A stretch of 64,000 nt of DNA from an uncultured Mucilaginibacter sp. (lineage in GTDB: Bacteria; Bacteroidota; Bacteroidia; Sphingobacteriales; Sphingobacteriaceae): contig NZ_CALMAT010000092.1 of the NCBI RefSeq assembly GCF_937859865.1, positions 46,198 to 110,197 of the forward strand. Direction: 5' to 3'. The notes under the pieces were generated by a model. The model was not told the origin of the DNA. It searched no databases and saw only the letters and a list, made by a program, of their open reading frames with translations. This document shows, piece by piece, positions 1-64,000 of the stretch. Each line of letters begins with the position of its first letter. Positions within the stretch are counted from its first letter, which is position 1. Both the position numbers and the translations under genes were made by a program.

Positions 1-276
1 ATGACAAAAATGCTGGACCTTAAAATTTTTATTGATACCGAAGAAGAAGTGGCTTTGCACCGCCGCTTAAAACGCGACTTGCTGGAACGCGGCTACTCGG
101 AAGAGGATGTTCGCTACAAATGGACCAACCACGTTTTGCCGGCTTATAAAGAATTTTTACTTCCATACAAACCAGTTTGCCATAAAATTGTGGTAAACAA
201 CACGCAGGTTGCGGAAGATATTATTCGGGTTACGCGGGAAATCTCGGAGGAGGTTAGGGAAAAGGTTTTGGTGTAG
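1..276 (+). CDS. udk: uridine kinase, C-terminal part (gene continues off the left edge)
   Basis: KIFIDTEEEVALHRRLKRDLLERGYSEEDV...LPYKP matches the conserved C-terminal half of uridine/cytidine kinases. The ATG at 1 is probably internal. Confidence 0.75.
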   Translation: MTKMLDLKIFIDTEEEVALHRRLKRDLLERGYSEEDVRYKWTNHVLPAYKEFLLPYKPVCHKIVVNNTQVAEDIIRVTREISEEVREKVLV

Positions 277-282
277 AATTGT

Positions 283-308
283 AATGCTTCTTTTATCCTA
301 TAAAAATT
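283..308 (-). repeat. dispersed ~26-nt motif (DRM), reverse orientation
   Basis: aatgcttcttttatcctataaaaatt; between convergent udk and the tlpA-like gene, abutting the latter's stop. Confidence 0.85.
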
Positions 309-1493
309 CTAAGATTTTTTTAATCTTGTTCTATTCAATCCCATAATTTTTTTGATACTATCAATGCTTACATCCCTGCCAATAAACCTGCCCTCGCTGT
401 TTACTAAATAATTTGACGGGATACTTTTTATAACAAAGTTGAGGATATTTTTCGAGTCCTCCTGTTCCTTCAGTTCACAGATGTTATACCAGGGCAACTG
501 GTCAATTTTTGATGCATGCTGCCACTTTTTTGGGTCCTCGTCAATAGAGACAGATACAATTTCAAGGCCTGATGCTTTGTATTGGTTGTACAACTGTTTA
601 AGCTCCGGCACCTGCTCCCGGCATGGGCCGCAATAGGATGCCCAAAAATCAATCAAAGTTATTTTGTTCTTCTTGTAATCAATGTTTAAAGGGTTGCCGT
701 TTACATCTTTCCCAGAAACAGCAGGGACTTGCGCTCCTACATAAATATTTTTGACTGATTGTAACAGTCCGTCTGCCTCATCGTACTCTTTTGACCTTTT
801 TACTTCCGGGCTTAGTTTGTCTAGTACGTTTTTATATAAGGCGTAATTCTCAAACAGATCAGAAAGCTTGGCGATCAAATAAGGGGTAACAACGGTTTTG
901 GGGTTAGCTTTAATAAATTGCTGGATGGCTGTACGGTAGGAAAGAGAAATTTTATTGTCCATCATAATTATCGTATCGCTATATGCATTATAAAGATGAA
1001 TTTTGTTGCTTGATAGGGCTTTGTCGGCCAGGTTTAAATACAGTTTCTTTTTATAAATTAAAGAATCTCTTATCAGTTGATATAAATTATTGTACTCGTT
1101 TAGTTTTGTTTGGTTATAAGAAGCAGATTGCAATTTGTATCTATTGTGTAACAAAGTTGATGGCCCATTTGCAGCAAACATATAATTTGCATTGTTTTCA
1201 ATATAAATTGGGCAAGGATGCATCCACCCTATCAAATGATTTATTGGTACTGGAAACTTGCAATTAAAATCTAATATATAAAAGCCGTTTTTAGGAACAG
1301 TTCCATGTAGTATAAACTTGTTGTCTTTTACAACAGTCGAATCATAAACCTCTGTATAATTATTGTTTGTTACCCTCACCAAAGTCCCGTTGGCACTATC
1401 CACCATGCCAACAATTGTAACTGTTGCACTTCTCTTACATGACAACAAAGAAATCATCAATGATAATATGATTAAAGTTGGAATTGCTTTCAT
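309..1493 (-). CDS. TlpA/ResA-like thioredoxin-fold thiol:disulfide oxidoreductase lipoprotein
   Basis: C-terminal WASYCGPCREQVPEL CxxC thioredoxin motif and N-terminal signal peptide with LLSC lipobox. The track ORF starts at a TTG (1502); the first ATG (1493) gives MKAIPTLII. Confidence 0.8.
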   Translation of the reverse strand: MKAIPTLIILSLMISLLSCKRSATVTIVGMVDSANGTLVRVTNNNYTEVYDSTVVKDNKFILHGTVPKNGFYILDFNCKFPVPINHLIGWMHPCPIYIENNANYMFAANGPSTLLHNRYKLQSASYNQTKLNEYNNLYQLIRDSLIYKKKLYLNLADKALSSNKIHLYNAYSDTIIMMDNKISLSYRTAIQQFIKANPKTVVTPYLIAKLSDLFENYALYKNVLDKLSPEVKRSKEYDEADGLLQSVKNIYVGAQVPAVSGKDVNGNPLNIDYKKNKITLIDFWASYCGPCREQVPELKQLYNQYKASGLEIVSVSIDEDPKKWQHASKIDQLPWYNICELKEQEDSKNILNFVIKSIPSNYLVNSEGRFIGRDVSIDSIKKIMGLNRTRLKKS

Positions 1494-1671
1494 GACAAAC
1501 AATTAATAAAAATTTTACAAAAACAGATGCAGTCCACACATTACTTTATGCCTTTTATAACTCTACAGTTTTTACAAAGAAAGGCTTATTGTTAAGTTTA
1601 ACAGGTTAAACGAATATACATTTATTGCAAGTTAAAACCTAAAGAATTAGATGCTATAAATCGAAAACAAC

Positions 1672-1697
1672 AATACTTCTTTTACCCCTATAAAATC
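1672..1697 (-). repeat. DRM, reverse orientation
   Basis: aatacttcttttacccctataaaatc; overlaps the stop codon of the gene at 1696. Confidence 0.8.
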
Positions 1698-2760
1698 ATC
1701 CAACCTTGCCCGCATAACAAATTTTGTGGATAAAGCCCAGCTTCTCCATTACGGCGGGTGTAATCACAAAAGGATAAAGATCAATATGCCCCATGCTGCG
1801 GTTGATGCTGTTCATGGCAAAACTCATGGGCAGCCAGGCAGCAATAATGTCGTTAAAATTAGGTGTTTCATAAGGTTCCTGCTTTACGTCCACATCCAAA
1901 TGGTCTTCCGATTTTGCGATTTGCGGATGCACACTTAAACCAAAAGCATAACCGGTTTGCAGTGTATCCATAATATGCAAATAATGCGCCCAGGTTTCGG
2001 CCCAGTCTTCCCAAGCGTGCGAACTGGCGTAAGAACTGATGAAACGGTTGTTCCAATCAGCAGGTGCGCTCTGGTCGTAGTGTTTTTGCAAAGCTTGGCC
2101 GTAATCTTCCCGGTCATCGCCAAACAAATTTCTAAACTCTTCTAAATAAACGGAATTGTCAATCAGCCTGTCCCAATAATAGTGGCCAACCTCATGCCGA
2201 AAATGGCCAATCAAAGTGCGGTAAGGTTCTTTCATGGCTTTACGCGATTTTTCGCGTTCCACGTCATCGGCTTCCACAATATTTAAAGTAATCAAACCAT
2301 TATCGTGCCCGGTTAAAATGCGCGGTTGTCCTTTTAAATCGGCCAGAAAATCAAAAGTCAAGCCTTTTTCCGCGTCTGTATTTTTGCTTATCAAAGGCAG
2401 TTTCATCTTTAATAAACTGTAAACTAAGCGGTGTTTGGCATTTTCGATGAGCAGCCATTGCCGCGCGGCTTCAGGCTTGCTCAAGTTTGGAATGGTGCTG
2501 TTTAAATCACAAGCCTCACAATACGGATTTGGACTGTCGTTTTTAACCAGCCAGTTGCAAACGCCAAACTGGTGGTTTAAGCAATAACGGTAGGTTTGGC
2601 CGGTTTTATCGTAGATGCTGTAAATACCGGTGCTGATGATAACTAAAGGATAAAGCTTTAAATCCTCCGCATCAAACCCCAACGGATAATTACATTGCAC
2701 ACAACTAATGTTTTCAAAATATAAGATTTGTTCGCAATGTGTACACTTAAAAATTTCCAT
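1696..2760 (-). CDS. putative zinc-binding metallopeptidase with N-terminal zinc ribbon
   Basis: N-terminal CxxC pairs (CTHCEQ, CVQCNY) and an HEVGHYYWD HExxH-type motif. Confidence 0.6.
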   Translation of the reverse strand: MEIFKCTHCEQILYFENISCVQCNYPLGFDAEDLKLYPLVIISTGIYSIYDKTGQTYRYCLNHQFGVCNWLVKNDSPNPYCEACDLNSTIPNLSKPEAARQWLLIENAKHRLVYSLLKMKLPLISKNTDAEKGLTFDFLADLKGQPRILTGHDNGLITLNIVEADDVEREKSRKAMKEPYRTLIGHFRHEVGHYYWDRLIDNSVYLEEFRNLFGDDREDYGQALQKHYDQSAPADWNNRFISSYASSHAWEDWAETWAHYLHIMDTLQTGYAFGLSVHPQIAKSEDHLDVDVKQEPYETPNFNDIIAAWLPMSFAMNSINRSMGHIDLYPFVITPAVMEKLGFIHKICYAGKVG

Positions 2761-2843
2761 TTAGTTTAAGCTGATCGTTTTGCTTCTACTAACCTCTTTT
2801 TAAAGTTTTTGATTTAAATAAAATAATCTTTAACTATTTGCTT

Positions 2844-2868
2844 AAAATTAGGTTGTAAAAGAAGTATT
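2844..2868 (+). repeat. DRM, forward orientation
   Basis: aaaattaggttgtaaaagaagtatt; 76 nt upstream of the TonB receptor ATG. Confidence 0.8.
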
Positions 2869-2943
2869 GCCTGCATTTGCCACAACTCCAGCCGTACCTT
2901 TTTAACAGCAAAACCAGTCCGGCAATTTCCTTTTGATAATTCT

Positions 2944-4995
2944 ATGTATAAAAATTTTATCTTTTTTATCCTCACTTTGCTATTTGCGGGTTCGGCTTCG
3001 GCACAAACCGATACTTCCAAAAACTTGCACGAAGTAACCATCAAAGCTTACCTTTCGCAACAACCACTGTTAACCGTTCCGGCAGCCGTTGGAACGCTAA
3101 ACGCGCAGCAATTACAAATGCAGTCCAGCTTTTCTTTAGTCACGGCGATGAATACCATTCCTGGTGTTCGGATGGAAGAACGTTCGCCGGGAAGTTACCG
3201 CTTGTCTATCCGCGGCAGTTTGCTGCGTTCGCCTTTTGGCATTAGAAACGTTAAGGTTTATATGGATGAATTTTCGCTGACTGATGCCGGCGGAAATACC
3301 TATCTCAATTTGCTCGATTTAAATGCCATCCAAAACATCACGGTTTTGCGCGGGCCTGACGGCAGTTTGTATGGCGCAAATTCCGGCGGTGTGGTTTTGA
3401 TTGACCCTTTTGGCGCGCGCCAGCAGCAAAGTACGGCTTCCGTTGGTTTTGATGCCGGATCTTACAACAGCTATCGCGAAAATATAGTGCTAAAAGAAGC
3501 ATCGAAAAATAACCAGCTCAACCTCAGCCAAAGCTGGCAGCATTCGGATGGTTACCGGCAAAACAGCGCGTTGACCCGGAAATTTATCCAGGCTGCTGAT
3601 AACTTTGCTTATTCGGCAAAAGGACAATTGAAAGCTTTGTTGCTTTATTCGGATCTGGATTATCAAACGCCCGGCGGCTTAACGCTTGCCCAATTTCTGC
3701 AAAAACCGGAAGCGGCACGGCCGGCAACGGCAACAATTCCGGGCGTGATAGAACAACATGCAGCCGTTTATAATAAAACTGTTTTTGGCGGAATTTCTAA
3801 CGAGGCTTTTTATCTGCCCAATTTAAAACATGTAGTTTCAGTTTATGGGATGCACACCAATTTTGATAACCCTTATATTACAAATGAGGAAGTTCGGTTG
3901 GAAAACACGGTTGGTTTACGGACTTATTTTGAACTAAGCGGCAAACCAAAAGAGAATTTTGACTGGAAATTTAACCTCGGCACAGAACTGCAGCAAACCC
4001 GATCCAACATCAACAATTACGACAACAATAAAGGGACGCGCGGCAATTTGCAGGCGGCCAGTAATATCCTCACCAAACAGTCTTTTTATTTTTCGCGCTT
4101 TGCAGCTACGCTTCTCAAAAAAATCCATGCCGAAGCAGCATTGAGTTTGAACAATTACCAGTATGATTTTACGGATGTTGGTTCTACCGCAGGCAACAAT
4201 AAATTTAAACCTGTGCTGATGCCGCGGCTGGCTTTATCGTACCAGGTCAGCAATAGTTTTGCCTGGCGCGCAACCGTTAGCCGCGGTTATTCTACACCTT
4301 CTACCGCCGAGGTGAGGCCAACCAGCAACATCATCAACAACAGTTTGCAGGCCGAAAAAGGTTGGAATTACGAGATCGGTTTCCGCAGACAAAACCAAAA
4401 CACGCGTTTTAATTTGGATGCTTCCGTGTTTTATTACCGCTTAAACAATGCCATCGTCCGCCGTTTAAACGATGACGGAACGGAATATTATTTAAATGCT
4501 GGCGGAACCAACCAGCTTGGTTTGGAAGCAAGGACAAGCTATCAGTTTATCCAACCAAACGGAACTGATTTTTTCAGAAGTTTGGAACTGAGCAATAGTT
4601 TGGCTTTGAGCAAGTTCCGCTTTCGGGATTATTTTAATGCAACAAATAATTATTCGGGAAATAAGCTAACAGGCGTACCAAATGTAGTTTCGGTAAGTCA
4701 GCTAACTATTAATTTTCCTGTCAAAATCTATTTCTTCGCGCAATATAACTACACTTCTAAACTTCCTTTAAATGATGAAAATACTGCTTTTGCTAATGCT
4801 TATCATTTAGTGCAATTAAAAACCGGCTGGAACAAAAACCTCAGCCAAAAAACAAGTTTGAATTTATATACCGGCATTGATAATATATTGAACCAGCATT
4901 ACAGTTTGGGCAACGATTTGAACGCTGTTGGAAATAGGTTTTATAATGCTGCGCCTTTGCGCAATTGGTTTGCGGGGGTTAATGTGCAGTTTTAA
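2944..4995 (+). CDS. TonB-dependent outer-membrane receptor
   Basis: Signal peptide, plug-domain motifs (NTIPGVRMEERSPGSYRLSIRG, VLRGPDGSLYGANSGGVV) and a C-terminal beta-barrel ending in aromatic F. Confidence 0.9.
   Translation: MYKNFIFFILTLLFAGSASAQTDTSKNLHEVTIKAYLSQQPLLTVPAAVGTLNAQQLQMQSSFSLVTAMNTIPGVRMEERSPGSYRLSIRGSLLRSPFGIRNVKVYMDEFSLTDAGGNTYLNLLDLNAIQNITVLRGPDGSLYGANSGGVVLIDPFGARQQQSTASVGFDAGSYNSYRENIVLKEASKNNQLNLSQSWQHSDGYRQNSALTRKFIQAADNFAYSAKGQLKALLLYSDLDYQTPGGLTLAQFLQKPEAARPATATIPGVIEQHAAVYNKTVFGGISNEAFYLPNLKHVVSVYGMHTNFDNPYITNEEVRLENTVGLRTYFELSGKPKENFDWKFNLGTELQQTRSNINNYDNNKGTRGNLQAASNILTKQSFYFSRFAATLLKKIHAEAALSLNNYQYDFTDVGSTAGNNKFKPVLMPRLALSYQVSNSFAWRATVSRGYSTPSTAEVRPTSNIINNSLQAEKGWNYEIGFRRQNQNTRFNLDASVFYYRLNNAIVRRLNDDGTEYYLNAGGTNQLGLEARTSYQFIQPNGTDFFRSLELSNSLALSKFRFRDYFNATNNYSGNKLTGVPNVVSVSQLTINFPVKIYFFAQYNYTSKLPLNDENTAFANAYHLVQLKTGWNKNLSQKTSLNLYTGIDNILNQHYSLGNDLNAVGNRFYNAAPLRNWFAGVNVQF
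3481..3504 (+). repeat. DRM core inside a CDS (TonB receptor)
   Basis: aatatagtgctaaaagaagcatcg encodes NIVLKEAS. Its 17 nt tgctaaaagaagcatcg are identical to 57850-57866. Confidence 0.7.
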
Positions 4996-5004
4996 ACAAA
5001 AAAG

Positions 5005-5038
5005 CGATACTGTTTTTATGCCGATAAAAACAGTATCG
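5005..5038. repeat. compact palindromic DRM pair (ACAG variant); hairpin between convergent genes
   Basis: cgatactgtttttat-gccg-ataaaaacagtatcg forms a 15-bp perfect stem. Confidence 0.9.
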
Positions 5039-5063
5039 CGTAATTGAATAAAAGAAGTTTTTC

Positions 5064-5558
5064 TTACTGTTTCACAAAATTATAAACTACGTAACCTGTT
5101 TTCCCGCCGTATTGCACAGGAGATTTTAACGTCATGGTGTTGGCCGTCATGGCAGTAATCAGCAAACGGTAACCATCTTCCACATTTTTTGGCTTGTCTT
5201 TATCAAACAACATTTTAAATTGAAACTCCGGCCCATTGGCACCATTGGCAAACGACCAGAAAATATTTTGCGTAAAACCAACTTGACAGCCGTTTTGCGT
5301 ATTGTTGATCATGAACGAACCGCTCCCGCTGTTGGTCAGTTTCCAGTTGCTGTTTTCAAAGCATTTATAAGGCGCAGTATTGAAAACAGACTGAACGGCA
5401 CCCGGCAGCAACCCTTCTAAAGTAACCGCACTGATTCCCCAATTACCCGAAATATTGCCACGCGAAATAGCATTCGGGTCCTTTTTCAAAGTGGAACAAG
5501 CGGAGAAAATTAAGGCAACCAGCATTACAGTTGCTGTTTTTAAAAAGGTCTTTTTCAT
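5064..5558 (-). CDS. lipocalin-like lipoprotein (hypothetical)
   Basis: MKKTFLKTATVMLVALIFSAC lipoprotein signal from the ATG at 5558. The 22-codon extension in the track ORF covers a repeat copy and is probably not translated. Confidence 0.5.
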   Translation of the reverse strand: MKKTFLKTATVMLVALIFSACSTLKKDPNAISRGNISGNWGISAVTLEGLLPGAVQSVFNTAPYKCFENSNWKLTNSGSGSFMINNTQNGCQVGFTQNIFWSFANGANGPEFQFKMLFDKDKPKNVEDGYRLLITAMTANTMTLKSPVQYGGKTGYVVYNFVKQ

Positions 5559-5593
5559 TTTGATTTTGTTTAGTAAACAGTTAACGCACAACC

Positions 5594-5620
5594 AATTTTT
5601 TTGTTGATAAAAGAAGCATT
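5594..5620 (+). repeat. DRM, forward
   Basis: aatttttttgttgataaaagaagcatt; in the 66-nt gap between the epimerase stop and the lipoprotein start. Confidence 0.8.
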
Positions 5621-5624
5621 GCAA

Positions 5625-6680
5625 TTACTTTTCGTTCCGGACGATCCAGGATTGATAAATCTCTTCAAAAACGGTTTGTAAGGATTTGGTGATTTGCCAG
5701 TTTGGATAATGGGACTTCATCTTCCGCAAATCGCTGTAATAACAAATATGATCGCCGATGCGGTTCGTGTCACTGTAAGTATATTGCATTTGCTTTCCGC
5801 TGATTTCAGAAATCATATCGAAAGCTTCTAAAATAGAACAAGTATTATCTTTTCCGCCGCCTAAATTATACACTTCGGCAATGCGCGGCGCTTTGATAAA
5901 TTCTTCGATAAAACGCGCCACATCATACGAATGGATGTTGTCCCGAACCTGTTTCCCCTTATAACCAAAAACGGTATAAGGCTTTTCTTCCAAATTGCAT
6001 TTGATGAGATAACTTAAAAAGCCGTGCAACTCAACTCCGGTATGGTTTGGCCCGGTCAAGCAACCACCACGCAAACAAGCGGTTGGCATGTTAAAATAAC
6101 GTCCGTATTCCTGCACCGAAATATCTGCCGAAACCTTGGAAGCGCCAAAAAGCGAATGTTTGGTTTGGTCTATGCGAAAATGCTCGGCAATGCCATGTTC
6201 AAAATCCGCGTCGGCATAATCCCAGCGCTTTTCCAGTTCTGTCATTTCGATTTCATTTGGCGCATCGCCATAAACTTTATTGGTGGACATGTGGACGAAC
6301 GGAATTTCGGTATTGTACCTTCTGGTCGCCTCCAACAAATTAAAAGTGCCAACGGCATTCGTGTCAAAATCATCAAACGGGATGGCCGCGGCACGGTCAT
6401 GACTTGGTTGTGCGGCAGTATGCACAATGGCATCTGGTTTAATGGTTTGGATAAGATCAATCACGCCGTTTCGGTTACGGATATCCAATTCGTGGTGGTG
6501 AAAATTGCTGATCTTGCTTCTCAAGCGGCTTTCGTTCCAGCGCGTATCGCCATTGGCGCCAAAAAAAACAGCGCGTTGGTTGTTATCAATGCCATGGATT
6601 TCCCAACCCAAATCTGCAAAATGGAGGCAAACTTCGGAACCAATTAAGCCGGAAGAACCGGTTACCAATAATTTTTTCAT
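5625..6680 (-). CDS. NAD-dependent epimerase/dehydratase (extended SDR, nucleotide-sugar modifying)
   Basis: [17 protein letters not shown] Rossmann motif and YGASKVSAD catalytic YxxxK. Adjacent to a nucleotide-sugar dehydrogenase gene. Confidence 0.85.
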
Positions 6681-6706
6681 TCGATAAGTATCAGCTTTGT
6701 TGTATG

Positions 6707-6723
6707 AAATTTAGCAGTAAAAG
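6707..6723 (+). repeat. truncated DRM (left half only)
   Basis: aaatttagcagtaaaag, then diverges. Confidence 0.4.
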
Positions 6724-6743
6724 GTTTCAGAAAAAACACAGAT

Positions 6744-6770
6744 GTCGTCATGCCGAACTTGTTTCAGTAT
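6744..6770 (+). repeat. GTCATGCCGAACTTGTTTC-family repeat, single arm
   Basis: gtcgtcatgccgaacttgtttcagtat; related to 36218-36246 and 42009-42032. Confidence 0.6.
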
Positions 6771-8095
6771 TAAAGCCGGCCATCTGCAACGCCCGCTTCC
6801 AATGCTCCTTTTATATCATAAATAATAGCGCGCTGCTGGTTTTTCAGCTTGTTCAAATCCAACGATTGAAAATCCTGATGGGCCACGGCCAAAACAATTG
6901 CATCATAATTATTTTTCAATTGTTCGGATTGATTCAACGTTGCAAAACCATATTCCTGCTTCACTTCTTCCGGATCGGCCCAAGGATCAAAAACCGTTAA
7001 TTCGGTTTCAAACTCATTAAAAACTTTCACAATATCAATCACACGTGTGTTCCGAACATCGGGGCAATTCTCTTTAAAAGTAAAACCCAAAATTAAAACT
7101 TTGGCATTTTTTACCGGAATATCTTTTTTCACCATCAGCTTGATCACTTCCAAAGCAATGTAAGCGCCCATGCCGTCGTTTAAGCGGCGGCCTGCCAAAA
7201 TAATTTCGGGGTGATAACCAACTTCCTGCGCTTTTTGTGCCAGATAATAGGGGTCTATGCCGGTACAATGTCCGCCAACCAAACCCGGTTTAAACCTCAA
7301 AAAGTTCCATTTGGTGCTGGCCGCTTCCAAAACTTCGCCGGTATCAATGCCCATTAAATTAAAAATTTTGGCCAATTCGTTTACAAAAGCAATATTGATG
7401 TCGCGCTGCGAATTTTCAATCACTTTTGCAGCTTCGGCAACGCGGATGCTTGGCGCCAAATGCGTTCCGGCAGTTACGATAGATTGATATAATTCGTTAA
7501 CAAAAGCAGCAGCTTCGGGTGTAGAACCGGAAGTTATTTTTTTAATGTTAACCAGCATATGTTCTTTATCGCCGGGATTAATTCTCTCAGGAGAATATCC
7601 TGCAAAAAAATCCTGATTAAACGTTAAATCCGAAGTTGCTTCCAAAACCGGAACACATTCATCTTCAGTAACGCCGGGATAAACGGTGGATTCATAAATT
7701 ACCAGATCACCTTTTTTTAAAGCTTTGCCAACCAAAACCGATGCTTCTTTTATCAGCCTTAAATCAGGCCGATTATGTTTATCAGTCGGCGTTGGCACGG
7801 CAACAATAAAAACATTACAATCTGTTAGATGCTCTGCTTCCGGAGTACAAAAAAGTTTTCCATTGGGAGATAAAACCGCTTGCAAACGTTCCGCTTCCAC
7901 TTCGCGTGTGCGATCAAAACCAGTCAGCAAACCTTGTATTCGTTTGGCGTTTACATCAAAACCAACCACCTCATGTTTCGCTGCAAATTCTACCGCCAAC
8001 GGCAAACCGACGTAACCCAAACCGATAACTGCAATTTTAATTTGAGCTGGTTTTTGGTAAATGGAATCGAGTTTTGTAGAGTCAGTTTCGGGCAT
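6770..8095 (-). CDS. nucleotide-sugar dehydrogenase (UDP-glucose/GDP-mannose dehydrogenase family, TviB/WbpO-like)
   Basis: IAVIGLGYVGLPLAVEFA NAD-binding motif and GGHCTGIDPYY catalytic Cys region. The track start at 8116 is TTG; the first ATG is at 8095. Confidence 0.85.
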   Translation of the reverse strand: MPETDSTKLDSIYQKPAQIKIAVIGLGYVGLPLAVEFAAKHEVVGFDVNAKRIQGLLTGFDRTREVEAERLQAVLSPNGKLFCTPEAEHLTDCNVFIVAVPTPTDKHNRPDLRLIKEASVLVGKALKKGDLVIYESTVYPGVTEDECVPVLEATSDLTFNQDFFAGYSPERINPGDKEHMLVNIKKITSGSTPEAAAFVNELYQSIVTAGTHLAPSIRVAEAAKVIENSQRDINIAFVNELAKIFNLMGIDTGEVLEAASTKWNFLRFKPGLVGGHCTGIDPYYLAQKAQEVGYHPEIILAGRRLNDGMGAYIALEVIKLMVKKDIPVKNAKVLILGFTFKENCPDVRNTRVIDIVKVFNEFETELTVFDPWADPEEVKQEYGFATLNQSEQLKNNYDAIVLAVAHQDFQSLDLNKLKNQQRAIIYDIKGALEAGVADGRL

Positions 8096-8136
8096 TGATT
8101 TAGACAGATTGGGCAAATATATTAATTTAGGGACGC

Positions 8137-8163
8137 AAAAAATTATGTGGTAAAAACAGTATC
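8137..8163 (+). repeat. DRM, forward (ACAG variant)
   Basis: aaaaaattatgtggtaaaaacagtatc; between kdsD and the sugar dehydrogenase gene. Confidence 0.8.
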
Positions 8164-8174
8164 CGAAGAAAAAA

Positions 8175-9122
8175 TTAGGAATTGTAGATTTGATATACTC
8201 CTTTTACCATACATTTTTCAGCATCGCCAACCAAAATCGTGGCGATTTTTTTTTCGATCATCAGGTTTTCTGCTTCGCTGATAAACTCATCTTCGGCAAT
8301 AATAATGGGGTTTGGGTTGAAAATATCAGAGATTTTTAAGGTTGATGTATCCGGAAAACGCAGCAGGCCGCGCCGCAAATCGCCGTCGGTTAAAATGCCT
8401 TCTGCTTTTTCTTTGTTACCGATAATGACCAAACCCAAACGTCCGGCCGACATCAATAAAATTAGGTCGGTAAAAGAAGCATCGGATTTGATGAACGGCA
8501 AATTATCCGTCCGCATGAAATCTTTTACGCGCGTTACCAATTTCCGGCCTAAACTTCCGCCGGGATGAAAACGGGCAAAATCTTCCTGTAAAAAGTTGCG
8601 TGCTTCCATCAAAGCAATCGCCAAAGCATCGCCCAAAACCAACATAGCTGTGGTAGAAGAAGTTGGCGCAAGCAAAAGCGGACAAGCTTCCTGCGTAATC
8701 ATCAACTTTAAACAGCAATCGGCATTTTTGGCTAAAGTAGAATTTGGGTTGCCGGTAATACCGATAATTTTATTTTGATGCCATTTGAGGAAAGGGATAA
8801 TTTTAAGCACTTCATCTGTTTCGCCCGAAAAAGAGATCAAAATTAAAATATCGTGTTGGCTGATGATGCCCAAATCGCCGTGAAAAGCTTCACTCGGATG
8901 CAAAAAATAAGCCGGCGTGCCGGTGCTGGAAAGTGTGGCGACCATTTTTTTTCCGATCAAACCGGATTTGCCGATTCCGGAAACGATAACTTTTCCTTTT
9001 GAATTTAAAATCAGTTCTACAGCCTGGTCAAAAGCTCCATCTAATTGACTAATAACTTGTTGCAACGATTCGATTTCGGTTTGAAAAACGCGCCGGGCAA
9101 CTGCTAACCTGCTATTCTGCAT
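8175..9122 (-). CDS. kdsD: arabinose-5-phosphate isomerase (KpsF/GutQ family; SIS plus CBS domains)
   Basis: SIS motif VSGIGKSGLIGKKMVATLSSTGTP with C-terminal CBS pair. Overlaps kdsA by 11 nt. Confidence 0.85.
   Translation of the reverse strand: MQNSRLAVARRVFQTEIESLQQVISQLDGAFDQAVELILNSKGKVIVSGIGKSGLIGKKMVATLSSTGTPAYFLHPSEAFHGDLGIISQHDILILISFSGETDEVLKIIPFLKWHQNKIIGITGNPNSTLAKNADCCLKLMITQEACPLLLAPTSSTTAMLVLGDALAIALMEARNFLQEDFARFHPGGSLGRKLVTRVKDFMRTDNLPFIKSDASFTDLILLMSAGRLGLVIIGNKEKAEGILTDGDLRRGLLRFPDTSTLKISDIFNPNPIIIAEDEFISEAENLMIEKKIATILVGDAEKCMVKGVYQIYNS
8458..8483 (+). repeat. full-length DRM inside the kdsD CDS (antisense to the gene)
   Basis: aaaattaggtcggtaaaagaagcatc; read on the gene strand it encodes DASFTDLIL. 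Confidence 0.7.
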
Positions 9123-9894
9123 CGGCCAACTCCCTGATTAAGCTTTCCACATCGTTTAAATAAAGCATATTTGGCCCGTCGCTTAAAGCATGGTCCGGAT
9201 CGGGATGCGCTTCCATAAAATACCCGTTTGCACCAAATGCTTTTGCCGCCCGCGCCATGGAAGGAACAAACTTGCGGTCGCCGCCGGTTTTGCCTCCTGC
9301 ACCACCCGGCCGTTGAACAGAATGCGTGCAATCCATACAAACCGGATGGCCAAAAGCTTTCATATCGTCCAAATTCCTAAAATCAACCACCAAATTATTA
9401 TAGCCAAAAGAGTTGCCACGTTCGGTTAAAATGATCTGGTTATTGCCCGCTTCCGCTACTTTTTGTGCCGGATAAAACATATCCTGACCTGACAGAAACT
9501 GTGCTTTTTTGATGTTCACAATTTTACCGGTTTCAGCAGCAGCAACCAAAAGATCGGTTTGGCGACAAAGGAAAGCGGGAATTTGCAAAACATCCACCAC
9601 TTCGGCAGCAATTTTAGCCTGAAAAGGTTCATGGATATCGGTGGTAATCGGCAAACCAAATTCTGCTTTTACGGCCTGCAACATTTCCATCCCTTTTTCT
9701 ATTCCCGGCCCGCGGTAAGATTTGATAGACGTGCGGTTGGCTTTATCAAAAGACGATTTAAAAATGATGGTTACACCTAATTTTTCGCGGATAGCAACCA
9801 GTTTTTCTGCCACTAAAAACAGCAGTTCGCGGTTTTCCATTACGCATGGGCCAACAATAAAAAAGGGTTTGGTTTGGAGGAGGTTGTAATCCAT
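9112..9894 (-). CDS. kdsA: 3-deoxy-8-phosphooctulonate (KDO-8-P) synthase
   Basis: Full-length similarity to KdsA (FKSSFDKANRTS, LQIPAFLCRQTDL, TERG). Confidence 0.9.
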   Translation of the reverse strand: MDYNLLQTKPFFIVGPCVMENRELLFLVAEKLVAIREKLGVTIIFKSSFDKANRTSIKSYRGPGIEKGMEMLQAVKAEFGLPITTDIHEPFQAKIAAEVVDVLQIPAFLCRQTDLLVAAAETGKIVNIKKAQFLSGQDMFYPAQKVAEAGNNQIILTERGNSFGYNNLVVDFRNLDDMKAFGHPVCMDCTHSVQRPGGAGGKTGGDRKFVPSMARAAKAFGANGYFMEAHPDPDHALSDGPNMLYLNDVESLIRELADAE

Positions 9895-9960
9895 CGGAAT
9901 AATATTAGAAAAGCCAAAGATAGATTATTGCGGTAAAAGATTCAGTTGGTAGTTTGAGTT

Positions 9961-9985
9961 GATACTTCTTTTATCGGTATAAATT
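9961..9985 (-). repeat. DRM, reverse; left arm of the motif-terminator-motif composite
   Basis: gatacttcttttatcggtataaatt. Confidence 0.9.
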
Positions 9986-9998
9986 ATGTGAAACAAAA

Positions 9999-10026
9999 AA
10001 GCCTCCTGAAACAAATCAGGAGGCTT
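9999..10026 (-). terminator. rho-independent terminator of the symporter gene
   Basis: aagcctcctga-aacaaa-tcaggaggctt; on the minus strand the stem is followed by ttttttg. Confidence 0.8.
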
Positions 10027-10053
10027 AAAATTTATGCCGATAAAAGAAGTATC
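10027..10053 (+). repeat. DRM, forward; right arm of the composite
   Basis: aaaatttatgccgataaaagaagtatc; complementary to 9961-9985 at 24 of 25 positions. Confidence 0.9.
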
Positions 10054-10055
10054 TG

Positions 10056-11741
10056 CTACCAGAACACAGAATAAATAGCAACCAAAATCCCGCAGATAAT
10101 TAAACTTCCGGCCGTAAAAGCAGGCGTAACACGGAACATTTTGGTATCTACTTCCAAAGCGTTTACGCGTAAGCCTTTGCTGTTTTCGATCATGCTGATG
10201 ATGTACATGCCAATGATGCAAATGATAAACACAAAACCCATGCGGTCTAAAAAAGGGATTTCGTAAATGCCTTGTCCGTTATCTTTGGAAAAACCGGTTG
10301 AAGCCAAGAAATGCAAATCAGCAAACTGCGGCAGGAATTTGAACAGTACAGACAAGGCAAAACCGCCAATCGTAGCAAATAAAGCAGCGTTGGAAGTGGT
10401 TTTCCGCCAGAAGAAACCCAGCAAAAACATCGCAAAAATACCCGGCGATACAAAACCTGTATATTCCTGGATGTATTGGAAACCTTGTTTGCCTTCGCCC
10501 ATTAAATTATTACCGATTAATAAGGATAAGATCACGCCTAAAACCATGGCCACCACTACCGCAAATTTCCCCAATAAAACCAAGTTGCCTTCGCTTGCAT
10601 TTGGGCGGATCACTTTTTTATAAATATCCAAGGTAAAAATAGTGGCAATACTGTTTGCTTTACCAGCTAATGAAGCAACGATAGCTGCAGTTAAGGCAGC
10701 AAAAGCTAAACCTTTCATCCCAACAGGCAACAAATTTAGAATGGCCGGATAGGCTTTGTTCACATCGGTAGCGCCGGTTGAAGTCAGCATTTCTGTATGA
10801 AACATGCCTTTTTGGTACAACACATAGGCCGCAATCCCGGGGATTACCACGATCACGGGCATTAAAATTTTAAGGAAAGCGGCAAAAAGCAAACCGCCGC
10901 GGGCTGTTTTTAAGTCGGCGCCCAAAGCACGTTGCGTAATGTACTGGTTACAGCCCCAATAGTTTAAGTTGGTAATCCACAAGCCGCCCAGTAAAACACT
11001 CAGTCCGGGCAAATCCATATAATTAGGGTTATCGCGTTTAAAGATCATATGGAAGTGATCACCGGCTTCGCTGGTTAACAACTTTAATCCGTTAACTAAA
11101 CCTGTTGTACCAGCTTTCTCACTTACTAAATTTAAAGCGATATAAGAAGCAACCAACCCGCCAAGTATCAAAAAGAAAACCTGGATTACATCGGTATAAC
11201 CTATTACCTTCATTCCGCCCAAAGCAATGACGATAGAAAATACAGCTAGCAGTATGATACATAAAACCACATTAAAGCCGGATATTCCGCTGATAGCCAG
11301 CGCACCAAGATATAATATCGACATTAAATTTACCACAATATACAGCAACAACCAGAAGATAGCCATGATCATGGCCACCGTGCCGTTGTACCGCTGGTGC
11401 AGGAACTGCGGCATGGTAAAAATTTTATTTTTGAGGTAAACCGGGATAAAAAACACGGCGACAATAACGAGCGTTAAGGCAGCCATAAATTCGTAAGAGG
11501 AAATGGCCAGGCCCATTTTGAAGCCGGAACCACTCATGCCGATAAATTGTTCGGCAGAAATATTGGAAGCAATTAACGAAGAACCGATCGCCCACCAGGT
11601 TAAAGAACCTTCGGCCAAAAAATAATCTTTAGAAGAAGAAACAGCCGTTTTTTTGCGTTGGTAAACCCACCAACCATACAAGGCTACAATTAAAAAGTAA
11701 ATCAGGAATACCGCGTAATCCGGCGTTTGAAGTCTATTCAT
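10056..11741 (-). CDS. sodium:solute symporter (SSF/SGLT family)
   Basis: 561 aa polytopic membrane protein with SSF signatures (DYFLAEGSLTWWAIGSSLIASNISAEQFIGMSG). Confidence 0.85.
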   Translation of the reverse strand: MNRLQTPDYAVFLIYFLIVALYGWWVYQRKKTAVSSSKDYFLAEGSLTWWAIGSSLIASNISAEQFIGMSGSGFKMGLAISSYEFMAALTLVIVAVFFIPVYLKNKIFTMPQFLHQRYNGTVAMIMAIFWLLLYIVVNLMSILYLGALAISGISGFNVVLCIILLAVFSIVIALGGMKVIGYTDVIQVFFLILGGLVASYIALNLVSEKAGTTGLVNGLKLLTSEAGDHFHMIFKRDNPNYMDLPGLSVLLGGLWITNLNYWGCNQYITQRALGADLKTARGGLLFAAFLKILMPVIVVIPGIAAYVLYQKGMFHTEMLTSTGATDVNKAYPAILNLLPVGMKGLAFAALTAAIVASLAGKANSIATIFTLDIYKKVIRPNASEGNLVLLGKFAVVVAMVLGVILSLLIGNNLMGEGKQGFQYIQEYTGFVSPGIFAMFLLGFFWRKTTSNAALFATIGGFALSVLFKFLPQFADLHFLASTGFSKDNGQGIYEIPFLDRMGFVFIICIIGMYIISMIENSKGLRVNALEVDTKMFRVTPAFTAGSLIICGILVAIYSVFW

Positions 11742-11874
11742 ATTTTTAACTTAGGTTTGAGGGTGTCAATTTAACAATTATAAATAATTATTGAGGGAAT
11801 ATTTTGATAAACTTATGGCAACTACTTTTAGGCATAACTTTTACATTACAGGAAATATAACAAATCATTTCGCT

Positions 11875-11900
11875 AAATTTTTGCCTATAAAAGAAGCATA
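11875..11900 (+). repeat. DRM, forward
   Basis: aaatttttgcctataaaagaagcata; abuts the sucB terminator. Confidence 0.8.
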
Positions 11901-11904
11901 TATA

Positions 11905-11935
11905 AAAAGAGGCCCAAATTTTTCGGGCCTCTTTT
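11905..11935 (-). terminator. rho-independent terminator of sucAB (bidirectional shape)
   Basis: aaaagaggccc-aaattttt-cgggcctctttt. Confidence 0.8.
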
Positions 11936-11955
11936 ATCACTGTTAAAATTTCGTT

Positions 11956-13569
11956 CTATACGCCAAGCAGCAATCTTGCCGGGTCTTCCAGCAATTGTTT
12001 TACGCGGACTAAGAAACTTACCGATTCTCGTCCGTCCACAATCCGGTGATCGTAGGACAAAGCCAGGTACATCATTGGGCGGATAACCACTTGCCCGTTT
12101 ACCGCCACTGGCCGCTCAATAATATTGTGCATCCCTAAAATAGCAGATTGCGGCGAATTGATAATCGGTGTAGATAACATCGAACCAAAAACACCGCCGT
12201 TGGTGATGGTAAAGGTTCCGCCAGTCATTTCATCAATCGTTAATTTGCTTTCGCGCGCTTTGCCAGCCAGTACCACAATCGCTTTTTCAATTTCTGCCAA
12301 ACTCATGGCATCAGCATTGCGAATGATCGGCACAACCAAACCTTTTGGCGCAGAAACCGCGATGGAAATATCGGCAAAATCGTTGTAAACTACTTCTTCG
12401 CCTTCGATGCGTGCGCCAACTGCCGGCCAATCTTTCAAAGCTTCGGTTACGGCTTTCGTAAAAAACGACATAAAGCCTAAACCAACACCGTACTTTTCTT
12501 TGAATTTATCCTTGTATTTAGAACGTAACTCCATGATCGGCTGCATATCTACCTCGTTAAAAGTAGTGAGCATGGCCGTTTCATTTTTTACAGAAACCAA
12601 TCGTTTAGCAACTGTTTTGCGCAGTGATGACATTTTCTCACGACGTTCTCCCCTGCTTCCGGCAACTGCTGGCTGTGCCTGAACAACAGGTTTTGCCTGG
12701 GCCGGCGCAACTGGTTTGCTTTCTGTTTTTGCAACTGGTTTTGGGGCTTCTGCTTTTAAGGCGTCTTCTTTCGTGATCCTTCCGGCAACACCGTTTCCGT
12801 TGATGTTTTTCGGATCTAATCCTCTTTCAGCCAAAATTTTTGCTGCCGCTGGCGAAGGAACGCCTGAAGCATACGTTTTAGGTTGATTGGCACCATCGGC
12901 AGAAATTGCTGCATGTTCCTCTACTTCTTTTACCGGTGTTTTTTCAGTTTGCGGTGCACCGGCACCGGCTTTAATTTTAGCAACCAAAGTGCCGATTGGC
13001 AAAACATCGCCTTCTTTAACCAAAGTTTGAAGCGTTCCTGCACTTTCGGCGTTCAGTTCAAATGTAGCTTTGTCTGATTCCAGTTCGGCAATCGGCTCGT
13101 CCATTTCTACCTGCTCGCCGTCTTTTTTAATCCAATTGGTCAACGTAACTTCTTGAATGGATTCGCCAACCGGCGGAATATGGATTTCAATTTCTGTGGA
13201 AGCTGATGTTTCTGCCTTTGCAGGTTCCGCTTTCGGTGCTACTGCTGTTTCCGCAGCTACCGTTTTGGTTGTGTCTGCTGATGCTTCTTTTACCGATACT
13301 TTTTCGGCAACAGGTGCGGCAACGGTTTCGCCATCACCAGAATCAATGCTGCAAACCACAGCGCCAATTGCCAGTACATCGCCTTCTTTGGCAGTGGTCC
13401 GAAGTGTTCCGGCTGCTTCGGCAGTTAATTCAAACGTAGCTTTGTCTGATTCCAGTTCGGCAATCACATCATCCATTTCTACATGGTCACCATCATTTTT
13501 TACCCAGTTTGATAAGGTAACTTCAGAAATGGATTCGCCCACCGGCGGAACTTTAATCTCTAAACTCAT
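11956..13569 (-). CDS. sucB: dihydrolipoyllysine-residue succinyltransferase (2-oxoglutarate dehydrogenase E2) with two lipoyl domains
   Basis: Two [11 protein letters not shown] lipoyl-attachment motifs, a PSBD region and a C-terminal catalytic DHRIVDG. The ATG at 13569 (MSLEIKVPP) is preferred over the track start. Confidence 0.9.
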
Positions 13570-13591
13570 ATTTTTATAAAAATTTTTATGT

Positions 13592-16414
13592 TTAATCAGC
13601 ACCGGCGTTGGCCATATGCGCTGTTGTTTCTTCCACTTCTTGTTTCACTGCTTTTCCGGCCGGCGCTTCAAAAGCTTTGCTTACAATGTACAACTGTTGT
13701 GCCGTATGCTGTTTGGCATAGCCGGTTGCCGTGCTGCTGCCTTCTTTGCGCGAAATCACATCAAATTCCAGTTCGGTATGGCGCAATTTCCGGCATAAAT
13801 ACGGCCAAGCGCCCATGTTTTCCGGTTCTTCCTGAACCCAAATCCAGCTTTCGGCTTGGTTGTATTTCGCTTTTATTTTTTGCATTTGAACAATTGGCGT
13901 TGGGTACAACTGCTCTAACCGGATAACCGCCACATCTTTACGCTGGTCGGTTTGCTGTTTTTCCAACAAATCGTAATAGATTTTCCCCGTGCAAAACAAC
14001 ACGCGTTTTACTTCGGCTGCATCTGCAAACTTGTCATCAATCACTTCCTGGAATTTTCCTTCTGTAAATTCCGTGATGTTAGAAACGCACTGCGGATTAC
14101 GCAGCAAACTTTTTGGCGTAAAAACCACCAGCGGTTTACGGAATTCATTTTTGATTTGCCGGCGTAAAATATGGAAAAAGTTGGCCGGCGTTGTACAATC
14201 CGCAACCTGAATATTGTTCTCCGCACAAAGTTCCATAAAACGTTCGATCCTTGCCGATGAATGTTCCGGCCCTTGTCCTTCGTAACCATGCGGTAGCAAC
14301 ATTACCAAACCATTGCCACGCTGCCATTTGGTTTCGGCACTGGCAATATATTGGTCAATAATAATTTGCGCACCGTTTGCAAAATCGCCAAACTGTGCTT
14401 CCCAAATGGTTAAAGCGTTTGGATTAGCTAAAGCATAACCATAATCAAAACCTAAAACACCATATTCGGAAAGGTGCGAATTGTAGATTTTAAAATCCGC
14501 CTGCTGAGCAGAAATATTGCGCAAAGGCACGTATTCTTCTTCCGAATCTTCTAAGGTTAAAACAGCATGACGGTGCGAAAATGTCCCTCTTTTTACGTCT
14601 TCTCCGCTTAAACGGACCACGTGGCCTTCGTTCAGCAACGTGCCGTAAGCCATCAGTTCGCCCATGGCCCAATCAAAAGTTTTGGTTTCATTCACCATTT
14701 TCTGGCGGTCTTGAAACAGCTTTTCGATCTTTTTAAAAAACTGCTTTCCTTGGGGCAATTCCGTGATTTTCTGGCCGATCATTTCAAATTCTTCCGCAGA
14801 AACCGAAGTATTCGGCGAAGCCAGAAAATCTTTTTCTGATGCCATGCGCAGCCCTTTCCAGGCACCTGCAAAAACCGGTTTTACTTCCGAAAACTGCTCG
14901 TCGGATTTAGATTCGTTCAGTTTTTCCTGCAACATGGCGCGGAAATCTTTTTCCAACTGCTTGGCAAATTCTGCATCCACACTTCCTTCGGCAACCAGCT
15001 TTTGATTGTAAATTTCTTTTGGGTTTGGATGGCTTTCAATCGCTTTGTACAACAGCGGCTGCGTAAATTTTGGCTCGTCGGATTCGTTGTGGCCAAACCT
15101 TCTGTAACACAAAATATCAATAAAAACATCTTTGTGGAAAGCCTGCCGGTATTCCATCGCCAAATTAATGGCGTAAGTTAAAGCCTCTACATCATCGCCG
15201 TTTACGTGAAAAACCGGCGACAAAACCGTTTTTGCAATATCCGTGCAATACGTGCTGGAACGTGCATCTTTATAATTGGTGGTGAAACCAATTTGATTGT
15301 TGATGACCAAATGAACGGTTCCGCCAGTACGGTAACCTTCCAATTTCGACATCTGCAAAACTTCATAAATAATGCCTTGACCGGCAACTGAAGCATCGCC
15401 GTGGATTAAAATTGGCGCAATGCGTTTGTCATTGCCGCCATATTTAAAATCTATTTTAGAACGCGTTAAACCTTCAACAACCGGGTCAACCGCTTCCAAA
15501 TGAGACGGGTTTGGACAAAGGCTTAAATGCACCGTTTTTCCGTTTGAAGTTTCTACATCGGTAGAAAAACCCAAGTGATATTTTACGTCGCCGCTGAAAG
15601 ATTCGTGCTCGTCGAAACCTTTTCCTTCAAACTCAGAAAAAATACTTTTATACGATTTTTTGAGGATGTTGACCAGCACGTTTAAACGGCCGCGGTGTGC
15701 CATACCGATCACAAATTCTTCGATGCCCAACTTCGATCCTTTTTCGATCACAGAATCCAAAGCCGGGATTAAAGATTCAGCGCCTTCTAAAGAAAAACGT
15801 TTTTGTCCTAAAAATTTTGTCCCCAAAAAGCTTTCAAAAACAACCGCTTCGTTTAGCTTTTTTAACAACTGTTTTTTTTCATCAATAGAAAAATGCGGCG
15901 TGTTGCGGCTTCTTTCCATTCGTTCTTCAAACCAAGTGATTTTATCTGGGTCGCGCAAATAGCGGTACTCGGCACCGATGGACTGGCAGTAAGTTTGCTC
16001 CAACAAATCGCGGATGTCGCGCAGTTTTGCCGGCCCTAAGCCAACTTCAACACCGGCGTTAAAAACCGTATCCAAATCGGCATCGCTCAAGCCAAAAGTT
16101 GCCAGTTCTTTGCCCGGTTTGTATTTGCGGCGTTCGCGAACGGGGTTGGTTTTGGTGAACAAATGGCCGCGGGTACGATAACCGTCAATCATGTTGAGCA
16201 CATTAATTTCTTTCAAAAAGTGCGTGTTGTCTGCTGATGTCAGGGCAGCCGTTGCATCATCTAATGGCGCAGGTTGCTCCGAACGGCCGAAATCAAACCC
16301 TTCGAAAAACTTTTGCCAGCCAAAGTCAACCGATTCCGGGTCTTGCTGGTAACTTTGATAAAGTGAATCTATGTACGCTGCGTTAGCGTTGTTTAGGTAC
16401 GAAAGAGTATTCAT
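13592..16414 (-). CDS. sucA: 2-oxoglutarate dehydrogenase E1 component
   Basis: 940 aa with full-length SucA similarity ([32 protein letters not shown]). Immediately upstream of sucB. Confidence 0.95.
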
Positions 16415-16542
16415 GGAAAATCCAATCAGTGAAACACCACAAAAGTAAGAATTTAATAGAGAAACTGATTAGTTTTGTGGGTTAATTAATTGGAGGCTAT
16501 CAGCTATCGGCTATGCAAATGGGAAACAAGTGCTGAATAGTT

Positions 16543-16568
16543 AATGCTTCTTTTGTCGGCAAAAATTT
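16543..16568 (-). repeat. DRM, reverse
   Basis: aatgcttcttttgtcggcaaaaattt; 129 nt upstream of the sucA ATG. Confidence 0.8.
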
Positions 16569-16600
16569 GGGTTGTGGTTTTGGTGGATGGTTTTATGGGT

Positions 16601-16625
16601 GATGCTTCTTTTATCGGTATAAATT
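16601..16625 (-). repeat. DRM, reverse (direct repeat of the previous copy, 58 nt away)
   Basis: gatgcttcttttatcggtataaatt. Confidence 0.85.
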
Positions 16626-16684
16626 CAGGTTGTTTATAAAATTTTTGCCGCTCAAATATGTTTTCAAAAGCGGTTTAAGCAGCA

Positions 16685-16876
16685 TTATCTAACCGGATAT
16701 TTAGGAATTTCCAGTTGTTTACAAATTGCCCAACAAGTGAGTTTGTTGATGGAAGGGTGCCGCGGTACAGAAGTTTGCTTCGTTCCTTTTTCCCAAATTT
16801 CGTGCTTGCTCCCTTGCCGCAAAAAAATGCAACCGTTAGCTTTTAAATGTGTAATAAAGTCTTTGTACTTTACCAC
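16685..16876 (-). CDS. hicA: HicA-family toxin (type II TA mRNA interferase)
   Basis: 63 aa; LKANGCIFLRQGSKHEIWEKG...VPRHPSINKLTCWAICKQLEIP matches the HicA fold pattern. GTG start, 3 nt after the HicB-like gene. Confidence 0.7.
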   Translation of the reverse strand: MVKYKDFITHLKANGCIFLRQGSKHEIWEKGTKQTSVPRHPSINKLTCWAICKQLEIPKYPVR

Positions 16877-16879
16877 GTA

Positions 16880-17128
16880 TTAAGCATGAATGAGTAGATT
16901 TGACGGTAAAACAATACGTGTTTTTGAAGAACGGACACGGCCAATAGGTTTTTGTTTATACATTTCAACAAATTCCATAAATGCGTCAATTGCATTTTCC
17001 ACTGCTTCTTCTTTTGTTTTACCTTGGGAAATTACATGCGGATATTCTTTAATTTGAGAAGCATAATATCCGGACTCTTTGTCATAATCCAGAATAAATG
17101 TAACCGGTAAAGAATGCGGCTTTTTCAT
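16880..17128 (-). CDS. hicB: HicB-like antitoxin (UPF0150 N-terminal domain only)
   Basis: 82 aa; YYASQIKEYPHVISQGKTKEEAVENAIDAFMEFVE is typical of the HicB N-terminal domain. Paired with hicA. Confidence 0.6.
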   Translation of the reverse strand: MKKPHSLPVTFILDYDKESGYYASQIKEYPHVISQGKTKEEAVENAIDAFMEFVEMYKQKPIGRVRSSKTRIVLPSNLLIHA

Positions 17129-17292
17129 GCAGCAAATATAAGAATAATCAGCCCTTGCAAAAACGCTTTCAACATCATCCTATTGCTGTTTTAAACTGAT
17201 AATAGTACAAAACCTGCTTCTCCAAAATATTTTTCCGAAAACTCTTTTACGCTCTCTAGTCGTTTAATGATAGACAAAGCATTGCCTCACAC

Positions 17293-18897
17293 CTACAACT
17301 CATCAACCTTACTTTTATAAACTGCCGCCTGTTCCAAAATCTTTTCCAAATCATCCGGTTTTAAACGGTGCAGATTGCCATAAATCATTTTTAAGCGCTG
17401 GTTATTAGCAAGCAAATGTTCGTTCCGGAAGAAAAAATCCCAATACAAACTGTTGTAGGGGCATGCTTTTTCGCCATACTTTTTTTTAGGGTCGTAAAAA
17501 CAGTTGCCGCAATAATTGCTCATTTTGTTGATGTAGGCCGCCGAAGCCACATACGGTTTTGTGCCAACGATACCGCCATCGGCAAACTGGCTCATGCCGT
17601 GCGTGTTGGGCAATTGCACCCATTGCATGGCATCAATGTAAACGCCCAAATACCAATCATCCACCTCGTGCGGATTTGTACCCGAAAGCAGGGCGAAATT
17701 GCCGATCACCATCAATCGCTGGATGTGGTGCGCCCAGGCCAAATCCAACGATTGGCCGATGCAATGTTTTAAACAGTTCATTTTGGTTTCGCCGGTGTAA
17801 AACCATTGCGGTAGTTTTGCCCGGTGGTTGAAGAAATTCTTCTCCGCGAAGTCCGGCATTTTGGCCCAATACAAACCGCGCATGTATTCGCGCCAGCCCA
17901 AAATTTGCCGTGTAAAACCTTCTATTTGCGGTAAACTGATTTCTTTTTGGTTTTGCTGCCAGGTTAAAATTGCTTGGTAGATGACTTCTTTTGGCGAGAT
18001 CAATTTAACATTCAACGCAAACGATAAGCGCGAATGAAAAAGCGATTTATGTTCCTGCAACATCGCATCTTCGTAAGTTCCAAAATGCGGCAACAGGTTT
18101 TGGCAGAAGTAATCAATCAGCTTTAAACCTTCTTTCCGGGAAAGCGGAAGAGCAACTTTTCCGGCTTCTACATTTCCAAAATAAGGAACATTGAGGCGGT
18201 CAATCATGCTTTTGATCTCGCTTAAATCATGTTCAAAAACCAAAGGTTCGGGCAAAGAAACTTTATGGTCGAACTTGTTCCGGTTGTCATGGTCGAAGTT
18301 CCACTGGCCGCCAATGGGCTCGTTTCCGTTCATCAACAGCTCGTGCTTTTGCCGCATGTGCCGGTAAAAGCTCTCCATGATCAATTGGTTTTTGCCAGAG
18401 AAAAAATCGCCCACTTCTTCCCGCGAGGTAAAAAAATGTTCGGTATCGTAAACTTTGGTGGCGATGGTTAAAGATTTGCAAAACGTTTTCAGTTGCTCGT
18501 CCAGCCGATATTCGTCCGGCAGCAAATATTCAAATTGTTCAATGCTTCTTTTATCTATGATTTTTTGAAGGTTGCCGTTTAACGTTTGCTCGTTTTCCGG
18601 ATCATCCAATTTGAGGTAAATAATTTCGTGCCCGGCTTTTTCCAACTGAAAAGCAAAGTTGCGCATGGCCGCAAAAAACGCCAGGATTTTTTGGATGTGG
18701 TGCTTTACATACGTCTGTTCCTGCATCATTTCCATCAGCACATAAACCGTTTCAGGTTCTTGCTGCTGAAACCAGGAATGTGTACTGATGAGCTGATCGC
18801 CCAAAATTAATCGTAAACTTTTCAATGATTTATAAACTACTTTATCATACTGCTTGTTCAAAGCAAAATCTGTTTGAAGTCTGCACTGTTCAATCAA
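17293..18897 (-). CDS. FeS-BCP / (6-4)-photolyase-like cryptochrome/photolyase family protein (COG3046, PhrB/CryB type)
   Basis: LRLILGDQL N-terminus and a C-terminal Cys set (NCLKHC, YCGNCFYDPKKKYGEKACPYN) like the 4Fe-4S ligands of PhrB/CryB. Start uncertain: the track start is TTG and there is no in-frame ATG near the conserved N-terminus. Confidence 0.8.
   Translation of the reverse strand: MIEQCRLQTDFALNKQYDKVVYKSLKSLRLILGDQLISTHSWFQQQEPETVYVLMEMMQEQTYVKHHIQKILAFFAAMRNFAFQLEKAGHEIIYLKLDDPENEQTLNGNLQKIIDKRSIEQFEYLLPDEYRLDEQLKTFCKSLTIATKVYDTEHFFTSREEVGDFFSGKNQLIMESFYRHMRQKHELLMNGNEPIGGQWNFDHDNRNKFDHKVSLPEPLVFEHDLSEIKSMIDRLNVPYFGNVEAGKVALPLSRKEGLKLIDYFCQNLLPHFGTYEDAMLQEHKSLFHSRLSFALNVKLISPKEVIYQAILTWQQNQKEISLPQIEGFTRQILGWREYMRGLYWAKMPDFAEKNFFNHRAKLPQWFYTGETKMNCLKHCIGQSLDLAWAHHIQRLMVIGNFALLSGTNPHEVDDWYLGVYIDAMQWVQLPNTHGMSQFADGGIVGTKPYVASAAYINKMSNYCGNCFYDPKKKYGEKACPYNSLYWDFFFRNEHLLANNQRLKMIYGNLHRLKPDDLEKILEQAAVYKSKVDEL
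18541..18560 (-). repeat. DRM core inside a CDS (FeS-BCP photolyase)
   Basis: aatgcttcttttatctatga; on the gene strand it encodes IIDKRSI. Confidence 0.6.
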
Positions 18898-19427
18898 TTT
18901 ATGCTAATAACTAATCTTTTTCCAGCCTCCATCTCTTTATTCCAAACTGTTTCTATATCAGCTAATTTTTCAACCTGTGTTTCTATGATTAGTTTTCTGT
19001 CTGCTGCCAATTGAAACAATTCAGGCAATATTTGGCTATTAAATGCTATCAAATCGTTTTGTGAAAAGCTTCCTAAACCCGAACCCAAAATTTCAATAGG
19101 CGAACTTCTTAATATTCCCGATGCCATGTTAATACTTTCGCCCGCCATATCGCCAACAGCTACTATACGTACAGGATGATTAAACAGGCTTATACTTTCA
19201 CCCAATAATGACTTAATAATTACCTCTATTGGATGTTCCCATAATAATCAACCACAATGTCAATCGGACTGTCCTTATTGATTTCTTTTAATTGTTTAAT
19301 GATTGATTCATCATTTTGTTGAAGTGAAACAATGTGGTCAGCACCTAATCCCATTAGTTTTTTCAAAGAGTTCGCATTTCGTCCGGTAACAATAACTTTA
19401 GCAGCGCCATAATGTTTGGCAACCTAC
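18894..19427 (-). pseudogene. remnant of an MDR-family quinone oxidoreductase/alcohol dehydrogenase (N-terminally truncated and frameshifted)
   Basis: My translation of 19427-19236 gives VAKHYGAAKVIVTGRNANSLKKLMGLGADHIV...IDIVVDY, then a stop. The frame then shifts into the track ORF 18894-19205 (..HPVRIVAVGDMAGE..KRLVISIN). The whole GroES-like N-terminal half is missing, and an in-frame TAG lies immediately upstream of VAKHYG. Confidence 0.65.
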
Positions 19428-19436
19428 ACAGACCCC

Positions 19437-19497
19437 AATTTTTATACGGTAAAAGAAGCATTATAATTTTTGCTTGTACAAATTTAAACAGGCTTTA
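19437..19497 (+). repeat. right-hand half of the MITE-like element (copy C), abutting the truncated pseudogene
   Basis: aatttttatacggtaaaagaagcatt...caaatttaaacaggcttta aligns with the right ends of 29113-29168 and 32621-32675. Confidence 0.65.
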
Positions 19498-19565
19498 AGT
19501 TTATTCAATTGGGTTTTCTGTGTGGCAAAAAGGGTTGGACTTCGCAATCGGCTATTTTTTACAGC

Positions 19566-20402
19566 TTAAAATTTACCACTTCTGAAATCTGTATATGCCT
19601 GCTTAATTTCTTCTTCAGTGTTCATAACAAAAGGGCCACGCGCTACAACAGGTTCGTTCAGTGGTTTTCCTGCGATAAAGATTACCCGCAATTTTTCATC
19701 GGCTTTAATCACTGTTTCGCTTGTTCCGGCTTTTTCTTTTACATTGTCCAATAATAAAACGTCTCCTTTCCCGGCTTTTACCTGGTTGTCTCCGAACGTT
19801 CCCGAACCTTCCAGGATATACATAAAACCGTTGTAGTCGGAAGGCAAATCCTGTTTTGCCGTATGGCCGGGATCAATATTTATTTCTACATAAGTTACCG
19901 GAACATAGTTTTTTGTTGCTGATACAACATTGCCTGAATTACCGGAAATTACACGATAATGAACGCCTTCTTCTTTTCGTACAGGGACATTGCTGCTTAA
20001 AATGTCCTGATAACGGGGTGCTGCCATTTTGTTGGCTTTTGGTAAGTTTACCCATAATTGAAGGAGATGTGTGGTAACGTTTTCAGGTGGCGCTTCCAGG
20101 TGTATAATGCCGCTTCCTGCTGTCATCCATTGTGCGTCTCCCGGTTTTAAAATGCCCGTTCCCCCTTTATTATCCGAGTGTTCTAATACGCCGTCAATGA
20201 TATACGTTACAGTCTCCATTCCGCGGTGCGGGTGAAAGTCAAAAGCATTTTTTTGAAATACGTCCTCTGCCATTATTAAAAAAGGGTCAAATTCTTGCAG
20301 GTTTCCTGACGGTAACACTAAACCTGCCGAATGGATATCACTGTTTTTTTTCAGTGAAACCTTCCAGGTTCTTTTTATTTTTCTTTGAGCTTTTGTATTC
20401 AT
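19566..20402 (-). CDS. pirin family protein
   Basis: HPHRGMETVTYIIDGVLEHSDNKG and GDAQWMTAGSGIIHLE pirin cupin motifs. The ATG at 20402 (MNTKAQ) follows the DoxX stop by 7 nt. Confidence 0.85.
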   Translation of the reverse strand: MNTKAQRKIKRTWKVSLKKNSDIHSAGLVLPSGNLQEFDPFLIMAEDVFQKNAFDFHPHRGMETVTYIIDGVLEHSDNKGGTGILKPGDAQWMTAGSGIIHLEAPPENVTTHLLQLWVNLPKANKMAAPRYQDILSSNVPVRKEEGVHYRVISGNSGNVVSATKNYVPVTYVEINIDPGHTAKQDLPSDYNGFMYILEGSGTFGDNQVKAGKGDVLLLDNVKEKAGTSETVIKADEKLRVIFIAGKPLNEPVVARGPFVMNTEEEIKQAYTDFRSGKF

Positions 20403-20409
20403 TGCTTTT

Positions 20410-20823
20410 TTATTTAAAACTAAAGATTTCTTTAGAGGGATTATTACTACTGACATTTCTAATAGCTAGATATTTCTTGCTATAAGTAAATGACACTACA
20501 AGGATACCCAGAAATATCAATGGCATTATGGCAACTAATATTGGGTCGCCGCTTGATGTGTGGGCAATAAACGCTGAAATAAATGTTATTCCAAATCCCA
20601 CATAAGCCATATCCTTTATTTCCTTCGGGATAAATGGCAGCAACAAAACTATAACACCGATGATTTTTGCTATTGCGAGTTCAATTCTAAAGTAATTTGG
20701 AAAGCCAAGATGTACAAAAGCAGCTTTCATTTCTTGGTTCGTTAAGTAACTAAAGGCACTAAAGAGCATCATAGCTCCAATTATTCCTGTAGCTGTCCAG
20801 TAGATGATTTTATTCTTTTTCAT
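20410..20823 (-). CDS. DoxX-family membrane protein
   Basis: 137 aa with four predicted TM helices in DoxX-like organisation. Co-oriented with the pirin gene. Confidence 0.65.
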   Translation of the reverse strand: MKKNKIIYWTATGIIGAMMLFSAFSYLTNQEMKAAFVHLGFPNYFRIELAIAKIIGVIVLLLPFIPKEIKDMAYVGFGITFISAFIAHTSSGDPILVAIMPLIFLGILVVSFTYSKKYLAIRNVSSNNPSKEIFSFK

Positions 20824-20845
20824 TTTGTTTACTTATTGTTTTAAA

Positions 20846-21439
20846 TTAGAGTTTAATCAAATTTTGAAGTGATAAAAGGCCTTTCGCCTCTTGAAGTTTA
20901 CCGCCGGCAGCTAATTCGCCTAAGTCAACCGGGGCAAAGCCAATAGCCTTTATCATTTCGCTTACCGCTGCTTTTGCTTCTTTGTCGTCTCCGGAAACAA
21001 AAAGCACACGATGCCCATTTTCCATTACGGGGTCTGCTGCCAGCACTTTAGCGGCAAGCGTATTAAAAGCTTTCACTATTCTTGCCCCCGGAAGATGATC
21101 CTGCACTACTTGGCTGGAAGCCCTGCCGCCTAAATCCTCCACCTGATAATCAGGGGTAAAGTGGTTGGTGGCATCAATTATAATTTTGCCTTCCCAATCT
21201 CTAACTGGAGTTAGGTTTTTGACTTTTGACCATGGTAAGGCCAATAGTACAATATCGGCATCGGCAGCCTCGGCCGTCGTTGCCGCTTTTGCCCCTTTCC
21301 CTAATTGTGATATGGTATTTTCCAATGTTTCAGGTCCCTTGCTATTACTGATAATAACAGGGATATTATTTTTTAATAAATGGGCAGCAACAGTTTTCCC
21401 GATGTTTCCTGCCCCAATAATTCCAATTGTTTTTTTCAT
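20846..21439 (-). CDS. NADP-dependent oxidoreductase (F420-oxidoreductase/ProC-like Rossmann domain)
   Basis: IGIIGAGNIGKTVAAHL dinucleotide-binding motif and overall similarity to NADPH-dependent F420 reductase-like proteins. Confidence 0.75.
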   Translation of the reverse strand: MKKTIGIIGAGNIGKTVAAHLLKNNIPVIISNSKGPETLENTISQLGKGAKAATTAEAADADIVLLALPWSKVKNLTPVRDWEGKIIIDATNHFTPDYQVEDLGGRASSQVVQDHLPGARIVKAFNTLAAKVLAADPVMENGHRVLFVSGDDKEAKAAVSEMIKAIGFAPVDLGELAAGGKLQEAKGLLSLQNLIKL

Positions 21440-21515
21440 TTTATTTGATTATTTAACAATGCAAAGATGCAGGCATGAACCGCCCTTCTCCAATGACATT
21501 TGAAGGAAAAAAACC

Positions 21516-21529
21516 TTGACAAATGTCAA
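21516..21529. promoter_or_regulatory. candidate Crp/Fnr-family operator TTGAC-AAAT-GTCAA
   Basis: Perfect 5-N4-5 inverted repeat, 77 nt upstream of the ATG at 21439 and 21 nt downstream of the Crp/Fnr gene stop. Same geometry as the FNR box TTGAT-N4-ATCAA. Confidence 0.5.
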
Positions 21530-21549
21530 AGGCAGTCAATAAAGATTGA

Positions 21550-22128
21550 TTACTTTTTCGTGGATTGACTTCTTACCCTGCTTAAAGTTTCAGCAGATAC
21601 GCCGAGGTAAGATGCAATCATGTGCAATGGCACACGATTGCCAATAGAAGGATACTTTAGAATAAAGTTGCTGTATTTTTCTTCGGCAGAAAAAGATATG
21701 CTGACATGAATGCGCTCTTGCAGGACCACAATATTTTTTCTAAGCGTGTCATTTACAAAATTATTAAAAGCTGGAATTGTCTTGCGGATCATTTCAAAAT
21801 CTTCTTTCTTCAGCAATAAAATTTCGCTGTCTTCGATGGCATCAATATTATATTTTGAAGGCAGGCCTGAGTCCATGCTTTCCCTGTCTCCTGTCCAGTA
21901 ATTTTCAGGAACAAACTGCATAATATGTTCCTGCCCTTTTTCGTCCGCATAATAATAGCGCAGAAAACCCTTGCATACAAACGCATTAAACCGGCACACA
22001 TCCCCTGCCTGTAAAAGGTATTGACGTTTCCGAAGCTTTTTAAATGACGAAACGGATTTGATCAACTCATAATCCTGATCGGTTAAAGCGATCTTGTCTT
22101 CTAAATATTTTCGGAATGTCTCAAACAT
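21550..22128 (-). CDS. Crp/Fnr family transcriptional regulator
   Basis: N-terminal cNMP-binding beta-roll and C-terminal HTH (ASYLGVSAETLSRVR). Confidence 0.85.
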   Translation of the reverse strand: MFETFRKYLEDKIALTDQDYELIKSVSSFKKLRKRQYLLQAGDVCRFNAFVCKGFLRYYYADEKGQEHIMQFVPENYWTGDRESMDSGLPSKYNIDAIEDSEILLLKKEDFEMIRKTIPAFNNFVNDTLRKNIVVLQERIHVSISFSAEEKYSNFILKYPSIGNRVPLHMIASYLGVSAETLSRVRSQSTKK

Positions 22129-22228
22129 AGTTTTAATAGATGATTATCAAAATCATGGATGTTCAAATAGGTGTCAGATGTTGTTTAGAGCCACGTACAA
22201 CTCGCTAATTGTCAAAAGCTTAAACCTC

Positions 22229-23665
22229 CTAAAAAATACTCGCATTCTTATCCGTCAATTTCTGCCATTTAGGTTCGATAACCAACTTCGGGTAATCGCG
22301 CCCCAATTGGATGCCATAAACAGCTAATTCAGAAGGTGTTAAAAAAAATGGTGTATGAATTTGCTTGCCGGAAATACCGCTTAACTCTGGCACCCAAACC
22401 TTTACGTATTGCCCTTTCGGGTCAATTTCTCCGGCTTGCTTAACTACATTTAAAGCCCGGTTTTCCTTCGAATCATTGCCTACACCGGCAATGGAAGCCC
22501 AATTGCCCCAATTGGTTGCCGGGCTGTAATCAATTAGTTTTTCTTCAAAATAAGCAGCGCCGCAAGTCCAGTTTACTTGCAAATCCTTCGCTAAAAAGCT
22601 GGCCGCATTGTACCTGCCGCGGATGCTGGTATAACCTGTTGCGTTGATTTCGCGCATTACGGCATCAATAAAAGGAACGCCGGTTTGCCCGGTTTTCCAT
22701 TTTTCAAAAAGTTCGTCCTGGTTGGCAGCTTCCGGCGGGGCCTGGCCTTTAAAGCCTTCTTTCTGAAAAAACTGGTCGCCATGCTTTTTAAACATAAACC
22801 GGTAATAATCCCGCCACAGCAGCTCCAGCACAATGGCATGGGTTGTCGCGTTGCTGCCATGCAGTTTTTCGTACTGCTGCACTTCCCAATAAATTTGCCG
22901 GGGCGAAATACAGCCCATCGACAACCAAACCGACATGGTATTGGCAAAATCGGCACCAACCTGTGCGGCTTTTTCCTGATTTTCTGCCTTAGAAAAATTA
23001 TGCAAGCGTTTTAAACCTTCCGATTCTCCGCCTACAAAACGCATTACGGCACGTTCATCATCAAAAGGTTCGGTCAAACCTAAGTCGGCCAAAGTCGGGA
23101 TTTCGCCTGCATCGGCAATTTCCGGCGTGGTTATTTTTTCGGGAGAAACGGCACAACGCCGAACCTGACTATCGCGTTCTACTTTTTTGCGGAAAACAGC
23201 AAAAGCATCCGGGATATCTTTGATCGGGAACGGCAAATCTTCTTTGTTGTACAGCGTGTGGCCGATAAAATGCTTCAGATTCAGTTTCTGTTTCCACAAC
23301 GCAGCTTCTACTTTGGCCGAAATACCGGTTTCTTCAAAAGCCACTTCGCGGTGGTGATAAACTTCGGAAACCTGATATTGCTGCGCCAGTTCGGGAATGA
23401 TCACAGCCGGATCGCCAACGCGGATTAGCAATTCTCCGCCTAAATTTTTTAATGTCTGACGCAAATCCGCCACAGATTCGTTGATAAAACGTGCCCTGAA
23501 GTTCCCTGTTTTTTGTGTGCCAAAAGAAGTATTGCGGTAATAAAACGGGTCAAAACAATAAACCGGCAAAACAGTGTCTGCCTTGTTCACGGCCTCTGTT
23601 AAAACCTCATTGTCCTGAACCCGAAGATCGTTTCTAAACCAAACTAAAATCGTTTTGCCGCTCAT
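22229..23665 (-). CDS. DASH-family cryptochrome (ssDNA photolyase type)
   Basis: ILVWFRNDLRVQDNEVL N-terminus, FAD-binding C-terminal domain (WRDYYRF, GWMSNRGR-like TSIRGRYNAASFL) and a length typical of Cry-DASH. Confidence 0.85.
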   Translation of the reverse strand: MSGKTILVWFRNDLRVQDNEVLTEAVNKADTVLPVYCFDPFYYRNTSFGTQKTGNFRARFINESVADLRQTLKNLGGELLIRVGDPAVIIPELAQQYQVSEVYHHREVAFEETGISAKVEAALWKQKLNLKHFIGHTLYNKEDLPFPIKDIPDAFAVFRKKVERDSQVRRCAVSPEKITTPEIADAGEIPTLADLGLTEPFDDERAVMRFVGGESEGLKRLHNFSKAENQEKAAQVGADFANTMSVWLSMGCISPRQIYWEVQQYEKLHGSNATTHAIVLELLWRDYYRFMFKKHGDQFFQKEGFKGQAPPEAANQDELFEKWKTGQTGVPFIDAVMREINATGYTSIRGRYNAASFLAKDLQVNWTCGAAYFEEKLIDYSPATNWGNWASIAGVGNDSKENRALNVVKQAGEIDPKGQYVKVWVPELSGISGKQIHTPFFLTPSELAVYGIQLGRDYPKLVIEPKWQKLTDKNASIF

Positions 23666-23710
23666 ATATTTAGTACAAATTAAGCATAAAATGGTTATTT
23701 ATGGTGATCT

Positions 23711-23857
23711 TTATTTAGCTCGGCGACAACGTTCGCTGCAATATTTTACTTCTTCCCAACATTTCTCCCACTTTTTTCGCCACGCAAAAGGACGGCCGCA
23801 TTGCACACAAATTTTAACTGGCAGGTTGGCTTTGGTGTATTTTTTGGTTTCGGGCAT
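23711..23857 (-). CDS. DUF2256 zinc-ribbon protein
   Basis: [48 protein letters not shown] from the ATG at 23857. This small protein commonly accompanies photolyase/cryptochrome genes. Confidence 0.7.
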
Positions 23858-23934
23858 CTGCAAATTTAACCGAAGGAAAGCTAAACTATCAATGAACAAA
23901 CAAATACAAGTTATGTTACTTTACAACTGCTAAC

Positions 23935-23960
23935 AAAATTTAGCCGATAAAAGAAGTATG
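23935..23960 (+). repeat. DRM, forward; last 3 nt are the SDR start codon
   Basis: aaaatttagccgataaaagaagtATG. Confidence 0.85.
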
Positions 23961-24674
23961 GGTTTAGAACAAAAAAACATGGTTGTTGCCGGCGGAAGTT
24001 CGGGCATCGGACTGGCTTTGGTGAAACAACTGGTTGCAGCAGGCGCCAAAGTTTTTGTAATTTCCAGGAACGCAGGAACAGAACTGCCGGAGGGCGTAAC
24101 GCATATCCCGCATGATTTTACCAATGCGGATACCGCTTTTGCCAGCCAATTGCCCGATAAAATACACGGGCTGGTTTATTCGGTCGGCTCCATCAATTTA
24201 AAACCTTTTCAGCGTTTGCAGCGCGAAGATTTTTTAAATGATTTTACGCTGAATGTTTTGGGCGCGGTTACGCTGGTGCAGCAGTCGCTTCAGGCTTTAA
24301 AAAATGCAGAAATGGCTTCGGTGGTTTTATTTAGCACGGTTGCAGCACGTACCGGAATGAGTTACCACACCAGCATTGCGGCTTCCAAAGGCGCAATTGA
24401 AAGTCTGGCGGTTTCTTTAGCGGCAGAATTTGTATCAAGCAAAATCCGCGTCAATGCAATTGCGCCTTCGTTGACCAATACGCCGCTTGCCCAACATTTA
24501 TTGAACACCGAAGAAAAGCAGGAAGCTTCGGCCAAAAGGCATCCGTTAGGAAAATACGGCCAGCCGGACGATATGGCAAACGCGGCCAGGTTTTTATTGT
24601 CGGATGAAAGTTCGTGGATTACGGGACAAATTATTGGCATAGATGGCGGCCTGTCGTCTTTAAAACCACTTTAA
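23958..24674 (+). CDS. SDR-family oxidoreductase
   Basis: VVAGGSSGIGLAL cofactor motif and catalytic YHTSIAASK. Start is either 23958 (an ATG formed by the end of a repeat copy) or the ATG at 23979. Confidence 0.85.
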   Translation: MGLEQKNMVVAGGSSGIGLALVKQLVAAGAKVFVISRNAGTELPEGVTHIPHDFTNADTAFASQLPDKIHGLVYSVGSINLKPFQRLQREDFLNDFTLNVLGAVTLVQQSLQALKNAEMASVVLFSTVAARTGMSYHTSIAASKGAIESLAVSLAAEFVSSKIRVNAIAPSLTNTPLAQHLLNTEEKQEASAKRHPLGKYGQPDDMANAARFLLSDESSWITGQIIGIDGGLSSLKPL

Positions 24675-24678
24675 ATCT

Positions 24679-25317
24679 ATGATTTACAATTACGATGCGT
24701 TGATGCAGATGGAAAAGCAATACCGCGCCATGTTCATCAACAGTTTGGGCGGGTTTAAAAGTTTGCAATTGCTGGGCACGGTTGACGAAGCCGGAAATAC
24801 CAACCTTTCTGTTTTTAGTTCGATTTTTCATCTCGGTGCCAATCCGCCGCTGGTTGGTATGGTTGCACGGCCGCCCGGTCCGCAGCACGATACTTTAAAA
24901 AACATCAAAACAACTGGATTTTATACGCTAAATAACGTTTTGGCTGATTTTTATAAGGAAGCACATCAAGCCAGCGCGCGTTATCCTTCCGGCGATTCCG
25001 AGTTTAAACATTGCGGTTTTACGGAAGCTTATGTGGCTGGTTTTAAAGCGCCTTATATTGCAGAATCTTCTTTGTCCATCGGTTTGGAACTGAAAGAAAT
25101 CATGCCGGTAACTTTAAACGAAACCAGCATTATCATTGGCGAAATTAAATGGGTTAAGGTTGATGAAGGGTTTGTAAGCGAAGATGGTTTTGTTGACCTG
25201 GAAAAAGCAGGTTCTGTTACGGCTTCCGGTTTGGATTCTTATCATACCACCAAAAAACTGGCGCGTTTAAGTTACGCCAAACCAGATAAATTTCCGGAAG
25301 AATTACAAGTTAAATAA
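24679..25317 (+). CDS. flavin reductase-like (FMN-binding split-barrel) protein
   Basis: Family-level resemblance (FINSLGGFKSLQLLGTVDEAGNTNLSVFSS). 4 nt after the SDR gene. Confidence 0.55.
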   Translation: MIYNYDALMQMEKQYRAMFINSLGGFKSLQLLGTVDEAGNTNLSVFSSIFHLGANPPLVGMVARPPGPQHDTLKNIKTTGFYTLNNVLADFYKEAHQASARYPSGDSEFKHCGFTEAYVAGFKAPYIAESSLSIGLELKEIMPVTLNETSIIIGEIKWVKVDEGFVSEDGFVDLEKAGSVTASGLDSYHTTKKLARLSYAKPDKFPEELQVK

Positions 25318-25324
25318 TTGTACT

Positions 25325-25366
25325 GATGCTTCTTTTACCCATGTTTTTTTAGTAAAGAGAAGCATT
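25325..25366. repeat. inverted DRM-core pair (hairpin) just after the flavin-reductase stop
   Basis: gatgcttcttttaccc...gtaaagagaagcatt; 13-bp stem with one mismatch. Confidence 0.6.
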
Positions 25367-25439
25367 TGTCAGCACAGCATCAAAGCTTACAACAGCGGCC
25401 TGGGCACCAAAAATTATACGTAAATTCATACCAGAAATA

Positions 25440-25465
25440 GATACTTCTTTTATCCGATAAAAATT
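25440..25465 (-). repeat. DRM, reverse; ends immediately before the ATG at 25466
   Basis: gatacttcttttatccgataaaaatt. Confidence 0.85.
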
Positions 25466-26119
25466 ATGATTTCTACAGAAAAAATCCAGAACGATTATAT
25501 TGATTACGTTTTAACGGAAGGCGAGCAGCCGAAATCCGTTTATATTTTTGCCAAAAAGCACGAGTTTTCCGAAGAAGAATTTTACCAGCATTTTGGCTCG
25601 TTTGAAGGTTTAGAGCAGAGCATTTGGACAGACCTCGCCTTGAAAACCATCGCCGAAATTAAAACCCAGGAAGTTTGGCCGCAATATTCATCGCGCGAAA
25701 AAGCTTTGTCGTTTTTCTACAGCTTTTTTGAATTATTGAAAGGTAAAAGAAGCTTTGCCGTTTTCAGCAGCAAACGCGCCGCCAAAGGCATGGGCACGCC
25801 CAGGATTTGGACGGGTTTGAAAGAGGAATTTGAAAATTTTAGCGTGCAGATTTTGCAGGAAGGCATCGAAACCGGCGAACTGGCCGACCGTAAATTTTTG
25901 GCCAATCGTTACAAAGATGCGTTGTGGATCCAATTTGGTTTTGTGTTGAATTTTTGGGTGAACGATGAATCCAAAGGTTTCGAGAAAACAGACGAAGCCA
26001 TCGAAAAAGGCGTAAATGTTACTTTCGATTTATTCCAACGTTCTCCGGTTGATAATTTGCTGGATTACGGCAAATTTTTGGTGAAGAACGGCGGGTTTAA
26101 AGAAAAGATGAAGTTTTAG
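25466..26119 (+). CDS. TetR/AcrR-like transcriptional regulator (divergent)
   Basis: The N-terminal SVYIFAKKHEFSEEEFYQHFGSFEGL resembles the TetR HTH plus FYxHF motif. Confidence 0.5.
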   Translation: MISTEKIQNDYIDYVLTEGEQPKSVYIFAKKHEFSEEEFYQHFGSFEGLEQSIWTDLALKTIAEIKTQEVWPQYSSREKALSFFYSFFELLKGKRSFAVFSSKRAAKGMGTPRIWTGLKEEFENFSVQILQEGIETGELADRKFLANRYKDALWIQFGFVLNFWVNDESKGFEKTDEAIEKGVNVTFDLFQRSPVDNLLDYGKFLVKNGGFKEKMKF

Positions 26120-26129
26120 TTTTAACTTA

Positions 26130-26588
26130 ATGGAACGGCTTTATCTTGATACTTCTGTTTTCGGCGGCTACTTTGATGTTGAATTTGAGTTTTGGACGAA
26201 GTTGTTGTTTGATAAAATAAAAGAAGGGAAGTATATAATCCTATATTCCCAAGTTAATGAATTAGAGTTAGAACTTGCCCCTGAAAGAGTAAAGAACTTG
26301 ATTTCACGTGTACCAAAGGATAGCTTAGAATTTATACTAAATTCTGCTGAAGCAGTCAATTTGGCTAAGTTGTATCTTAGTGAAAATGTAGTTGGCCACA
26401 CAAGTAGAACAGATTGTAACCACATTGCTTTGGCAACCCTTACTCGTGCAGATATATTAGTTAGTTGGAATTTTAAACATATTGTAAACGTGAACAGAAT
26501 ACGTGGATACAATGCAGTAAATGCAAAGTTGGGACACAAAAGTTTAGAAATAAGGACACCAAGAGAAATTTTAGAATATGAAGACTGA
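26130..26588 (+). CDS. PIN-domain protein (VapC-like toxin candidate)
   Basis: LYLDTSVF (first acidic residue), ELELE, TDCNHIALAT and ADILVSWNFKHI fit the PIN acidic quartet spacing. Confidence 0.55.
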   Translation: MERLYLDTSVFGGYFDVEFEFWTKLLFDKIKEGKYIILYSQVNELELELAPERVKNLISRVPKDSLEFILNSAEAVNLAKLYLSENVVGHTSRTDCNHIALATLTRADILVSWNFKHIVNVNRIRGYNAVNAKLGHKSLEIRTPREILEYED

Positions 26589-26763
26589 AGTTCAAGAAAG
26601 TGAATCCATGATTGCACAATTAAGAAAAATTCGCGATCAAATAGATAACGAAACAAAAGACATGACTACTGAACAAGTAGTTGCATACTTTAACCAGCAA
26701 AAAGGTTTATTTCCTAAATCCTATTGGAACAAGACGGGTGATTTGAAGCAGGAAAATAATTAA
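26578..26763 (+). CDS. small hypothetical protein, possible cognate partner of the PIN protein
   Basis: 61 aa; overlaps the PIN gene stop by 11 nt (ATGAAGACTGA). No recognisable domain. Confidence 0.35.
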   Translation: MKTEVQESESMIAQLRKIRDQIDNETKDMTTEQVVAYFNQQKGLFPKSYWNKTGDLKQENN

Positions 26764-26889
26764 TTGCGTTAGTAGAGCCGCTTGCAGGTGCGTGAAGGAT
26801 AGTAGTGGAAAGCCTGGAGTGAGGCACGAACGAGGACTTGGAACGAATAGCCCGACCCGTAGAGGCACGCCCAAAACAAAAACAACACC

Positions 26890-26915
26890 AATTTTTTGCC
26901 GATAAAAACAGCATG
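26890..26915 (+). repeat. DRM, forward (ACAG variant); last 3 nt are the probable ABC1 kinase start codon
   Basis: aattttttgccgataaaaacagcATG. Confidence 0.85.
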
Positions 26916-28235
26916 AGCGAAGAAAATAAAGAACAAAACAGCATACCAACATCCAAAGTACAGCGATCTGCCAAGTTTGTAAAAACGGGTTTTAAAATTG
27001 GTGGCAATTACGTAAAGCATTATTCGAAAAAGCTGTTTAACCCGGGCATGAACAATGATGAGCTGAACCAAGATAACGCAGCGGATATTTACGAATCGTT
27101 GAGCGAACTAAAAGGTTCAGCCTTGAAAGTGGCGCAAATGCTGAGCATGGACAAAAATATTTTGCCGACAGCTTATGTGGATAAATTCTCGCAATCGCAG
27201 TACAATGCGCCGCCACTTTCGGGCCCGCTGATTGTGCAGACCTTTAGAAAGTATTTTGGTAAATCGCCGGACCAGATTTTTGACAAGTTCAACCTAAAAT
27301 CAACCAATGCAGCTTCCATTGGACAAGTACATGAAGCGGAACTAAACGGGCAAAAGCTGGCCGTAAAAATACAATATCCCGGCGTTGGCGATTCTATTTC
27401 TTCGGATTTAAAACTCGTTAAACCTTTCGCTTTCCGCTTGTTGGGCATGAGCGAAAAGGAACTGGATATTTACATGCGCGAAGTGGAAGAACGCCTGTTG
27501 GAAGAAACCGATTATGAATTGGAAGTGCGCCGTTCCATCGAATTTACGCAGGCTTGCGCCGGTTTAAAAAATGTGGTTTTCCCAACTTATTATCCCGAAC
27601 TTTCCAAGAAACGCATTATTACGATGAGCTGGCTGGAAGGCAAACATTTGAAGGAATATATGCAAACCAACCCTTCGCAGGAAGAGCGGAATTTGATTGG
27701 CCAGGCGTTGTGGGATTTTTACAATTTTCAGCAGCACGAGTTGCGCGCTGTACATGCCGATCCGCATCCTGGAAATTTCATGATCACGCCGAAAGGCAAA
27801 TTAGGTGTAATTGATTTTGGCTGCATCAAAGAAATGCCCGACGATTTTTATTATCCGTTCTTTTCCACCACTTCTTCGGATTTGTTGCAGAATAAAGAGG
27901 AAACGATCAAAGCTTTCCGCCAGTTGGAAATGATTTTGCCGAACGACAGTCCGCAGCAAATTGAGTTTTATTACCAGGCGTACAAAGAAATGATCGGGCT
28001 TTTTGCCAAACCTTATATGACGGACAGTTTTGATTTTAGCCATTCAGAATTTTTTGACCGTTTATACTCTTTCGGAGAAAAAATTGCACGGATGCCGGAG
28101 TTTAAACAAGCACGCGGCGTAAAACATTTTATCTATGTTAACCGTACAAATTTTGGTTTGTACAATATTTTGCATGAATTGAAAGCAGAAGTACGGACAG
28201 ATACTTTCCGGCCGCATGTTCTGCTGGAGTACTGA
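26913..28235 (+). CDS. ABC1/UbiB (AarF) atypical kinase family protein
   Basis: LKVAQMLSMD, ASIGQVHEA, LAVKIQYPGV and VHADPHPGNF motifs. I prefer the ATG at 26913 (MSEENKEQ), which is formed by the end of a repeat copy, over the track start at 26838 inside a GC-rich non-coding-looking segment. Confidence 0.85.
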   Translation: MSEENKEQNSIPTSKVQRSAKFVKTGFKIGGNYVKHYSKKLFNPGMNNDELNQDNAADIYESLSELKGSALKVAQMLSMDKNILPTAYVDKFSQSQYNAPPLSGPLIVQTFRKYFGKSPDQIFDKFNLKSTNAASIGQVHEAELNGQKLAVKIQYPGVGDSISSDLKLVKPFAFRLLGMSEKELDIYMREVEERLLEETDYELEVRRSIEFTQACAGLKNVVFPTYYPELSKKRIITMSWLEGKHLKEYMQTNPSQEERNLIGQALWDFYNFQQHELRAVHADPHPGNFMITPKGKLGVIDFGCIKEMPDDFYYPFFSTTSSDLLQNKEETIKAFRQLEMILPNDSPQQIEFYYQAYKEMIGLFAKPYMTDSFDFSHSEFFDRLYSFGEKIARMPEFKQARGVKHFIYVNRTNFGLYNILHELKAEVRTDTFRPHVLLEY

Positions 28236-28239
28236 CACT

Positions 28240-28265
28240 AAAATTTAGCCGGTAAAAACAGTATG
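28240..28265 (+). repeat. DRM, forward (ACAG variant)
   Basis: aaaatttagccggtaaaaacagtatg; 5 nt after the ABC1 stop and 59 nt before the TetR ATG. Confidence 0.85.
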
Positions 28266-28274
28266 CTTATCTTT

Positions 28275-28304
28275 AAGCTCTTTTGGTAACTGCCAGAAGA
28301 GCTT
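28275..28304 (+). terminator. hairpin downstream of the ABC1 kinase gene
   Basis: aagctcttttgg-taactg-ccagaagagctt forms a 12-bp stem (one G-U pair). The following T-tract is weak. Confidence 0.4.
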
Positions 28305-28323
28305 TATCGTTTAAAGTAATCGT

Positions 28324-28941
28324 ATGGAAAACGCTACGGATCCGCAGGAAATCAAGAAAAACCAAATTTTGGAGGCTGCTTACAAACGGTTTTCGCAATT
28401 GGGTTATTCTAAAACCACGATGAACGATTTGGCCGGCGATTTGTCCATGTCAAAAGCATTGCTGTATTATTATTTTCCGGATAAAAGCCAGCTTTACACC
28501 GGTGTTATCCGGAAACTTTCTGCCGAATATCTTCTGGCGCTTCAACATAAAGTTGACCAAAATTGCACGATAAACGATGCATTTTATTTTATCCTGCAAC
28601 GGATCCACCGGACTGTCTCTTCCCACTATAACTTCTTTGATTATTTTAGGTTGAACCAGCAAAACATTCCGGATGTAATTTGGGACGTTTTACGCGAAAT
28701 CCATCAAACTGAAATAAACCTGTTGACGGCACTTTACCGCAAGCAGGTGAGCGATACTTTTGCCGAAACACACGATCTGCAGGAAATCATCGAATTGGTT
28801 TTTAAATCGTTGGACAGCGTTCAGCATTCTTCCGATAAGCAAAAACAGCCTTTTTTCCCGGATGCCGTGCAATTGGAAACCATTTATACACAAAAAAAGC
28901 TGTTGCTTCAAATTTTAATGCAAGGTTTAAATAATTTATAA
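28324..28941 (+). CDS. TetR/AcrR family transcriptional regulator
   Basis: ILEAAYKRFSQLGYSKTTMNDLAGDLSMSKALLYYYFPDK HTH signature. Confidence 0.85.
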   Translation: MENATDPQEIKKNQILEAAYKRFSQLGYSKTTMNDLAGDLSMSKALLYYYFPDKSQLYTGVIRKLSAEYLLALQHKVDQNCTINDAFYFILQRIHRTVSSHYNFFDYFRLNQQNIPDVIWDVLREIHQTEINLLTALYRKQVSDTFAETHDLQEIIELVFKSLDSVQHSSDKQKQPFFPDAVQLETIYTQKKLLLQILMQGLNNL

Positions 28942-29010
28942 GCCTGTAACATTACCCGTTTATTTTAGACTAATGGAAACACTTTTTCAATCAGGTTTTC
29001 ATAATTAAGG

Positions 29011-29168
29011 GCCTGTTTAAATTTCTATCAGTAAAAGTTTCCAATGCTTCTTTTATGCCTATAAATTCTGTTTTTAAATGATTGGCCGATACAAAAAGTA
29101 TAATAAACCAATGATTTTTAGGGGATAAAAGAAGCATTGAAAATATATTGAATAAAATTTAAACAGGC
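29011..29168. mobile_element. MITE-like ~158-bp element (copy A) with 14-bp terminal inverted repeats and an internal inverted DRM pair
   Basis: TIRs are gcctgtttaaattt (29011-29024) and aaatttaaacaggc (29155-29168). Internal DRM reverse copy at 29043-29067 and forward copy at 29113-29138. About 135 bp align with copy B at roughly 85-90 percent identity by eye. Confidence 0.5.
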
Positions 29169-29184
29169 TCTAAATAAAAAAACT

Positions 29185-29210
29185 AATTTTTAGGCGATAA
29201 AAGAAGCATT
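29185..29210 (+). repeat. DRM, forward
   Basis: aatttttaggcgataaaagaagcatt; 97 nt upstream of the TetR ATG at 29307. Confidence 0.85.
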
Positions 29211-29306
29211 GCCGTAAAAGCTGAAATAATAGGGACAATGTAAATAAAAAATAAAATGAAAAGGAAACTTTGGAACCTAAAAATGTTTCTTTAGTTTTGA
29301 CTTATC

Positions 29307-29924
29307 ATGTCAATTAGTCAAATCGATAGAATAATGCAGGGCGGCGACGAGCTTTTTTTGCAGGCCGGGATAAAAAGCGTAACGATGGACGATATAGCCA
29401 AACATTTGGGCATGTCAAAAAAAACCATTTACCATTATTTTGGCGACAAAAACGAGTTGGTGATCGCATTGGTCAAAAAAAAGTTGCGTGATGACGAATG
29501 CCAGATGCAACTGATTATACAAGATTCGGCCAATGTGATAGACGAAATGATCAACATGATGAAATGTTCGGAAGAAATATTTTCAAGGATCAATCCAATT
29601 GTAATCCATGACATACAAAAATATCATCCCGAGGCCTGGGGCGAGTTTCAAAAGTTTAAATCAAACGTTTTGATAAAAACGTTGGAAGAACTTTTAACCA
29701 AAGGCATAGAACAAGGTTTTATCCGGCCTGATTTGGATGTTAAAGTTTTGGCAAAAATGCGGGTGCACCAGGTAGAAATGGGCTTTAACCATACTATTTT
29801 TCCGCTTTCCCAGTTCAGCACTTGGAAAGTGCAATACCAATTGCTGGAGCATTTTAATTATGGCGTTTGTACGTTGAAAGGGCACCAGTTATTGGACCAG
29901 CATAAAATCAATATTAACAATTAA
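29307..29924 (+). CDS. TetR/AcrR family transcriptional regulator (first gene of the efflux operon)
   Basis: GIKSVTMDDIAKHLGMSKKTIYHYFGDKNELV HTH signature. 49 nt upstream of the TolC-like gene. Confidence 0.85.
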   Translation: MSISQIDRIMQGGDELFLQAGIKSVTMDDIAKHLGMSKKTIYHYFGDKNELVIALVKKKLRDDECQMQLIIQDSANVIDEMINMMKCSEEIFSRINPIVIHDIQKYHPEAWGEFQKFKSNVLIKTLEELLTKGIEQGFIRPDLDVKVLAKMRVHQVEMGFNHTIFPLSQFSTWKVQYQLLEHFNYGVCTLKGHQLLDQHKININN

Positions 29925-29973
29925 ATAAGTTGTAAACTACAAAAAATTAGAGCACCTTACCCAACCCGATTAA

Positions 29974-31389
29974 ATGAAAAAAATTACTACACTGCTGATT
30001 TGTTTTTTGACCAGTTTTCATCTGTTTGCACAAACGCAGGCACCTAATCAAACCTACAATTTTAGCATAACTGATTGTGTGAACTATGCTTATGAACATC
30101 AAGACTCGATCCTTAACGCGAAATTAGATGTTAAAAGTGCCGACTACAGAGTAAAAGAAATAATATCACAGGGATTACCCCAAATTAATGGTGCAGCGTC
30201 TTTTCAGGACTATTTAAAAACACCGGTAATTTTATTCCCCAATTTTATAACACCGGCAGTTTATGGCGTATTGATAGATAATAAAGTGAAGAATGGTACA
30301 GGCAATACAATAACTACTGTTCCTGACGGTGCCGGTGGTTATCAGGCCGTAAATTTTACCCAAAAATATAATTCAAACCTGGGTCTAACGTTAAATCAAA
30401 TTATATTTGATGCCAGTTACTTTGTTGGATTACAAGCGAGACGAACCTACAAAGAACTTTTTGACCGCAGTTATACCCGTACAAAAATCCAAACTGATGT
30501 AAATGTAACTAAAGCTTACTATCAGGTTTTGGTGAGCAATGAGCAAATCAGGTTATTAGATGCCAACATTAACCAACTTAAACAACAACTTGACCAAACT
30601 GTAGCCCAAAATAAACAGGGTTTTGTAGAGAAGATAGATGTTGACAGGATTACTGTTCAATATAATAATCTGGTTACCAACAGAGAAAACACACTTCGTT
30701 TACTGGCATTAAATTATCAGTTATTGAAGTTTCAAATGGGGATGCCAATTGAATTCGACTTAACGTTGAAAGATAAGCTGGCAGACGTTAACCTTAATGA
30801 TAATCTGGCAGAACTGAATGTTGACACTACATTTTACCGTAACAGGATTGAATACGGTTTATTGGAAAGCAATTTGCGGTTAACAGAGTACGATGTAAAA
30901 CGCTTAAAAAGTCAATATCTGCCTAAATTAAGTGCTAACGGAAGTACGGCATTGGCCTATCAAAATAATAATTTTGGTAATTTATTCGGAACTACTTTTC
31001 CTACTACTTACATTGGCCTATCTCTTAGCTTGCCAATTTACACTGGCGGGCAGCGTATAAATCAAATCAGACAAGCACAAATTATTGTGCAAAAAAATAG
31101 AAATAACTTAGATAACCTTAAGAACGCATTAAGTTTACAGGCAAGCCAAGCTAAAATTATTTTTATTAACGGCTTGCAAACACTAAACAACCAGAAAAAA
31201 AGCCGCGAACTGGCAGAAGAAGTGTTGCGTGTTTCAAAAATAAAATATCAGCAAGGCGTAGGTTCGAGTATTGAAGTTACCCAGGCACAAACGGCCCTTG
31301 AAACGGCAGATAACGATTACATCCAAGGCTTGTATGATGCCTTGGTAAGTAAAGTTGACCTTGACAGGGCTTACGGCAGAATTAAATAA
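29974..31389 (+). CDS. TolC-family outer-membrane efflux protein
   Basis: Signal peptide and two OEP repeats. Operon context with the MFP and RND genes. Confidence 0.9.
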   Translation: MKKITTLLICFLTSFHLFAQTQAPNQTYNFSITDCVNYAYEHQDSILNAKLDVKSADYRVKEIISQGLPQINGAASFQDYLKTPVILFPNFITPAVYGVLIDNKVKNGTGNTITTVPDGAGGYQAVNFTQKYNSNLGLTLNQIIFDASYFVGLQARRTYKELFDRSYTRTKIQTDVNVTKAYYQVLVSNEQIRLLDANINQLKQQLDQTVAQNKQGFVEKIDVDRITVQYNNLVTNRENTLRLLALNYQLLKFQMGMPIEFDLTLKDKLADVNLNDNLAELNVDTTFYRNRIEYGLLESNLRLTEYDVKRLKSQYLPKLSANGSTALAYQNNNFGNLFGTTFPTTYIGLSLSLPIYTGGQRINQIRQAQIIVQKNRNNLDNLKNALSLQASQAKIIFINGLQTLNNQKKSRELAEEVLRVSKIKYQQGVGSSIEVTQAQTALETADNDYIQGLYDALVSKVDLDRAYGRIK

Positions 31390-31415
31390 ATTACTTTTTA
31401 AACTTCTTAGCAAAA

Positions 31416-32519
31416 ATGAAAAAAATATTATACCTATCCGCCATACTGTTTTTAGCAGCATGTTCTAATAAGCCAAAAGATAAAAAAACAGAATTGGCGG
31501 ACTTGCAAAAACAACAGTCTGAAATAAATTCGAAAATCACAAAACTGCAAGCTGAAACCGGCAGTACAGATTCTACCAAATCAACAGAGGTAAGTACAAT
31601 TGAGGTTAAACCTGGCCATTTCACCAACTACGTACAGATACAGGGTAAAATTGATGCGCAAGACAACGTTACCGCTTATCCGCAAGCACCCGGAACAATA
31701 ATTGCAATTAACGCACGGGTTGGCCAGCACGTATCCAGAGGGCAGGTACTGGCACAATTAGACAACAGTGTTTTAAAGCAGCAAATTGCCCAGGCACAAT
31801 CGCAGGTATCGCTTTTGAATACGTTGTTTCAGCGCCAAAAAAACCTTTGGGACCAAAAAATCGGAACCGAAGTGCAGTTTTTACAGGCACAGACCAATTT
31901 GCAAAGTGCCCAAAAACAAGTGGCAGCGTTGAACGAGCAGGCAAGATTGTACCGTATAACTTCGCCAATCAGCGGAACGATTGACCAAATGGATTTGAAA
32001 CTGGGCCAAGTTGCACAGCCCGGCACTACAGGCATCCGGATTGTTAACGCCGATAATTTAAAAGTTAAGGCGGATGTGCCCGAATCCTATTCTGCCAGTG
32101 TTGGAACGGGCAACAATGTAAAAATTGTAGTGCCGGATGCCAACGATTCGCTGGTAACCAAAGTAACTTTTGCGGCCAAAGCCATTGACCCGACTTCGCG
32201 CAGTTTTGCAGTCGAGATTAAATTGCCTACACGCAAAACACTTCGCCCAAACATGACTGCGATTTTAAAAATTGCCGATTATTCTAAAGCCAATGCCATT
32301 ACAGTCCCGATCAAAGCCATCCAAAAATCAGAAGATGGTGATTATGTATTTGTAAACAACAGCGGAACGGCCAAACGCAAAACGGTTAAAGTTGGCGCTA
32401 CTTATGGTGGCCAGTCTGAAATAATATCGGGCCTAAATGCCGGCGACCAGTTGATAACCGCAGGTGCAGAAGACATAGAAGACGGCGATAAAATTAAAGT
32501 TTTGAACGCTGCCAATTAG
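31416..32519 (+). CDS. efflux RND periplasmic adaptor (MFP/HlyD family) lipoprotein
   Basis: LAACS lipobox, coiled-coil region and barrel-sandwich motifs (ITSPISGTIDQM). Confidence 0.9.
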   Translation: MKKILYLSAILFLAACSNKPKDKKTELADLQKQQSEINSKITKLQAETGSTDSTKSTEVSTIEVKPGHFTNYVQIQGKIDAQDNVTAYPQAPGTIIAINARVGQHVSRGQVLAQLDNSVLKQQIAQAQSQVSLLNTLFQRQKNLWDQKIGTEVQFLQAQTNLQSAQKQVAALNEQARLYRITSPISGTIDQMDLKLGQVAQPGTTGIRIVNADNLKVKADVPESYSASVGTGNNVKIVVPDANDSLVTKVTFAAKAIDPTSRSFAVEIKLPTRKTLRPNMTAILKIADYSKANAITVPIKAIQKSEDGDYVFVNNSGTAKRKTVKVGATYGGQSEIISGLNAGDQLITAGAEDIEDGDKIKVLNAAN

Positions 32520-32530
32520 AAGCATTCAAA

Positions 32531-32675
32531 ACTTTTATCGTTAAAATTTACAATGCTTCTTTTATGCCAGTAAATTCTGTTTTTAAATGTTGGACCTTAC
32601 AAAAAGTATAATAAACCAATGATTTTTATGTGATAAAAGAAGCATAGAAATAAACTGAATAAAATTTAAACAGGC
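32531..32675. repeat. MITE-like element copy B (left TIR missing), inside the efflux operon between the MFP and RND genes
   Basis: acaatgcttcttttatgccagtaaattctgtttttaaatgt...gatttttatgtgataaaagaagcata...aaatttaaacaggc aligns with 29041-29168. Confidence 0.7.
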
Positions 32676-32705
32676 TCTTAATATATTTTACCACTTGATC
32701 TGTTA

Positions 32706-35700
32706 ATGATGAAAGATCTCAAAAAAGAATTTGCGCCCTCAAGCTGGGCCATTGACAACAAAACGGCTATCTACGTGCTCATCTTTTTGATCACGGTATT
32801 AGGGCTAATCAGTTATAACAATTTGCCGAAAGAAAATTTTCCGGATATTGCGCAATCAAAGGTGTTTGTTACCACCACATTTGCCGGCCAATCGCCCCAA
32901 AATATTGAGAATTTGGTAACAAGGCAAATTGAAAAACAATTAAAATCTTTGAAAGGGCTGAAAAAAGTTACGTCCAACTCGGTTCAAAACGTATCAATTA
33001 TCACCGCGGAATTTCAGGCGAACATTAAGATCAAAGATGCTAAAATTGATGTAAAAGATGCGGTGGACAAAGCCAAACAGGATTTGCCGCAGAATGATGA
33101 CAACTTGAAAGAATCTGTGATATCAGATATCAACGTTGCAGATTTGCCTATTTTATACATCAACATTTCTGGCGACTACGATTTAAAACGGTTAAAGGAA
33201 TATGCCGATCTGTTGAAAGATGAAATAGAAGGCTATAAGGAAATTTCTAAAGTTGATGAAGTAGGCGCCTTAACGCCCGAAATCCAGGTGAATGTTGACT
33301 TGAACAAGATGGCCGCGGCACAAGTTAGTTTTGGCGATGTCATCCAGGCAATCGGTTCAGAAAATATTTTAACAACAGCAGGCACCGTAAAAACAGACGG
33401 TGTACGCCGTAGCATAGACATCAAACAGGATTTTAAAAATGCGGCTGAAGTAGCCGACATGGCCATCAGGAACCCAAAAGGCCAAACAGTTTATTTACGT
33501 GACATTGCCGAAATAAAAGATGCTTTTTTGGAGCAGGAAAGTTATGCCCGTTTAAAAACAAACGATAACCCGAAGTTTAAAAACGTAATCACCTTAAACG
33601 TAAGTAAAAGGGCAGGCGAAAATTTGATCCAGGCATCGGATAAGATCAACGAACTGATTAAGCTAAAGGAAAAAACAGTTTTCCCAAAAGGCTTAAACAT
33701 TACCGTAACTGGCGATCAATCGGACAAAACCCGTACTACCTTGAACGACCTGATCAACACCATCATTATTGGTTTTATATTGGTTACCCTTATCCTGATG
33801 TTTTTTATGGGTACAACCAACGCTATTTTCGTGGCATTATCAGTTCCGTTGTCCTGCTTTATTGCATTTTTGGTAATGCCTGCAATCGGCTTTACGCTAA
33901 ACATGATTGTGCTGTTCTCGTTCCTGCTTGCTTTGGGTATTGTGGTGGATGATGCGATTGTGGTAATTGAAAACACACACCGTATTTTTGATAACGGAAA
34001 AGTACCGATAAAAGAAGCAGCAAAAATGGCGGCAGGCGAAGTTTTTCTTCCTGTGTTTTCCGGCACCATGACTACCCTTGCGCCGTTTATCCCTTTGGCT
34101 TTCTGGAACAGTTTAATAGGCCACTTCATGTTCTTTTTGCCTATTACTTTGATTATCACTTTGCTGGCTTCTTTGGTAGTTGCTTATATCATGAACCCTG
34201 TTTTTGCGGTTGATTTTATGAAAGCCCATGTAGAAGGGGAACACGATCATCCCAAATTTGATAAAGGCGTTAAACGTACGCTTATTTATCTGGCCATAGC
34301 TACTGCCGTTGGTTACTTTATCAATATTGGCTTTGGAAATTTTATGGTTGTGATGATTGTTTTGTACCTGTTTAACCACTTCTTTTTGCTAAAAGTAATT
34401 GACAGGTTCCAAAAAAATGTATGGCCGAGATTCCAGGCCTGGTACGCCAAATGGCTGGAACGTGCTGTACACAGGCCGGTTACCGTTTTGTTAGGGACTT
34501 TTGGCTTATTTGTACTGGCTATCGTGCTAATGGTGGTGTTAGGCAAAACACCGGTATTTTTCCCATCCGGCGATCCAAATTTTGCTTATGTGTACATTAC
34601 CATGCCCATCGGTACAGACCAGGCTACCACAAACGAAATTACCAAAAAGCTGGAGCAGCGTGTGGCACAAGTAGTTGAGCCGGACAAAAACATTGTATCG
34701 TCTATCATCTCCAACGTTACCAAAGGCGTAACTGACCCAACGGATGAAGACCAGGGCGATTATGAAAATAAAGGCAAAATAACAGTTGCCTTTGTGGAGT
34801 TTGGCAAGCGCAACGGTAAGGATACAAAAAAGGTGTTGACAAACATACGCAATGCAGTACAAGGCATTCCGGGTGTTAAAATTGCCGTGGCACAGGAAAA
34901 CAGCGGGCCACCGGTACAAAAGGATATCAGTATTGAAATTATTGGCGATAACCTGGACACTTTGGTCAAAACCAGTAACCGCCTAAAAAACTTTATTGCG
35001 AAACAAAATATTGCAGGCATTGAAAACCTGACTGCCGATGTGCAAAACGACAAGCCAGAAATTGTGTTTGATATTGACCGCGAAAGGGCAAACCGGGAAG
35101 GTTTAAACACGGCACAAATCAGCCAGGCATTAGGTACGGCCGTTTTCGGGGCAAAAGCCGGTGATTTTAGGAATACGAAAGAAGATGATTACCAGATAAA
35201 AGTGAGGGCCTTACAGGACCAACGCGGTAATATTGACGAAATACGCAATATGAAAATTACTTACCGCGATATGGGTTCGGGCGGCATTATTCGGCAGGTG
35301 CCTATCTCTGCTTTTACGGATGTCCGATACACCGATACTTACAGCAATATTAAACGGAAACAGCAACGCCGTGTATTAACTTTAGGTTCAAGCGTAATCA
35401 AACCTTATAATGCCAACGAAGTAAACGCCAATATTTTAAAAGCGATCGACAACTTTAAAAAACCTGATGACGTGATCATCCGCCAGGGCGGCGGTCAGGA
35501 AGACCAGTTGGAAGCCGTTACCTTTTTGGGCAGTGCTTTGGCCACTTCCTTTGGATTAATCCTGATCATCCTGATGATCCAGTTTAACTCCATCGGCAAA
35601 ACCTTTATCATCATCAGCGAAATCTTCTTTAGTATCATTGGCGTGTTGCTTGGCGTAAGTATTTTCGGGATGACGATGGCGATTGTAATGACCGGCATCG

Positions 35701-36131
35701 GGATCATCGCATTGGCAGGCGTAGTGGTACGGAACGGGATTTTGTTGGTTGAGTTTACCGATATGCTGATAGAGCAAGGCACCAACGTGCATGATGCCGT
35801 GGTAGAAGCCGGCCATACCCGGATGACACCGGTACTGTTAACTGCCACTGCCGCTATCTTAGGTTTAATACCTTTGGCCGTAGGTTTAAATATTGATTTT
35901 GTTGGCTTGTTTACCCACTTCCAACCGCATATTTACTTTGGTGGCGACAACGTTGCCTTTTGGGGACCGCTTGCTTGGACCATGATCTTCGGTTTAGGCT
36001 TTGCAACCATCATCACCCTGATCCTGGTTCCGTGCATGTACCTTATCCGCGTAAACCTAAAAAACAGGTTGTTTGGCAAAAAAGAAAAAGTGGAAATAAA
36101 ACACCCGGAATTGGAAGCCGTGGAAGCGTAA
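32706..36131 (+). CDS. efflux RND transporter permease (AcrB/AcrD/AcrF family)
   Basis: 1141 aa with 12-TM RND architecture (GIVVDDAIVVIEN, GVVVRNGILLVEF). Confidence 0.95.
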   Translation: MMKDLKKEFAPSSWAIDNKTAIYVLIFLITVLGLISYNNLPKENFPDIAQSKVFVTTTFAGQSPQNIENLVTRQIEKQLKSLKGLKKVTSNSVQNVSIITAEFQANIKIKDAKIDVKDAVDKAKQDLPQNDDNLKESVISDINVADLPILYINISGDYDLKRLKEYADLLKDEIEGYKEISKVDEVGALTPEIQVNVDLNKMAAAQVSFGDVIQAIGSENILTTAGTVKTDGVRRSIDIKQDFKNAAEVADMAIRNPKGQTVYLRDIAEIKDAFLEQESYARLKTNDNPKFKNVITLNVSKRAGENLIQASDKINELIKLKEKTVFPKGLNITVTGDQSDKTRTTLNDLINTIIIGFILVTLILMFFMGTTNAIFVALSVPLSCFIAFLVMPAIGFTLNMIVLFSFLLALGIVVDDAIVVIENTHRIFDNGKVPIKEAAKMAAGEVFLPVFSGTMTTLAPFIPLAFWNSLIGHFMFFLPITLIITLLASLVVAYIMNPVFAVDFMKAHVEGEHDHPKFDKGVKRTLIYLAIATAVGYFINIGFGNFMVVMIVLYLFNHFFLLKVIDRFQKNVWPRFQAWYAKWLERAVHRPVTVLLGTFGLFVLAIVLMVVLGKTPVFFPSGDPNFAYVYITMPIGTDQATTNEITKKLEQRVAQVVEPDKNIVSSIISNVTKGVTDPTDEDQGDYENKGKITVAFVEFGKRNGKDTKKVLTNIRNAVQGIPGVKIAVAQENSGPPVQKDISIEIIGDNLDTLVKTSNRLKNFIAKQNIAGIENLTADVQNDKPEIVFDIDRERANREGLNTAQISQALGTAVFGAKAGDFRNTKEDDYQIKVRALQDQRGNIDEIRNMKITYRDMGSGGIIRQVPISAFTDVRYTDTYSNIKRKQQRRVLTLGSSVIKPYNANEVNANILKAIDNFKKPDDVIIRQGGGQEDQLEAVTFLGSALATSFGLILIILMIQFNSIGKTFIIISEIFFSIIGVLLGVSIFGMTMAIVMTGIGIIALAGVVVRNGILLVEFTDMLIEQGTNVHDAVVEAGHTRMTPVLLTATAAILGLIPLAVGLNIDFVGLFTHFQPHIYFGGDNVAFWGPLAWTMIFGLGFATIITLILVPCMYLIRVNLKNRLFGKKEKVEIKHPELEAVEA

Positions 36132-36134
36132 TCC

Positions 36135-36180
36135 AATTTTTACCGGATAAAAGAAGTATGCTTATTTTATCCGGTAAAAA
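36135..36180. repeat. DRM forward copy overlapping a degenerate reverse copy (tail-to-tail palindrome)
   Basis: aatttttaccggataaaagaagtatgcttattttatccggtaaaaa, with ccggataaaa/ttttatccgg arms. Confidence 0.75.
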
Positions 36181-36211
36181 CCCGCGTTACTGTTTGTAAC
36201 GCGGGTTTTTT
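36176..36211 (+). terminator. rho-independent terminator of the RND operon
   Basis: acccgcgttac-tgtttg-taacgcgggt stem followed by tttttgg. Confidence 0.8.
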
Positions 36212-36217
36212 GGTTTT

Positions 36218-36246
36218 TGTCATGCCGAAACAAGTTCGGCATGACA
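36218..36246. repeat. GTCATGCCGAA palindrome (12-bp stem)
   Basis: tgtcatgccgaa-acaag-ttcggcatgaca. Confidence 0.8.
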
Positions 36247-36254
36247 GCGCGAGA

Positions 36255-36331
36255 CATACTTCTTTTACCAACAAAAAATCCGCGTTGCCACAAACAGCAA
36301 CGCGGATTTTATACCGATAAAAACAGTATCC
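36255..36331. repeat. motif-terminator-motif composite (DRM reverse, katE terminator, DRM forward ACAG variant)
   Basis: catacttcttttaccaac-aaaaaatccgcgttgccacaaacagcaacgcggatttt-ataccgataaaaacagtatcc; same architecture as 9961-10053. Confidence 0.75.
36273..36310 (-). terminator. rho-independent terminator of katE
   Basis: The minus strand reads aaaatccgcgttgc-tgtttgtg-gcaacgcggatttttt. The stem sequence is a near copy of the plus-strand terminator at 36176-36211. Confidence 0.8.
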
Positions 36332-36341
36332 TAAATTTTAA

Positions 36342-38516
36342 CTATGCCGGAAACTTCTCTTCCGGTTTTTCACGCTCCCAGAAACGGTGTTTGCTGATGG
36401 CATCAATGAAAACAGCAGGCGATTGGTTTAAAACCAAACCCATTTTTGCCAGTTTCGATTCATCTGATGTACCTGCCAATACCTTTTTGCCCAAATAAGA
36501 ACCTTTTAGCAGTTCAATCGCTTCTTTATCCGCAGCAATTGGTTTGCAATGGCGGTAAGCTTCGTCCACAAAATGGAAAGCATCCCCTTCTTTTTCCAAA
36601 GCTGCAATGCTGTCTTTTCCTCCGGGAATATAAACCGCATCAAACAAAACAGAGGCAGCTACCAGGAAGCTTTGGTCAACATTAATCGCATTGCCTTTGC
36701 TGTCTTTGATTTTGCCTAATTTTGGGGCAATAACTTTTACCGTTGCGCCTGCTGCTTTTAACGCAGATTTCATGGCATTTAATGCATCGCCATCTACGCC
36801 GTTTGCCGCTAAAAAAGCAATTTGCCGTGTTTTGATGCTTTTGCTCACCACTTTGGCCATGCTTAAAGCTTCCGATTTTTTGATCGACGATTTGCCTTTT
36901 ACAGATTCTGATTTTGCCGGGTCTGCATCTGCGCCGTGGCTAAAATTCATTGGCGATTCCGGTTTTGAAGGGACTGCCATGCCCAAACCTTCGGCCACTT
37001 TGCTTACTAAAGTTGCATCTATTTGAGACAATAAACCCAGCATTCGCATACGTATTTCTTCCATATCTACTTTGCCCAATTCAAAACGCAAAGCATCAAT
37101 GATGTGGTTCTGCTCTATTTCTGACATGCTGTTAAAAAACAAGGTTGCCTGGCTAAAATGGTCGCGGAAACTATCACTGCGTGCCCTGATTTTTTTGGCA
37201 TCAATCCGTTCTTGGTAAGAAGTAAAACCACCTTCGGAAACTTTGGCCTGTTTTGGGAAACCGTCAGCAATTTTATTTGGTTCGTATGCCACCCGGCCAC
37301 TGTTGATCGTTTGGCGCATATGGCCTTCGCGTTGGTTATTAACAACCGGCGCGATAGAACGGTTGATGGGGATTTCATGAAAGTTTGGGCTGCCTAAACG
37401 TGTCAACTGGGTATCCGTGTAGGAAAATAGGCGGCCTTGCAACAATGGGTCGTTGGTGAAATCCATACCAGGGACAATATGGCCAAGGTGAAAAGCCACT
37501 TGCTCTGTTTCAGCAAAATAACTGTCCGGGTTTCGGTTTAGCACCATTTTACCAATACGTTGGACAGGGACTAATTCTTCTGGTACAATCTTGGTCGAAT
37601 CTAAAATATCAAAATCAAATTTGTGTTCGTCTTCTTCGGAGATCAATTGCACGCCCAGCTCCCATTCCGGGAAATCACCGTTTTCTATTGCTTCCCACAA
37701 ATCCATACGGTGGAAGTCGGGGTTTTTACCTGAAATTTTCTGTGCTTCGTCCCAGGCAACAGAAAAAACGCCTTGCAAAGGTTTCCAATGAAATTTTACA
37801 AAGGTTGCTTTGCCTTCTTCATTAATCAACCGAAAAGTATGTACACCAAAACCTTCCATCATACGATAGCTGCGCGGAATGGCACGGTCGCTCATCAGCC
37901 ACATAATCATGTGCATGGATTCTGGCATCAGCGAAATAAAATCGTAAAAAGTATCATGGGCAGAGGAAGCTTGAGGGATTTCGTTGTGTGGTTCGGGCTT
38001 TACAGCATGGATCAAATCCGGGAAGTTGATCGCATCCTGGATAAAAAACACAGGTATATTGTTTCCCACAAAATCATAAATCCCTTCTTCGGTATAAAAT
38101 TTAACTGCGAAACCACGGACATCGCGTGCCAGATCGGTTGAACCACGCGAGCCGCCAACGGTAGAAAAACGGGCGAAGATGGGTGTTTTGCGGGAAGGAT
38201 CATTTAAAAAACCGGCTTTGGTGTATTTGGCCATGGGTTCGTAAACCTGGAAATAACCATGCGCACCGGTGCCCCGAGCGTGCACTACCCTTTCCGGGAT
38301 GCGTTCATGGTCAAAATGGGTGATTTTTTCCCGCAGGATAAAATCTTCTAAAAGTGTTGGGCCACGGTCGCCTGCTTTGAGCGAGTTATGGTCGTCGTTT
38401 ACTTTTAAGCCCTGGTTGGTGGTTAAAAACTGGCCGTCGGAATAAGAAGTATCCTGCTCCAGATCTTGTAGCTTTTTGTTGGTTTCGGTTCTGTTTTGCT
38501 GATTTTTGTTTTCCAT
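36342..38516 (-). CDS. katE: catalase HPII (large-subunit clade with C-terminal DJ-1/PfpI-like domain)
   Basis: 724 aa with catalase core motifs (RERIPERVVHARGTGAHGYF, RLFSYTDTQ) plus a ~150-aa C-terminal flavodoxin-like extension. Confidence 0.95.
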   Translation of the reverse strand: MENKNQQNRTETNKKLQDLEQDTSYSDGQFLTTNQGLKVNDDHNSLKAGDRGPTLLEDFILREKITHFDHERIPERVVHARGTGAHGYFQVYEPMAKYTKAGFLNDPSRKTPIFARFSTVGGSRGSTDLARDVRGFAVKFYTEEGIYDFVGNNIPVFFIQDAINFPDLIHAVKPEPHNEIPQASSAHDTFYDFISLMPESMHMIMWLMSDRAIPRSYRMMEGFGVHTFRLINEEGKATFVKFHWKPLQGVFSVAWDEAQKISGKNPDFHRMDLWEAIENGDFPEWELGVQLISEEDEHKFDFDILDSTKIVPEELVPVQRIGKMVLNRNPDSYFAETEQVAFHLGHIVPGMDFTNDPLLQGRLFSYTDTQLTRLGSPNFHEIPINRSIAPVVNNQREGHMRQTINSGRVAYEPNKIADGFPKQAKVSEGGFTSYQERIDAKKIRARSDSFRDHFSQATLFFNSMSEIEQNHIIDALRFELGKVDMEEIRMRMLGLLSQIDATLVSKVAEGLGMAVPSKPESPMNFSHGADADPAKSESVKGKSSIKKSEALSMAKVVSKSIKTRQIAFLAANGVDGDALNAMKSALKAAGATVKVIAPKLGKIKDSKGNAINVDQSFLVAASVLFDAVYIPGGKDSIAALEKEGDAFHFVDEAYRHCKPIAADKEAIELLKGSYLGKKVLAGTSDESKLAKMGLVLNQSPAVFIDAISKHRFWEREKPEEKFPA

Positions 38517-38722
38517 TTTCGTTTTAGAATTAGTGGGCTTTGTTTGGAGGAAGTTTAGGCAAAGTGTTTTTTAAAAAAATGAGGTTTAGAAACCCTACCT
38601 TCTTATCTTAGGATTGCCTTTTATAAGAAGTTATTTCCTTTTGGTTTTGTTTCTATTCAAATAATTAATATTTGTTCAACAAGGCATTAACTGAAATTGC
38701 TGTAACCGGAAAATGAAAAGCA

Positions 38723-38748
38723 AATGCTTCTTTTAGCACATAAAATTT
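38723..38748 (-). repeat. DRM, reverse
   Basis: aatgcttcttttagcacataaaattt; 207 nt upstream of the katE ATG. Confidence 0.8.
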
Positions 38749-38776
38749 AGTGCTCGGCAACCGTAAAATTTAAAGT

Positions 38777-38803
38777 AAAAAAATATAGGGTAAAAGAAGC
38801 ATT
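38777..38803 (+). repeat. DRM, forward
   Basis: aaaaaaatatagggtaaaagaagcatt. Confidence 0.7.
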
Positions 38804-38821
38804 ACAGCCGAAGAACCAACC

Positions 38822-38846
38822 CTACTGTTTTTATCCCCTTAAAATC
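38822..38846 (-). repeat. DRM, reverse (ACAG variant, degenerate)
   Basis: ctactgtttttatccccttaaaatc. Confidence 0.6.
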
Positions 38847-38870
38847 AGCAACTACATTAGTGAAAACAGT

Positions 38871-39308
38871 TTACACACCAATATCTTCATTCCAAAGTTC
38901 CGGGCTTTCTGCAATAAACTTTTGCATCAATTCATAACACATCTTATCGTCAACCACCGTTACACTTACGCCTTTGCTGCGCAACAGTTCTTCTTCGCCC
39001 ATAAAAGTTTTGTTTTCGCCGATGATAACTTTAGGTATCCCATACAGTAAAATAGTGCCGGAACACATGGGGCAGGGAGAAAGCGTGGTATACAGTTCGC
39101 ACTCGCGGTAAACAGCTGCAGGCAAGCGTCCTGCATTTTCTAAGGCATCCATTTCGCCATGCAAAATTGCGCTGCCTTTTTGTACGCGCCGGTTGTGTCC
39201 GCGGCCGATAATTTTGCCCTGATGCACCAGCACAGAACCAATCGGGATACCGCCTTCGGCAAAACCGGCCGCAGCTTCGGCATAAGCCGCTTCTAAAAAT
39301 TCTTTCAT
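38871..39308 (-). CDS. cytosine deaminase, FCY1-type (CMP/dCMP deaminase zinc-binding fold)
   Basis: HGEMDALEN and LSPCPMCSG zinc motifs. End-to-end resemblance to yeast-type cytosine deaminase, including the C-terminal WNEDIGV. Confidence 0.75.
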   Translation of the reverse strand: MKEFLEAAYAEAAAGFAEGGIPIGSVLVHQGKIIGRGHNRRVQKGSAILHGEMDALENAGRLPAAVYRECELYTTLSPCPMCSGTILLYGIPKVIIGENKTFMGEEELLRSKGVSVTVVDDKMCYELMQKFIAESPELWNEDIGV

Positions 39309-39414
39309 ATCAAATGCAAATAATGGGTTTGTTGAAAAATATTTTTTAAAATATTAAATAAATTGAAACAGATGTGTCTATATTTATGCAAACTAAAAAA
39401 CTAAAAATAAAACT

Positions 39415-39606
39415 ATGAAAATTTCAGCTCTTAAAGTAATGATGATGGCCGGTGCAATGATGGTTGCTACTTGTTTAACTGTAAATGCCGCCCCAGTAAA
39501 AGGCACTCCTGCCATGACCCAAGATTCCATGAAAAAAAGCAAAATGAAACATGGCAAAATGGGCAAAAAAATGAAAATGAAAAAAGATACTACGATGAAA
39601 ATGTAG
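39415..39606 (+). CDS. small secreted Met/Lys-rich protein
   Basis: 63 aa; signal peptide ending VNAAP, then a tail DSMKKSKMKHGKMGKKMKMKKDTTMKM. Followed by a strong terminator. Confidence 0.5.
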   Translation: MKISALKVMMMAGAMMVATCLTVNAAPVKGTPAMTQDSMKKSKMKHGKMGKKMKMKKDTTMKM

Positions 39607-39631
39607 TTCTTCGTTTTAATTTTAAAACATT

Positions 39632-39668
39632 AAAAGAGGGCTAGTTTAATTACCGGCCCTCTTTTTTT
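39632..39668 (+). terminator. rho-independent terminator
   Basis: aaaagagggc...gccctcttttttt: GC-rich stem (agagggc/gccctct) plus a T7 run. Confidence 0.7.
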
Positions 39669-39687
39669 ATGTGTTAAAAGAAGCATC
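39662..39687 (+). repeat. DRM, forward; overlaps the terminator T-run
   Basis: tttttttatgtgttaaaagaagcatc; 63 nt upstream of the ATG at 39750. Confidence 0.75.
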
Positions 39688-39749
39688 GGCCTAAAAATGA
39701 AAGTTCAGTTCCGGCAAACTTAAAGCTTTAAAAAAAGTTAATCAGCCCA

Positions 39750-40655
39750 ATGGGCAAGCATATTTTAATTACCGGCGGAACCGGGTTGGTTGGCAAACAC
39801 CTTACCAGCCTTCTACTCGAAAAAGGCTACACCGTAAGCCATTTGAGCCGAAAAACAGGCATCAACTCAAAAGTAAAAACCTTTTTGTGGGATGTGGCCA
39901 AAGGCAGTATTGATGCCAATTGTATCAACGGTGTAGATTTGATCATCCATTTAGCAGGCGCAGGCGTGGCCGATAAACGTTGGACGGACGAGCGGAAACA
40001 AGAGATCATCAGCAGCCGGACGAAATCCATTGAACTGATTTATAACTTGTTGAAACAGCATCCGCACCAAATTAAAAAAGTAGTTTCTGCTTCGGCAACG
40101 GGTTTTTACGGTGATTGCGGGAATGAGATGGTAACAGAAACTTCACCTTCTGCAAAAGATTTTTTAGGCCAATGCTGTGTAGTTTGGGAAAAAGCGGTGG
40201 ACGAAGGTGCAGCTTTAGGTTTGGAAATTTTGAAATTAAGAACGGGCGTGGTTTTGACCGATGAAGGCGGTGCTTTGAAACAATTGGCCTTGCCCATCAA
40301 ATTTGGTTTTGGCACAATCCTTGATTTAGGCAAGCAATGGGTTCCCTGGATCCATTTGCAAGATGCCATTGATTTATACCTTTTTGGGATTGAAAAAGAG
40401 CTGACCGGTGTTTATAATATGGTTGCGCCAAACCCGGCAACCAATGCCAAACTTACCATCACCGCAGCAAAACAATTAAACCGACCATTATGGTTGCCCA
40501 AAGTTCCGGCGTTTGCTTTGAAATTAGCTTTGAGCGAAATGAGTGCCGTGGTTTTAGCCAGCACAAAGGTATCGGCAGCAAAAACAGAACAAGCCGGTTT
40601 TGTATTTAAATATCCAACAATAAAAGAAGCCATCCGCGAAATTTATGCCCGATAA
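39750..40655 (+). CDS. TIGR01777-family (YfcH-like) NAD-binding epimerase-fold protein with DUF1731 C-terminus
   Basis: ILITGGTGLVGKHL motif and ~300 aa architecture typical of this family. Overlaps the photolyase gene by 11 nt. Confidence 0.85.
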   Translation: MGKHILITGGTGLVGKHLTSLLLEKGYTVSHLSRKTGINSKVKTFLWDVAKGSIDANCINGVDLIIHLAGAGVADKRWTDERKQEIISSRTKSIELIYNLLKQHPHQIKKVVSASATGFYGDCGNEMVTETSPSAKDFLGQCCVVWEKAVDEGAALGLEILKLRTGVVLTDEGGALKQLALPIKFGFGTILDLGKQWVPWIHLQDAIDLYLFGIEKELTGVYNMVAPNPATNAKLTITAAKQLNRPLWLPKVPAFALKLALSEMSAVVLASTKVSAAKTEQAGFVFKYPTIKEAIREIYAR

Positions 40656-40665
40656 AAAAAGCATC
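40639..40665 (+). repeat. near-full DRM spanning the overlap junction of two genes
   Basis: aaatttATGcccgaTAAaaaaagcatc. The motif-internal ATG is the photolyase start, and the TAA is the stop of the TIGR01777-family gene. Confidence 0.7.
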
Positions 40666-41955
40666 AACTTGTTTTGGTTCCGCCGCGATTTAAGGCTGAC
40701 CGATAACGCCGGTTTTTACCACGCGCTCAAAAGTGGCAAACCGGTTTTACCAATGTTTATTTTTGATACCGAAATTCTGGACAAGCTGGAAGACAAAGAT
40801 GATTCGCGCGTTACTTTTATCCACCAATCGCTTGTTAACATGAACGAGGAACTGAAGCGGTTGGGCAGTTCGATGCTCGTTAAAAATACATCGCCAAAAG
40901 AAGCATTTGCCGAAATTTTGAATGAATATGCAGTTGATACTGTTTTTACCAACCACGATTACGAACCGTACGCCAAAGAGCGCGATACAGAAATCGCCCA
41001 AATTTTAGCAGCTAAAAACAGCAAATTTTGCACTTATAAAGACCATGTTATTTTCGACCGGAACGAAGTGATGAAACCCGACGGTAGCCCGTACACTGTT
41101 TTTACCCCGTATTCGCGCAAATGGAAAGAAAAGTTGAACGATTTTTACCTAAAGCCTTATCCGGTAGAAAAATACCTGCAAAACCTGTATCAAACCCAGC
41201 TTACTTTCCCTACATTACATGATATTGGTTTTGAAAAAAGTTCGATCCAAGTCCCTAAAAACGAATACAAATCCATCATTGCCGATTATGCCAAAACGCG
41301 AGATTTCCCGGGGCTGGAAGGCACTTCACGGATCAGCGTCCATTTGCGGTTTGGCACGGTCAGCATTCGCGAACTGGCAACTGAAGCCAATAAACAAGTA
41401 GAAAAAACCTGGCTGAATGAACTGATCTGGCGAGATTTTTATGCCATGATTATCTGGCATTTCCCGCAAACAGCCAACCATGCTTACAAACCCGAATTTG
41501 ATAAAATCCAATGGCGCAACAACGAGCAGGAGTTTGAAGCCTGGTGCAAAGGCGAAACCGGCTACCCGATTGTGGATGCCGGGATGCGGCAATTGCATGC
41601 TTTGGGCTGGATGCACAACCGCGTGCGCATGGTTGCGGCCAGTTTTTTATGCAAGCATTTATTGATTGACTGGCGTTGGGGCGAACATTATTTTGCCCGA
41701 AAACTGCTGGATTATGATTTGGCCAGCAATGTAGGCGGCTGGCAATGGGCCGCAGGGACTGGTGCCGATGCATCTCCGTTTTTCAGGATATTTAGCCCAG
41801 AAGCACAAACCAAACGCTTCGACCCAAAATTTGAATACATTAAAAAATGGGTGCCCGAATATCTTGATCCATTTAAATATCCAGCACGAATCGTAGATCA
41901 TAAAGAAGCGCGGGAACGATGTTTGGCAGCATTTAAAAAAGCACTGAACGGATAA
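40645..41955 (+). CDS. phrB: deoxyribodipyrimidine (CPD) photolyase, class I
   Basis: LFWFRRDLRLTDNAGFYHAL, WRDFY, GWMHNRVRMVAASFL and GGWQWAAGTG motifs. Confidence 0.9.
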   Translation: MPDKKSINLFWFRRDLRLTDNAGFYHALKSGKPVLPMFIFDTEILDKLEDKDDSRVTFIHQSLVNMNEELKRLGSSMLVKNTSPKEAFAEILNEYAVDTVFTNHDYEPYAKERDTEIAQILAAKNSKFCTYKDHVIFDRNEVMKPDGSPYTVFTPYSRKWKEKLNDFYLKPYPVEKYLQNLYQTQLTFPTLHDIGFEKSSIQVPKNEYKSIIADYAKTRDFPGLEGTSRISVHLRFGTVSIRELATEANKQVEKTWLNELIWRDFYAMIIWHFPQTANHAYKPEFDKIQWRNNEQEFEAWCKGETGYPIVDAGMRQLHALGWMHNRVRMVAASFLCKHLLIDWRWGEHYFARKLLDYDLASNVGGWQWAAGTGADASPFFRIFSPEAQTKRFDPKFEYIKKWVPEYLDPFKYPARIVDHKEARERCLAAFKKALNG

Positions 41956-41965
41956 CGTTTAGGGC

Positions 41966-41991
41966 GATACTTCTTTTACCACCTAAAAATT
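41966..41991 (-). repeat. DRM, reverse
   Basis: gatacttcttttaccacctaaaaatt; 11 nt after the photolyase stop. Confidence 0.85.
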
Positions 41992-42008
41992 AGTGCGTTC
42001 TTGTTTTT

Positions 42009-42086
42009 GTCATGCCGGACTTGTTTCGGCCTACGCAAAATTAGTTCTACTTTTCATGAGAGATCTTGAAATAAATTTAGGATGAC
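42009..42086. repeat. GTCATSC...GATGAC inverted-repeat element
   Basis: gtcatgccggacttgtttcggc ... gatcttgaaataaatttaggatgac; the arms are imperfectly complementary. Confidence 0.55.
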
Positions 42087-42091
42087 AGCAC

Positions 42092-42117
42092 AATGCTTCT
42101 TTTATCGTCAAAAACTT
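42092..42117 (-). repeat. DRM, reverse
   Basis: aatgcttcttttatcgtcaaaaactt. Confidence 0.85.
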
Positions 42118-42135
42118 ACAACTTACAACTTTCCT

Positions 42136-42161
42136 AATGCTTCTTTTATCACCTAAAAATT
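42136..42161 (-). repeat. DRM, reverse; overlaps the FKBP gene stop
   Basis: aatgcttcttttatcacctaaaaatt. Confidence 0.85.
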
Positions 42162-43119
42162 AGTTTGTTACTGCGGTTACATTAATATCATAATCCATAA
42201 TAGAGTTTGGCGGGACATTGTAAGTGCTTTGGCCTTCTACTGTAGATGTTGGTATAGCACCATAAGCCAAACCTGAAGGAACCAGCAAGCGTATTTTCCC
42301 TCCGGAATTAATTTTCTGTAAACCTTCCTGCCAGCCGGCAATGTAACCTCCTAAGGCAGCAGCATCTAAACTTTTATTTTCGGTAACAATTCCGCTTAGC
42401 AACAAACGCTTTGTATAAGTAATTGTAACGGTTGAAGTACTGTAAATCTGGTCTGTGCCAGAACCAGGGTCAACAATTTTGTAATACAAACCGGAAGGTG
42501 TTTTTTGGAACCCTGTCAGGTTGTTATTTTTGATGTAATTTCTGATTTGTACCGTATCATAAGCTAACTGACTGTCCACATTGTAGAGGTAAACGGTATA
42601 ATCCAAAGATTCATTTCCCGGGATTTTAACCCTTAAATCCGGAAATGTATAACCGGCCAAACCATAAGCCTGACTGGAAGGGATAAGCATACGGATGATA
42701 CCGTTGCGCTTTTGCAGGTACTTTTTGATGCTAAACTGCAAGCCAACAGGCAGCGGGAAAAATGCAGTGGTTGGAGCCATGGTGGTAGTGCTATAATAAC
42801 GGTAATTAAACAGGTTAAGCCCTGCGTAATTGCTGACGCGGTTTAAAACGGTATCGGTAGAAACAACTTTTCCATCCAAAGTTTTAACAGAATAAGCGTA
42901 AAAAATCACATCCGAATCGGTTATCGGGTTTCCGGTATCGCCGGGCTTGATAATTTGATAGTAAATGCCGCTGTCGCCGGGCATCATTTTTAAACCATTG
43001 GCAGAAATATAGCTTTGTATGGTATTGTTGTCAACTGTTTGAATCTGGTCGTACTCCTTTTTACAGGAAAACATGGCTAAAGCAAGTACGGATAAAAAGG
43101 CGAAAGCAAGTTGCTTCAT
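42160..43119 (-). CDS. FKBP-type peptidyl-prolyl isomerase lipoprotein (two FKBP-like modules)
   Basis: FSCKK lipobox; IPSSQAYGLAG and VPSGLAYGA motifs; PPNSIMDYDINV. Confidence 0.75.
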   Translation of the reverse strand: MKQLAFAFLSVLALAMFSCKKEYDQIQTVDNNTIQSYISANGLKMMPGDSGIYYQIIKPGDTGNPITDSDVIFYAYSVKTLDGKVVSTDTVLNRVSNYAGLNLFNYRYYSTTTMAPTTAFFPLPVGLQFSIKKYLQKRNGIIRMLIPSSQAYGLAGYTFPDLRVKIPGNESLDYTVYLYNVDSQLAYDTVQIRNYIKNNNLTGFQKTPSGLYYKIVDPGSGTDQIYSTSTVTITYTKRLLLSGIVTENKSLDAAALGGYIAGWQEGLQKINSGGKIRLLVPSGLAYGAIPTSTVEGQSTYNVPPNSIMDYDINVTAVTN

Positions 43120-43137
43120 TATAGGTAATTTTTAATT

Positions 43138-43626
43138 TTAATTGGTAACGTTATATAATGTAATATCAAAATCGAGACAGGAATTGGCCGGGATATACGG
43201 GTTTTGATGATCGTACATGCCATAAGCATAACGCGAAGGCACAAAAAGTCGTATCCTGCCGTTTTTTTTGATTAACGGGATGCCAACCTGCCAGCCACGG
43301 ATCACACTTCCCAAAGTATAAGACGGATGGAAAATGCTTGGTTTAGTCAGTGTATCTTTTGCGCCTAATATTTTTGCCGAAGCACCAACTGTAACCAAAG
43401 TAGATTGTGTGTAAAGACTGGCCACATTACCCGAATCTAAAATCTGGTAATAAACACCAATGGTATCGCCTACTTTTTTTATCGGTATTTTATTGGCGAT
43501 GAGGTAAGCCCTGATTTTATCACTGTCTATACCGATTTGCGCAAAATAGGCCGTCCTGTCTATAGCCGCTTTTTTACATGCCGTAAGGGCAAGCATCAAC
43601 GCGAAAACAACATACAACTTCTTCAT
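43138..43626 (-). CDS. FKBP-type peptidyl-prolyl isomerase lipoprotein
   Basis: MKKLYVVFALMLALTACKK from the ATG at 43626; VPSRYAYG and IPANSCLDFDITL. Confidence 0.75.
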   Translation of the reverse strand: MKKLYVVFALMLALTACKKAAIDRTAYFAQIGIDSDKIRAYLIANKIPIKKVGDTIGVYYQILDSGNVASLYTQSTLVTVGASAKILGAKDTLTKPSIFHPSYTLGSVIRGWQVGIPLIKKNGRIRLFVPSRYAYGMYDHQNPYIPANSCLDFDITLYNVTN

Positions 43627-43712
43627 GTGCAAAAACAGCGTAAAACGCAAATTTATTGTTTTAATCTGCAAAAACCGCGGCTTAACATATTTTAACAGAT
43701 GCTGGTGTATGT

Positions 43713-43738
43713 GATACTGTTTTTATCGGCATAAATTT
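43713..43738 (-). repeat. DRM, reverse (ACAG variant)
   Basis: gatactgtttttatcggcataaattt; 87 nt upstream of the FKBP ATG at 43626. Confidence 0.85.
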
Positions 43739-43797
43739 GGGATTAAAAGCACGAACGGATTTTGCATTGTGATGCCGAAAAAATTCCGTAATCACCA

Positions 43798-45519
43798 TCA
43801 CCAGCCCAACTTGGTATCGTCGCCGCGCGGGTCGGCGCCGCCTTCGTAATAGCCCCATTTCGTTTTCAAAATTGCATCTACACGGCCAATCGGGCCATCA
43901 ACCATAATTTTGTAGCCTTTGCGCTCCAGTTTTTGGATGGTGGCACTGTCCAAAGCATCTTTTTCTGCCTTTACATCATCCGGCAGCCATTGGTGATGGA
44001 AGCGTTTGGAAGTTACCGCACGTTGCATGCTTTGGTCAAACTCCACCACATTCAAAATGGTTTGAAAAACAGAAGTGATAATGGTAGAACCGCCCGGTGT
44101 GCCAACCACCATAAACAGTTTACCATCTTTTTCGAGGATTGTTGGCGTCATGGAAGACAACATGCGTTTGCCCGGCTGGATTGAATTGGCCTTCCCGCCT
44201 ATCAAGCCAAACATATTTGGCACCCCAGGCTTTGAGCTGAAATCGTCCATTTCGTTGTTCAGCAAAAAACCAGCGCCTTTTACCACAATGCCCGAACCGA
44301 AAGAACCGTTTAAAGTGGTGGTGATGGAAACCGCATTTCCTTCTTTATCTACCACAACCAAATGTGTGGTTTGGTCGCTTTCGTAGCCAACAAATGTCCC
44401 TGGCTGTATCGCAGTGCTTGGCGTGGCCTGGTTCCAGTTAAAGCTTTTCATTCGTGCATCCGTGTATTTAGACTGAAGCAAACTATCCACCGGGACTTTA
44501 AAAAAATCCGGGTCGCCGAGGTATTTAGAACGATCGGCATACACGCGCCTTTCTGCTTCCACCATCACCTGCACCGTCGAATCCTGGTTAAAACCCCAGC
44601 GTTTTAAGGGAAAAGGCTCCACCGAACGCAGCAGTTGCAGCAACGCAATCCCGCCACTGGATGGCGGCGGCATCGTGATGATTTTATAACCTTTATAATT
44701 GCCGGTGATTGCTTTTCGCCAAACCGAATGGTAGTTTTTCAAATCGGTTTTGGTGATGAGGCCGTTCCCGCTTTTCATTTCGGCTACCAGTTCGTCGGCT
44801 ACTTTGCCGGCGTAAAACCCTTCGCGGCCTTTATCGCGGATCAGTTCCAGCGTTGCGCCCAAATCTTCCTGCATCATTTTGTCGCCAGCTTTCCAGCCGC
44901 CTTCTTTTAAATAATAATTTTTGCCGGGATTAAGTTTGCGGAAATTGCCTTGCATCGTATTTAAGTTGGATGCCAGTTTTTCCGTCAGTGTAAATCCGTT
45001 TTCCGCCAGGTCAATCGCTGGCTGAACCAAGTCCGCCCATTTCAATTTTCCATATTTCCGGTGCGCTTCCACCATGCCATCCACCGAACCGGGAACGGCA
45101 GAAGCTTGGTTCGTGTGCAGGCTTTTATCGGCAATTACGTTTCCCGCCGAATCCAAATACATGTTGGCACTTGCCGCGCCTGGCGCTTTTTCCCGATAAT
45201 CTAATGTATTGGTTTCGCCTTTGGCCGATCGGTAAACCATAAAACCGCCGCCGCCAATGTTGCCCGCCGTAGGGTGCGTTACGGCCAAAGCAAACTGAAC
45301 GGCAATGGCCGCATCAACCGCGTTGCCGCCTTTTTTCAGGATGGCCAAACCTGCTTTTGCCGCATCCGAGTAGGCGCAAACTACCATACCGTTGCGATAT
45401 TCCTGCCCGTTATTGTTGCCCAACTGGCCTTTTGCACAGCCGGAAGATAAAAACACAACAGCATTGATCACCAGGAAAAGCCTGATGCTTCTTTTAGCGG
45501 GTAATTTTTTGATGCGCAT
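43798..45519 (-). CDS. ggt: gamma-glutamyltransferase
   Basis: GNIGGGGFMVY, autoprocessing site QTTHLVVVDKEGNAVS and MDDFS motifs. Confidence 0.95.
   Translation of the reverse strand: MRIKKLPAKRSIRLFLVINAVVFLSSGCAKGQLGNNNGQEYRNGMVVCAYSDAAKAGLAILKKGGNAVDAAIAVQFALAVTHPTAGNIGGGGFMVYRSAKGETNTLDYREKAPGAASANMYLDSAGNVIADKSLHTNQASAVPGSVDGMVEAHRKYGKLKWADLVQPAIDLAENGFTLTEKLASNLNTMQGNFRKLNPGKNYYLKEGGWKAGDKMMQEDLGATLELIRDKGREGFYAGKVADELVAEMKSGNGLITKTDLKNYHSVWRKAITGNYKGYKIITMPPPSSGGIALLQLLRSVEPFPLKRWGFNQDSTVQVMVEAERRVYADRSKYLGDPDFFKVPVDSLLQSKYTDARMKSFNWNQATPSTAIQPGTFVGYESDQTTHLVVVDKEGNAVSITTTLNGSFGSGIVVKGAGFLLNNEMDDFSSKPGVPNMFGLIGGKANSIQPGKRMLSSMTPTILEKDGKLFMVVGTPGGSTIITSVFQTILNVVEFDQSMQRAVTSKRFHHQWLPDDVKAEKDALDSATIQKLERKGYKIMVDGPIGRVDAILKTKWGYYEGGADPRGDDTKLGW
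45484..45510 (-). repeat. DRM inside the ggt N-terminal coding region
   Basis: gatgcttcttttagcgggtaatttttt; on the gene strand it encodes KKLPAKRSI of MRIKKLPAKRSIRLFL. Confidence 0.7.
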
Positions 45520-45692
45520 ACAACTTGTAATTTCTGCTAAAATATCACATTTCCTGAATAAACTCCTGGCTAATTATTCCTGTTGATTTTTTAACTTTTA
45601 ATTATTTTTCCAGAAACGCGGATTTGGTATTGCTAAAATTTTCATTTTTGCAGATGGCCAAGTAGTACAACTGGGCCGATTAAATCCACTCT

Positions 45693-46187
45693 ATGAAAAA
45701 AATTTGTCTTTGTTTGTTGTTCATATCCGTCGTTTTATTTTACAGCAAAAAGGCCGGCGCGCAATCGTACCAAACGGCTGCCGGGCTGCGCTTTAGTTAC
45801 GAAAGCGGCATTTCCGTCAAATATTTTACAGACCCAACAACAGCTTTGGAAGGTGTTTTGGGTTTCCGTACCAAAGGCGTGGTGTTTACGGGTTTAATTG
45901 AAAAACACCAACCGGCTTTTAACGTAGCCGAACTGAAGTTCTATTATGGTTTTGGCGGGCACGTTGGCGGCGTGGGCAGCGGCGGTTATCGGGTTTATAA
46001 TGGCGATTACAAAGTTTATAACAATTCTTCCCTATTGTTGGGTGCTGATGGCGTGATCGGTTTAGAATATGTAATCCCGGATTCGCCAATTGCGGTTAGT
46101 GTTGATCTTGACCCACGCATCGAAATTTTCCGCGGGCCGATTTTTAATTTGACACCAAGCCTGGGCATCAAATATGCTTTTAAATAA
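45693..46187 (+). CDS. small outer-membrane beta-barrel protein (hypothetical)
   Basis: Signal peptide ending AGAQ, alternating beta-strand pattern and an aromatic C-terminal residue region (GIKYAFK). Confidence 0.5.
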   Translation: MKKICLCLLFISVVLFYSKKAGAQSYQTAAGLRFSYESGISVKYFTDPTTALEGVLGFRTKGVVFTGLIEKHQPAFNVAELKFYYGFGGHVGGVGSGGYRVYNGDYKVYNNSSLLLGADGVIGLEYVIPDSPIAVSVDLDPRIEIFRGPIFNLTPSLGIKYAFK

Positions 46188-46250
46188 AATTTATGCCGAT
46201 AAAAGAAGCATTGCAAAATTTATCGAATGCTTCTTTTATCGGCATAAATT
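46186..46250. repeat. perfect inverted DRM pair (25-bp stem, 13-nt loop) between convergent genes
   Basis: aatttatgccgataaaagaagcatt (46188-46212), gcaaaatttatcg, aatgcttcttttatcggcataaatt (46226-46250). Confidence 0.95.
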
Positions 46251-46271
46251 CATTGGCCAAAATCCCTCCTT

Positions 46272-48128
46272 TTACATCACCCGCACCTTTAAAAAACTTG
46301 GTTCTGTTTTAGAAGTATAAACTTTCATGGTTGCTTTTTGAAAATCAGTAGGCGTAGCTTGCATAACATTCATAAACTTTTGCGGGTTGCGGTCAATCAA
46401 AGGAAACCAAGTGCTTTGGATTTGCACCATCACCCGATGGCCTTTTTTAAAGGTGTGCAACACATCCTGCAACTCAAAATTAACCGGCGTAACTTTTCCG
46501 GGAACAAAAGGCTCCGGTTTAGAAAAACTGTTGCGGTATTTGCCGCGCATAGCCTCGCTCCGCACCATTTGCTCGTAATGCGACAATTGCACATTTTGCC
46601 CGGTAAAAGAAGTATTCTTGGTGGAATCAGGATAAACATCAATCACTTTCACTACCCAATCGGCATCGGTTCCCGTAGTCGAAACTTTTAAATTGGCCCA
46701 GATATTTCCGGCCAAAGTTAAATCATCACTTAAAATATCCGTTTGATAAGTTAAAACATCGGGTCGGGTTGTTACAAAACGCTGGTCGGCCGTCATGTAT
46801 TCGCGGTCCATGTCCATCGAAGTGTTGCTGAGAAAAGGGACAGGTTTGTTCGGGTCAGAAATATAGCTGTTAAAAGAAGCATTGGTTTTTGGCGGATCGA
46901 AAGAAAGTTTTCCGTTGGACAGGAAATACAAGTTTTTCTCCTGCGCTTCTTTTGCTGGCCATGTTTTATAGGTTTTCCATTGGTTGGAACCCGTTTCGAA
47001 AACAGAAACCGGCTGCAAATCCGTCTGTGTTCCTTTTAAATAATGACTGAAGAATTTAAACTCAATATTTTCCCGATAGTAAGCTGCCGTTGCCGAACCA
47101 AAACCAACATCGCCCAAATGATCGCCATTGCCTCTCGCCCAACCGCCGTGAACCCATGGGCCCATCGCAAAGTAAGCAGGCGTTGTCGGGTTATTTTTCA
47201 CAATAGTTTTATACGTGTTGATGGCACCGTACAAATCTTCCGCATCGTACCAGCCGCCTGTTACCAAAACTGCGGTTTTGATGTTGGTTAAATGCGGCAA
47301 TACGTTTCGGTCTTTCCAGTGTTGGTCGTAATCCGGGTGGTCCAGCATTTCGTTCCACAAACGGATTGTATCCTTATAATACAATGTGTTCGAGTTTTTC
47401 ATCGTGGCCATCCGCAGGAAAAAATCGTAGCCATCTTCTGTTCCGGCGTTAAATTCTGTTGCCTGACGTTGCGTCGGCTTGTCATCCTGCCGATTGGTAA
47501 AACCTGGATAAAAACCGAAGTTGGCCACCAGCATAAAAGCACCATTGTGGAAAGCATCATCGCGGTACAAATCCGCAATTGGTGCCTGCGGAGAAGCGGC
47601 AACCAGTGCTGGGTGCCGACTTAACAAAGCGGTTGTAGTATAAAACCCGGGATAAGAAATCCCCCAAACGCCAACTTTTCCATTGTTATTGGGAACATTT
47701 TTCAGCAGCCAGTCGATCGTATCATAAGTATCCGTGCTTTCGTCCACATCGTTTTTGGTGGGATGCACATCCTTTTCCGGTGTCATTTCCTCATAAATGC
47801 CTTCGCTCATCCACCGGCCGCGCACATCCTGGTAAACAAAAATATAACCATCATGCAAAAACAATGGCGAAGGGCCTAAGGAACGCCGGTACTGATCGGC
47901 TCCGTACGGTGCAACGCTGTACGGCGTACGGTCCATCATCAGCGGATATTTTTTGGATTTATCTTTCGGCACATAAACTGAAGTAAACAGCTTTTTGCCG
48001 TCGCGCATCGGGATTTGGTATTCGAATTTCTGGTAATTGGCTTTTACATACACAGAATCGGCATTTACTTGGGCGGAAACTTGCCTAAAAAACAGGCATA
48101 AAAGAAGCATCGCGGCTATTTTTTTCAT
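46272..48128 (-). CDS. CocE/NonD-family hydrolase (X-Pro dipeptidyl-peptidase S15-like)
   Basis: DRTPYS, VGVWGISYPGFY nucleophile elbow and a C-terminal jelly-roll domain. The ATG at 48128 gives the signal peptide MKKIAAMLLLCLFF. Confidence 0.85.
   Translation of the reverse strand: MKKIAAMLLLCLFFRQVSAQVNADSVYVKANYQKFEYQIPMRDGKKLFTSVYVPKDKSKKYPLMMDRTPYSVAPYGADQYRRSLGPSPLFLHDGYIFVYQDVRGRWMSEGIYEEMTPEKDVHPTKNDVDESTDTYDTIDWLLKNVPNNNGKVGVWGISYPGFYTTTALLSRHPALVAASPQAPIADLYRDDAFHNGAFMLVANFGFYPGFTNRQDDKPTQRQATEFNAGTEDGYDFFLRMATMKNSNTLYYKDTIRLWNEMLDHPDYDQHWKDRNVLPHLTNIKTAVLVTGGWYDAEDLYGAINTYKTIVKNNPTTPAYFAMGPWVHGGWARGNGDHLGDVGFGSATAAYYRENIEFKFFSHYLKGTQTDLQPVSVFETGSNQWKTYKTWPAKEAQEKNLYFLSNGKLSFDPPKTNASFNSYISDPNKPVPFLSNTSMDMDREYMTADQRFVTTRPDVLTYQTDILSDDLTLAGNIWANLKVSTTGTDADWVVKVIDVYPDSTKNTSFTGQNVQLSHYEQMVRSEAMRGKYRNSFSKPEPFVPGKVTPVNFELQDVLHTFKKGHRVMVQIQSTWFPLIDRNPQKFMNVMQATPTDFQKATMKVYTSKTEPSFLKVRVM
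46591..46617 (+). repeat. near-full DRM inside the CocE/NonD CDS (antisense)
   Basis: acattttgcccggtaaaagaagtattc; on the gene strand it encodes KNTSFTGQN. Confidence 0.65.
46861..46883 (+). repeat. DRM core inside the CocE/NonD CDS (antisense)
   Basis: atatagctgttaaaagaagcatt; on the gene strand it encodes NASFNSY. Confidence 0.6.
48087..48111 (+). repeat. DRM inside the CocE/NonD signal-peptide codons; 33 nt upstream of the divergent MNT gene
   Basis: aaaaaacaggcataaaagaagcatc; on the gene strand it encodes AMLLLCLFF. Confidence 0.65.
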
Positions 48129-48143
48129 CAGAAAATCAATTTT

Positions 48144-48470
48144 ATGTATAAGCAGCATTTGGATATATTTGTTCTGATGAAAAGAAGGGAACAAATTATT
48201 TTTTGGATCAGCGCTATTTTGAAAAAAAACCTTGCTGGTTTAAACTATCGTGCTTTTATTTTTGGTTCCCAGGCAAATCTGACCGAATTAAAAAGATCAG
48301 ATATAGATATTGGTTTGATTGGCAATGAACCAATTTCACCTAAATATTTAGCTGCAATTGAGGAAGAAATAGAAAACTTGCCGATGTTGTACAAAATTGA
48401 TTTGGTAAATTTTAATGAGGTAGATGAACGTTTTAAAACTATTGCCTTAAAAAATGCAGAATGGCTGTGA
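48144..48470 (+). CDS. MNT-type nucleotidyltransferase (HI0073-like; antitoxin of a HepT/MNT pair)
   Basis: FGSQANLTELKRSDIDIG matches the GSx10-20DxD Pol-beta NTase motif. Start is 48144 or 48177. Confidence 0.75.
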   Translation: MYKQHLDIFVLMKRREQIIFWISAILKKNLAGLNYRAFIFGSQANLTELKRSDIDIGLIGNEPISPKYLAAIEEEIENLPMLYKIDLVNFNEVDERFKTIALKNAEWL

Positions 48471-48853
48471 ATGATTATTTTGAAGATAAGCTCGAAACTT
48501 TTGAACAAGCTTTATCAACTTTTAAAGAAGGCTTGCTTCCACAGCCTTCTTTGTTAGAGCGGGACGGTGCAATCCAACGCTTCGAATATTGCTTTGACCT
48601 TTCCTGGAAAACCTTAAAACGCTTTTTGGAAAAACGCGGTTTGATGGATTTGAATAGTCCGCGGTCTGTTTTCGCTGCTGCTTATGCTGAAAGTATCATT
48701 AATGATGAACAAGTTTGGGCAAACATTATTTTAAAACGAAACGCATCTGTCCATACTTATAACCAGAAAATGGCCAATGCTTTATTTGAGTTATTACCCA
48801 GTTATTATGAAGTTATGCGTAATTTATTTTTTAAGATGAAAGAGATGGCTTAG
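48461..48853 (+). CDS. HI0074-family nucleotidyltransferase substrate-binding protein (HepT-like toxin)
   Basis: IQRFEYCFDLSWKTLKRFL and RNASVHTYN motifs. Overlaps the NTase gene by 10 nt. Confidence 0.8.
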   Translation: MAVNDYFEDKLETFEQALSTFKEGLLPQPSLLERDGAIQRFEYCFDLSWKTLKRFLEKRGLMDLNSPRSVFAAAYAESIINDEQVWANIILKRNASVHTYNQKMANALFELLPSYYEVMRNLFFKMKEMA

Positions 48854-48868
48854 CATTTGTATCGCAAA

Positions 48869-49106
48869 TCATTTTTTCCGCCGCCATGCTTCTTCCCTTA
48901 ACTTTTTAGCATCCAAGTTTTTACCAGTAAACACTTTACTTAATTCAGAAAGATCAGCGGTTGGATCAACTCGTATTATCGTTACCCCCATTTACAGAAT
49001 ACTTGTTATCTTTCTCTTCGATTATTTCAAAATCAAAATATACTGCCAACGCTTTTAATATTTTTAAAGTTTCCGGTTTTTGGTAGATGATAGTTACTTC
49101 TGGCAT
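48869..49106 (-). pseudogene. small ORF interrupted by a +1 frameshift in a C5/G5 homopolymer
   Basis: My translation gives MPEVTIIYQKPETLKILKALAVYFDFEIIEEKDNKYSVNG, then a stop 5 codons later. Removing one G in the run at 48985-48989 continues as VTIIRVDPTADLSELSKVFTGKNLDAKKLREEAWRRKK, with the stop at 48869. Confidence 0.3.
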
Positions 49107-49145
49107 GTTTTTGATTTTGATATAAAGTTAAAAAGAAGCCATCCT

Positions 49146-49179
49146 AAAAAAGCCTCTGCCAAAATTGGCAAAGGCTTTT
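49146..49179 (-). terminator. rho-independent terminator of pgk
   Basis: The minus strand reads aaaagcctttgcc-aatttt-ggcagaggctttttt. Confidence 0.75.
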
Positions 49180-49211
49180 CATACTGTTTTTATGCCGATA
49201 AAAACAGCATC
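49180..49211. repeat. compact palindromic DRM pair (ACAG variant) overlapping the pgk stop
   Basis: catactgtttttat-gccg-ataaaaacagcatc. Confidence 0.9.
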
Positions 49212-50400
49212 AGTCATTGATCGCTTTTACGCCCGGCAACTCCTTGCCTTCCATGTATTCCAGCAACGCGCCGCCGCCGGTAGAAACATAACTCACTTTT
49301 GAAGTCAGGTTGAACTTAGAGATCGCTGCCGCCGAATCGCCGCCGCCAATCAAAGAGAACGCGCCGTTTTGGGTTGCTTTTACAATAGCTTCGGCAACAG
49401 CTTTGGTCCCTTTTTCAAAATTATCCATTTCGAAAACGCCCATCGGCCCGTTCCATAAAATGGTTTTTGATGCTTCAATTACTTTGGAAAACGCTTCCAC
49501 AGATTCTGGGCCGATATCCAAGCCCATCCAGTTGTCTTCAATTTGGCCAGTTTTGGCTATTTTGGTGTTCGCATCGTTGGCAAACTTATCTGCCACAACA
49601 TTATCAATCGGTAAAAAAAGTTGAACGCCTTTTTCTTTTGCTTTTTGCTGCAAACTGGTGGCTAAATCCAATTTGTCCATTTCCACCAAAGAAGTACCGA
49701 TATTGCCGCCGTCGGCTTTTGCAAAAGTATAAGCCATGCCGCCGCCGATGATCAAATTGTCCACTTTATCCAGCAAACGCTCAATCAGTTTTATTTTGTC
49801 GGAAACTTTTGAACCGCCCATAATTGCTGTGAATGGCCTTGCCGGGTTGTTCAGCACTTTTTCTGCATTTTCCAGTTCCGAAGCCATTAAGTAGCCGAAG
49901 TATTTGGCATCCGGGAAAAACTGGGCAATTACTGATGTGGAAGCGTGTGCACGATGCGCCGTTCCGAAAGCATCGTTTACATAAACATTGCCCAGAGCGG
50001 CCAGTTTTTTGGCAAATTCGACATCGCCTTTTTCTTCTTCTTTGTAAAAACGCAAATTTTCGAGCAATAAAACTTCGCCCGGCTGCAAAGCTTTTGCTTT
50101 GTCAATCGCTTCCTGGCCAATGCAATCATTCGCAAATTCTACCTGCTGGCCCAACAAATCTGATAAATGCGGAACAATGTGTTTTAAAGAAAACTCTTCT
50201 GTCGGGCCATTTTTTGGGCGTCCCAAATGCGACATCAGAATAATTGCGCCGCCATCTTTCAAAATCTTTTTGATGGTTGGCAAAGCGGCCGTAATGCGGT
50301 TGTCATCTGTAATATTAAAATCTTTATCCAGCGGAACATTAAAATCTACGCGGATCAAAACTTTTTTGTTGGCAAAGTTGGCCTGGTCAATTGTTTTCAT
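49210..50400 (-). CDS. pgk: phosphoglycerate kinase
   Basis: Full-length Pgk ([21 protein letters not shown]). Confidence 0.97.
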
Positions 50401-50474
50401 AGAAATGGGTTAAGGTTGGAAAAGTACAAAATTGATGTTAAGTTTAGCTACGCTGATAACAACGCCTTTTTGCC

Positions 50475-50506
50475 GATGCTGTTTTTATGCCGGTAAAAAC
50501 AGTATC
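50475..50506. repeat. compact palindromic DRM pair (ACAG variant) overlapping the GNAT stop
   Basis: gatgctgtttttat-gccg-gtaaaaacagtatc. Confidence 0.9.
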
Positions 50507-50939
50507 AGCGGATTTTAAGGTACATCATGTGGTGCGGGCCGATGCCGGGAACGTCAAATTCATCCGAAATAATTTCAAAACCGATGCCTTTATAAAAGTT
50601 AAGCGCAACTTTGCGTGCGTTGCACCATAAGTAATTGATCTGTTGGCCGCGTAAATAAACAATGGCAAAATTGAGCAGTTGGTTGCCTTTTCCTTTTCCC
50701 TGAAAAGCCGGAACTGTGGCCATGCCGCGCAACTGATAACCTTTGCCGATGTGGCCTTCCACATTTTGCGGATGGAACGAGGCAATGGATGTGAGCAAAT
50801 TTTCCTCAAAATTCCCCAGATGGAAAGCGCCTTCGTTTAGATCGGATGGAAAACGGCATTCGTCCAAAGTTAATTTTCCTTCGCGCAGCACATCATTTCT
50901 GATGGCCAATACTTCTTTTACCGGTATAAATTTGATCAT
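50505..50939 (-). CDS. GNAT-family N-acetyltransferase
   Basis: QLRGMATVPAFQGKGKGNQLL acetyl-CoA-binding motif. Confidence 0.85.
   Translation of the reverse strand: MIKFIPVKEVLAIRNDVLREGKLTLDECRFPSDLNEGAFHLGNFEENLLTSIASFHPQNVEGHIGKGYQLRGMATVPAFQGKGKGNQLLNFAIVYLRGQQINYLWCNARKVALNFYKGIGFEIISDEFDVPGIGPHHMMYLKIR
50908..50933 (-). repeat. full-length DRM forming codons 3-11 of the GNAT gene
   Basis: The gene strand reads ATGatcaaatttataccggtaaaagaagtatt, encoding MIKFIPVKEVL. Confidence 0.8.
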
Positions 50940-50972
50940 ATTTTTTGTTGGTTGTGTTGATTTTTATGCTTG

Positions 50973-50999
50973 AAATGCTGTTTTTACGCCTGAAAAGTT
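50973..50999 (-). repeat. DRM, reverse (ACAG variant)
   Basis: aaatgctgtttttacgcctgaaaagtt; 34 nt upstream of the GNAT ATG. Confidence 0.7.
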
Positions 51000-51056
51000 C
51001 AAATATAACAGAACCGGGTTGTTTCTTCGGAACGAAAAAAGTATTGGCACCACACC

Positions 51057-51082
51057 AATTTTTATGTGGTAAAAGAAGCATC
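51057..51082 (+). repeat. DRM, forward
   Basis: aatttttatgtggtaaaagaagcatc; 80 nt upstream of the ATG at 51162. Confidence 0.85.
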
Positions 51083-51161
51083 CGCTGGTTTTTGGTTTTG
51101 CTGAAACCGCTTTGGCATTTTTATTGGCTATTCCTCAACAGAACAACAAAACGATAAAGCT

Positions 51162-51524
51162 ATGTTTACCATCACTCCATTACGCGATAAAATCATCAAA
51201 ATGATCCTGAACAACCCTGTTCCTAACCGCAACACGGATATCATCAACCCTTTTATGATTTGGAGCATTACTTTCTTTTTCGGCAAATACCAATCTGTTT
51301 TGGTAAACGAACTGTACAAAAAAGGCTTGATTGAACTGCACGGCGATGTTGAATTGTTTATGCAGGCAAAAAAAATAAGCGACACCAAATATTTGAAAGT
51401 TGCGGCTTCCATCACCAAAAAAGGAATGGCGTATTATAAAATCCATATCCAAAAAGAAGCACCTGTACAACAGGAACTTCGGTTCAAAGAATTCCCGCAA
51501 ACCAAATTACGCCTGGTGCTTTAA
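51162..51524 (+). CDS. hypothetical protein
   Basis: 120-aa ORF with no recognisable motif. The opposite-strand ORFs are shorter and overlap it. Confidence 0.35.
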   Translation: MFTITPLRDKIIKMILNNPVPNRNTDIINPFMIWSITFFFGKYQSVLVNELYKKGLIELHGDVELFMQAKKISDTKYLKVAASITKKGMAYYKIHIQKEAPVQQELRFKEFPQTKLRLVL

Positions 51525-51629
51525 TCGAAAACCAAATACCAATTATAAACCTGGATCGGAGAATAAAGCCTTTTATTTTTTGATTGATTCGGAAAGGGGG
51601 CGCGGGTAATTCCGGCTCCTTTTTTTGGT

Positions 51630-52634
51630 TTAATATACTTCTTTTAGCAGGGCAATTTTCGCCACCAAATCTGCCAACCGGCTGGAGTAACCCATTTCGT
51701 TGTCGTACCAACCAACAACTTTAACCAAGCTGCCCACGATAGAAGTTAACTGTGCATCAAAAATGCAACTGTGCGGGTTATCCAAAATATCAACAGAAAC
51801 AATCGGGTCTTCGGTGTATTCTAAAATATTTTTAAGAAAGCCTTGCGAAGCTTTTAAAAATGCGGCATTGATTTCTTTCACGGTTGCCGGCTTTTTCAAC
51901 GTGCAGGTAAAATCGGTTAACGAACCGTTTAGAACCGGAACACGGATGCCGGCGCCGCCCAGCTTGCCTTCCAAATGCGGAAAAACATTGGTTACCGCTT
52001 TTGCCGCGCCGGTTGTGGTTGGGATGATGGAGCTGGAAGCGGCACGTGCCCGGCGCAGATCTTTATGCGGCGCGTCGTGCAGGTTTTGGTCGCTCGTCAT
52101 GGAATGCACGGTGGTGATGTAACCGTCCTGCACCTCCCAGTTATCATCCAAAATTTTCAGCATGGGCGCCACATTGTTGGTGGTGCAGGAAGCGTTGGAA
52201 AGAATGGGCGAACTCAAATCAATCGTATCGTCATTAACGCCGAGAATTACGGTTGGGATATTTTTATCGGGAGAAGGCGCCGAAATGATGACTTGCTTTG
52301 CCCCTGCCTGCAAATGCAGAGCTGCTTTGGCTTCGGTGATAAATTTTCCCGTTGATTCGATCACCAAATCTATTTCCAAAGCTTTCCAGGGAAGTTGCAG
52401 CGGATCTGCTTCGCGAAAAACCCGGATGCTTTTGTTATTGATGATCAAACGGTTTTCATCAAACTTAACCTCGCCTTTAAAACCGCGGTGAACGGAATCG
52501 TATTTAAAAAGATGGGCCAGCGTTTTGGTATCGGCCAGATCGTTTATGGCAACTACTTCAATATCCGGATGGCGTAAAATGTTCCTTAAAAAAACGCGTC
52601 CAATCCGCCCAAAACCGTTAACTGCAATTTTCAT
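51630..52634 (-). CDS. gap: type I glyceraldehyde-3-phosphate dehydrogenase
   Basis: MKIAVNGFGRIGR and SNASCTTN active-site motif. Confidence 0.95.
   Translation of the reverse strand: MKIAVNGFGRIGRVFLRNILRHPDIEVVAINDLADTKTLAHLFKYDSVHRGFKGEVKFDENRLIINNKSIRVFREADPLQLPWKALEIDLVIESTGKFITEAKAALHLQAGAKQVIISAPSPDKNIPTVILGVNDDTIDLSSPILSNASCTTNNVAPMLKILDDNWEVQDGYITTVHSMTSDQNLHDAPHKDLRRARAASSSIIPTTTGAAKAVTNVFPHLEGKLGGAGIRVPVLNGSLTDFTCTLKKPATVKEINAAFLKASQGFLKNILEYTEDPIVSVDILDNPHSCIFDAQLTSIVGSLVKVVGWYDNEMGYSSRLADLVAKIALLKEVY
51633..51659 (-). repeat. DRM forming the last codons of gap
   Basis: The gene strand reads aaaattgccctgctaaaagaagtatatTAA, encoding KIALLKEVY-stop. Confidence 0.7.
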
Positions 52635-52637
52635 CTT

Positions 52638-52663
52638 TATGCTTTTTTTATCGGCACAAAGTT
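52638..52663 (-). repeat. DRM variant immediately upstream of the gap start
   Basis: The gene strand reads aactttgtgccgataaaaaaagcata, then aag ATG. Confidence 0.65.
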
Positions 52664-52684
52664 ATTAAAGATGAAGCAAAAGCG

Positions 52685-53770
52685 TTAACTTATTAAATTG
52701 CCGGCAGGAAAGGCTTGTTTTGTTTTTAAATGAAGAACCAATGTTAAGCAAGCATTTAAAACGATAAAAATCCCGGCAAAAAGCAACAAGAGTAATTGGT
52801 TATCCGCTTCTTTTAAAACAAATGCCAACGCAATAAAAACGATATTGACTGCTGCCAGAATGGAAGTGGTTTGGATATGGCTTAAACCTAAGCGTAACAA
52901 ACGGTGATGGATGTGGTTACGATCGGGTTTGAAAGGGGATTTTTTGTTAGCGATACGGATGGCGATGACCGATAAAGTATCAAACGTTGGGACAATAAGT
53001 ACGGCAACTGCAAAAGCAGGGGCCGCATGAATACTGTAAAAAGAAGATGCTTCGTTTATCGCTATAAATTTGATGGCAAAAACAGCGCAAATTAACCCAA
53101 GCACCAACGAGCCGCAATCGCCCATAAAAACTTTAGAAGGCGAATAGTTGTAACCTAAAAAAGCAAGCAGTGCGGCAGCGGCAGACAGCGCAAGCTTTGC
53201 TAAACTAACTTCTCCTGCAAGCATAAAATAATAGGCAAATGCCCCGCAGGCGATTACACCTAACGTACCTGCAAGCCCGTCAATCCCATCAATCAGGTTA
53301 AAGGAATTAATGATAAACATGATGACAAACGCGGAGAAAAACACACTTTCTAAGTAACTTAACTGGCTGATATTAAACACACCATGCAAGTTGGTAATAC
53401 GGATGTTGCCGGGAACGGTAATGATTAAACTAACAATTGCTTGTACAGCTAATTTACTACGGCAGCGCATGCCCGAGAGATCGTCTTTTAAACCGGCCAT
53501 AAACATAATTGTACCGGCAGCGTAAAGCTCGTACATAGGCATAGCGGTTGCATCTTTGGCAATCAAAAATAAAGAAGTTAAAACGATGCTGATAAAAAAA
53601 GCAACGCCGCCCAAACGCGGTATGCCATAACCATGGTCTTTGCGGGAAAGTGTATGGTCATCGAAAAGTTGGTATTGTTGAGCCACACGGATAACCGAGG
53701 GCATAATTACCAACACAAACAGAAAAGATATTGCTACAACAAGCAAATAATAAACCGCTGGAAACATCAT
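52685..53770 (-). CDS. glycosyltransferase family 4 (MraY/WecA-like polyprenyl-phosphate N-acetylhexosamine-1-phosphate transferase)
   Basis: Polytopic membrane protein with NSFNLIDGIDGLA and MGDCGS motifs. Start ambiguous (GTG 53776, ATG 53770 or 53767). Confidence 0.85.
   Translation of the reverse strand: MMFPAVYYLLVVAISFLFVLVIMPSVIRVAQQYQLFDDHTLSRKDHGYGIPRLGGVAFFISIVLTSLFLIAKDATAMPMYELYAAGTIMFMAGLKDDLSGMRCRSKLAVQAIVSLIITVPGNIRITNLHGVFNISQLSYLESVFFSAFVIMFIINSFNLIDGIDGLAGTLGVIACGAFAYYFMLAGEVSLAKLALSAAAALLAFLGYNYSPSKVFMGDCGSLVLGLICAVFAIKFIAINEASSFYSIHAAPAFAVAVLIVPTFDTLSVIAIRIANKKSPFKPDRNHIHHRLLRLGLSHIQTTSILAAVNIVFIALAFVLKEADNQLLLLLFAGIFIVLNACLTLVLHLKTKQAFPAGNLIS
53046..53071 (-). repeat. 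DRM-like sequence inside the WecA-like CDS
   Basis: The gene strand reads aaatttatagcgataaacgaagcatc, encoding KFIAINEAS. Confidence 0.55.
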
Positions 53771-53823
53771 AACCACATTAATATTTTTTTCAAAGACAAT
53801 AATATTAATTTATAATTAATATT

Positions 53824-54564
53824 TTATCCTAAAAACTGAAATATTTTTTGCAACGGCTTTAATATTACTGCTACAAAAGGTGCCCGCAAACGGTGCATTT
53901 TCATAGCCTTAAAATCGTTGATGTTTCCTATTACGTGGTTTAAAATGCTTTTGTTACTTATTCCGCCAGTTAACATTTTTATAAAAACATGGTCAACATG
54001 GTGGGTTTTGATGCGATGGCGGTAAAAAAATCTAAGTATCAGTTCATAATCTGCCGCTGTGCCGAAATCCAGGCGATAATTGCCAAAGCGGTTATAAACC
54101 TCTTTTTTGATGAACAAAGCCGGGTGCGGCGGCATCCAACCAAGCTCCAGTAAAGTGCGTTTACAAGGTTTTGACAGCCATTTACGCACAATTTGCTGCT
54201 TTTCGTTCAAAAAAACCAGGTTTCCATAAACAGCGTCAACCTGTTTTTCCTTAAAATTATCGGCAACAATGCGCAATGTGTTTCGCCCTGCAAAGCAATC
54301 ATTGGCATGCAGCACACCTATAATATCGCCGCTTGCCTTTGCAATGCCTTTGTTTAAAGCATCATAAATCCCGTGGTCAGGTTCAGAAATAAAGTGATGG
54401 ATATGGGGAAGGTATTGTTTAATCAGGTCAACGGTTCCATCTTTCGACCCGCCATCTATAACCAAATACTCCACATCTTCGTAATCCTGTTCCATCACAG
54501 AATGGATAGAGGATTCGATGGTAGAAACTGCGTTGTAGCAAACCGTGATAACCGAGACCTTCAT
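53824..54564 (-). CDS. glycosyltransferase family 2
   Basis: VSVITVCYNAVSTIESSIHSVMEQDYEDVEYLVIDGGSKDGT. Confidence 0.85.
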   Translation of the reverse strand: MKVSVITVCYNAVSTIESSIHSVMEQDYEDVEYLVIDGGSKDGTVDLIKQYLPHIHHFISEPDHGIYDALNKGIAKASGDIIGVLHANDCFAGRNTLRIVADNFKEKQVDAVYGNLVFLNEKQQIVRKWLSKPCKRTLLELGWMPPHPALFIKKEVYNRFGNYRLDFGTAADYELILRFFYRHRIKTHHVDHVFIKMLTGGISNKSILNHVIGNINDFKAMKMHRLRAPFVAVILKPLQKIFQFLG

Positions 54565-54645
54565 TTAGCAAAGTATACAAAGAAAAATAATATTGTTAAA
54601 AATATTTGCCATTATAAATTTTAACTAATAGTTTAACCGATATTT

Positions 54646-55413
54646 ATGAAAACCATATTGCCCTGCCGCATAAAGCCGATACTGTTTTTAGCCCTATTTT
54701 TTTTGTCTTCCTGTGCTTACAAGCAGCAGCACGCTTTGTTTAAAACCGATGTGCCGCAACCGGTTGCCACTGTGCCGAATCCTGTTTATCCAACTTACAA
54801 AATCTGCCCCGGCGATTTGCTCCAGATACGGAACCTGCAAAATATAAAATACATTGCCGAAGAACAAACCGGTTCGGCAGTTGCTACACAAGCGCCCAAT
54901 TATCAGGTGGAAGAAGACGGAACAGTTGCCCTGCCCGCTTTGGGCCGTATTGCTGTTGCCGGGCTGACCAAGTTGCAGGCCGCCCGAAAAATCGAAGAAC
55001 TGTACAAATCGAGCCTGTTAAAAGATCCTATTATTGACCTTAAAATTATTAATCTAAAAGTAACTATTTTGGGCGAAGTGCGTACACAAGGCAATTACTT
55101 GTTGCTAAAAGATAAAACAAACCTGGTAGATATGATTGGCGAAGCAGGCGGGCTAACCGACAAAGCAAACGAAAAAACGATACAAATTATCCGCGGCGAT
55201 AAAGCAAACCCGCAGGTAATTGTGGCCGATTTGAACAACATTAAAACGCTGGCAAAGCTGGATTTAAACCTGCAAAATGGCGATATTATTTATGTTTCCC
55301 AAAACAAGCGCACCGTCCGCAACGAATCTATGCAAAACGTTTCTACTATTGTACAGGCAGCTTTGGTTTTTCTGAACACGGCACTCATCATCTACACGCT
55401 TACCAAAAAATAA
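54646..55413 (+). CDS. polysaccharide export outer-membrane protein (Wza-like)
   Basis: LSSC lipobox, Poly_export motif (YKICPGDLLQIR) and an SLBB-like region. Confidence 0.85.
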   Translation: MKTILPCRIKPILFLALFFLSSCAYKQQHALFKTDVPQPVATVPNPVYPTYKICPGDLLQIRNLQNIKYIAEEQTGSAVATQAPNYQVEEDGTVALPALGRIAVAGLTKLQAARKIEELYKSSLLKDPIIDLKIINLKVTILGEVRTQGNYLLLKDKTNLVDMIGEAGGLTDKANEKTIQIIRGDKANPQVIVADLNNIKTLAKLDLNLQNGDIIYVSQNKRTVRNESMQNVSTIVQAALVFLNTALIIYTLTKK

Positions 55414-57837
55414 ATGCAGGAAGCCCTCGGCCCAATTTTACAAAAACCGAACGACCGTATCAATTATAACCGGCTGTTCCGTGTTGTTTTAAGCCGATGG
55501 TATTTGGTTGTTTTTGCCGTTTTGCTTTGTTTTGCCCTGGCGCGCTTGTATTTATGGTACACACCGAAGCAATACGCCACGAGCGCGGTGATGAAATTTG
55601 ATGAAAAAAAATCGGAAATTTCTGAATTGGTTAGCGTGATGAACAATGCCGACCGCGCCGCTGCCAAAGTACAAAGCGAAAGTTACGTTATCAAAAGCCG
55701 CGGTTTGATTATTAATGCGGTTAAAGATTTAGATTATAAGGTGAGTTTTTTTATTGCCGGCCGCATCCGCAAGTACGAAACTTATCCCAACAAACCTTTG
55801 GCGGTAGAGATTTTGCAGGAAGACAGCGCCTCGCTTTATAAAGATTTGATCACTTTTCAGGCCATCAACCCAAACAGATTTTTGCTCACTTACAATACTG
55901 AAAATCATGCGGTAAAAACAGTATGTGCTTATAACCAGCCAATCAGCATTGGTAAAACAAGCTTTGTCATCCATCCAAACAACACGCGTTTTGCGGTAAA
56001 TTCGGCTTATCAGTTTAAATTTAATTCGCCCGAAGATTTTTACCCACGCGTTTCTGCCGGTTTAAATGTGAACGAGATCATCAAAAATTCCAACGTAGTT
56101 AGTTTGGAAGAAACCGATCCGAACCCGCAATTTGCCGCCGATATTTTAAATGCTTTGATGAAAGAGTATTTGGATTTTGACAAGAACCGCAAAATGCAAT
56201 CGGCTTCGCAGATCATTAGTTTTATTGACAACCAGTTGGATTACCTTTCCAAACAGGTAAAATCATCCGAAAAATCTTTAGAAAGCTATAAAAAGAGCGC
56301 TAAAGTTTTTGATGTAAGTTCCTCGGCCACAACAATGTTAAGCAAAGTGCAGGAAGTGGAATCACAAAAATCATTGCTCAACATCCAACTGATTGCGATT
56401 GACCAATTGAAGCAGCAAATCAGCAACGAAAAAAATGCGGTCAACTTAAATTTTAACATGCAGGGAACGGTTGACCCGTTGCTGAATGGTTTGCTGCTGC
56501 GCTACAATACTTTACTGACCGAAAAATCAGCTTTGCTAAAAACGTACATCAACAATTCTGAGCCGGTAAACGAAGTAAACCTTCAGTTGGCACAAGTTCG
56601 CAATTCGGCTTTGGCCAATATTGATGCTTCTGTAAAACGCATCGGTTCAACTTTAAATTATTTAAACAACCAGTTGCAAATGGCCAACCAGCAAGTTGCC
56701 GCTTTGCCAACTGCCGAGCGCGACATGGTGAGTTTGAAACGCGATTTCGAGATCAACGAAAAAGTGTATTCCTTTTTGTCGGAAAAGAAGTTGGAAGCGC
56801 AAATCAGCCGTTCTTCAATTTTGGCCGGCGCAACGGTGATCGAACCGGCACAAGCGAACTTTAACCCGGTTTCGCCCGATGCAAGCAGCATCAACCAAAA
56901 AGCAATTTTGCTGGGCTTACTTTTGGGTTTAGGTTTGATTTTGTTGCTGCGGATATTGAACCCGTACATTTATGACAAAGAAACAATTGAAAGCCTGACC
57001 AACGTGCCGGTGATCGGCATGATCCGGAAGTTTCCGTACAAGCTGGACGAGAACAATACACAGATATTATCGCTGGCAAAACCGAAATCTGTTTTTGCCG
57101 AATCGGTTCGTTCCGTTCGTACCAATTTGAGTTTTATGGCTTCCGATAAAGCAAGCAAAGTAATTTGCATTACTTCGGAAGTTGCGGGCGAAGGCAAATC
57201 TTTTATCGCCGTAAATTTGTCAAGCACGTTGGCTTTGATCAACAAAAAAGTAATTTTGATTGCAGCCGATTTACGCCGCTCTAAACTGCATTATGTTTTT
57301 GACCAGGAAAACCACATTGGCTTGAGCAATTACCTGTCCGACCAGGTTAAGCAACAGCAAATCATTTTTAAAACCGCTTACGAAAATATTGACTTTATCC
57401 CTTCCGGCCCTGTCCCGCCAAACCCATCCGAACTATTGCACCACCCGAATATGAACTTGTTGATCGAGAATTTGAAAGTTCATTACGATGTAATTATGAT
57501 TGATACCGCGCCGGTTGGTTTGGTTTCGGATTCGATCCCGGTTATCCGCGGCAGCGACATTAATATTTTTGTGATCCGTGCCGGGAAATCTTCTTTTCAT
57601 GCGGCCGAAATCCCGCAGCAACTGACCGGAAAATATGGATTGAACAACACAGTCATCTTGCTAAATGCTTATTCCGAAGAAAACTTTCATTCCAGGATTT
57701 ACACTTCGGGCAGCAAAAACCAGCAGGGCGGCTATTACTACAACGATTATAATGGTTATGCAAGTTCAGGTTATTACACTGATGACGCGTCGCCCGGCTG
57801 GTGGAAATTGAACCGCTGGATTAAAAAGATCGTTTAA
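55414..57837 (+). CDS. polysaccharide biosynthesis tyrosine autokinase / chain-length determinant (Wzc-like)
   Basis: Wzz domain, P-loop ITSEVAGEGKSFIAVNLS and a Tyr-rich tail GGYYYNDYNGYASSGYY. The ATG abuts the wza stop. Confidence 0.9.
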   Translation: MQEALGPILQKPNDRINYNRLFRVVLSRWYLVVFAVLLCFALARLYLWYTPKQYATSAVMKFDEKKSEISELVSVMNNADRAAAKVQSESYVIKSRGLIINAVKDLDYKVSFFIAGRIRKYETYPNKPLAVEILQEDSASLYKDLITFQAINPNRFLLTYNTENHAVKTVCAYNQPISIGKTSFVIHPNNTRFAVNSAYQFKFNSPEDFYPRVSAGLNVNEIIKNSNVVSLEETDPNPQFAADILNALMKEYLDFDKNRKMQSASQIISFIDNQLDYLSKQVKSSEKSLESYKKSAKVFDVSSSATTMLSKVQEVESQKSLLNIQLIAIDQLKQQISNEKNAVNLNFNMQGTVDPLLNGLLLRYNTLLTEKSALLKTYINNSEPVNEVNLQLAQVRNSALANIDASVKRIGSTLNYLNNQLQMANQQVAALPTAERDMVSLKRDFEINEKVYSFLSEKKLEAQISRSSILAGATVIEPAQANFNPVSPDASSINQKAILLGLLLGLGLILLLRILNPYIYDKETIESLTNVPVIGMIRKFPYKLDENNTQILSLAKPKSVFAESVRSVRTNLSFMASDKASKVICITSEVAGEGKSFIAVNLSSTLALINKKVILIAADLRRSKLHYVFDQENHIGLSNYLSDQVKQQQIIFKTAYENIDFIPSGPVPPNPSELLHHPNMNLLIENLKVHYDVIMIDTAPVGLVSDSIPVIRGSDINIFVIRAGKSSFHAAEIPQQLTGKYGLNNTVILLNAYSEENFHSRIYTSGSKNQQGGYYYNDYNGYASSGYYTDDASPGWWKLNRWIKKIV
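55901..55925 (+). repeat. DRM (ACAG variant) inside the wzc-like CDS
   Basis: aaaatcatgcggtaaaaacagtatg encodes ENHAVKTVC. Confidence 0.65.
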
Positions 57838-57840
57838 TAC

Positions 57841-57867
57841 TAAAAATACTATGCTAAAAGAAGCATC
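57841..57867 (+). repeat. DRM covering the UpxY start codon and first five codons
   Basis: taaaaatactATGctaaaagaagcatc encodes MLKEAS. Confidence 0.7.
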
Positions 57868-58357
57868 GCCAAAATGGTACCCGGTTTATACACATTCGAG
57901 AGCCGAAAAACAGGCTTACGAGTTGCTCCTGCAAAAAGGGGTCGAAGCTTATTTGCCCTTGCAAAAAACGCTGAAACAATGGAGCGACCGCAAAAAATGG
58001 GTAAGCGAACCGCTGTTTAAATCGTACTTGTTTGTGCGCATTTTTCAAAAACAGCAAACCGAGGTTTTGATGACGAAAGGCATTGCGCGTTTCTTGTACC
58101 AATCGGGGAAGATTGCCAATATGCCCGACCAGCAGATCAACGAAATACAAATGCTTTTGTCAACAGAAATGGATTTGGAGGTTACATCCGACCATATTTC
58201 GCCGGGAGAAAAAGTAGTGATCAAAGCCGGTCCGCTGATTGGTTTGACAGGCGAAATGGTAAGTTACAAATCGCAAAAACAGTTAATTATCCGCTTAGAA
58301 AACTTAGGGCAATCCATTTTGGTAAATGCCCACGCTGCTTTGGTAGATAAACTGTAA
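57851..58357 (+). CDS. UpxY-family (NusG-like) transcription antiterminator
   Basis: WYPVYTHSRAEKQAYELL NGN motif and a C-terminal KOW-like GEKVVIKAGPLIGLTGEMV. Confidence 0.8.
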   Translation: MLKEASPKWYPVYTHSRAEKQAYELLLQKGVEAYLPLQKTLKQWSDRKKWVSEPLFKSYLFVRIFQKQQTEVLMTKGIARFLYQSGKIANMPDQQINEIQMLLSTEMDLEVTSDHISPGEKVVIKAGPLIGLTGEMVSYKSQKQLIIRLENLGQSILVNAHAALVDKL

Positions 58358-58447
58358 GCGGTAAAAACAATTTAAAATCAAGCAGTTGCAAAACAAAAAT
58401 GTAACTGACGCGGCGAAGCTGTATCAAAACGGCAAAGCCAAAAAATT

Positions 58448-60229
58448 ATGTGCCGGATAGCTGGTTTAGTTTCTTTAAATATTCATGCCGACGAAAAACG
58501 CAACTTAATTAGCCGGATGTGTTTGGCCATGCAACACGGCGGGCCAGATGGCAAAGGCTTATTTTTAGGTGGTAAAAACAGCATTTGCTTTGGGCACCGA
58601 AGGCTGGCTTTGATTGACCTTTCTGCCGATGCCAACCAGCCGATGACAGATGCAACTGAAAATTATACCATCACTTTTAACGGTGAAATTTATAATTACC
58701 GGGAGCTAAAAATTGAACTGCAAAGTCTGGGTTATCAATTTAAAACACAATCGGACACCGAAGTTATTTTGGCTGCTTATGAAGTTTGGGGCACAAATGC
58801 TTTTCATCGTTTTAACGGCATGTTTGCCTTTGCTTTATTTGATAAACGTTTAAACAAGGTTTTTTTAGTGCGCGACCAAAGCGGTATGAAACCTTTGTAT
58901 TATCAAATTAAAAACAAGGAGCTGCTTTTTGCTTCGGAGATCCGTGCTTTTCGTGCTATTGATATTACCCAAAATCATCCGGATTGGAAAATTTGGCTTT
59001 TAGCTTTTGGCTTTGTCCCGGAACCGATGACGATTTTAAATGATGTATTGATGTTGCCAAAAGGCAGTTTGCTGGAATGGGACATTGTGGCAGAAACTTG
59101 TAAAATCCGCACTTATCTTCAACCCAAAACTTCGCCTTTAATTACAAATTTAGAAGAAGCCAAACAGTTGATCCGACAAAAGTTTCAAGAATCCGTAAAC
59201 CGACATTTAATTGCAGATGCACCCATTGGCGTGTTTTTAAGCGGCGGAATTGATTCGGGCATAGTTGCATTGGAAGCATCCAAGTTTAAAGGTGCCGGTT
59301 TACAAACACTTTCTTTAACGTTTGATGATGCTGGTTTTGATGAATCCAAATTTCAGCAAATCATGGTGAAAAAGTTGGGCAGCAAGCATTCTTCTGAACA
59401 AATTACCGAACAAACTTTTCAAGAACAATCAACTGAGATATTAAAAGCGATGGACCAGCCATCCGCCGATGGAATTAACACTTGGCTGGTTGCCAAATTA
59501 GCAAAGGCACAAGGTTTAAAAGCCGTACTTTCTGGTTTAGGCGGCGATGAATTGTTTGGCGGCTATCCATCATTTAAAAGAATTCGGTTTTTAAAAAAGT
59601 TAAGCCAGTTGTTACCGAAATCCGCTTTAAAATTGTTTCAATATTTGCCAAATGCTAGTTATCAAAAATTAGCTTATTTATCACTTCGATGCCATCTTGG
59701 ATATTATTTGGCTTTGCGTGGTTACTTTGCACCGAAACAAATTGCAGCCATCTTAAATATACCGGTAAAAGAAGTATGGCAAAAAATTTCCCGATTTAAA
59801 CATCTAACAAATCAGGAAAAAAACACTGATCTGTTTACTGCAAATTTGGAACAGGATATTTACATGAAAAACCAGTTGCTGCGCGATGCCGATGCGATGA
59901 GCATGCAGCACGGCATCGAAATTAGGATGCCTTTTTTAGATTATGAATTTTTAATTGGTGTCAATAGCATCCATCCAAACTTACGCTTTGATAAAAAGTT
60001 GGCCAAAGGTTTATTGATCAAAAGTTACCAGGATTTATTGCCTGAAGAAATTTGGAACCGTCAAAAGATGGGCTTTTCTTTTCCGTTGCAAAAATGGCTG
60101 AAAAAATCTGCGTTAACGGATAAGCTTCAAATCAGCAAAAACAAAAGTATTGCTTCTTTTGCACAAGGTTTTTTGGTGGATAAGGTGCATTGGTCTAAAA
60201 TAATTGCTTTGCATTTTGTTGTTAAATAA
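58448..60229 (+). CDS. asparagine synthase (glutamine-hydrolysing) family amidotransferase
   Basis: MCRIAG Ntn-Cys2, GATase-II domain and SGGIDS PP-loop. Confidence 0.9.
   Translation: MCRIAGLVSLNIHADEKRNLISRMCLAMQHGGPDGKGLFLGGKNSICFGHRRLALIDLSADANQPMTDATENYTITFNGEIYNYRELKIELQSLGYQFKTQSDTEVILAAYEVWGTNAFHRFNGMFAFALFDKRLNKVFLVRDQSGMKPLYYQIKNKELLFASEIRAFRAIDITQNHPDWKIWLLAFGFVPEPMTILNDVLMLPKGSLLEWDIVAETCKIRTYLQPKTSPLITNLEEAKQLIRQKFQESVNRHLIADAPIGVFLSGGIDSGIVALEASKFKGAGLQTLSLTFDDAGFDESKFQQIMVKKLGSKHSSEQITEQTFQEQSTEILKAMDQPSADGINTWLVAKLAKAQGLKAVLSGLGGDELFGGYPSFKRIRFLKKLSQLLPKSALKLFQYLPNASYQKLAYLSLRCHLGYYLALRGYFAPKQIAAILNIPVKEVWQKISRFKHLTNQEKNTDLFTANLEQDIYMKNQLLRDADAMSMQHGIEIRMPFLDYEFLIGVNSIHPNLRFDKKLAKGLLIKSYQDLLPEEIWNRQKMGFSFPLQKWLKKSALTDKLQISKNKSIASFAQGFLVDKVHWSKIIALHFVVK
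58561..58586 (+). repeat. full-length DRM (ACAG variant) inside the AsnB-like CDS
   Basis: atttttaggtggtaaaaacagcattt encodes LFLGGKNSI. Compare the intergenic copy at 29185 (aatttttaggcgataaaagaagcatt). Confidence 0.7.
59753..59778 (+). repeat. DRM inside the AsnB-like CDS
   Basis: ttaaatataccggtaaaagaagtatg encodes LNIPVKEVW. Its 19 nt ataccggtaaaagaagtat are identical to the GNAT copy. Confidence 0.75.
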
Positions 60230-60240
60230 CTTCAAAGTAT

Positions 60241-60266
60241 CATGCTTCTTTTATCAACCTTATTTT
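60241..60266 (-). repeat. DRM, reverse
   Basis: catgcttcttttatcaaccttatttt; 12 nt after the AsnB-like stop. Confidence 0.75.
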
Positions 60267-60304
60267 ATGTTTTTATATTTAAATAGTACTATAAAAAATC
60301 CAAT

Positions 60305-61009
60305 ATGAGTATTAGTGAGTTAATTAGTAAATTAAAAAACAAGCTATCTTTATCCAAGATTGATAACGAACAGGATTATTATGAAAAGTTATTCATCCAT
60401 ACATCAGACTGGAATAAACCATTTCCAAACTTAGAAGAATGGCAACGCTGGCTAATTGTCCGAAGCTTTATAGAAGAACATATAATTGAAAATATTACTC
60501 ACCATAACCGCTTAAAATTTCAGATTTTAGATATTGGTTGCGGACGTGGATGGTTAACCAACCTTTGCTCCACTTATGGGGAAATAACCGGAATTGAACC
60601 TGTTAAAAAGGTAGTAAAATATGCAAAAACACTTTTCCCTGTATTAGATATTCGATGCCAAACAGCAGATGAACTTTTGGAACAACAATTACAGTACGAT
60701 TTAATTGTTTGTTCTGAGGTGATAGAACATATACCAGATTTACAAAAAGACAGCTTTGTAAAAAAAATCTTTCTTTTATTAAAGCCAGGCGGTTCAATTA
60801 TTTTAACAACACCACGTCAAGAAGCATTAAGCGAATGGCAACAATATACCAATCCAAATCAACCTGTAGAAGATTGGCTCTCGGAACATCAAGTACAATC
60901 GCTATTTTCCAATTATAAAGTATTAAATAAAAAACGTCTTTCTATTCCTCCTAAAACAGATATTGAACCAATACCGGTTTATCAGCTATGGCTTTTTCGC
61001 AAACCATAA
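60305..61009 (+). CDS. class I SAM-dependent methyltransferase
   Basis: ILDIGCGRGWLT motif I and VCSEVIEHI. Confidence 0.8.
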   Translation: MSISELISKLKNKLSLSKIDNEQDYYEKLFIHTSDWNKPFPNLEEWQRWLIVRSFIEEHIIENITHHNRLKFQILDIGCGRGWLTNLCSTYGEITGIEPVKKVVKYAKTLFPVLDIRCQTADELLEQQLQYDLIVCSEVIEHIPDLQKDSFVKKIFLLLKPGGSIILTTPRQEALSEWQQYTNPNQPVEDWLSEHQVQSLFSNYKVLNKKRLSIPPKTDIEPIPVYQLWLFRKP

Positions 61010-61845
61010 ATACCTCAATTATATCTGTGATTGTTCCTTGCTATAAACAGGCGCAATATTTACTTGAAGCATTAGAAAGCGTATGGAAACAAACGTACGA
61101 AAACTGGGAATGTATTATCGTTGATGATGGATCACCTGATGACACTGCTGATATTGCATTAAATTTTTGCTTACAAGATAAGCGGTTTAAATATCTTAAA
61201 AAAGAAAACGGTGGCTTATCAAGTGCAAGAAATGCAGGTATAAAAGAAGCATCAGGAGAGTTGATTTTACCTTTAGATGCAGATGATCGTATCCACAAAG
61301 ATTATTTACAACTCGCTATAAGTGCTTTTGGTAAGAATAGTACTTTAGATTTAGTTTACTGCAAAGCTGATTTCTTTGGTGAAAAAACTGGAAAGTGGAA
61401 TTTAGGGCCTTATACTTATGAAAGACTCCTTACCCACAATTCGATATTTTGTAGTGCTATTTTTAAAAAGGAAAATTTTATCAAAGCAAAAGGATATAAT
61501 GAATCACTAAAAAATGGTTGGGAAGATTGGGATCTATGGTTACGAATGTTAAATCCTAATTCCCATGTATTACAACTTTCGGAAATTCTTTTCTTTTATA
61601 GAATTAAAGAGCAATCCATGGTTAAGCGATTAATAAATGGGCAATATCAACAAACAAAATGGGATGTTTTCCTATCCAGTTCCAGCGTATACCGAAACCA
61701 TTTACCACCTCCGATGGATTTGTATTCAGAAGTAAAACTACTCCGCGACAACATCCTATTTTATCAGCAATCTAAAGAATACCGTTTAGGTAGACTATTG
61801 TTTAAACCGTTTCGTCTTTTAAAAAAAATATTTTGGAAACATTAG
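60988..61845 (+). CDS. glycosyltransferase family 2
   Basis: ISVIVPCYKQAQYLLEALESVWKQTYENWECIIVDDGSPDDT and DADD motifs. Confidence 0.85.
   Translation: MAFSQTINTSIISVIVPCYKQAQYLLEALESVWKQTYENWECIIVDDGSPDDTADIALNFCLQDKRFKYLKKENGGLSSARNAGIKEASGELILPLDADDRIHKDYLQLAISAFGKNSTLDLVYCKADFFGEKTGKWNLGPYTYERLLTHNSIFCSAIFKKENFIKAKGYNESLKNGWEDWDLWLRMLNPNSHVLQLSEILFFYRIKEQSMVKRLINGQYQQTKWDVFLSSSSVYRNHLPPPMDLYSEVKLLRDNILFYQQSKEYRLGRLLFKPFRLLKKIFWKH
61231..61253 (+). repeat. DRM core inside a GT2 CDS
   Basis: aatgcaggtataaaagaagcatc encodes NAGIKEAS. Confidence 0.55.
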
Positions 61846-62762
61846 TTTCCATTATTGTCCCCAATTATAACCATTGTTCCTTTTTAAAAGATAGGCTAGA
61901 GTCTATATTAAACCAAACTTATACTAATTTTGAAATTATTATCCTGGATGATGCTTCAACAGACTGTAGTAATGGCTTAATTAGAGCATACCAAACACAT
62001 GTACAAGTTAAGCACGTAGTTTTTAATGAAAAAAATAGTGGAAGCCCATTTTTGCAATGGAAAAAAGGGCTTGAACTTGCAAACGGAAAATATATTTGGA
62101 TTGCAGAAAGCGATGATATTGCCCGGCTTAATTTCTTGGAAACTTTGATCCCTATTTTACAATCAAATCCTCAATTAGTACTTGCTTATACTGATTCTGA
62201 ACGTGAAGAATCTGAATGGAGGAAAATTACGAAGTTTACTCAGCAAAAAATCGAGGTGTTTGAAGGTGAAACATTTGTAAGGCAAAAAATGACAAGCAGT
62301 CCGGCAATCGTTAATGCCAGCGCGGTTGTTTTTAAAAGGGAAACATTACAAGAAGAAATTCTTTCGCAAGCCAATAACTATAAAACTGCCTATGATTGGC
62401 TTTTGTGGTGCAGTATCATATTAAAAGGGAAAGTTGCCTTTTATCCTTTAAAATTGAACTTTTTTAGAAAACATATTAACAGCACTTCTTTAACCTCAAC
62501 GCAGCAAGGGCTTTTTGTAATAGAAGGGCTAAAGGTATTGTCATATTTAAAAAACAATTTCGATATTAACTTAACTTTTTTACAAAAAAAAGGATGGGCA
62601 TCTGTATGGGCACAAACATCATTGCTAACTAATAAAACAAAAAATATATTTTTTAAAAGTTACAGGCATGCGTGGAATATTTCGCCAATCCTTTTTTTCT
62701 ATTTTGCCTACTATTGGCTTAAATACAAGTTTTTTTCTGCCATTAATATTAACCTATACTAG
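61833..62762 (+). CDS. glycosyltransferase family 2
   Basis: VSIIVPNYNHCSFLKDRLESILNQTYTNFEIIILDDASTDCS and ESDD. TTG start at 61833 with no upstream ATG. Confidence 0.8.
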   Translation: METLVSIIVPNYNHCSFLKDRLESILNQTYTNFEIIILDDASTDCSNGLIRAYQTHVQVKHVVFNEKNSGSPFLQWKKGLELANGKYIWIAESDDIARLNFLETLIPILQSNPQLVLAYTDSEREESEWRKITKFTQQKIEVFEGETFVRQKMTSSPAIVNASAVVFKRETLQEEILSQANNYKTAYDWLLWCSIILKGKVAFYPLKLNFFRKHINSTSLTSTQQGLFVIEGLKVLSYLKNNFDINLTFLQKKGWASVWAQTSLLTNKTKNIFFKSYRHAWNISPILFFYFAYYWLKYKFFSAININLY

Positions 62763-62779
62763 TTTAACCAAACAGCAGC

Positions 62780-63673
62780 GTGGCAACAATTTACACAATC
62801 GCAAAAGGTAATTACAAATATGGTGCCTTCGCACTTATTAATTCGTTGCGTGCCTGTGGTATCAACAATTTGGTTATTGTTGGCACTAACGTACATTTAG
62901 CAGAGTTGGAAGGCTTAAAAAATGTAAAACAAGTAATTATAAATTCTACTTGGAACGGAACAAACCTGAAACCTGTTTTGCTGTTATCACAACCATCAGA
63001 GTATTTTATTTATTTTGATGCAGATGTTATCATTTACGATGGCGAATTTATCCGTGAAGTTGAAAAGCGGATTAAGCAAAATAAATTTTTTGGTTGTATT
63101 GATGGGATAGTTGCAGAGCATGAAGTGCGAAGACATTATTGGCAAGAAATTTATCCCTCTAAAAACAGTATTTCAAAACCTACATATTGGTATTATAACG
63201 CCGGCTTTTTTGCCGGATGTATGTCATGTCATAGTTGGATATTAAAAGACTGGAACCAACTCAACTTAGAACATTTAGATTTAGAAGGGTACTTGTTTAG
63301 TAACCCAAAACTACCATTGAGCGACCAGGATACTTTAAATGCAATCTTACAATTTTTGCCAACTGAACAAATGTGTGTTATCGAACTGCCAGATTGGTTT
63401 GGTACCGGTACACAAACAAACCCTTTTTTTCATATCGGCAACTTTCGCCCACAGGCTTTTTTGCATTGTACTGGCCACGAAAAACCTTGGAAATTAGACA
63501 AAGCGCCAGCACGCGCACCAAACACTTATGATGATTTGTGGTATCAATACATCATTAAATCGCCTACTCCGGTTTTCTGTTCTTACCAGCTCTCTTATTT
63601 ACACAAACAATGGTTCAAAAGAAGCATTTTAAGCCGTTTGGTAATCAAACTAAAATCAATCCTTAAAAGATAA
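62780..63673 (+). CDS. putative glycosyltransferase (GT8-like nucleotide-diphospho-sugar transferase fold)
   Basis: YFDADVII DxD-like and YYNAGFFAG motifs. GTG start. Confidence 0.5.
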   Translation: MATIYTIAKGNYKYGAFALINSLRACGINNLVIVGTNVHLAELEGLKNVKQVIINSTWNGTNLKPVLLLSQPSEYFIYFDADVIIYDGEFIREVEKRIKQNKFFGCIDGIVAEHEVRRHYWQEIYPSKNSISKPTYWYYNAGFFAGCMSCHSWILKDWNQLNLEHLDLEGYLFSNPKLPLSDQDTLNAILQFLPTEQMCVIELPDWFGTGTQTNPFFHIGNFRPQAFLHCTGHEKPWKLDKAPARAPNTYDDLWYQYIIKSPTPVFCSYQLSYLHKQWFKRSILSRLVIKLKSILKR

Positions 63674-63674
63674 T

Positions 63675-64000
63675 TTGCATATTTCCATCATCATTCCTGC
63701 ATTTAATGCCGCAAAAACAATTGCCGCAACCTTGAAATCGGCATTGGCACAACAATCCGGTTTATTTAAGATTGAAATAATCGTGGTAAATGATGGCTCT
63801 ACCGATGGAACTGCAACTATCCTAAATAAATACAAAGATGCTTGCCGTATTATCACCCAAGTAAATGCGGGTGCAAGTGCGGCAAGGCAAAAAGGTTTCG
63901 AAAACTCAGCCGGACAATACATCCAATATTTAGACAGCGATGATTTGTTGTTGCCTGGAAAAATCCAGCAACAGGCAGAAGCTATGATGGCACAAGATGC
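63675..64000 (+). CDS. glycosyltransferase family 2, N-terminal part (runs off the right edge)
   Basis: My translation from the TTG at 63675 gives LHISIIIPAFNAAKTIAATLKSAL...IEIIVVNDGSTDGT...YLDSDD. It is absent from the ORF track because it is open-ended. The listed minus-strand ORF 63656-63922 is its antisense shadow. Confidence 0.7.
   Translation, partial: MHISIIIPAFNAAKTIAATLKSALAQQSGLFKIEIIVVNDGSTDGTATILNKYKDACRIITQVNAGASAARQKGFENSAGQYIQYLDSDDLLLPGKIQQQAEAMMAQD

Follow-up and report, generated by a model that had tools for sequence, protein, structure and literature searches.

To our knowledge, the only words so far seen to enter both the genes and the spacers of a whole genome by substitution are the DNA-uptake signals of Neisseria and Haemophilus. 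Known uptake signals have cores of 9-12 bp and a single dominant form per species. Chi and KOPS, which are also density-dependent words, are short and strand-polarised. In N. meningitidis, 34.5% of the copies lie in coding sequences (CDSs; PMC2817400). Among the Bacteroidota, Riemerella columbina prefers its own DNA, and the signal is yet to be identified (PMC7965970). In Pseudomonas fluorescens SBW25, 14 of 1,067 REPs lie in CDSs, and REPIN spacing peaks at 71 and 110 bp (PMC3116915). Here we analyzed a motif that recurs throughout a 64-kb stretch of Mucilaginibacter DNA (the window), and that a first-pass annotation had proposed to be an uptake-signal-like sequence.

Results

The pattern TAAAARMAGYAT matches the window 63 times between positions 284 and 63171, 33 times on the plus and 30 times on the minus strand, so that the orientations are roughly balanced, as had been noted. 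Dinucleotide shuffles yield 0.34 ± 0.52 matches (maximum 2), and an order-3 Markov model predicts 0.05-0.10 occurrences per 12-mer. Exact counts on both strands were 30 for TAAAAGAAGCAT, 13 for TAAAAGAAGTAT, 13 for TAAAAACAGTAT and 5 for TAAAAACAGCAT, close to the earlier hand tally (at least 28, 13, 10 and 5). The hyper-abundance of the motif, claimed in the first-pass annotation to be far above chance, is confirmed. Site clusters are more evenly spaced than random (CV 0.63 vs 0.97), which gene lengths alone might produce.

In a position matrix the signal spans -15 to +13, counted from the core, and stops there. The extended unit, previously read by eye as ~26 nt, is therefore ~28 bp long, and consists of C-n-R-A-W-T-T-T-W, the 12-bp core and, between them, a variable G/C-rich spacer that ends with G-R. 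The two core variants described earlier correspond to two coupled forms, GAAG and ACAG (GA 530, AC 206, AA 28 and GC 17), both of which coexist in every genome, in contrast to the one dominant core form of known uptake signals. On its own, a unit is no true palindrome (3-5 A-T pairs at most) and lacks a stable fold, and no Rfam family matches the motif.

On our own gene map, in which Pfam-supported CDSs were counted, 20 of the 63 units (32%) are wholly within CDSs, 11 extend across a gene end and 32 lie between genes; database gene calls over 67 kb (the contig and two relatives) gave 21, 10 and 33, respectively. The CDS-internal share of ~32-33% by both maps, in five frame/orientation classes, agrees with the one third in several frames estimated before; it is similar to the share in N. 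meningitidis and unlike that of the SBW25 REPs. The CDS copies, 109 sense and 81 antisense to transcription, share the DNA flank consensus of the other copies, and the density inside genes is ~0.35 per kb. Many copies are only a few nt from a stop codon.

In the sense orientation, core TAAAAGAAGCAT is found within the CDSs of a TonB-dependent receptor (3476..3503, +), a UDP-sugar dehydrogenase (7740..7767, -, encoding RLIKEAS), a 2-oxoacid dehydrogenase E2 (13280..13307, -), a photolyase-related protein (DPRP; 18541..18568, -) and a glycosyltransferase-2 (61226..61253, +), and in codons 4-12, the N-terminal signal region, of a gamma-glutamyltranspeptidase (45484..45511, -). Core TAAAAGAAGTAT occupies the final codons of the GAPDH CDS (51634..51661, -; kept in L107 and L109) and lies within asparagine synthase (59751..59778, +), where TAAAAACAGCAT is also found (58558..58585, +; no indel relative to the outgroup). 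Core TAAAAACAGTAT is carried by a Wzz/tyrosine-kinase CDS (55898..55925, +; lineage-specific, with no indel relative to relatives) and a glycosyltransferase-8 CDS (63145..63172, +). Antisense units with TAAAAGAAGCAT lie in a SIS-CBS isomerase (8456..8483, +), in or just upstream of the first codons of the hypothetical gene 5064-5624- (5593..5620, +), and in the S15 peptidase, both internally (46856..46883, +) and over its signal-peptide codons, MLLLCLFF (48084..48111, +); the same peptidase carries an antisense TAAAAGAAGTAT unit (46589..46616, +), and another adjoins the start codon of a TetR-like gene (25440..25467, -). Those with TAAAAACAGTAT are in an RND membrane-fusion protein 26 nt from its start (31442..31469, -), in a photolyase (40936..40963, -) and in the N-terminal codons of a polysaccharide-export CDS (54678..54705, -), whose orthologous copies in L107 and L109 have a GAAG core. 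Codons 2-10 of an acetyltransferase hold a TAAAAGAAGTAT unit present in this lineage only (50908..50935, -).

At gene boundaries, units overlap the ends of a thioredoxin-like gene (309-1502-; 283..310, -, TAAAAGAAGCAT) and a Zn metallopeptidase gene (1696-2760-; 1672..1699, -, TAAAAGAAGTAT), the start codon of an ABC1 kinase gene (26888..26915, +, TAAAAACAGCAT) and the start of a NusG-like gene (57840..57867, +, TAAAAGAAGCAT). The final two bases of the TAAAAGAAGTAT unit at 23933..23960 (+), followed by G, form the ATG of an SDR gene. A unit with the variant core TAAAAAAAGCAT lies across the overlapping epimerase stop and photolyase start (40638..40665, +), and another is in the GAPDH 5' untranslated region (52638..52665, -). 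Two TAAAAGAAGCAT units lie in direct orientation (42092..42163; cores 42093- and 42137-), the second of them across the stop of an FKBP gene. Intergenic units have core TAAAAGAAGCAT at 11873..11900 (+), 16601..16628 (-), 19435..19462 (+, with AATTTAAACAGGC 20 nt further on), 25325..25352 (-, a stop codon 8 nt before), 29183..29210 (+), 39660..39687 (+) and 60241..60268 (-); core TAAAAGAAGTAT at 2841..2868 (+, upstream of the TonB receptor), 36133..36160 (+, the RND pump gene stop 2 nt before) and 41966..41993 (-, between convergent genes); and core TAAAAACAGTAT at 8136..8163 (+), 28238..28265 (+, a stop codon 3 nt before) and 43713..43740 (-).

The first-pass annotation also placed the remaining copies at gene ends and in spacers, often as hairpin-forming inverted pairs, and such pairs were found (e.g., hairpins 5007-5036, 9962-10052, 46200-46238, 49181-49210 and 50476-50505). 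Two overlapping inverted TAAAAACAGTAT units between convergent genes (5006..5037; cores 5007- and 5025+) form a perfect palindrome followed by a T-run. Palindromes of two overlapping inverted units also stand right after the PGK stop codon (49180..49211; cores 49181- and 49199+; kept in L107 and L109) and right after an acetyltransferase stop codon (50475..50506; cores 50476- and 50494+). Two TAAAAGAAGTAT units (9961..10053; cores 9962- and 10041+) surround a G+C-rich terminator-like hairpin at 9999-10026, the whole hairpin 9962-10052 reaching -46.6 kcal/mol; both best terminator-like sites in positions 1-20000 of the window coincide with motif pairs. A further pair between convergent genes surrounds a G+C-rich hairpin (36255..36330; 36256- with TAAAAGAAGTAT, 36318+ with TAAAAACAGTAT), and one, also between convergent genes, has its cores inward and a 13-bp stem (46185..46253; 46200+ and 46227-). 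Inverted pairs also occupy intergenic DNA at 38723..38803 (cores 38724- and 38791+, spacing 67) and at 50974..51082 (50975- with TAAAAACAGCAT, 51070+ with TAAAAGAAGCAT; kept in relatives). The doublets at 29043..29138 (cores 29044- and 29126+, spacing 82) and, upstream of the RND pump gene, at 32552..32646 (cores 32553- and 32634+, spacing 81) have homologous interiors.

Among neighbours no more than 200 nt apart, 139 pairs are inverted and 56 direct. The spacings of -+ doublets are discrete (18, 32 and 45-47 nt, with a mode at ~82 nt), alike in kind to the SBW25 REPIN peaks. Core form is concordant between the two arms (0.886 vs a background of 0.589), and spacer bases are slightly so. Only 13-19% of the doublet interiors fold into strong hairpins, and 53 of 63 interiors are unique. 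Four small doublet families have common interiors; in two of them no members are alike in their flanks, suggesting that the sites are not orthologous. In orthologous doublets of L107 and L109 the arms are kept and the interiors have visibly diverged. The inverted doublets with their preferred ~82-nt spacing thus resemble REPINs or BIMEs.

Enrichment is not local to the window, as the first-pass annotation had asked, but genome-wide across the clade: the relatives share the motif, at ~0.7-1.0 copies per kb (0.72-0.98) in the genomes of at least 11 species of Mucilaginibacter/Sphingobacteriaceae, among them the isolate M. arboris HMF7410. Loci from two relatives, picked via a protein and independently of the motif, carry 0.82-1.0 copies per kb. 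In the close outgroups no copy was present: neither the syntenic DNA of M. frigoritolerans (22 kb) nor a second outgroup holds one, and outgroup DNA has no alternative hyper-abundant k-mer. Strand polarity is absent (362 + and 390 - copies over 102 tiles; GC skew r = 0.003). The two longest motif-free stretches, found in tiles that were themselves chosen for containing the motif, are low in G+C and contain KilA-N with IS1595, and an AIPR abortive-infection gene, which would hint at depletion in foreign DNA; in the glycosyltransferase region at 60-64 kb, likewise low in G+C, copies are not depleted.

In the S15 peptidase alignment no motif-length insertion was seen at any of the three copies: at 46589..46616 the motif encodes NTSFTG where outgroups of equal length have NNKWTG (one outgroup has a 1-codon deletion), and the copy at 46856..46883, which encodes NASF, has no insertion relative to outgroups. 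Six deep-CDS sites could be aligned to the outgroup with gaps of 0-3 nt, and the UDP-sugar dehydrogenase copy aligns to PDB 4r16 without gaps. The unit at 50908-50935 was gained stepwise from a proto-site: L107, L109 and the outgroup L110 hold graded intermediates. Compared with L107, L109 and L111, the GAPDH 5' untranslated unit was gained in place. The gap-poor sites and these point-mutation paths rule against spread of the motif by transposition or insertion; on these alignments, the copies in genes and spacers arose by point substitution. Intergenic spacers are not expanded (273-331 nt vs 428 nt in the outgroup, summed over four conserved gene pairs). Between species, cores are 82-86% identical and the flanking 60 nt 66-71%.

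Discussion

All sequence-level properties that the first-pass annotation linked to USS and DUS hold for the motif, and the analysis adds stronger ones: a clade-wide presence, substitutional origin within CDSs, stepwise gain from proto-sites, cores conserved beyond background, no strand polarity, and absence from a sister species. We tentatively read it as a USS/DUS-like uptake word that built up through point substitutions under some directional, drive-like force; we infer that a protein recognises it and that this protein serves in DNA uptake. The 28-bp recognition word in double-stranded DNA would comprise the A/T tract, the variable G/C spacer and the 12-bp core. As with Pasteurellaceae USS and Neisseriaceae DUS, the transformation machinery would include a DNA receptor, at the surface or in the periplasm, with a preference for word-bearing fragments; mutations that improve a match to the word would then spread to other cells by recombination more often than those that impair it, until the word reached ~1 per kb wherever coding constraints permit. 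Inverted pairs at gene ends would persist because such pairs can in addition fold into hairpins, some of which are terminator-like.

The ~82-nt concordant doublets are not predicted by uptake, which keeps a non-uptake DNA-binding protein a live alternative, although a rather doubtful one. Here the clade ancestor would have acquired an abundant intracellular DNA-binding protein, with the motif copies as its dense binding sites. Such a protein could organise the nucleoid, act in supercoiling or gyrase binding, serve repair or recombination, or mark self DNA for a nuclease of defence or recombination. If site density itself is selected, sites arise by substitution wherever tolerated, so that the origin, core conservation, both orientations, CDS copies and clade restriction are equally explained. 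Spacings of 18, 32, 46 and ~82 nt and the agreement of arms fit a multimer on two units, and the bipartite layout with its variable spacer fits a footprint of ~2.7 helical turns. However, the motif lacks the polarity of Chi or KOPS, no protein of the nucleoid or of DNA repair is known to us to rely on so informative a 28-bp word at one per kb, with ~0.35 per kb within genes, and selection on each of thousands of dispensable sites would be weak, a difficulty that transmission drive meets more easily.

A REP/BIME/REPIN-like family, in which units end small hairpin doublets copied or maintained in trans by a RAYT-type or other transposase and CDS copies are secondary, appears improbable. The excess of inverted pairs, the sharp spacings, the concordant arms, the four doublet families and a RAYT gene in the clade are what it would lead one to expect. 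That gene exists, yet in three motif-bearing genomes it has on either side a different REP, the hairpin palindrome CGGGATTnnnnAATCCCG, which has no occurrence away from RAYT in 846 kb; the same RAYT family is present in genera such as Pedobacter and in other Mucilaginibacter, and no RAYT cognate to the motif was found. The CDS share, the near gap-free substitutions deep in CDSs, lineage-specific copies with graded intermediates, the non-palindromic single unit, the mostly unique and diverging interiors and the unexpanded spacers also argue against this rival, so that the REP/RAYT alternative is weakened. A role in RNA, as terminator, mRNA-stabilising hairpin or site for an RNA-binding protein, with abundance in DNA as a by-product, is very improbable: it would account for copies near stop codons and for stable pair hairpins at the best terminator-like sites, but not for CDS copies in both orientations, the density within genes, single units without a stable fold, the absence of an Rfam match or the small proportion of structured interiors.

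With the uptake-word reading tentatively preferred, the Mucilaginibacter clade, of the Bacteroidota, bears a signature otherwise known from the uptake signals of Neisseria and Haemophilus.

Results

The first-pass annotation had proposed that a short word is hyper-abundant in this DNA, and direct counting agreed, since its four 12-mers occur 30, 13, 13 and 5 times in the window (G+C content 41%; part of the 112.5-kb metagenome contig ERZ22826848 NODE_101). The degenerate core TAAAARMAGYAT was matched 63 times, 33 on the + strand and 30 on the - strand. Dinucleotide shuffles of the window gave 0.34 +/- 0.52 cores, and the order-3 Markov expectation was 0.05-0.10 per 12-mer; these values rule out chance or composition as the source of the abundance. 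In the clade sample (846 kb of 8-kb tiles from motif-bearing genomes) there were 736 perfect and 380 one-mismatch cores, with chance estimates from composition of roughly 1 and 40, respectively.

To define the anatomy of the word, copies were aligned by their cores, first the 63 of the window and then 776 of the clade. In the unit of ~28 bp, position -15 is C and positions -13 to -7 form the A/T tract R-A-W-T-T-T-W; two unconstrained positions are followed by S-S-G-R at -4 to -1 (its G, at -2, is present in 73-79% of the copies), the 12-bp core and a Y at +12. No conservation was detected outside -15..+13 among the 776 aligned clade copies. Hence no larger element is hidden around them, and the possibility that the copies are parts of one larger mobile element was not upheld. 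Seeding with the flank only returned the same four cores (184, 30, 27 and 18 copies), which indicates a genuinely bipartite unit. The bases at core positions 5 and 6 vary together (GA 530, AC 206, AA 28 and GC 17), so that there are two discrete core forms, GAAG and ACAG, and not two loosely constrained positions. Taken singly, a unit is no meaningful palindrome: complementarity within it is limited to TTTWA/TAAAA, with 3-5 A-T pairs, and to the bases C(-15) and G(+8), and true palindromes were found only where two units overlap.

An exact-pattern scan with one genome per species matched at least 105 8-kb tiles, and the taxonomic range of the motif is therefore a lower bound. Among the matches listed, every multi-match tile came from a Mucilaginibacter or Sphingobacteriaceae assembly; the carriers include the isolate M. 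arboris HMF7410, the complete 3.7-Mb MAG NZ_OZ241747.1, and lichen and other MAGs, and four single matches in unrelated taxa are at chance level. At least 11 genomes have 0.72-0.98 cores per kb, each with both core forms. Comparison loci were also fetched via a protein, and hence are unbiased for the motif. Those of two relatives, L107 and L109, carry 18 and 22 cores, each in 21.9 kb (0.82-1.0 cores per kb for the protein-fetched relative loci), and L111, from a more divergent lineage with 35.7% G+C, carries 7 in 14.4 kb. The outgroup loci L110 (M. frigoritolerans) and L112 have 0 cores in 21.9 kb each, and no other hyper-abundant k-mer was found in either. Relatives thus share the motif and outgroups lack it, and the enrichment is not local to the window. 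Two scans of IMG/VR phage contigs, the first with a pattern too loose to be informative, gave single matches per contig only, consistent with chance, and phage carriage was rejected on this basis.

Three MAGs labelled Janthinobacterium lividum (JBPBQN01, JBPBPL01 and JBPBQV01) have a G+C content of 38-41% and a motif density of 0.74-0.80 per kb, and in at least one of them the S15 peptidase (P0019) is 87% identical to that of the window. The label must be wrong, and these genomes must be Sphingobacteriaceae/Mucilaginibacter.

The genes of the window are ordinary housekeeping and accessory genes, well supported by Pfam. In our own gene map of the window, 20 copies lie inside a CDS, 11 overlap a gene end and 32 are intergenic; with database gene calls for a 67-kb set (the source contig and two relatives), these numbers are 21, 10 and 33. 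The CDS share is 32-33% (20/63 and 21/64), close to the one third estimated by eye, and in the 67-kb set the density is 0.34 per kb in coding DNA and 5.5 per kb in spacers. In the 846-kb sample, where CDS assignment covers long ORFs only, 109 sense and 81 antisense copies lie deep within ORFs and fall into five frame/orientation classes, as the several frames noticed at first had suggested. The peptides encoded by these copies are (V/I)K(E/T)AS, xK(R/N)SI, xA(S/V)F(T/I) and (M/I)LLL. The use of several frames and orientations, together with the retention of the DNA flank consensus in CDS-internal copies, indicates that the signal resides in DNA, not in protein or RNA; the five classes by themselves rule out a protein-level motif.

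Other functions of the word in expression were considered. Several cores end in ...ATG, yet G at +12 is not enriched (19% vs 20.5% background), and a promoter or start-codon signal was rejected. A sigma-70 promoter scan gave matches at chance level only, and the word does not match the Bacteroidota -33/-7 promoter consensus. An RNA-family or tRNA-derived repeat was also discarded, because no Rfam family was matched in the window at the gathering score, and tRNA and tmRNA genes are absent from it.

The two orientations are equally frequent, as first proposed: the two strands of the window have 33 and 30 copies, and in the clade sample 362 copies are on the + and 390 on the - strand (p = 0.32). 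Across 102 tiles, motif orientation is uncorrelated with GC skew (r = 0.003). The absence of a strand bias with replication direction excludes a polar word with a Chi- or KOPS-like role. Within the window, site clusters follow one another at more regular distances than expected at random (CV 0.63 vs 0.97); gene lengths could contribute to this. At ~23700 of the window gene orientation switches from mostly - to mostly +. The cumulative GC skew is also lowest there, at the divergent genes for a photolyase and an SDR, with no change in the orientation of the motif.

How copies arise was analyzed by alignment. The CDS of an S15 peptidase (46272-48128, - strand) holds three motif copies, and an alignment with 14 homologues revealed no motif-length insertion at any of them. 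Motif genomes have NTSFTG where outgroups have NNKWTG, NASF vs xxTF, and MLLLCLFF vs other signal-peptide residues; the motif sites coincide with residues that are variable in the outgroups. The S15 peptidases of motif-free relatives thus differ at the embedded sites, a comparison that the first-pass annotation had asked for. When window 45601-60300 was aligned as DNA with L107, L109 and L110, ~7 orthologous motif sites proved common to the three motif genomes. The six deep-CDS sites that could be aligned to the outgroup have gaps of 0-3 nt, and the copy in a UDP-sugar dehydrogenase aligns without gaps to PDB 4r16. Lineage-specific copies show graded point-mutation intermediates, most clearly at window 50908-50935, where the sequence is AAATTTATTACCGGTGATGATGTGCTG in the outgroup L110, AAATTTATTACTGCCGAAGACATATTG in L109, GGATTTGTTGCGGTAGAAGAAATATTA in L107 and AAATTTATACCGGTAAAAGAAGTATTG in the window. 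In the GAPDH 5' untranslated region a copy arose in place. The intergenic spacers summed over four conserved gene pairs measure 273-331 nt in motif genomes vs 428 nt in the outgroup, and are thus not longer than there. Outgroup spacers do not align, so that at intergenic copies in general insertion and divergence look alike. The overall identity of the three motif genomes in the region is only ~74-76%; between species the core is 82-86% identical vs 66-71% for the surrounding 60 nt. We conclude that the word was gained by point substitution and is kept above background, in one clade only and with no tie to a transposase.

The search for a mobilizing enzyme used RAYT (REP-associated tyrosine transposase)/IS200 sequences as tblastn bait only, and gave a single weak match. 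The protein is a Y1 transposase (Pfam PF01797, E = 3e-9) that NCBI names REP-associated tyrosine transposase; it is located at L004:1589-2125 (M. arboris NZ_WPIK01000009), L251:3001-3546 and L252:3001-3546, and is conserved at 85-89% identity among these three motif-bearing genomes. In all three loci the gene is flanked on both sides by the hairpin CGGGATTnnnnAATCCCG (as written at its loci, the RAYT's own REP hairpin is CTGGTCGGGATTTGYAATCCCGATC), and not by the 28-bp word. In the 846-kb sample this hairpin occurs only beside the RAYT in L004. Hence a very small REP family coexists with the hyper-abundant motif, and since its flanks carry another REP, the RAYT is ruled out as the motif mobilizer. 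The same RAYT family was found in Pedobacter, other Mucilaginibacter and Chitinophagales, and the search gave no RAYT cognate to the 28-bp word. A MITE of the Correia or Rickettsia palindromic element (RPE) type is at odds with the 0-3-nt gaps at the alignable deep-CDS copies, with conservation confined to -15..+13, and with the 53/63 doublet interiors that are unique.

Units often lie in pairs. Among neighbours at most 200 nt apart, 96 pairs are in the -+ orientation, 43 in +-, 32 in -- and 24 in ++. The -+ spacings cluster at 18 nt (where the palindromes overlap), at 32 nt and at 45-47 nt, and form a broad peak with a mode of 82 nt. In the clade sample the short spacings step by 14 nt: cores overlap at 18 nt, the A/T tract is shared at 32 nt and units abut at 46 nt. 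The 82-nt mode has no obvious structural explanation, and +- pairs show a recurrent 10-nt spacing (GCATGC junction). The arms of a doublet (an inverted pair) agree in core form (0.886 vs 0.589 background) and slightly in spacer bases (0.40 vs 0.325, p = 0.004). In L107 and L109 orthologous doublets have kept their arms while their interiors have visibly diverged. The interiors shared by more than one doublet form four small families; two of these have no flank-similar members, which suggests that they occupy non-orthologous sites. Some pairs flank or form terminator-like hairpins, including the two best terminator-like sites of window 1-20000, but only 13-19% of doublet interiors are strongly structured, and a terminator function holds for a minority only.

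Further repeats were seen near some copies. Two inverted doublets of ~94 nt, at 29043-29138 and 32552-32646, have homologous interiors; they are 3.5 kb apart, one preceding a TetR gene and the other an RND pump gene. Because their flanks are also similar, they may represent a local duplication or a shared regulatory module. A second word, AATTTAAACAGGC, has four copies in the window (0.52 expected), at 19481-19493, 29011-29023 (- strand), 29156-29168 and 32663-32675, each 18-21 nt downstream of a motif core; three are around the TetR/RND efflux genes and one is downstream of a pirin gene. It may be a longer repeat sub-family or an operator-like site. A small palindromic repeat, GTCATGCCGAAACAAGTTCGGCATGAC, forms a G+C-rich hairpin at 36219-36245 and 42009-42030 and adjoins motif copies between convergent genes; its half-word TGTCATGCCG was also seen at loci from two further genomes of the clade.

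The two longest motif-free stretches of the 846-kb sample, whose tiles were pre-selected for the motif, have a low G+C content, and they carry KilA-N and IS1595 genes in one case and an AIPR gene in the other. Variable toxin-antitoxin cassettes between PGK and the peptidase have no motif copies, and the low-G+C region at 60-64 kb of the window has 3. A depletion of the motif in acquired DNA is suggestive but anecdotal. Gene cassettes differ among genomes at the site between PGK and the S15 peptidase (window 48144-48853; L107:7592-9903; L109:9015-9970; L111:6780-9967), which has conserved motif copies on both sides and few or none within the cassettes. It holds a nucleotidyltransferase/NTase-substrate-binding gene pair in the window, an S41 peptidase and a PIN pair in L107, and three further genes in L111. 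Between GAPDH and an acetyltransferase, all motif-bearing genomes examined have an ORF of 120-129 aa with no Pfam match (window 51162-51524, + strand; L107:5215-5604; L109:6533-6922; L111:4237-4608), which is not at that position in either outgroup; it was aligned, and nothing ties it to the motif. No competence machinery or word-specific receptor genes were found within the window.

Discussion

The motif has an evolutionary signature like that of the uptake signal sequences (USS/DUS), yet its sequence is unrelated, the phylum is new, the bipartite unit is longer, the core has two forms, and the doublets are REPIN-like. As with those signals, a hyper-abundant word (~1 copy per kb) is present equally in both orientations, is shared by related species with turnover by point mutation, and is absent from outgroups; many copies lie inside genes, in several frames and at poorly conserved residues, where they were born by substitution and not by indels. 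Copies at orthologous sites are conserved, gene ends bear hairpins formed by inverted pairs, and the core with its flanking A/T tract recalls the USS of Pasteurellaceae. In three species with USS/DUS, 65%, 49% and 34.5% of the copies are in CDSs, and these signals lie at poorly conserved residues, are absent from genes without homologues, and form inverted pairs (PMC2817400; PMC2397512). The motif differs in its unrelated sequence, in its host phylum (Bacteroidota), in the 28-bp unit with a 12-bp core and an internal variable spacer, in the two coupled core forms per genome and in the ~82-nt doublet spacing; uptake itself is only putative here. In the Bacteroidota, Riemerella columbina has been reported to prefer its own DNA, with no known signal (PMC7965970).

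Other genome words share some of these features. HIP1 (GCGATCGC) of cyanobacteria is a hyper-abundant word of coding and non-coding DNA that is generated and kept by substitution and shared within a lineage; being a perfect palindrome of 8 bp with a link to a methyltransferase site, it differs from the motif, which is 28 bp long, asymmetric and bipartite. The Correia elements of Neisseria and the Rickettsia palindromic elements are also short, bounded by inverted repeats and sometimes inside ORFs, but, as insertions of 100-150 bp, they bring in extra residues and keep a conserved interior; motif copies deep in CDSs leave the length unchanged, and most doublet interiors are unique. Chi and KOPS are likewise over-represented chromosome-wide, also inside genes, and kept by selection on density, but they are 5-8 bp long and strongly skewed to the leading strand.

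A sequence-specific reader would give motif-bearing DNA an advantage in transmission or fitness, and the best precedent is biased DNA uptake followed by recombination. On the comparisons made here, we tentatively read the motif as a DNA-uptake signal, at somewhat less than even confidence. That it would be an independently evolved Bacteroidota specificity, the first outside Neisseriaceae and Pasteurellaceae, with a 28-bp bipartite word, two accepted core forms and a putative receptor gained by the ancestor of the M. arboris clade, we hold with the same reserve. The word could instead mark an array of intracellular binding sites, which we consider rather unlikely; to our knowledge, a 28-bp word kept at ~1 per kb has no precedent among chromosomal binding sites. 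A system of the REPIN type is less probable still. Its case is the organisation of the paired units, which resembles that of REPINs and BIMEs, a short dispersed repeat very dense between genes, with inverted doublets of discrete spacing (96 -+ vs 24 ++ and 32 --), agreeing arms and hairpin potential, and the uptake model leaves this pairing unexplained. REPINs of SBW25 have spacing peaks at 71 and 110 bp (PMC3116915). However, REPs are essentially extragenic (14/1,067 of those of SBW25 are inside CDSs; PMC3116915), and here 20/63 and 21/64 units are fully inside CDSs and originated by substitution. Moreover, the units are not the imperfect palindromes of REPs, their interiors are mostly unrelated, and the RAYT of the clade is flanked in L004, L251 and L252 by a different REP. 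A drive that spreads the motif by neither uptake nor transposition, e.g., protein-directed biased repair or gene conversion, seems improbable, and a role in RNA very improbable, given the lack of an Rfam match and the five frame/orientation classes.

Our full-text literature searches returned no prior description of the word, or of such a repeat in Mucilaginibacter. As far as we know, only two families, both proteobacterial, have established genome words of the uptake-signal type, whose receptors and evolutionary drive remain a matter of debate; as an uptake signal, the motif would be a third, unrelated case, in another phylum. At ~1 per kb, roughly 3,000-3,500 copies can be extrapolated for the 3.7-Mb genome, and even if the reader were not an uptake receptor, a 28-bp word at this density would be notable. 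The word would be a practical handle for the genetic manipulation of Sphingobacteriaceae, and would serve as a sequence marker for binning and for spotting mislabelled MAGs of the clade. Such a drive would also reshape proteins: (V/I)K(E/T)AS and xASF(T/I) encoded by the motif are visibly written into enzymes. The clade is young, has sister species without the motif and includes a cultured type strain, M. arboris HMF7410, so that the origin of the word, the gain of a specificity gene and the reshaping of proteins are directly testable; the gene gain that created the specificity could emerge from comparing motif-bearing with motif-free genomes.

Follow-up and report, generated by a model that had tools for sequence, protein, structure and literature searches.

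Two inverted copies of a bipartite motif form a long hairpin in the spacer between a pair of convergent genes, within a 64-kb stretch of DNA (hereafter 'the window', which denotes the entire stretch that was analysed), and copies of the same motif are distributed across that window and across the genomes of a single clade of related bacteria. The explanation that best accounts for these observations as a whole, and to which we assign a likelihood only slightly short of even, is that of a motif-pair hairpin whose motif copies are maintained at the level of DNA, likely by way of DNA uptake, with such pairs being kept 3' of stop codons. In the mechanism proposed here, the motif would be retained and multiplied by a process that acts on the DNA sequence itself, and inverted pairs would persist immediately after stop codons, since they would do little harm in that position.

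The original prediction described a perfect inverted pair at this site, and both repeat searching and RNA folding confirmed it: the two arms (46188-46212 and 46226-46250) are each 25 nt in length, are 100% complementary, and are separated by a 13-nt loop (46213-46225), the entire hairpin extending from 46188 to 46250. Folding of the plus strand in silico gave an energy of -34.8 kcal/mol (z = -8.3), with none of 200 shuffled sequences being equally stable, and folding of the corresponding region of the minus strand gave -47 kcal/mol (z = -6.1). Nine matches to the 25-mer of the arm, with up to 3 mismatches, were found in the window, against 0.00 expected from shuffled sequence. The G+C content of the arm is 28%, corresponding to 7 G-C pairs among the 25 of the stem. 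While the left arm had been described as overlapping a stop codon, that codon (TAA, 46185-46187) is in fact abutted by the 25-nt arm, and the sole overlap is of a single base, between the plus-strand ORF and the AT block of the motif (46187-46192). On the opposite side, the right arm lies 21 nt from the stop codon of the minus-strand gene (46272-46274), and the 84-nt spacer is without a G+C-rich terminator-like site, both as predicted.

The plus-strand gene that ends at the hairpin is a 164-aa ORF for a secreted protein (45693-46187), with a signal peptide and a C-terminus reading ...YAFK. It displayed no match to Pfam or NCBIfam, its single-sequence fold was uninformative (pLDDT 33), and the other ORF of 164 aa in the window (5064-5558) is not its paralogue; its description as a possible small outer-membrane beta-barrel is plausible. 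The convergent gene on the minus strand (46272-48128) encodes a CocE/NonD-family hydrolase of 618 aa, counted from MKK..., with Peptidase_S15 and PepX_C domains, and harbors three coding copies of the motif (46604-46615, 46871-46882 and 48099-48110). Among the window proteins scanned only housekeeping functions were found, and a scan of the window for Rfam families and tRNAs gave no matches. Three genes of the photolyase family and a large catalase (17293-18735, 22229-23665, 40645-41955 and 36342-38516) fit a light- and desiccation-exposed lifestyle on lichen surfaces. The longest motif-free stretch in the window (19462-23947, 4.5 kb) contains genes for a pirin, a DoxX protein, an F420-type oxidoreductase, a cNMP-binding regulator and a photolyase. 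A toxin-antitoxin-like pair at 48144-48853, composed of an MntA-type nucleotidyltransferase and an NTase_sub_bind/HepT-like protein, has a G+C content of 34% and no copy of the motif; the pair is present in the window and in two related loci (L003 and L028), is absent at the same place in four others (L001, L002, L005 and L006), and would fit, as a single case, recently moved DNA that has yet to acquire the motif.

As derived from logos of copies in the window and in its relatives, the motif is approximately 25 nt in length and bipartite, corresponding to RAAWTT-N5-G-N-TAAAAGAAGYAT, with TAAAAACAGYAT as an alternative core. The core exists in two discrete forms, with either GA or AC at its positions 5-6; in clade DNA these were counted 78 and 44 times, respectively, as compared to 7 and 4 occurrences of the intermediates GC and AA. 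At a coding site (54679-54690) and its orthologues, either TAAAAACAGYAT or TAAAAGAAGYAT is present according to species, and intermediates never are, a pattern which suggests that whatever reads the motif does not distinguish between its two core forms. Within the window, TAAAAGAAGCAT occurs 30 times, and TAAAAGAAGTAT and TAAAAACAGTAT occur 13 times each. The first copy at the hairpin (46187-46211, plus strand) is composed of the AT block AAATTT (46187-46192), the spacer ATGCC (46193-46197), a G at 46198, an A at 46199 and the core TAAAAGAAGCAT (46200-46211); its AT block and core fit the consensus, and the core is identical in the orthologous spacers of two related loci (L001 and L007). The second, inverted copy (46227-46251, minus strand) has its core at 46227-46238, its G at 46240 (a C on the plus strand) and the AT block GAATTT at 46246-46251, leaving a gap of 15 nt between the two cores. 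In intergenic units, the 5' flank of the motif is a degenerate inverted half-site of the core, which creates an imperfect palindrome of the pattern AYACT-AA-TTTTAT / NNNN / ATAAAA-GA-AGYAT with a conserved mismatch, and the AC form is often a perfect palindrome of 30 nt. One such self-palindromic form, ATACTGTTTTTAT-GCCG-ATAAAAACAGTAT, is found in another convergent spacer (5007-5036), and further copies are located at 49181-49210 and 50476-50505.

The window contains 61-63 cores (63 when the core is written as TAAAA[GA][AC]AG[CT]AT), a density of approximately one per kilobase. The orthologues of the CocE/NonD protein, the best of which are 94-97% identical to it, place the window in a Mucilaginibacter-like lineage of the Sphingobacteriaceae. 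Among 80 species loci compared, the motif is carried by 8 (L001-L007 and L028, all from metagenome-assembled genomes), all of which display 85-97% CocE/NonD identity and have core densities of 0.8-1.5 per kilobase; it is close to zero in the other 72, from Mucilaginibacter, Pedobacter and related bacteria. In the DNA of those 72 outgroup loci (1.43 Mb) the two core forms together occur 6 times, which is approximately 250 times rarer, and no other 11-mer is comparably enriched there, such that no other motif 'dialect' was found among these relatives. A density of approximately one per kilobase was also found in some 650 kb of metagenome contigs, and 641 strict cores were counted in 714 kb of clade DNA, some counts being inflated in that orthologous copies in related genomes are not independent. 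The sequencing runs that hold this sequence are mostly labelled as lichen metagenomes, and in contigs from lichen metagenomes the read depth over the arms is approximately 20 times that of the flanks, with assemblies breaking at the arms. Viral contigs scanned with GATAAAAGAAGCAT gave, among the matches listed, only single ones at chance level, and literature searches with the motif string returned unrelated primers only. The distribution of the motif is limited to a single clade, Mucilaginibacter-like and lichen-associated, whose sister species have essentially none of it. Three of the loci (L002, L003 and L005) come from public metagenome-assembled genomes titled 'Janthinobacterium lividum', the genes of which are nonetheless Mucilaginibacter-like (85-87% CocE/NonD identity, 38-40% G+C, motif density approximately 0.8-1.0 per kilobase), and that taxonomic label looks wrong.

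Copies of the motif are found both in genes and between them: 40 copies in the window are intergenic, in spacers that represent 13% of the DNA, 28 lie in ORFs and 4 straddle gene ends. Across clade DNA the density is 0.26 per kilobase deep inside long ORFs, as compared to 2.3 per kilobase elsewhere, and coding copies display a bias of reading frame toward the peptides [VI]KEA[SL], xASFx and MLLL. Three copies of mixed orientation are present in each of two spacers (29044-29209 and 38724-38833), and motif gain may be especially frequent in such arrays. Of these copies, those at 29044 and 29126 are shared with L001, with which the spacer at 38519-38874 did not align.

The origin and conservation of coding copies was examined in a codon alignment of the CocE/NonD gene from the window, 6 motif-bearing orthologues and 23 motif-free ones. 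All three copies in this one gene were created by substitution of outgroup codons, with no added length, and lie in variable parts of the protein (examples being a change from NT-KW to NT-SF and the MLLL of the signal peptide). Two of the three cores have no synonymous-site variation across the aligned motif-bearing species, and in the third the only alternatives are ATG and ATA, each of them an allowed form; third codon positions adjoining the cores do vary. Over all alignable sites, conservation of the core and of the block at -13 to -8 was 0.88-0.99, and that of the 5-nt spacer and the flanks was 0.62-0.81 (in the more distant comparisons, whether in genes or in spacers). Certain copies originated inside the clade, through several clustered changes. 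Because the coding copies arose by substitution, and because core and AT block are conserved, these results rule out a spread by insertion only (as for REP elements and MITEs) and a role that is purely at the level of RNA, and indicate that some process acts on the DNA sequence of each copy.

Several further types of element were considered and rejected. A polar motif of the Chi or KOPS type is not indicated, as the strands are used without bias: the first 23 kb of the window has 10 copies on each strand, and the 714 kb of clade DNA has 325 cores on one and 316 on the other. The consensus of Bacteroidota promoters combines TTTG at -33 with TAnnTTTG at -7; a promoter reading was set aside because the logo displays no conservation upstream of -18, and because copies occur in both orientations and in coding sequence. 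In a few cases a copy finishes with ...CATG at a start codon, and the reverse complement reads MLLLSA followed by a stop, but only approximately 4 of 72 copies fit a translation-start or mini-ORF reading, and the stop is not conserved. Neither does the motif behave as a MITE, given its lack of target-site duplications, its unit of approximately 25 nt, and the creation of its coding copies by substitution. Alternating with the motif is a further repeat family, of approximately 85 nt and with hairpin ends, which reads TTTTTGTCATGCCGAACTTGTTTCGGCATC...GGATCCTGAAA..TTCAGGATGAC; it has one full and one partial copy in the window (42003-42090 and 36214-36252, respectively) and three tandem units in the orthologous convergent spacer of L001 (15925-16332), and may be a small mobile element that lands beside the motif or carries it.

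The placement of inverted pairs had been likened to that of DUS and USS pairs, and counts across gene boundaries bear this out. In a 196-kb sample, chosen irrespective of pairs, a pair was present in 8 of 19 convergent spacers, in 14 of 81 tandem spacers and in 1 of 24 divergent spacers (Fisher p = 0.006), and single copies were present in 15 of the 24 divergent, promoter-containing spacers. Scanning 650 kb of motif-rich metagenome contigs for perfect cores placed head to head gave 68 distinct pairs: 20 convergent, 32 tandem, 4 divergent, 3 inside ORFs and 9 at contig edges, so that 52 of the 56 that could be classified lie in convergent or tandem spacers. For most, a stop codon is 1-45 nt away. 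Of the 20 convergent pairs, 15 are within 35 nt of both stop codons, and therefore represent nearly the whole of the spacer, as is the case at the hairpin. The gap between cores displays a peak at 14-16 nt (28 of 68 pairs, p = 9e-11), with the 15 nt of the hairpin being the commonest spacing, and the median fold energy is approximately -22 kcal/mol.

Comparison of the hairpin with its orthologues indicates what has been maintained there. In the window the sequence of the left arm is TTTATGCCGA, as against TTTTGGTTGA for L001 and TTTAGGTTGA for L007; the three right arms, by contrast, are identical but for one base at most. The loops vary. The stems of L001 and L007, of approximately 14 bp, still fold, with no compensatory changes. 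As judged from this alignment, the perfect 25-nt pairing is derived and specific to the lineage of the window, and is not conserved. The left arm of the window differs from that of its relatives by a cluster of changes, every one of which creates complementarity, and a single template-switch correction is the best explanation for that reason; the 25-nt perfection would accordingly be a recent correction of a 14-bp imperfect palindrome rather than a selected feature. Outside the core, complementarity among the 68 metagenome pairs is approximately 5 of 13 positions, which is the level of chance. Maintenance appears to act on each core, and not on the pairing between them; the hairpin teaches that each core is the conserved unit, and that the long perfect stem is probably a recent accident.

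The predicted function of the hairpin, as a bidirectional terminator, has some basis in its layout. The core, read as TAAAAGAA followed by GCAT...ATGC and TTCTTTTA, presents an A-tract, a stem and a U-tract on both strands, and since this is the arrangement of bidirectional terminators, termination or 3'-end protection is plausible. The stem adjoins one stop codon and lies 21 nt from the other, a position that fits a terminator; its G+C content (28%) and 13-nt loop depart from the G+C-rich stem and short loop of that class. Beyond the stem, the plus strand reads CAUUGGCC, which is not a U-tract, and the minus strand reads UUUUAUUU; averaged over the 68 pairs, 2.8 T residues are found in the 10 nt that follow the core stem, which is background, and the U-rich distal stem UUCUUUUA could substitute for a U-tract. 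Termination is, from these tails, more plausible for the CocE/NonD transcript than for the plus-strand transcript. Terminators built from USS and DUS similarly have long stems and few T residues in their tails (PMC1852404, PMC2397512). Searches for RNA sequencing runs that contain this region, or the nearby pgk-gap region, returned none. Elsewhere in the window, motif copies flank canonical G+C hairpin terminators (36176-36210 and 36272-36312) in the convergent spacer at 36148-36329, and another canonical terminator (49148-49179) stands beside a motif hairpin; because motif hairpins lie beside separate canonical terminators, the motif does not appear to be needed for termination in general, or to be primarily a terminator. 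Those three are textbook bidirectional terminators (an A-run, a G+C stem and a T-run), and their A and T runs merge into the flanking motif copies, such that AT block and tails share bases. It is about equally probable that inverted pairs do, or do not, end or stabilise both convergent transcripts as A-tract/stem/U-tract hairpins, and persist harmlessly 3' of stop codons; the pair at 46188-46250 has probably been co-opted as such a 3'-end hairpin.

That the motif is a dedicated bidirectional intrinsic terminator and nothing else, with an abundance that mirrors the number of transcription units, is improbable. A stable hairpin placed directly after one stop codon and near the other, in a spacer with no other terminator and with many analogous convergent spacers, is what such an element would look like, and the layout of the core agrees with it; more than one third of copies, however, are inside genes in both orientations, single copies occur in the 15 divergent spacers noted above, motif hairpins coexist with separate canonical terminators, stems lack a U-rich tail, and relatives have lost the outer stem pairing without compensation and yet kept each core. 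A product of chance or of assembly is the least credible of all the alternatives, to the point of near-dismissal: short-read assemblies do break at the arms, but no chance matches are expected and the fold has a z of -8.3, and because the independent assemblies of L001 and L007 both carry the two inverted cores at the same place, an assembly artefact is excluded.

Two other accounts carry somewhat more weight, and both are considered unlikely. One, the less probable, is that of a selfish element like REP or REPIN, an imperfect palindrome spread on single-stranded hairpins by an HUH/Y1 (RAYT-type) transposase, the hairpin then being a doublet of the REPIN type that has settled in a 3' spacer where it does no harm. 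The intergenic units resemble such elements in being imperfect palindromes with a conserved mismatch, of which one form is palindromic throughout; in addition, doublets placed directly 3' of stop codons give long hairpins, and motif-containing repeat units differ by presence and absence in one spacer between the window and L001. Copies are nevertheless found deep inside genes (0.26 per kilobase), and the three coding copies examined, which are conserved across species, are products of substitution without any gain in length. Conservation of both AT block and core extends to genes, in which a hairpin cannot form, and neither a transposase in the window nor a RAYT among the window proteins scanned was found. 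Known REP families are several times less dense than one copy per kilobase. The other account, unlikely but with an appreciable share of the probability, is that of a site for an abundant clade-specific DNA-binding protein (with a role in the nucleoid, in repair or in self-marking) or for some other DNA process distinct from uptake, comparable to HIP1, the hairpin being incidental to two head-to-head sites. A bipartite motif with a fixed, variable spacer of 5 nt, two discrete core forms with rare intermediates, a preferred pair spacing of 14-16 nt and a conservation independent of strand and coding status all fit recognition by a protein, and yet such a site would give no reason to expect pairs to be enriched at 3' ends and depleted from divergent spacers. 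The sites of known nucleoid proteins are degenerate, and are not known to be imposed on the sequences of proteins.

Preferential uptake and recombination of motif-bearing DNA during natural transformation, in the manner of DUS and USS, is tentatively the most likely identity of the process that maintains the motif, at a probability visibly short of even. The motif displays all of the sequence-level properties of DUS and USS that were assessed (drawn from PMC2817400, PMC2397512, PMC3630211 and PMC1852404): it matches them in density, in its even use of the two strands, in its restriction to one clade, in the conservation of its positions, in having coding copies created by substitution at permissive sites, and in the placement of its inverted pairs at 3' ends. 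It represents at that level a candidate uptake-sequence system in Bacteroidota. In the literature searched, the treatment of uptake sequences is limited to two proteobacterial families, the Neisseriaceae and Pasteurellaceae (bioRxiv 10.1101/2025.10.24.684340); Riemerella columbina, of the Bacteroidota, prefers its own DNA, with no uptake motif defined (PMC7965970), and searches on uptake sequences in Bacteroidota and Mucilaginibacter returned no description of the motif. The fuller claim, that this clade may possess a sequence-specific uptake system with its own bipartite signal, the first outside the Neisseriaceae and Pasteurellaceae and the first in Bacteroidota, with the hairpin as a co-opted terminator pair, is a shade more tentative again. 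The uptake reading is weakened by the palindromic intergenic half-site, a REP-like trait that is absent from DUS and USS, and the REP-like and protein-site readings retain their share of probability because the motif is bipartite and approximately 25 nt long, has two core forms, and forms palindromic units between genes. No competence or pilus genes were found in the 64-kb window, and a crude screen for prepilin leaders and large ComEC-like proteins in approximately 850 kb of clade DNA, a sample too small to establish absence, gave only false positives.

Sequence-specific uptake is known from two proteobacterial families only, and its origin and purpose have been argued from those few examples. 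If the uptake reading is correct, the motif would supply a third, unrelated system in which to test the origin of such motifs, their recognition and their cost to proteins. The candidate case is located in another phylum and in an environmental, symbiosis-associated clade, and the motif appears to be recent, being absent from sister species. It marks the DNA of that clade in lichen metagenomes and explains why assemblies break at these sites, and were uptake real the clade could become genetically tractable.

Several known elements resemble the motif in part. The REP and REPIN sequences of Enterobacteria and Pseudomonas are likewise imperfect palindromes of 25-35 nt, with inverted doublets that form long hairpins and with positions after stop codons; REPs, however, are extragenic units spread by RAYT, whereas coding copies here were made by substitution and the core is conserved without a hairpin. 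The HIP1 motif (GCGATCGC) of cyanobacteria is very abundant in the genes and spacers of one lineage, with a function that is unsettled (bioRxiv 10.64898/2026.06.24.733823). HIP1 and the motif are thus both short, abundant and typical of a lineage, and occur in genes and spacers alike, but HIP1 is a perfect 8-bp palindrome tied to DNA methyltransferases, whereas the motif lacks such symmetry and has three times the length. The hairpin shares with canonical bidirectional intrinsic terminators a stem-loop between convergent genes that is flanked by A-rich and T-rich runs, and differs from them in its 28% G+C, 25-bp stem, its 13-nt loop and the absence of a T-run beyond the stem on the plus strand.

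The closest parallels are with the two established systems of uptake sequences, from both of which the motif differs in being unrelated in sequence and known from sequence alone. As compared to the DUS of Neisseriaceae, it belongs to another phylum, is a longer, bipartite element of approximately 25 nt, and displays two core forms per genome, a core gap of 14-16 nt and a degenerate inverted half-site; as compared to the USS of Pasteurellaceae, its AT block is 5' of the core. Like DUS, it occurs approximately once per kilobase on both strands, in the genes and spacers of one clade, at positions that are conserved between species above their surroundings and that lie in permissive parts of genes, and its inverted pairs are placed like those which, close together after genes, act as terminator stems in the Neisseriaceae (PMC2397512, PMC3630211). 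With USS it shares a strong core accompanied by a weaker AT-rich block approximately one helical turn away, a bias of coding copies in reading frame and peptide (PMC2817400), a preference for poorly conserved residues (PMC2817400, PMC3458573), and pairs that form long, terminator-like stems with few T residues in the tail (PMC1852404).

Follow-up and report, generated by a model that had tools for sequence, protein, structure and literature searches.

Introduction

To our knowledge, sequence-specific DNA uptake signals are known solely from the Neisseriaceae and the Pasteurellaceae, and none has been described in the Bacteroidota. The origin of uptake signals and of their receptors is a long-standing question. 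The hallmarks of DUS and USS are genic as well as intergenic copies, permissive sites, stop-avoiding reading frames, inverted repeats at terminators and dialects (bioRxiv 10.1101/2025.10.24.684340). One member of the Bacteroidota, Riemerella columbina, takes up its own DNA in preference, and only low-complexity A-rich words were found for it (PMC7965970).

Here we analyse a 64-kb stretch of Mucilaginibacter DNA, called the window, in which identical strings had been noticed in genes of unrelated proteins. The first-pass annotation proposed that the DNA and not the peptide is what is selected or inserted there, as USS behaves in Haemophilus coding regions. The comparisons below suggest that the strings are best explained as copies of a clade-specific and genome-wide motif for the recognition of double-stranded DNA.

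Results

Abundance and anatomy of the motif

The 19-mer ATACCGGTAAAAGAAGTAT is present exactly in the GNAT gene at 50909-50927 (-), in codons 5-11 of MIKFIPVKEVL, and in the AsnB-like gene at 59759-59777 (+), where LNIPVKEVW makes up residues 436-444. The 17-mer TGCTAAAAGAAGCATCG is exact in the TonB receptor gene and also at the UpxY start, which had been placed off by 2 nt (Table 1). By k-mer counting, both strings are samples of one window-wide family. When as many as 3 mismatches are allowed, the window contains 14 matches to the 19-mer (0.03 expected) and 26 to the 17-mer (0.30 expected).

Counted with the pattern AAAA[GA][AC]AG[CT]AT, the window contains 69 cores, 36 on the plus and 33 on the minus strand, at a density of 1.0/kb. 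The full core is the asymmetric 12-nt TAAAA(GA|AC)AG(C/T)AT and by itself occupies 1.3% of the window DNA. The coding copies named at the outset are a small sample, and most copies are intergenic. The peptides DKRSI, AKRSI, IKEAS, DASFT, NTSFT, NASFN and KFIAINEAS are correct as conceptual translations, but many of them fall in intergenic DNA. The spacing of copies has a CV of 0.94 and is indistinguishable from random.

On its 5′ side, the core is usually accompanied by a tract rich in A and T, at a distance of roughly one turn of the helix. The layout upstream of the core is G/R at 2–3 nt, 4–5 variable bases and then the tract, so that the motif reaches ~16–20 nt upstream, and the intergenic consensus is C.rAtTTTTA-nnnn-GrTAAAAGAAGYAT over ~30 nt. 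Two core variants dominate in the window, GAAGYAT with 47 copies and ACAGYAT with 18, and 4 copies are others.

By the upstream tract, 46 copies belong to a T-tract class and 16 to an A-tract class, and 7 have neither. The T-tract makes a weak dyad with the core, TTTTTA/TAAAA, of only 5–6 A:T pairs. The A-tract and tract-less copies are commoner in CDS than the T-tract ones. Since the tract may be either T-rich or A-rich, it is AT-richness that is kept and not the hairpin potential, as with the USS flanks.

Several searches were negative. No repeat family longer than ~42 nt was found in the window, all being motif-sized except one duplicated ~150-nt regulatory spacer. Nothing in Rfam matches the motif at gathering thresholds, and a literature search for the motif strings gave unrelated primers only. 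In viral contigs, there are 23 single matches at the chance level and none with the extended motif context.

Table 1. Motif copies and pairs in the window. Numbers in brackets and in the last two rows are starts of the 11-nt core, and signs are strands.
Feature	Coordinates	Strand	Remark
GNAT gene, extended motif caaatttataccggTAAAAGAAGTAT	50909-50935	-	codons 4-12, IPVKEV
AsnB-like gene	59752-59777	+	LNIPVKEVW
AsnB-like gene, second copy	58574-58584	+	GKNSIC; ACAGCAT variant
TonB-dependent receptor gene	3488-3504	+	VLKEAS; A-tract class
UpxY/NusG-like gene start	57852-57868	+	MLKEAS; retained in 3/4 other lineages
Perfect palindrome of two overlapping ACAGTAT-variant copies (5007-, 5026+), then T-run	5004-5039		-17.7 kcal/mol; between convergent genes, terminator-like; kept in M. 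arboris with changed loop
Inverted pair (9962-, 10042+) around GC-rich terminator hairpin 9999-10026	9960-10054		-50.7 kcal/mol
Inverted pair (46201+, 46227-), 25-bp hairpin, convergent genes	46183-46255		-34.8 kcal/mol
Palindromic pair (49181-, 49200+)	49179-49212		directly after PGK stop codon
Palindromic pair (50476-, 50495+), GNAT/PGK spacer	50474-50507		retained in 4 other lineages
Three copies (36149+, 36256-, 36319+) among three GC-rich hairpins	36131-36331		AcrB-like/catalase spacer
Three intergenic copies (29044-, 29127+, 29199+) upstream of TetR gene	29042-29211		part of ~150-nt segment duplicated at 32540-32683
Inverted pair (32553-, 32635+) upstream of AcrB-like gene	32551-32647		duplicate of 29042-29139
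Inverted pair (38724-, 38792+), intergenic	38722-38804		
Inverted pair (50975-, 51071+), divergent spacer	50973-51083		
Two tandem copies (16544-, 16602-) upstream of sucA	16544-16612	-	16602 copy invariant in three species; surrounding spacer ~50-55% identical
SucB inter-domain linker (VKEAS), A-tract class	13281-13291	-	conserved in M. arboris and L083
DPRP gene	18542-18552	-	L083 orthologous site is ACAGCAT variant
Photolyase, antisense (NTSF)	23522-23532	+	without indels, variable residues
Photolyase 2, two copies (40896+, 40937-)	40896-40947		40937- imposes Y->F in otherwise invariant VYTNHDYE
S15 peptidase, two antisense copies (46605, 46872)	46605-46882	+	NTSFT, NASFN; without indels
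GAPDH gene, last codons	51635-51645	-	
Remaining copies, intergenic or gene-start	284-, 1673-, 2857+, 5609+, 8152+, 11889+, 19451+, 23949+, 25326-, 25441-, 26904+, 28254+, 31443-, 39676+, 40654+, 41967-, 42093-, 42137-, 43714-, 45485-, 48100+, 52639-, 54679-, 60242-		
Remaining copies, in CDS	4781-, 7741-, 8472+, 17476-, 55914+, 61242+, 63161+, 63617+		

Position relative to genes and hairpins

The copies are 38 intergenic ones, 3 across gene edges and 28 in mechanically called ORFs, among which those at 26904, 40654 and 48100 really lie upstream of the true start. The intergenic share is 55–60%, though only ~12% of the window is non-coding. The number of copies per kb falls from 11.2 in convergent spacers through 5.3 in tandem ones to 3.1 in divergent ones, and CDS have 0.48. 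The long and highly conserved sucA, acrB-like and catalase genes have zero copies. Some copies overlap start codons, as at 23949 and 26904. Orientation to the flanking genes is random (classes of 12/12/11/5), and strand skew is absent in each 16-kb bin.

Among the 18 close pairs, where adjacent copies are <150 nt apart, 12 are inverted. The inverted pairs, several of which lie in 3′-3′ spacers, either fold into hairpins (-9 to -67 kcal/mol) or stand on both sides of canonical terminators. The pairs at 5004-5039, 46183-46255, 49179-49212 and 50474-50507 make long hairpins by themselves, and those at 9960-10054 and 36254-36331 bracket canonical GC-rich terminator hairpins. In a simple terminator scan, just one inverted pair passes, and the overall count is 26 versus 25 expected.

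The gene content of the window is that of ordinary core functions, such as SucAB, PGK, GAPDH, KdsA, catalase, photolyases, an RND pump and an EPS locus. No transposase, integrase, Y1/RAYT, competence, pilus or receptor gene is found in the window and ~8 kb beyond its left edge. That ~8 kb of the contig holds housekeeping genes only. As the variable EPS region is not depleted of copies (0.74 versus 0.93 copies/kb, p = 0.33), the prediction that foreign DNA lacks the motif is unconfirmed here.

Coding copies

The CDS interiors of 51 genes, with the first 35 codons trimmed off each, contain 19 cores. When the protein is kept and synonymous codons are shuffled, 1.95 ± 1.27 cores are expected with a maximum of 7 in 500 shuffles, and shuffling of the codon order gives 1.08. 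This codon-shuffling check bears out the proposal that enrichment concerns the DNA string and not the peptide. Three frames are in substantial use, sense 2 (xKEAS, VKEVW), sense 0 (KRSI, KNSI) and antisense 1 (NTSF, NASF, DASF), and the CDS copies avoid the frame in which TAA would be a stop.

Alignment with orthologues agrees with the same proposal, as the copies in the GNAT, photolyase and S15 peptidase genes sit at variable residues without indels. For the photolyases and the S15 peptidase, the orthologues compared are the motif-free ones of Mucilaginibacter and Pedobacter. At synonymous sites, pairwise codon identity is 0.72 in the motifs versus 0.55 outside, a difference that is not significant in this underpowered comparison of just 10 qualified codons (p = 0.18).

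The two genes that share the 19-mer differ in history. The GNAT copy is present only in the window organism among five syntenic lineages; the four relatives have VAVEEI, TAEDIL, TAEETL and EVEEIL at the same site with the length unchanged. In 74 representatives of the GNAT family, the N-terminal positions 6–10 are among the most variable and without gaps. By these alignments, the GNAT copy is a recent gain made by substitution.

The AsnB-like copy is an old one. Five lineages share its codons ATA CCG GTA AAA GAA GTA, apart from one change in L108 (GTA to ATA) and one in L110 (ATA to ATG). The peptide LNIPVKEVW is kept in all AsnB orthologues down to 56% identity, including those of every motif-bearing lineage, and the remoter homologues carry other peptides such as LNLSINQV and LDTDSERV. 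Because LNIPVKEVW is itself conserved, peptide and DNA constraints are inseparable at this site. Gene conversion between GNAT and AsnB was considered for the 19-nt identity and is not needed, because many of the 69 copies carry one or another of the sub-variants ATACCG, GGT and GTAT, each of which is common.

Evolution of the copies

Retention was examined in 71 copy-by-lineage comparisons of orthologous sites whose flanks align over 60 nt or more in both directions. The motif is kept in 37 of them versus 2.8 expected from the flank identity to the 11th power, which also supports the proposal that the DNA string is what counts. The nominal p of ~4e-33 overstates the significance because the comparisons are phylogenetically non-independent, and the excess is still more than 10-fold despite that. 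Between the window organism and M. arboris, identity is 0.89 in the cores and 0.77 in the distal flanks (p = 0.004).

The remaining comparisons comprise 28 with substitutions only and 6 with an indel of at least 3 nt. The GAAG and ACAG variants swap at orthologous sites, and the spacers show turnover in copy number, position and orientation between species. In a palindromic pair, the loop changes from GCCG to CTTG between species and the arms are kept. By these alignments, the copies are built and lost mostly by substitution, and the earlier suggestion that the motif is inserted is not supported.

Clade range and dialects

The motif is found in seven lineages, which are the window organism and six others including M. 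arboris, at 0.47–1.10 cores/kb from ~20–64 kb examined per genome. The closest SucA relatives in the protein database are M. arboris at 92% and an uncultured lineage at 89%, followed by a gap to 79% or below. M. arboris has 0.70 cores/kb and the 89% lineage 1.01/kb, compared with 0.04/kb in the lineage at 79%. Four more lineages, found via AsnB orthologues and syntenic with the part of the window at 48–64 kb, have 0.83, 0.73, 1.10 and 0.47 cores/kb.

A SucA-based scan of species-representative genomes covered 80 loci of Mucilaginibacter, Pedobacter, Sphingobacterium and other Bacteroidota, and these have 0–0.27 cores/kb, counted as motif-free. Perfect 12-mers occur in the motif-free related genomes at 0–0.04 per kb. 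The phylogenetic boundary is sharp, with the motif at SucA identities of at least 89% and none at 79%. By this sampling, the motif is restricted to a small clade of soil Mucilaginibacter, the M. arboris clade.

Within the clade, the motif has dialects. M. arboris has mostly GAAGCAT, L083 GAAGTAT and L108 ACAGCAT. The L109 form is more degenerate, yet 5–10-fold over the controls.

Discussion

Alternative readings

Chance, compositional bias or selection of the encoded peptide has a negligible probability, since both the shuffles and the motif-free controls exclude it. The genome is indeed A/T-rich and the AsnB peptide is conserved among orthologues, but 14–69 copies are seen where the shuffles give 0.03–2, and the motif is missing in relatives of equal G+C content. 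Moreover, most copies are non-coding and the CDS ones use three frames and both strands for unrelated peptides. A signal for transcription or at the RNA level, be it an intrinsic terminator, a promoter element or a leader, is also quite improbable. The peak density in 3′-3′ spacers, the strong hairpins of several pairs including one with a T-run (5004-5039) and the copies overlapping start codons (23949, 26904) would fit it. Against it, orientation to genes is random, the CDS copies are on both strands, single copies have neither a GC-rich stem nor a U-tract, and Rfam has no match. The Bacteroidota promoter consensus is TTTG/TAnnTTTG, which the motif does not resemble by inspection, and a promoter element was rejected because of this mismatch and the random orientation. 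A hairpin element of the REP/REPIN kind, which RAYT or some similar enzyme acting on ssDNA would spread and which would serve in termination or mRNA stability, is improbable too, if somewhat less so. In its favour, the copies are mostly intergenic, and many are inverted pairs that make long hairpins where genes end. The element is also short, specific to a lineage and present in many copies, and its intergenic copies have the small TTTTTA/TAAAA dyad. However, the 19 CDS-interior copies versus ~2 expected are indel-free where aligned, the 16 A-tract copies are unable to form the hairpin, and turnover is chiefly by substitution (28 versus 6 indels). The motif also lacks a GTAG or CGTC tag, the window has no Y1 transposase, and no larger mobile unit was found. 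A REP is an imperfect palindrome, and such tags define the REP super-families (PMC3733652).

The rival that carries more weight, though we consider it unlikely, is that the copies are sites for a clade-specific DNA-binding factor selected chromosome-wide for a function other than uptake. Its candidates are a nucleoid organiser, a repair or recombination cofactor, a non-polar self marker or a HIP1-like motif of obscure role. The abundance, strand symmetry, CDS presence, retention and clade restriction fit such a factor equally, and the partial dyad (TTTTTA-nnnn-TAAAA) of the intergenic copies with the AT-tract resembles the sites of DNA-bending or dimeric proteins. In addition, our literature search returned nothing on competence in the Sphingobacteriaceae and no evidence of natural transformation in any Mucilaginibacter. 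On the other side, no known nucleoid or repair system uses an asymmetric site of 12 nt that recurs at 1/kb and forms inverted pairs where genes end. Markers of the Chi/KOPS type are strand-polarised and the motif is not in the window, and HIP1 is a short perfect palindrome, again unlike the motif. Taken as a whole, with its dialects and the apparent pairing at terminators, the pattern is instead the documented one of DUS/USS.

A putative uptake signal

Against the criteria of DUS/USS, we find an abundance of ~1/kb, strand neutrality, a CDS excess arising by substitution, a clade with dialects and orthologous retention. Because this set of properties is the published DUS/USS pattern, a signal of that type for uptake or self-recognition is the function we favour, with middling confidence and by analogy. 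DNA uptake as the recognising process is what we infer from it. The likeness to the Haemophilus USS in CDS that was proposed earlier holds for the genomic behaviour only.

In such a mechanism, the competence machinery would have a DNA receptor, at the surface or in the periplasm, that prefers motif-bearing fragments, and conspecific DNA would be preferentially taken up and recombined. The uptake bias, or selection for it, would then drive a build-up of copies by point mutation wherever they are tolerated. Such places would be intergenic DNA and the ends of genes, together with variable residues where the reading frame is permissive. The inverted pairs at gene ends may be co-opted as terminator hairpins or tolerated in them.

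The most specific form of this proposal, that the motif is the first DNA uptake sequence outside the Proteobacteria, used by a competent soil or bark Mucilaginibacter clade whose putative receptor reads TAAAA(GA|AC)AG(C/T)AT and the AT-tract, is put forward tentatively and with a little less confidence. If true, it would be a third, independent origin of sequence-specific uptake beyond the two proteobacterial families. It would also mean that gene exchange is selective for the species, in a phylum whose reported cases of uptake are either non-specific or self-preferring in an undefined way.

The genus is culturable, with a type strain of M. arboris, and would permit a direct uptake experiment. 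The sharp clade boundary would let comparative genomics find the receptor as a gene gained at the node, and would allow a test of molecular drive versus selection in the accumulation of the motif. The motif could also help the genetic tractability of Mucilaginibacter. If its function is not uptake, a conserved 12-mer at one per kb remains an unexplained genome-wide signal in the Bacteroidota.

Comparison with known systems

Other genomic repeats share single aspects with the motif. REP/REPINs are likewise high-copy, short and lineage-specific intergenic repeats, often in hairpin-forming inverted pairs, but they are extragenic and spread by insertion, whereas the motif is 10-fold enriched in genes, dispenses with the hairpin and turns over by substitution. 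Chi and KOPS/AIMS are also over-represented oligomers that mark the chromosome as self or by orientation. They are 5–8 nt long and strongly replication-polarised, and the motif is balanced per 16-kb bin.

HIP1 (GCGATCGC) of cyanobacteria is a lineage-specific, hyper-abundant short motif in genes and spacers that is maintained by selection. The motif resembles it in the lineage-specific over-abundance in both places. HIP1 differs from the motif as an 8-nt perfect palindrome without a flanking tract, gene-end pairing or dialect pairs.

The resemblance to the two uptake signals is broader. The DUS of Neisseriaceae (GCCGTCTGAA and dialects) has, like the motif, an asymmetric core of 10–12 nt at ~1/kb on both strands, mostly intergenic. 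Its many inverted pairs lie in terminators, as those of the motif may do. In both, CDS copies use permissive frames and sites, build-up is by substitution, and the range does not go beyond one family or clade, within which there are dialects. The motif differs in its unrelated sequence, its phylum Bacteroidota, the AT-tract flank and the two core variants, GAAG and ACAG, together in one genome, and it has neither a known minor-pilin receptor of the ComP type nor a known competence phenotype.

The USS of Pasteurellaceae (AAGTGCGGT and AT-rich flanks) shares with the motif the core with one or more helically spaced AT-rich tracts over ~30 nt, the frequent CDS copies at poorly conserved residues, the avoidance of stop frames and possibly the pairs in terminators. 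The motif is again unrelated in sequence and has a larger intergenic share. By analogy with both systems, the motif is best filed as an uptake-sequence-like feature of a new phylum, unrelated in sequence to DUS/USS.

Motif copies and core variants

Both motif copies whose 3′ end supplies a start codon (Table) are kept in the related species. The favoured core variant differs by lineage, being GAAGCAT at the M. arboris locus (L082), and ACAGCAT and GAAGTAT at the loci of two other motif-bearing relatives, L108 and L083, respectively. At a further such locus, L109, the motif is more degenerate. These differences could form a dialect series or could reflect motif decay in an early-branching lineage, either being possible. 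The L109 contig has a coverage of 2x and carries two ORFs in place of one PGK (553-1744). This split is probably an artefact of assembly or a frameshift error, and not a true pseudogene.

M. arboris, with a SucA 92% identical to that of the window, is not among the best 80 loci listed from the species-representative genome scan. The listing comprises those best 80 loci only, so that a close relative missing there is no evidence of its absence.

Features of the window with their coordinates
Feature	Position	Context
Motif copy	23949-23959	3′ end (…AGYAT+G) supplies ATG start of downstream SDR gene
Motif copy	26904-26914	3′ end (…AGYAT+G) supplies ATG start of downstream ABC1 kinase gene
Tandem ORFs, 205 aa each	28324-28941, 29307-29924	5′ of OEP/adaptor/RND efflux genes
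Additional inverted repeat	28997-29033 / 29146-29182	
Spacer duplicate 1	29031-29176	5′ of TetR gene (29307)
Spacer duplicate 2	32540-32683	5′ of AcrB-like RND pump gene (32706)
Two-gene module	48144-48853	ORF 48144-48470, then NTase_sub_bind (HEPN-like) protein 48461-48853

Efflux locus

The M. arboris orthologues of the two 205-aa ORFs (L082 535-1152 and 1331-1948) both match Pfam TetR_N. An intergenic stretch of about 150 nt is duplicated at this locus with 86-92% identity, and each duplicate contains an inverted motif pair. The duplicated spacer is possibly a common operator or promoter through which TetR would regulate the efflux operon. Another duplication, internal to sucB (216 nt, 75% identity; 12963-13178 and 13335-13550), is ordinary and represents two lipoyl domains.

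Toxin-antitoxin-like modules

In M. arboris, a DUF2683 and YoeB/ParE-like toxin-antitoxin pair lies between the SSF symporter gene and kdsA (L082 16482-16936), as an insertion relative to the window organism. The two-gene module of the window is also found in L108, where the counterpart of its first ORF matches Pfam NTP_transf_2/Polbeta. This module resembles an MNT-HEPN toxin-antitoxin pair.
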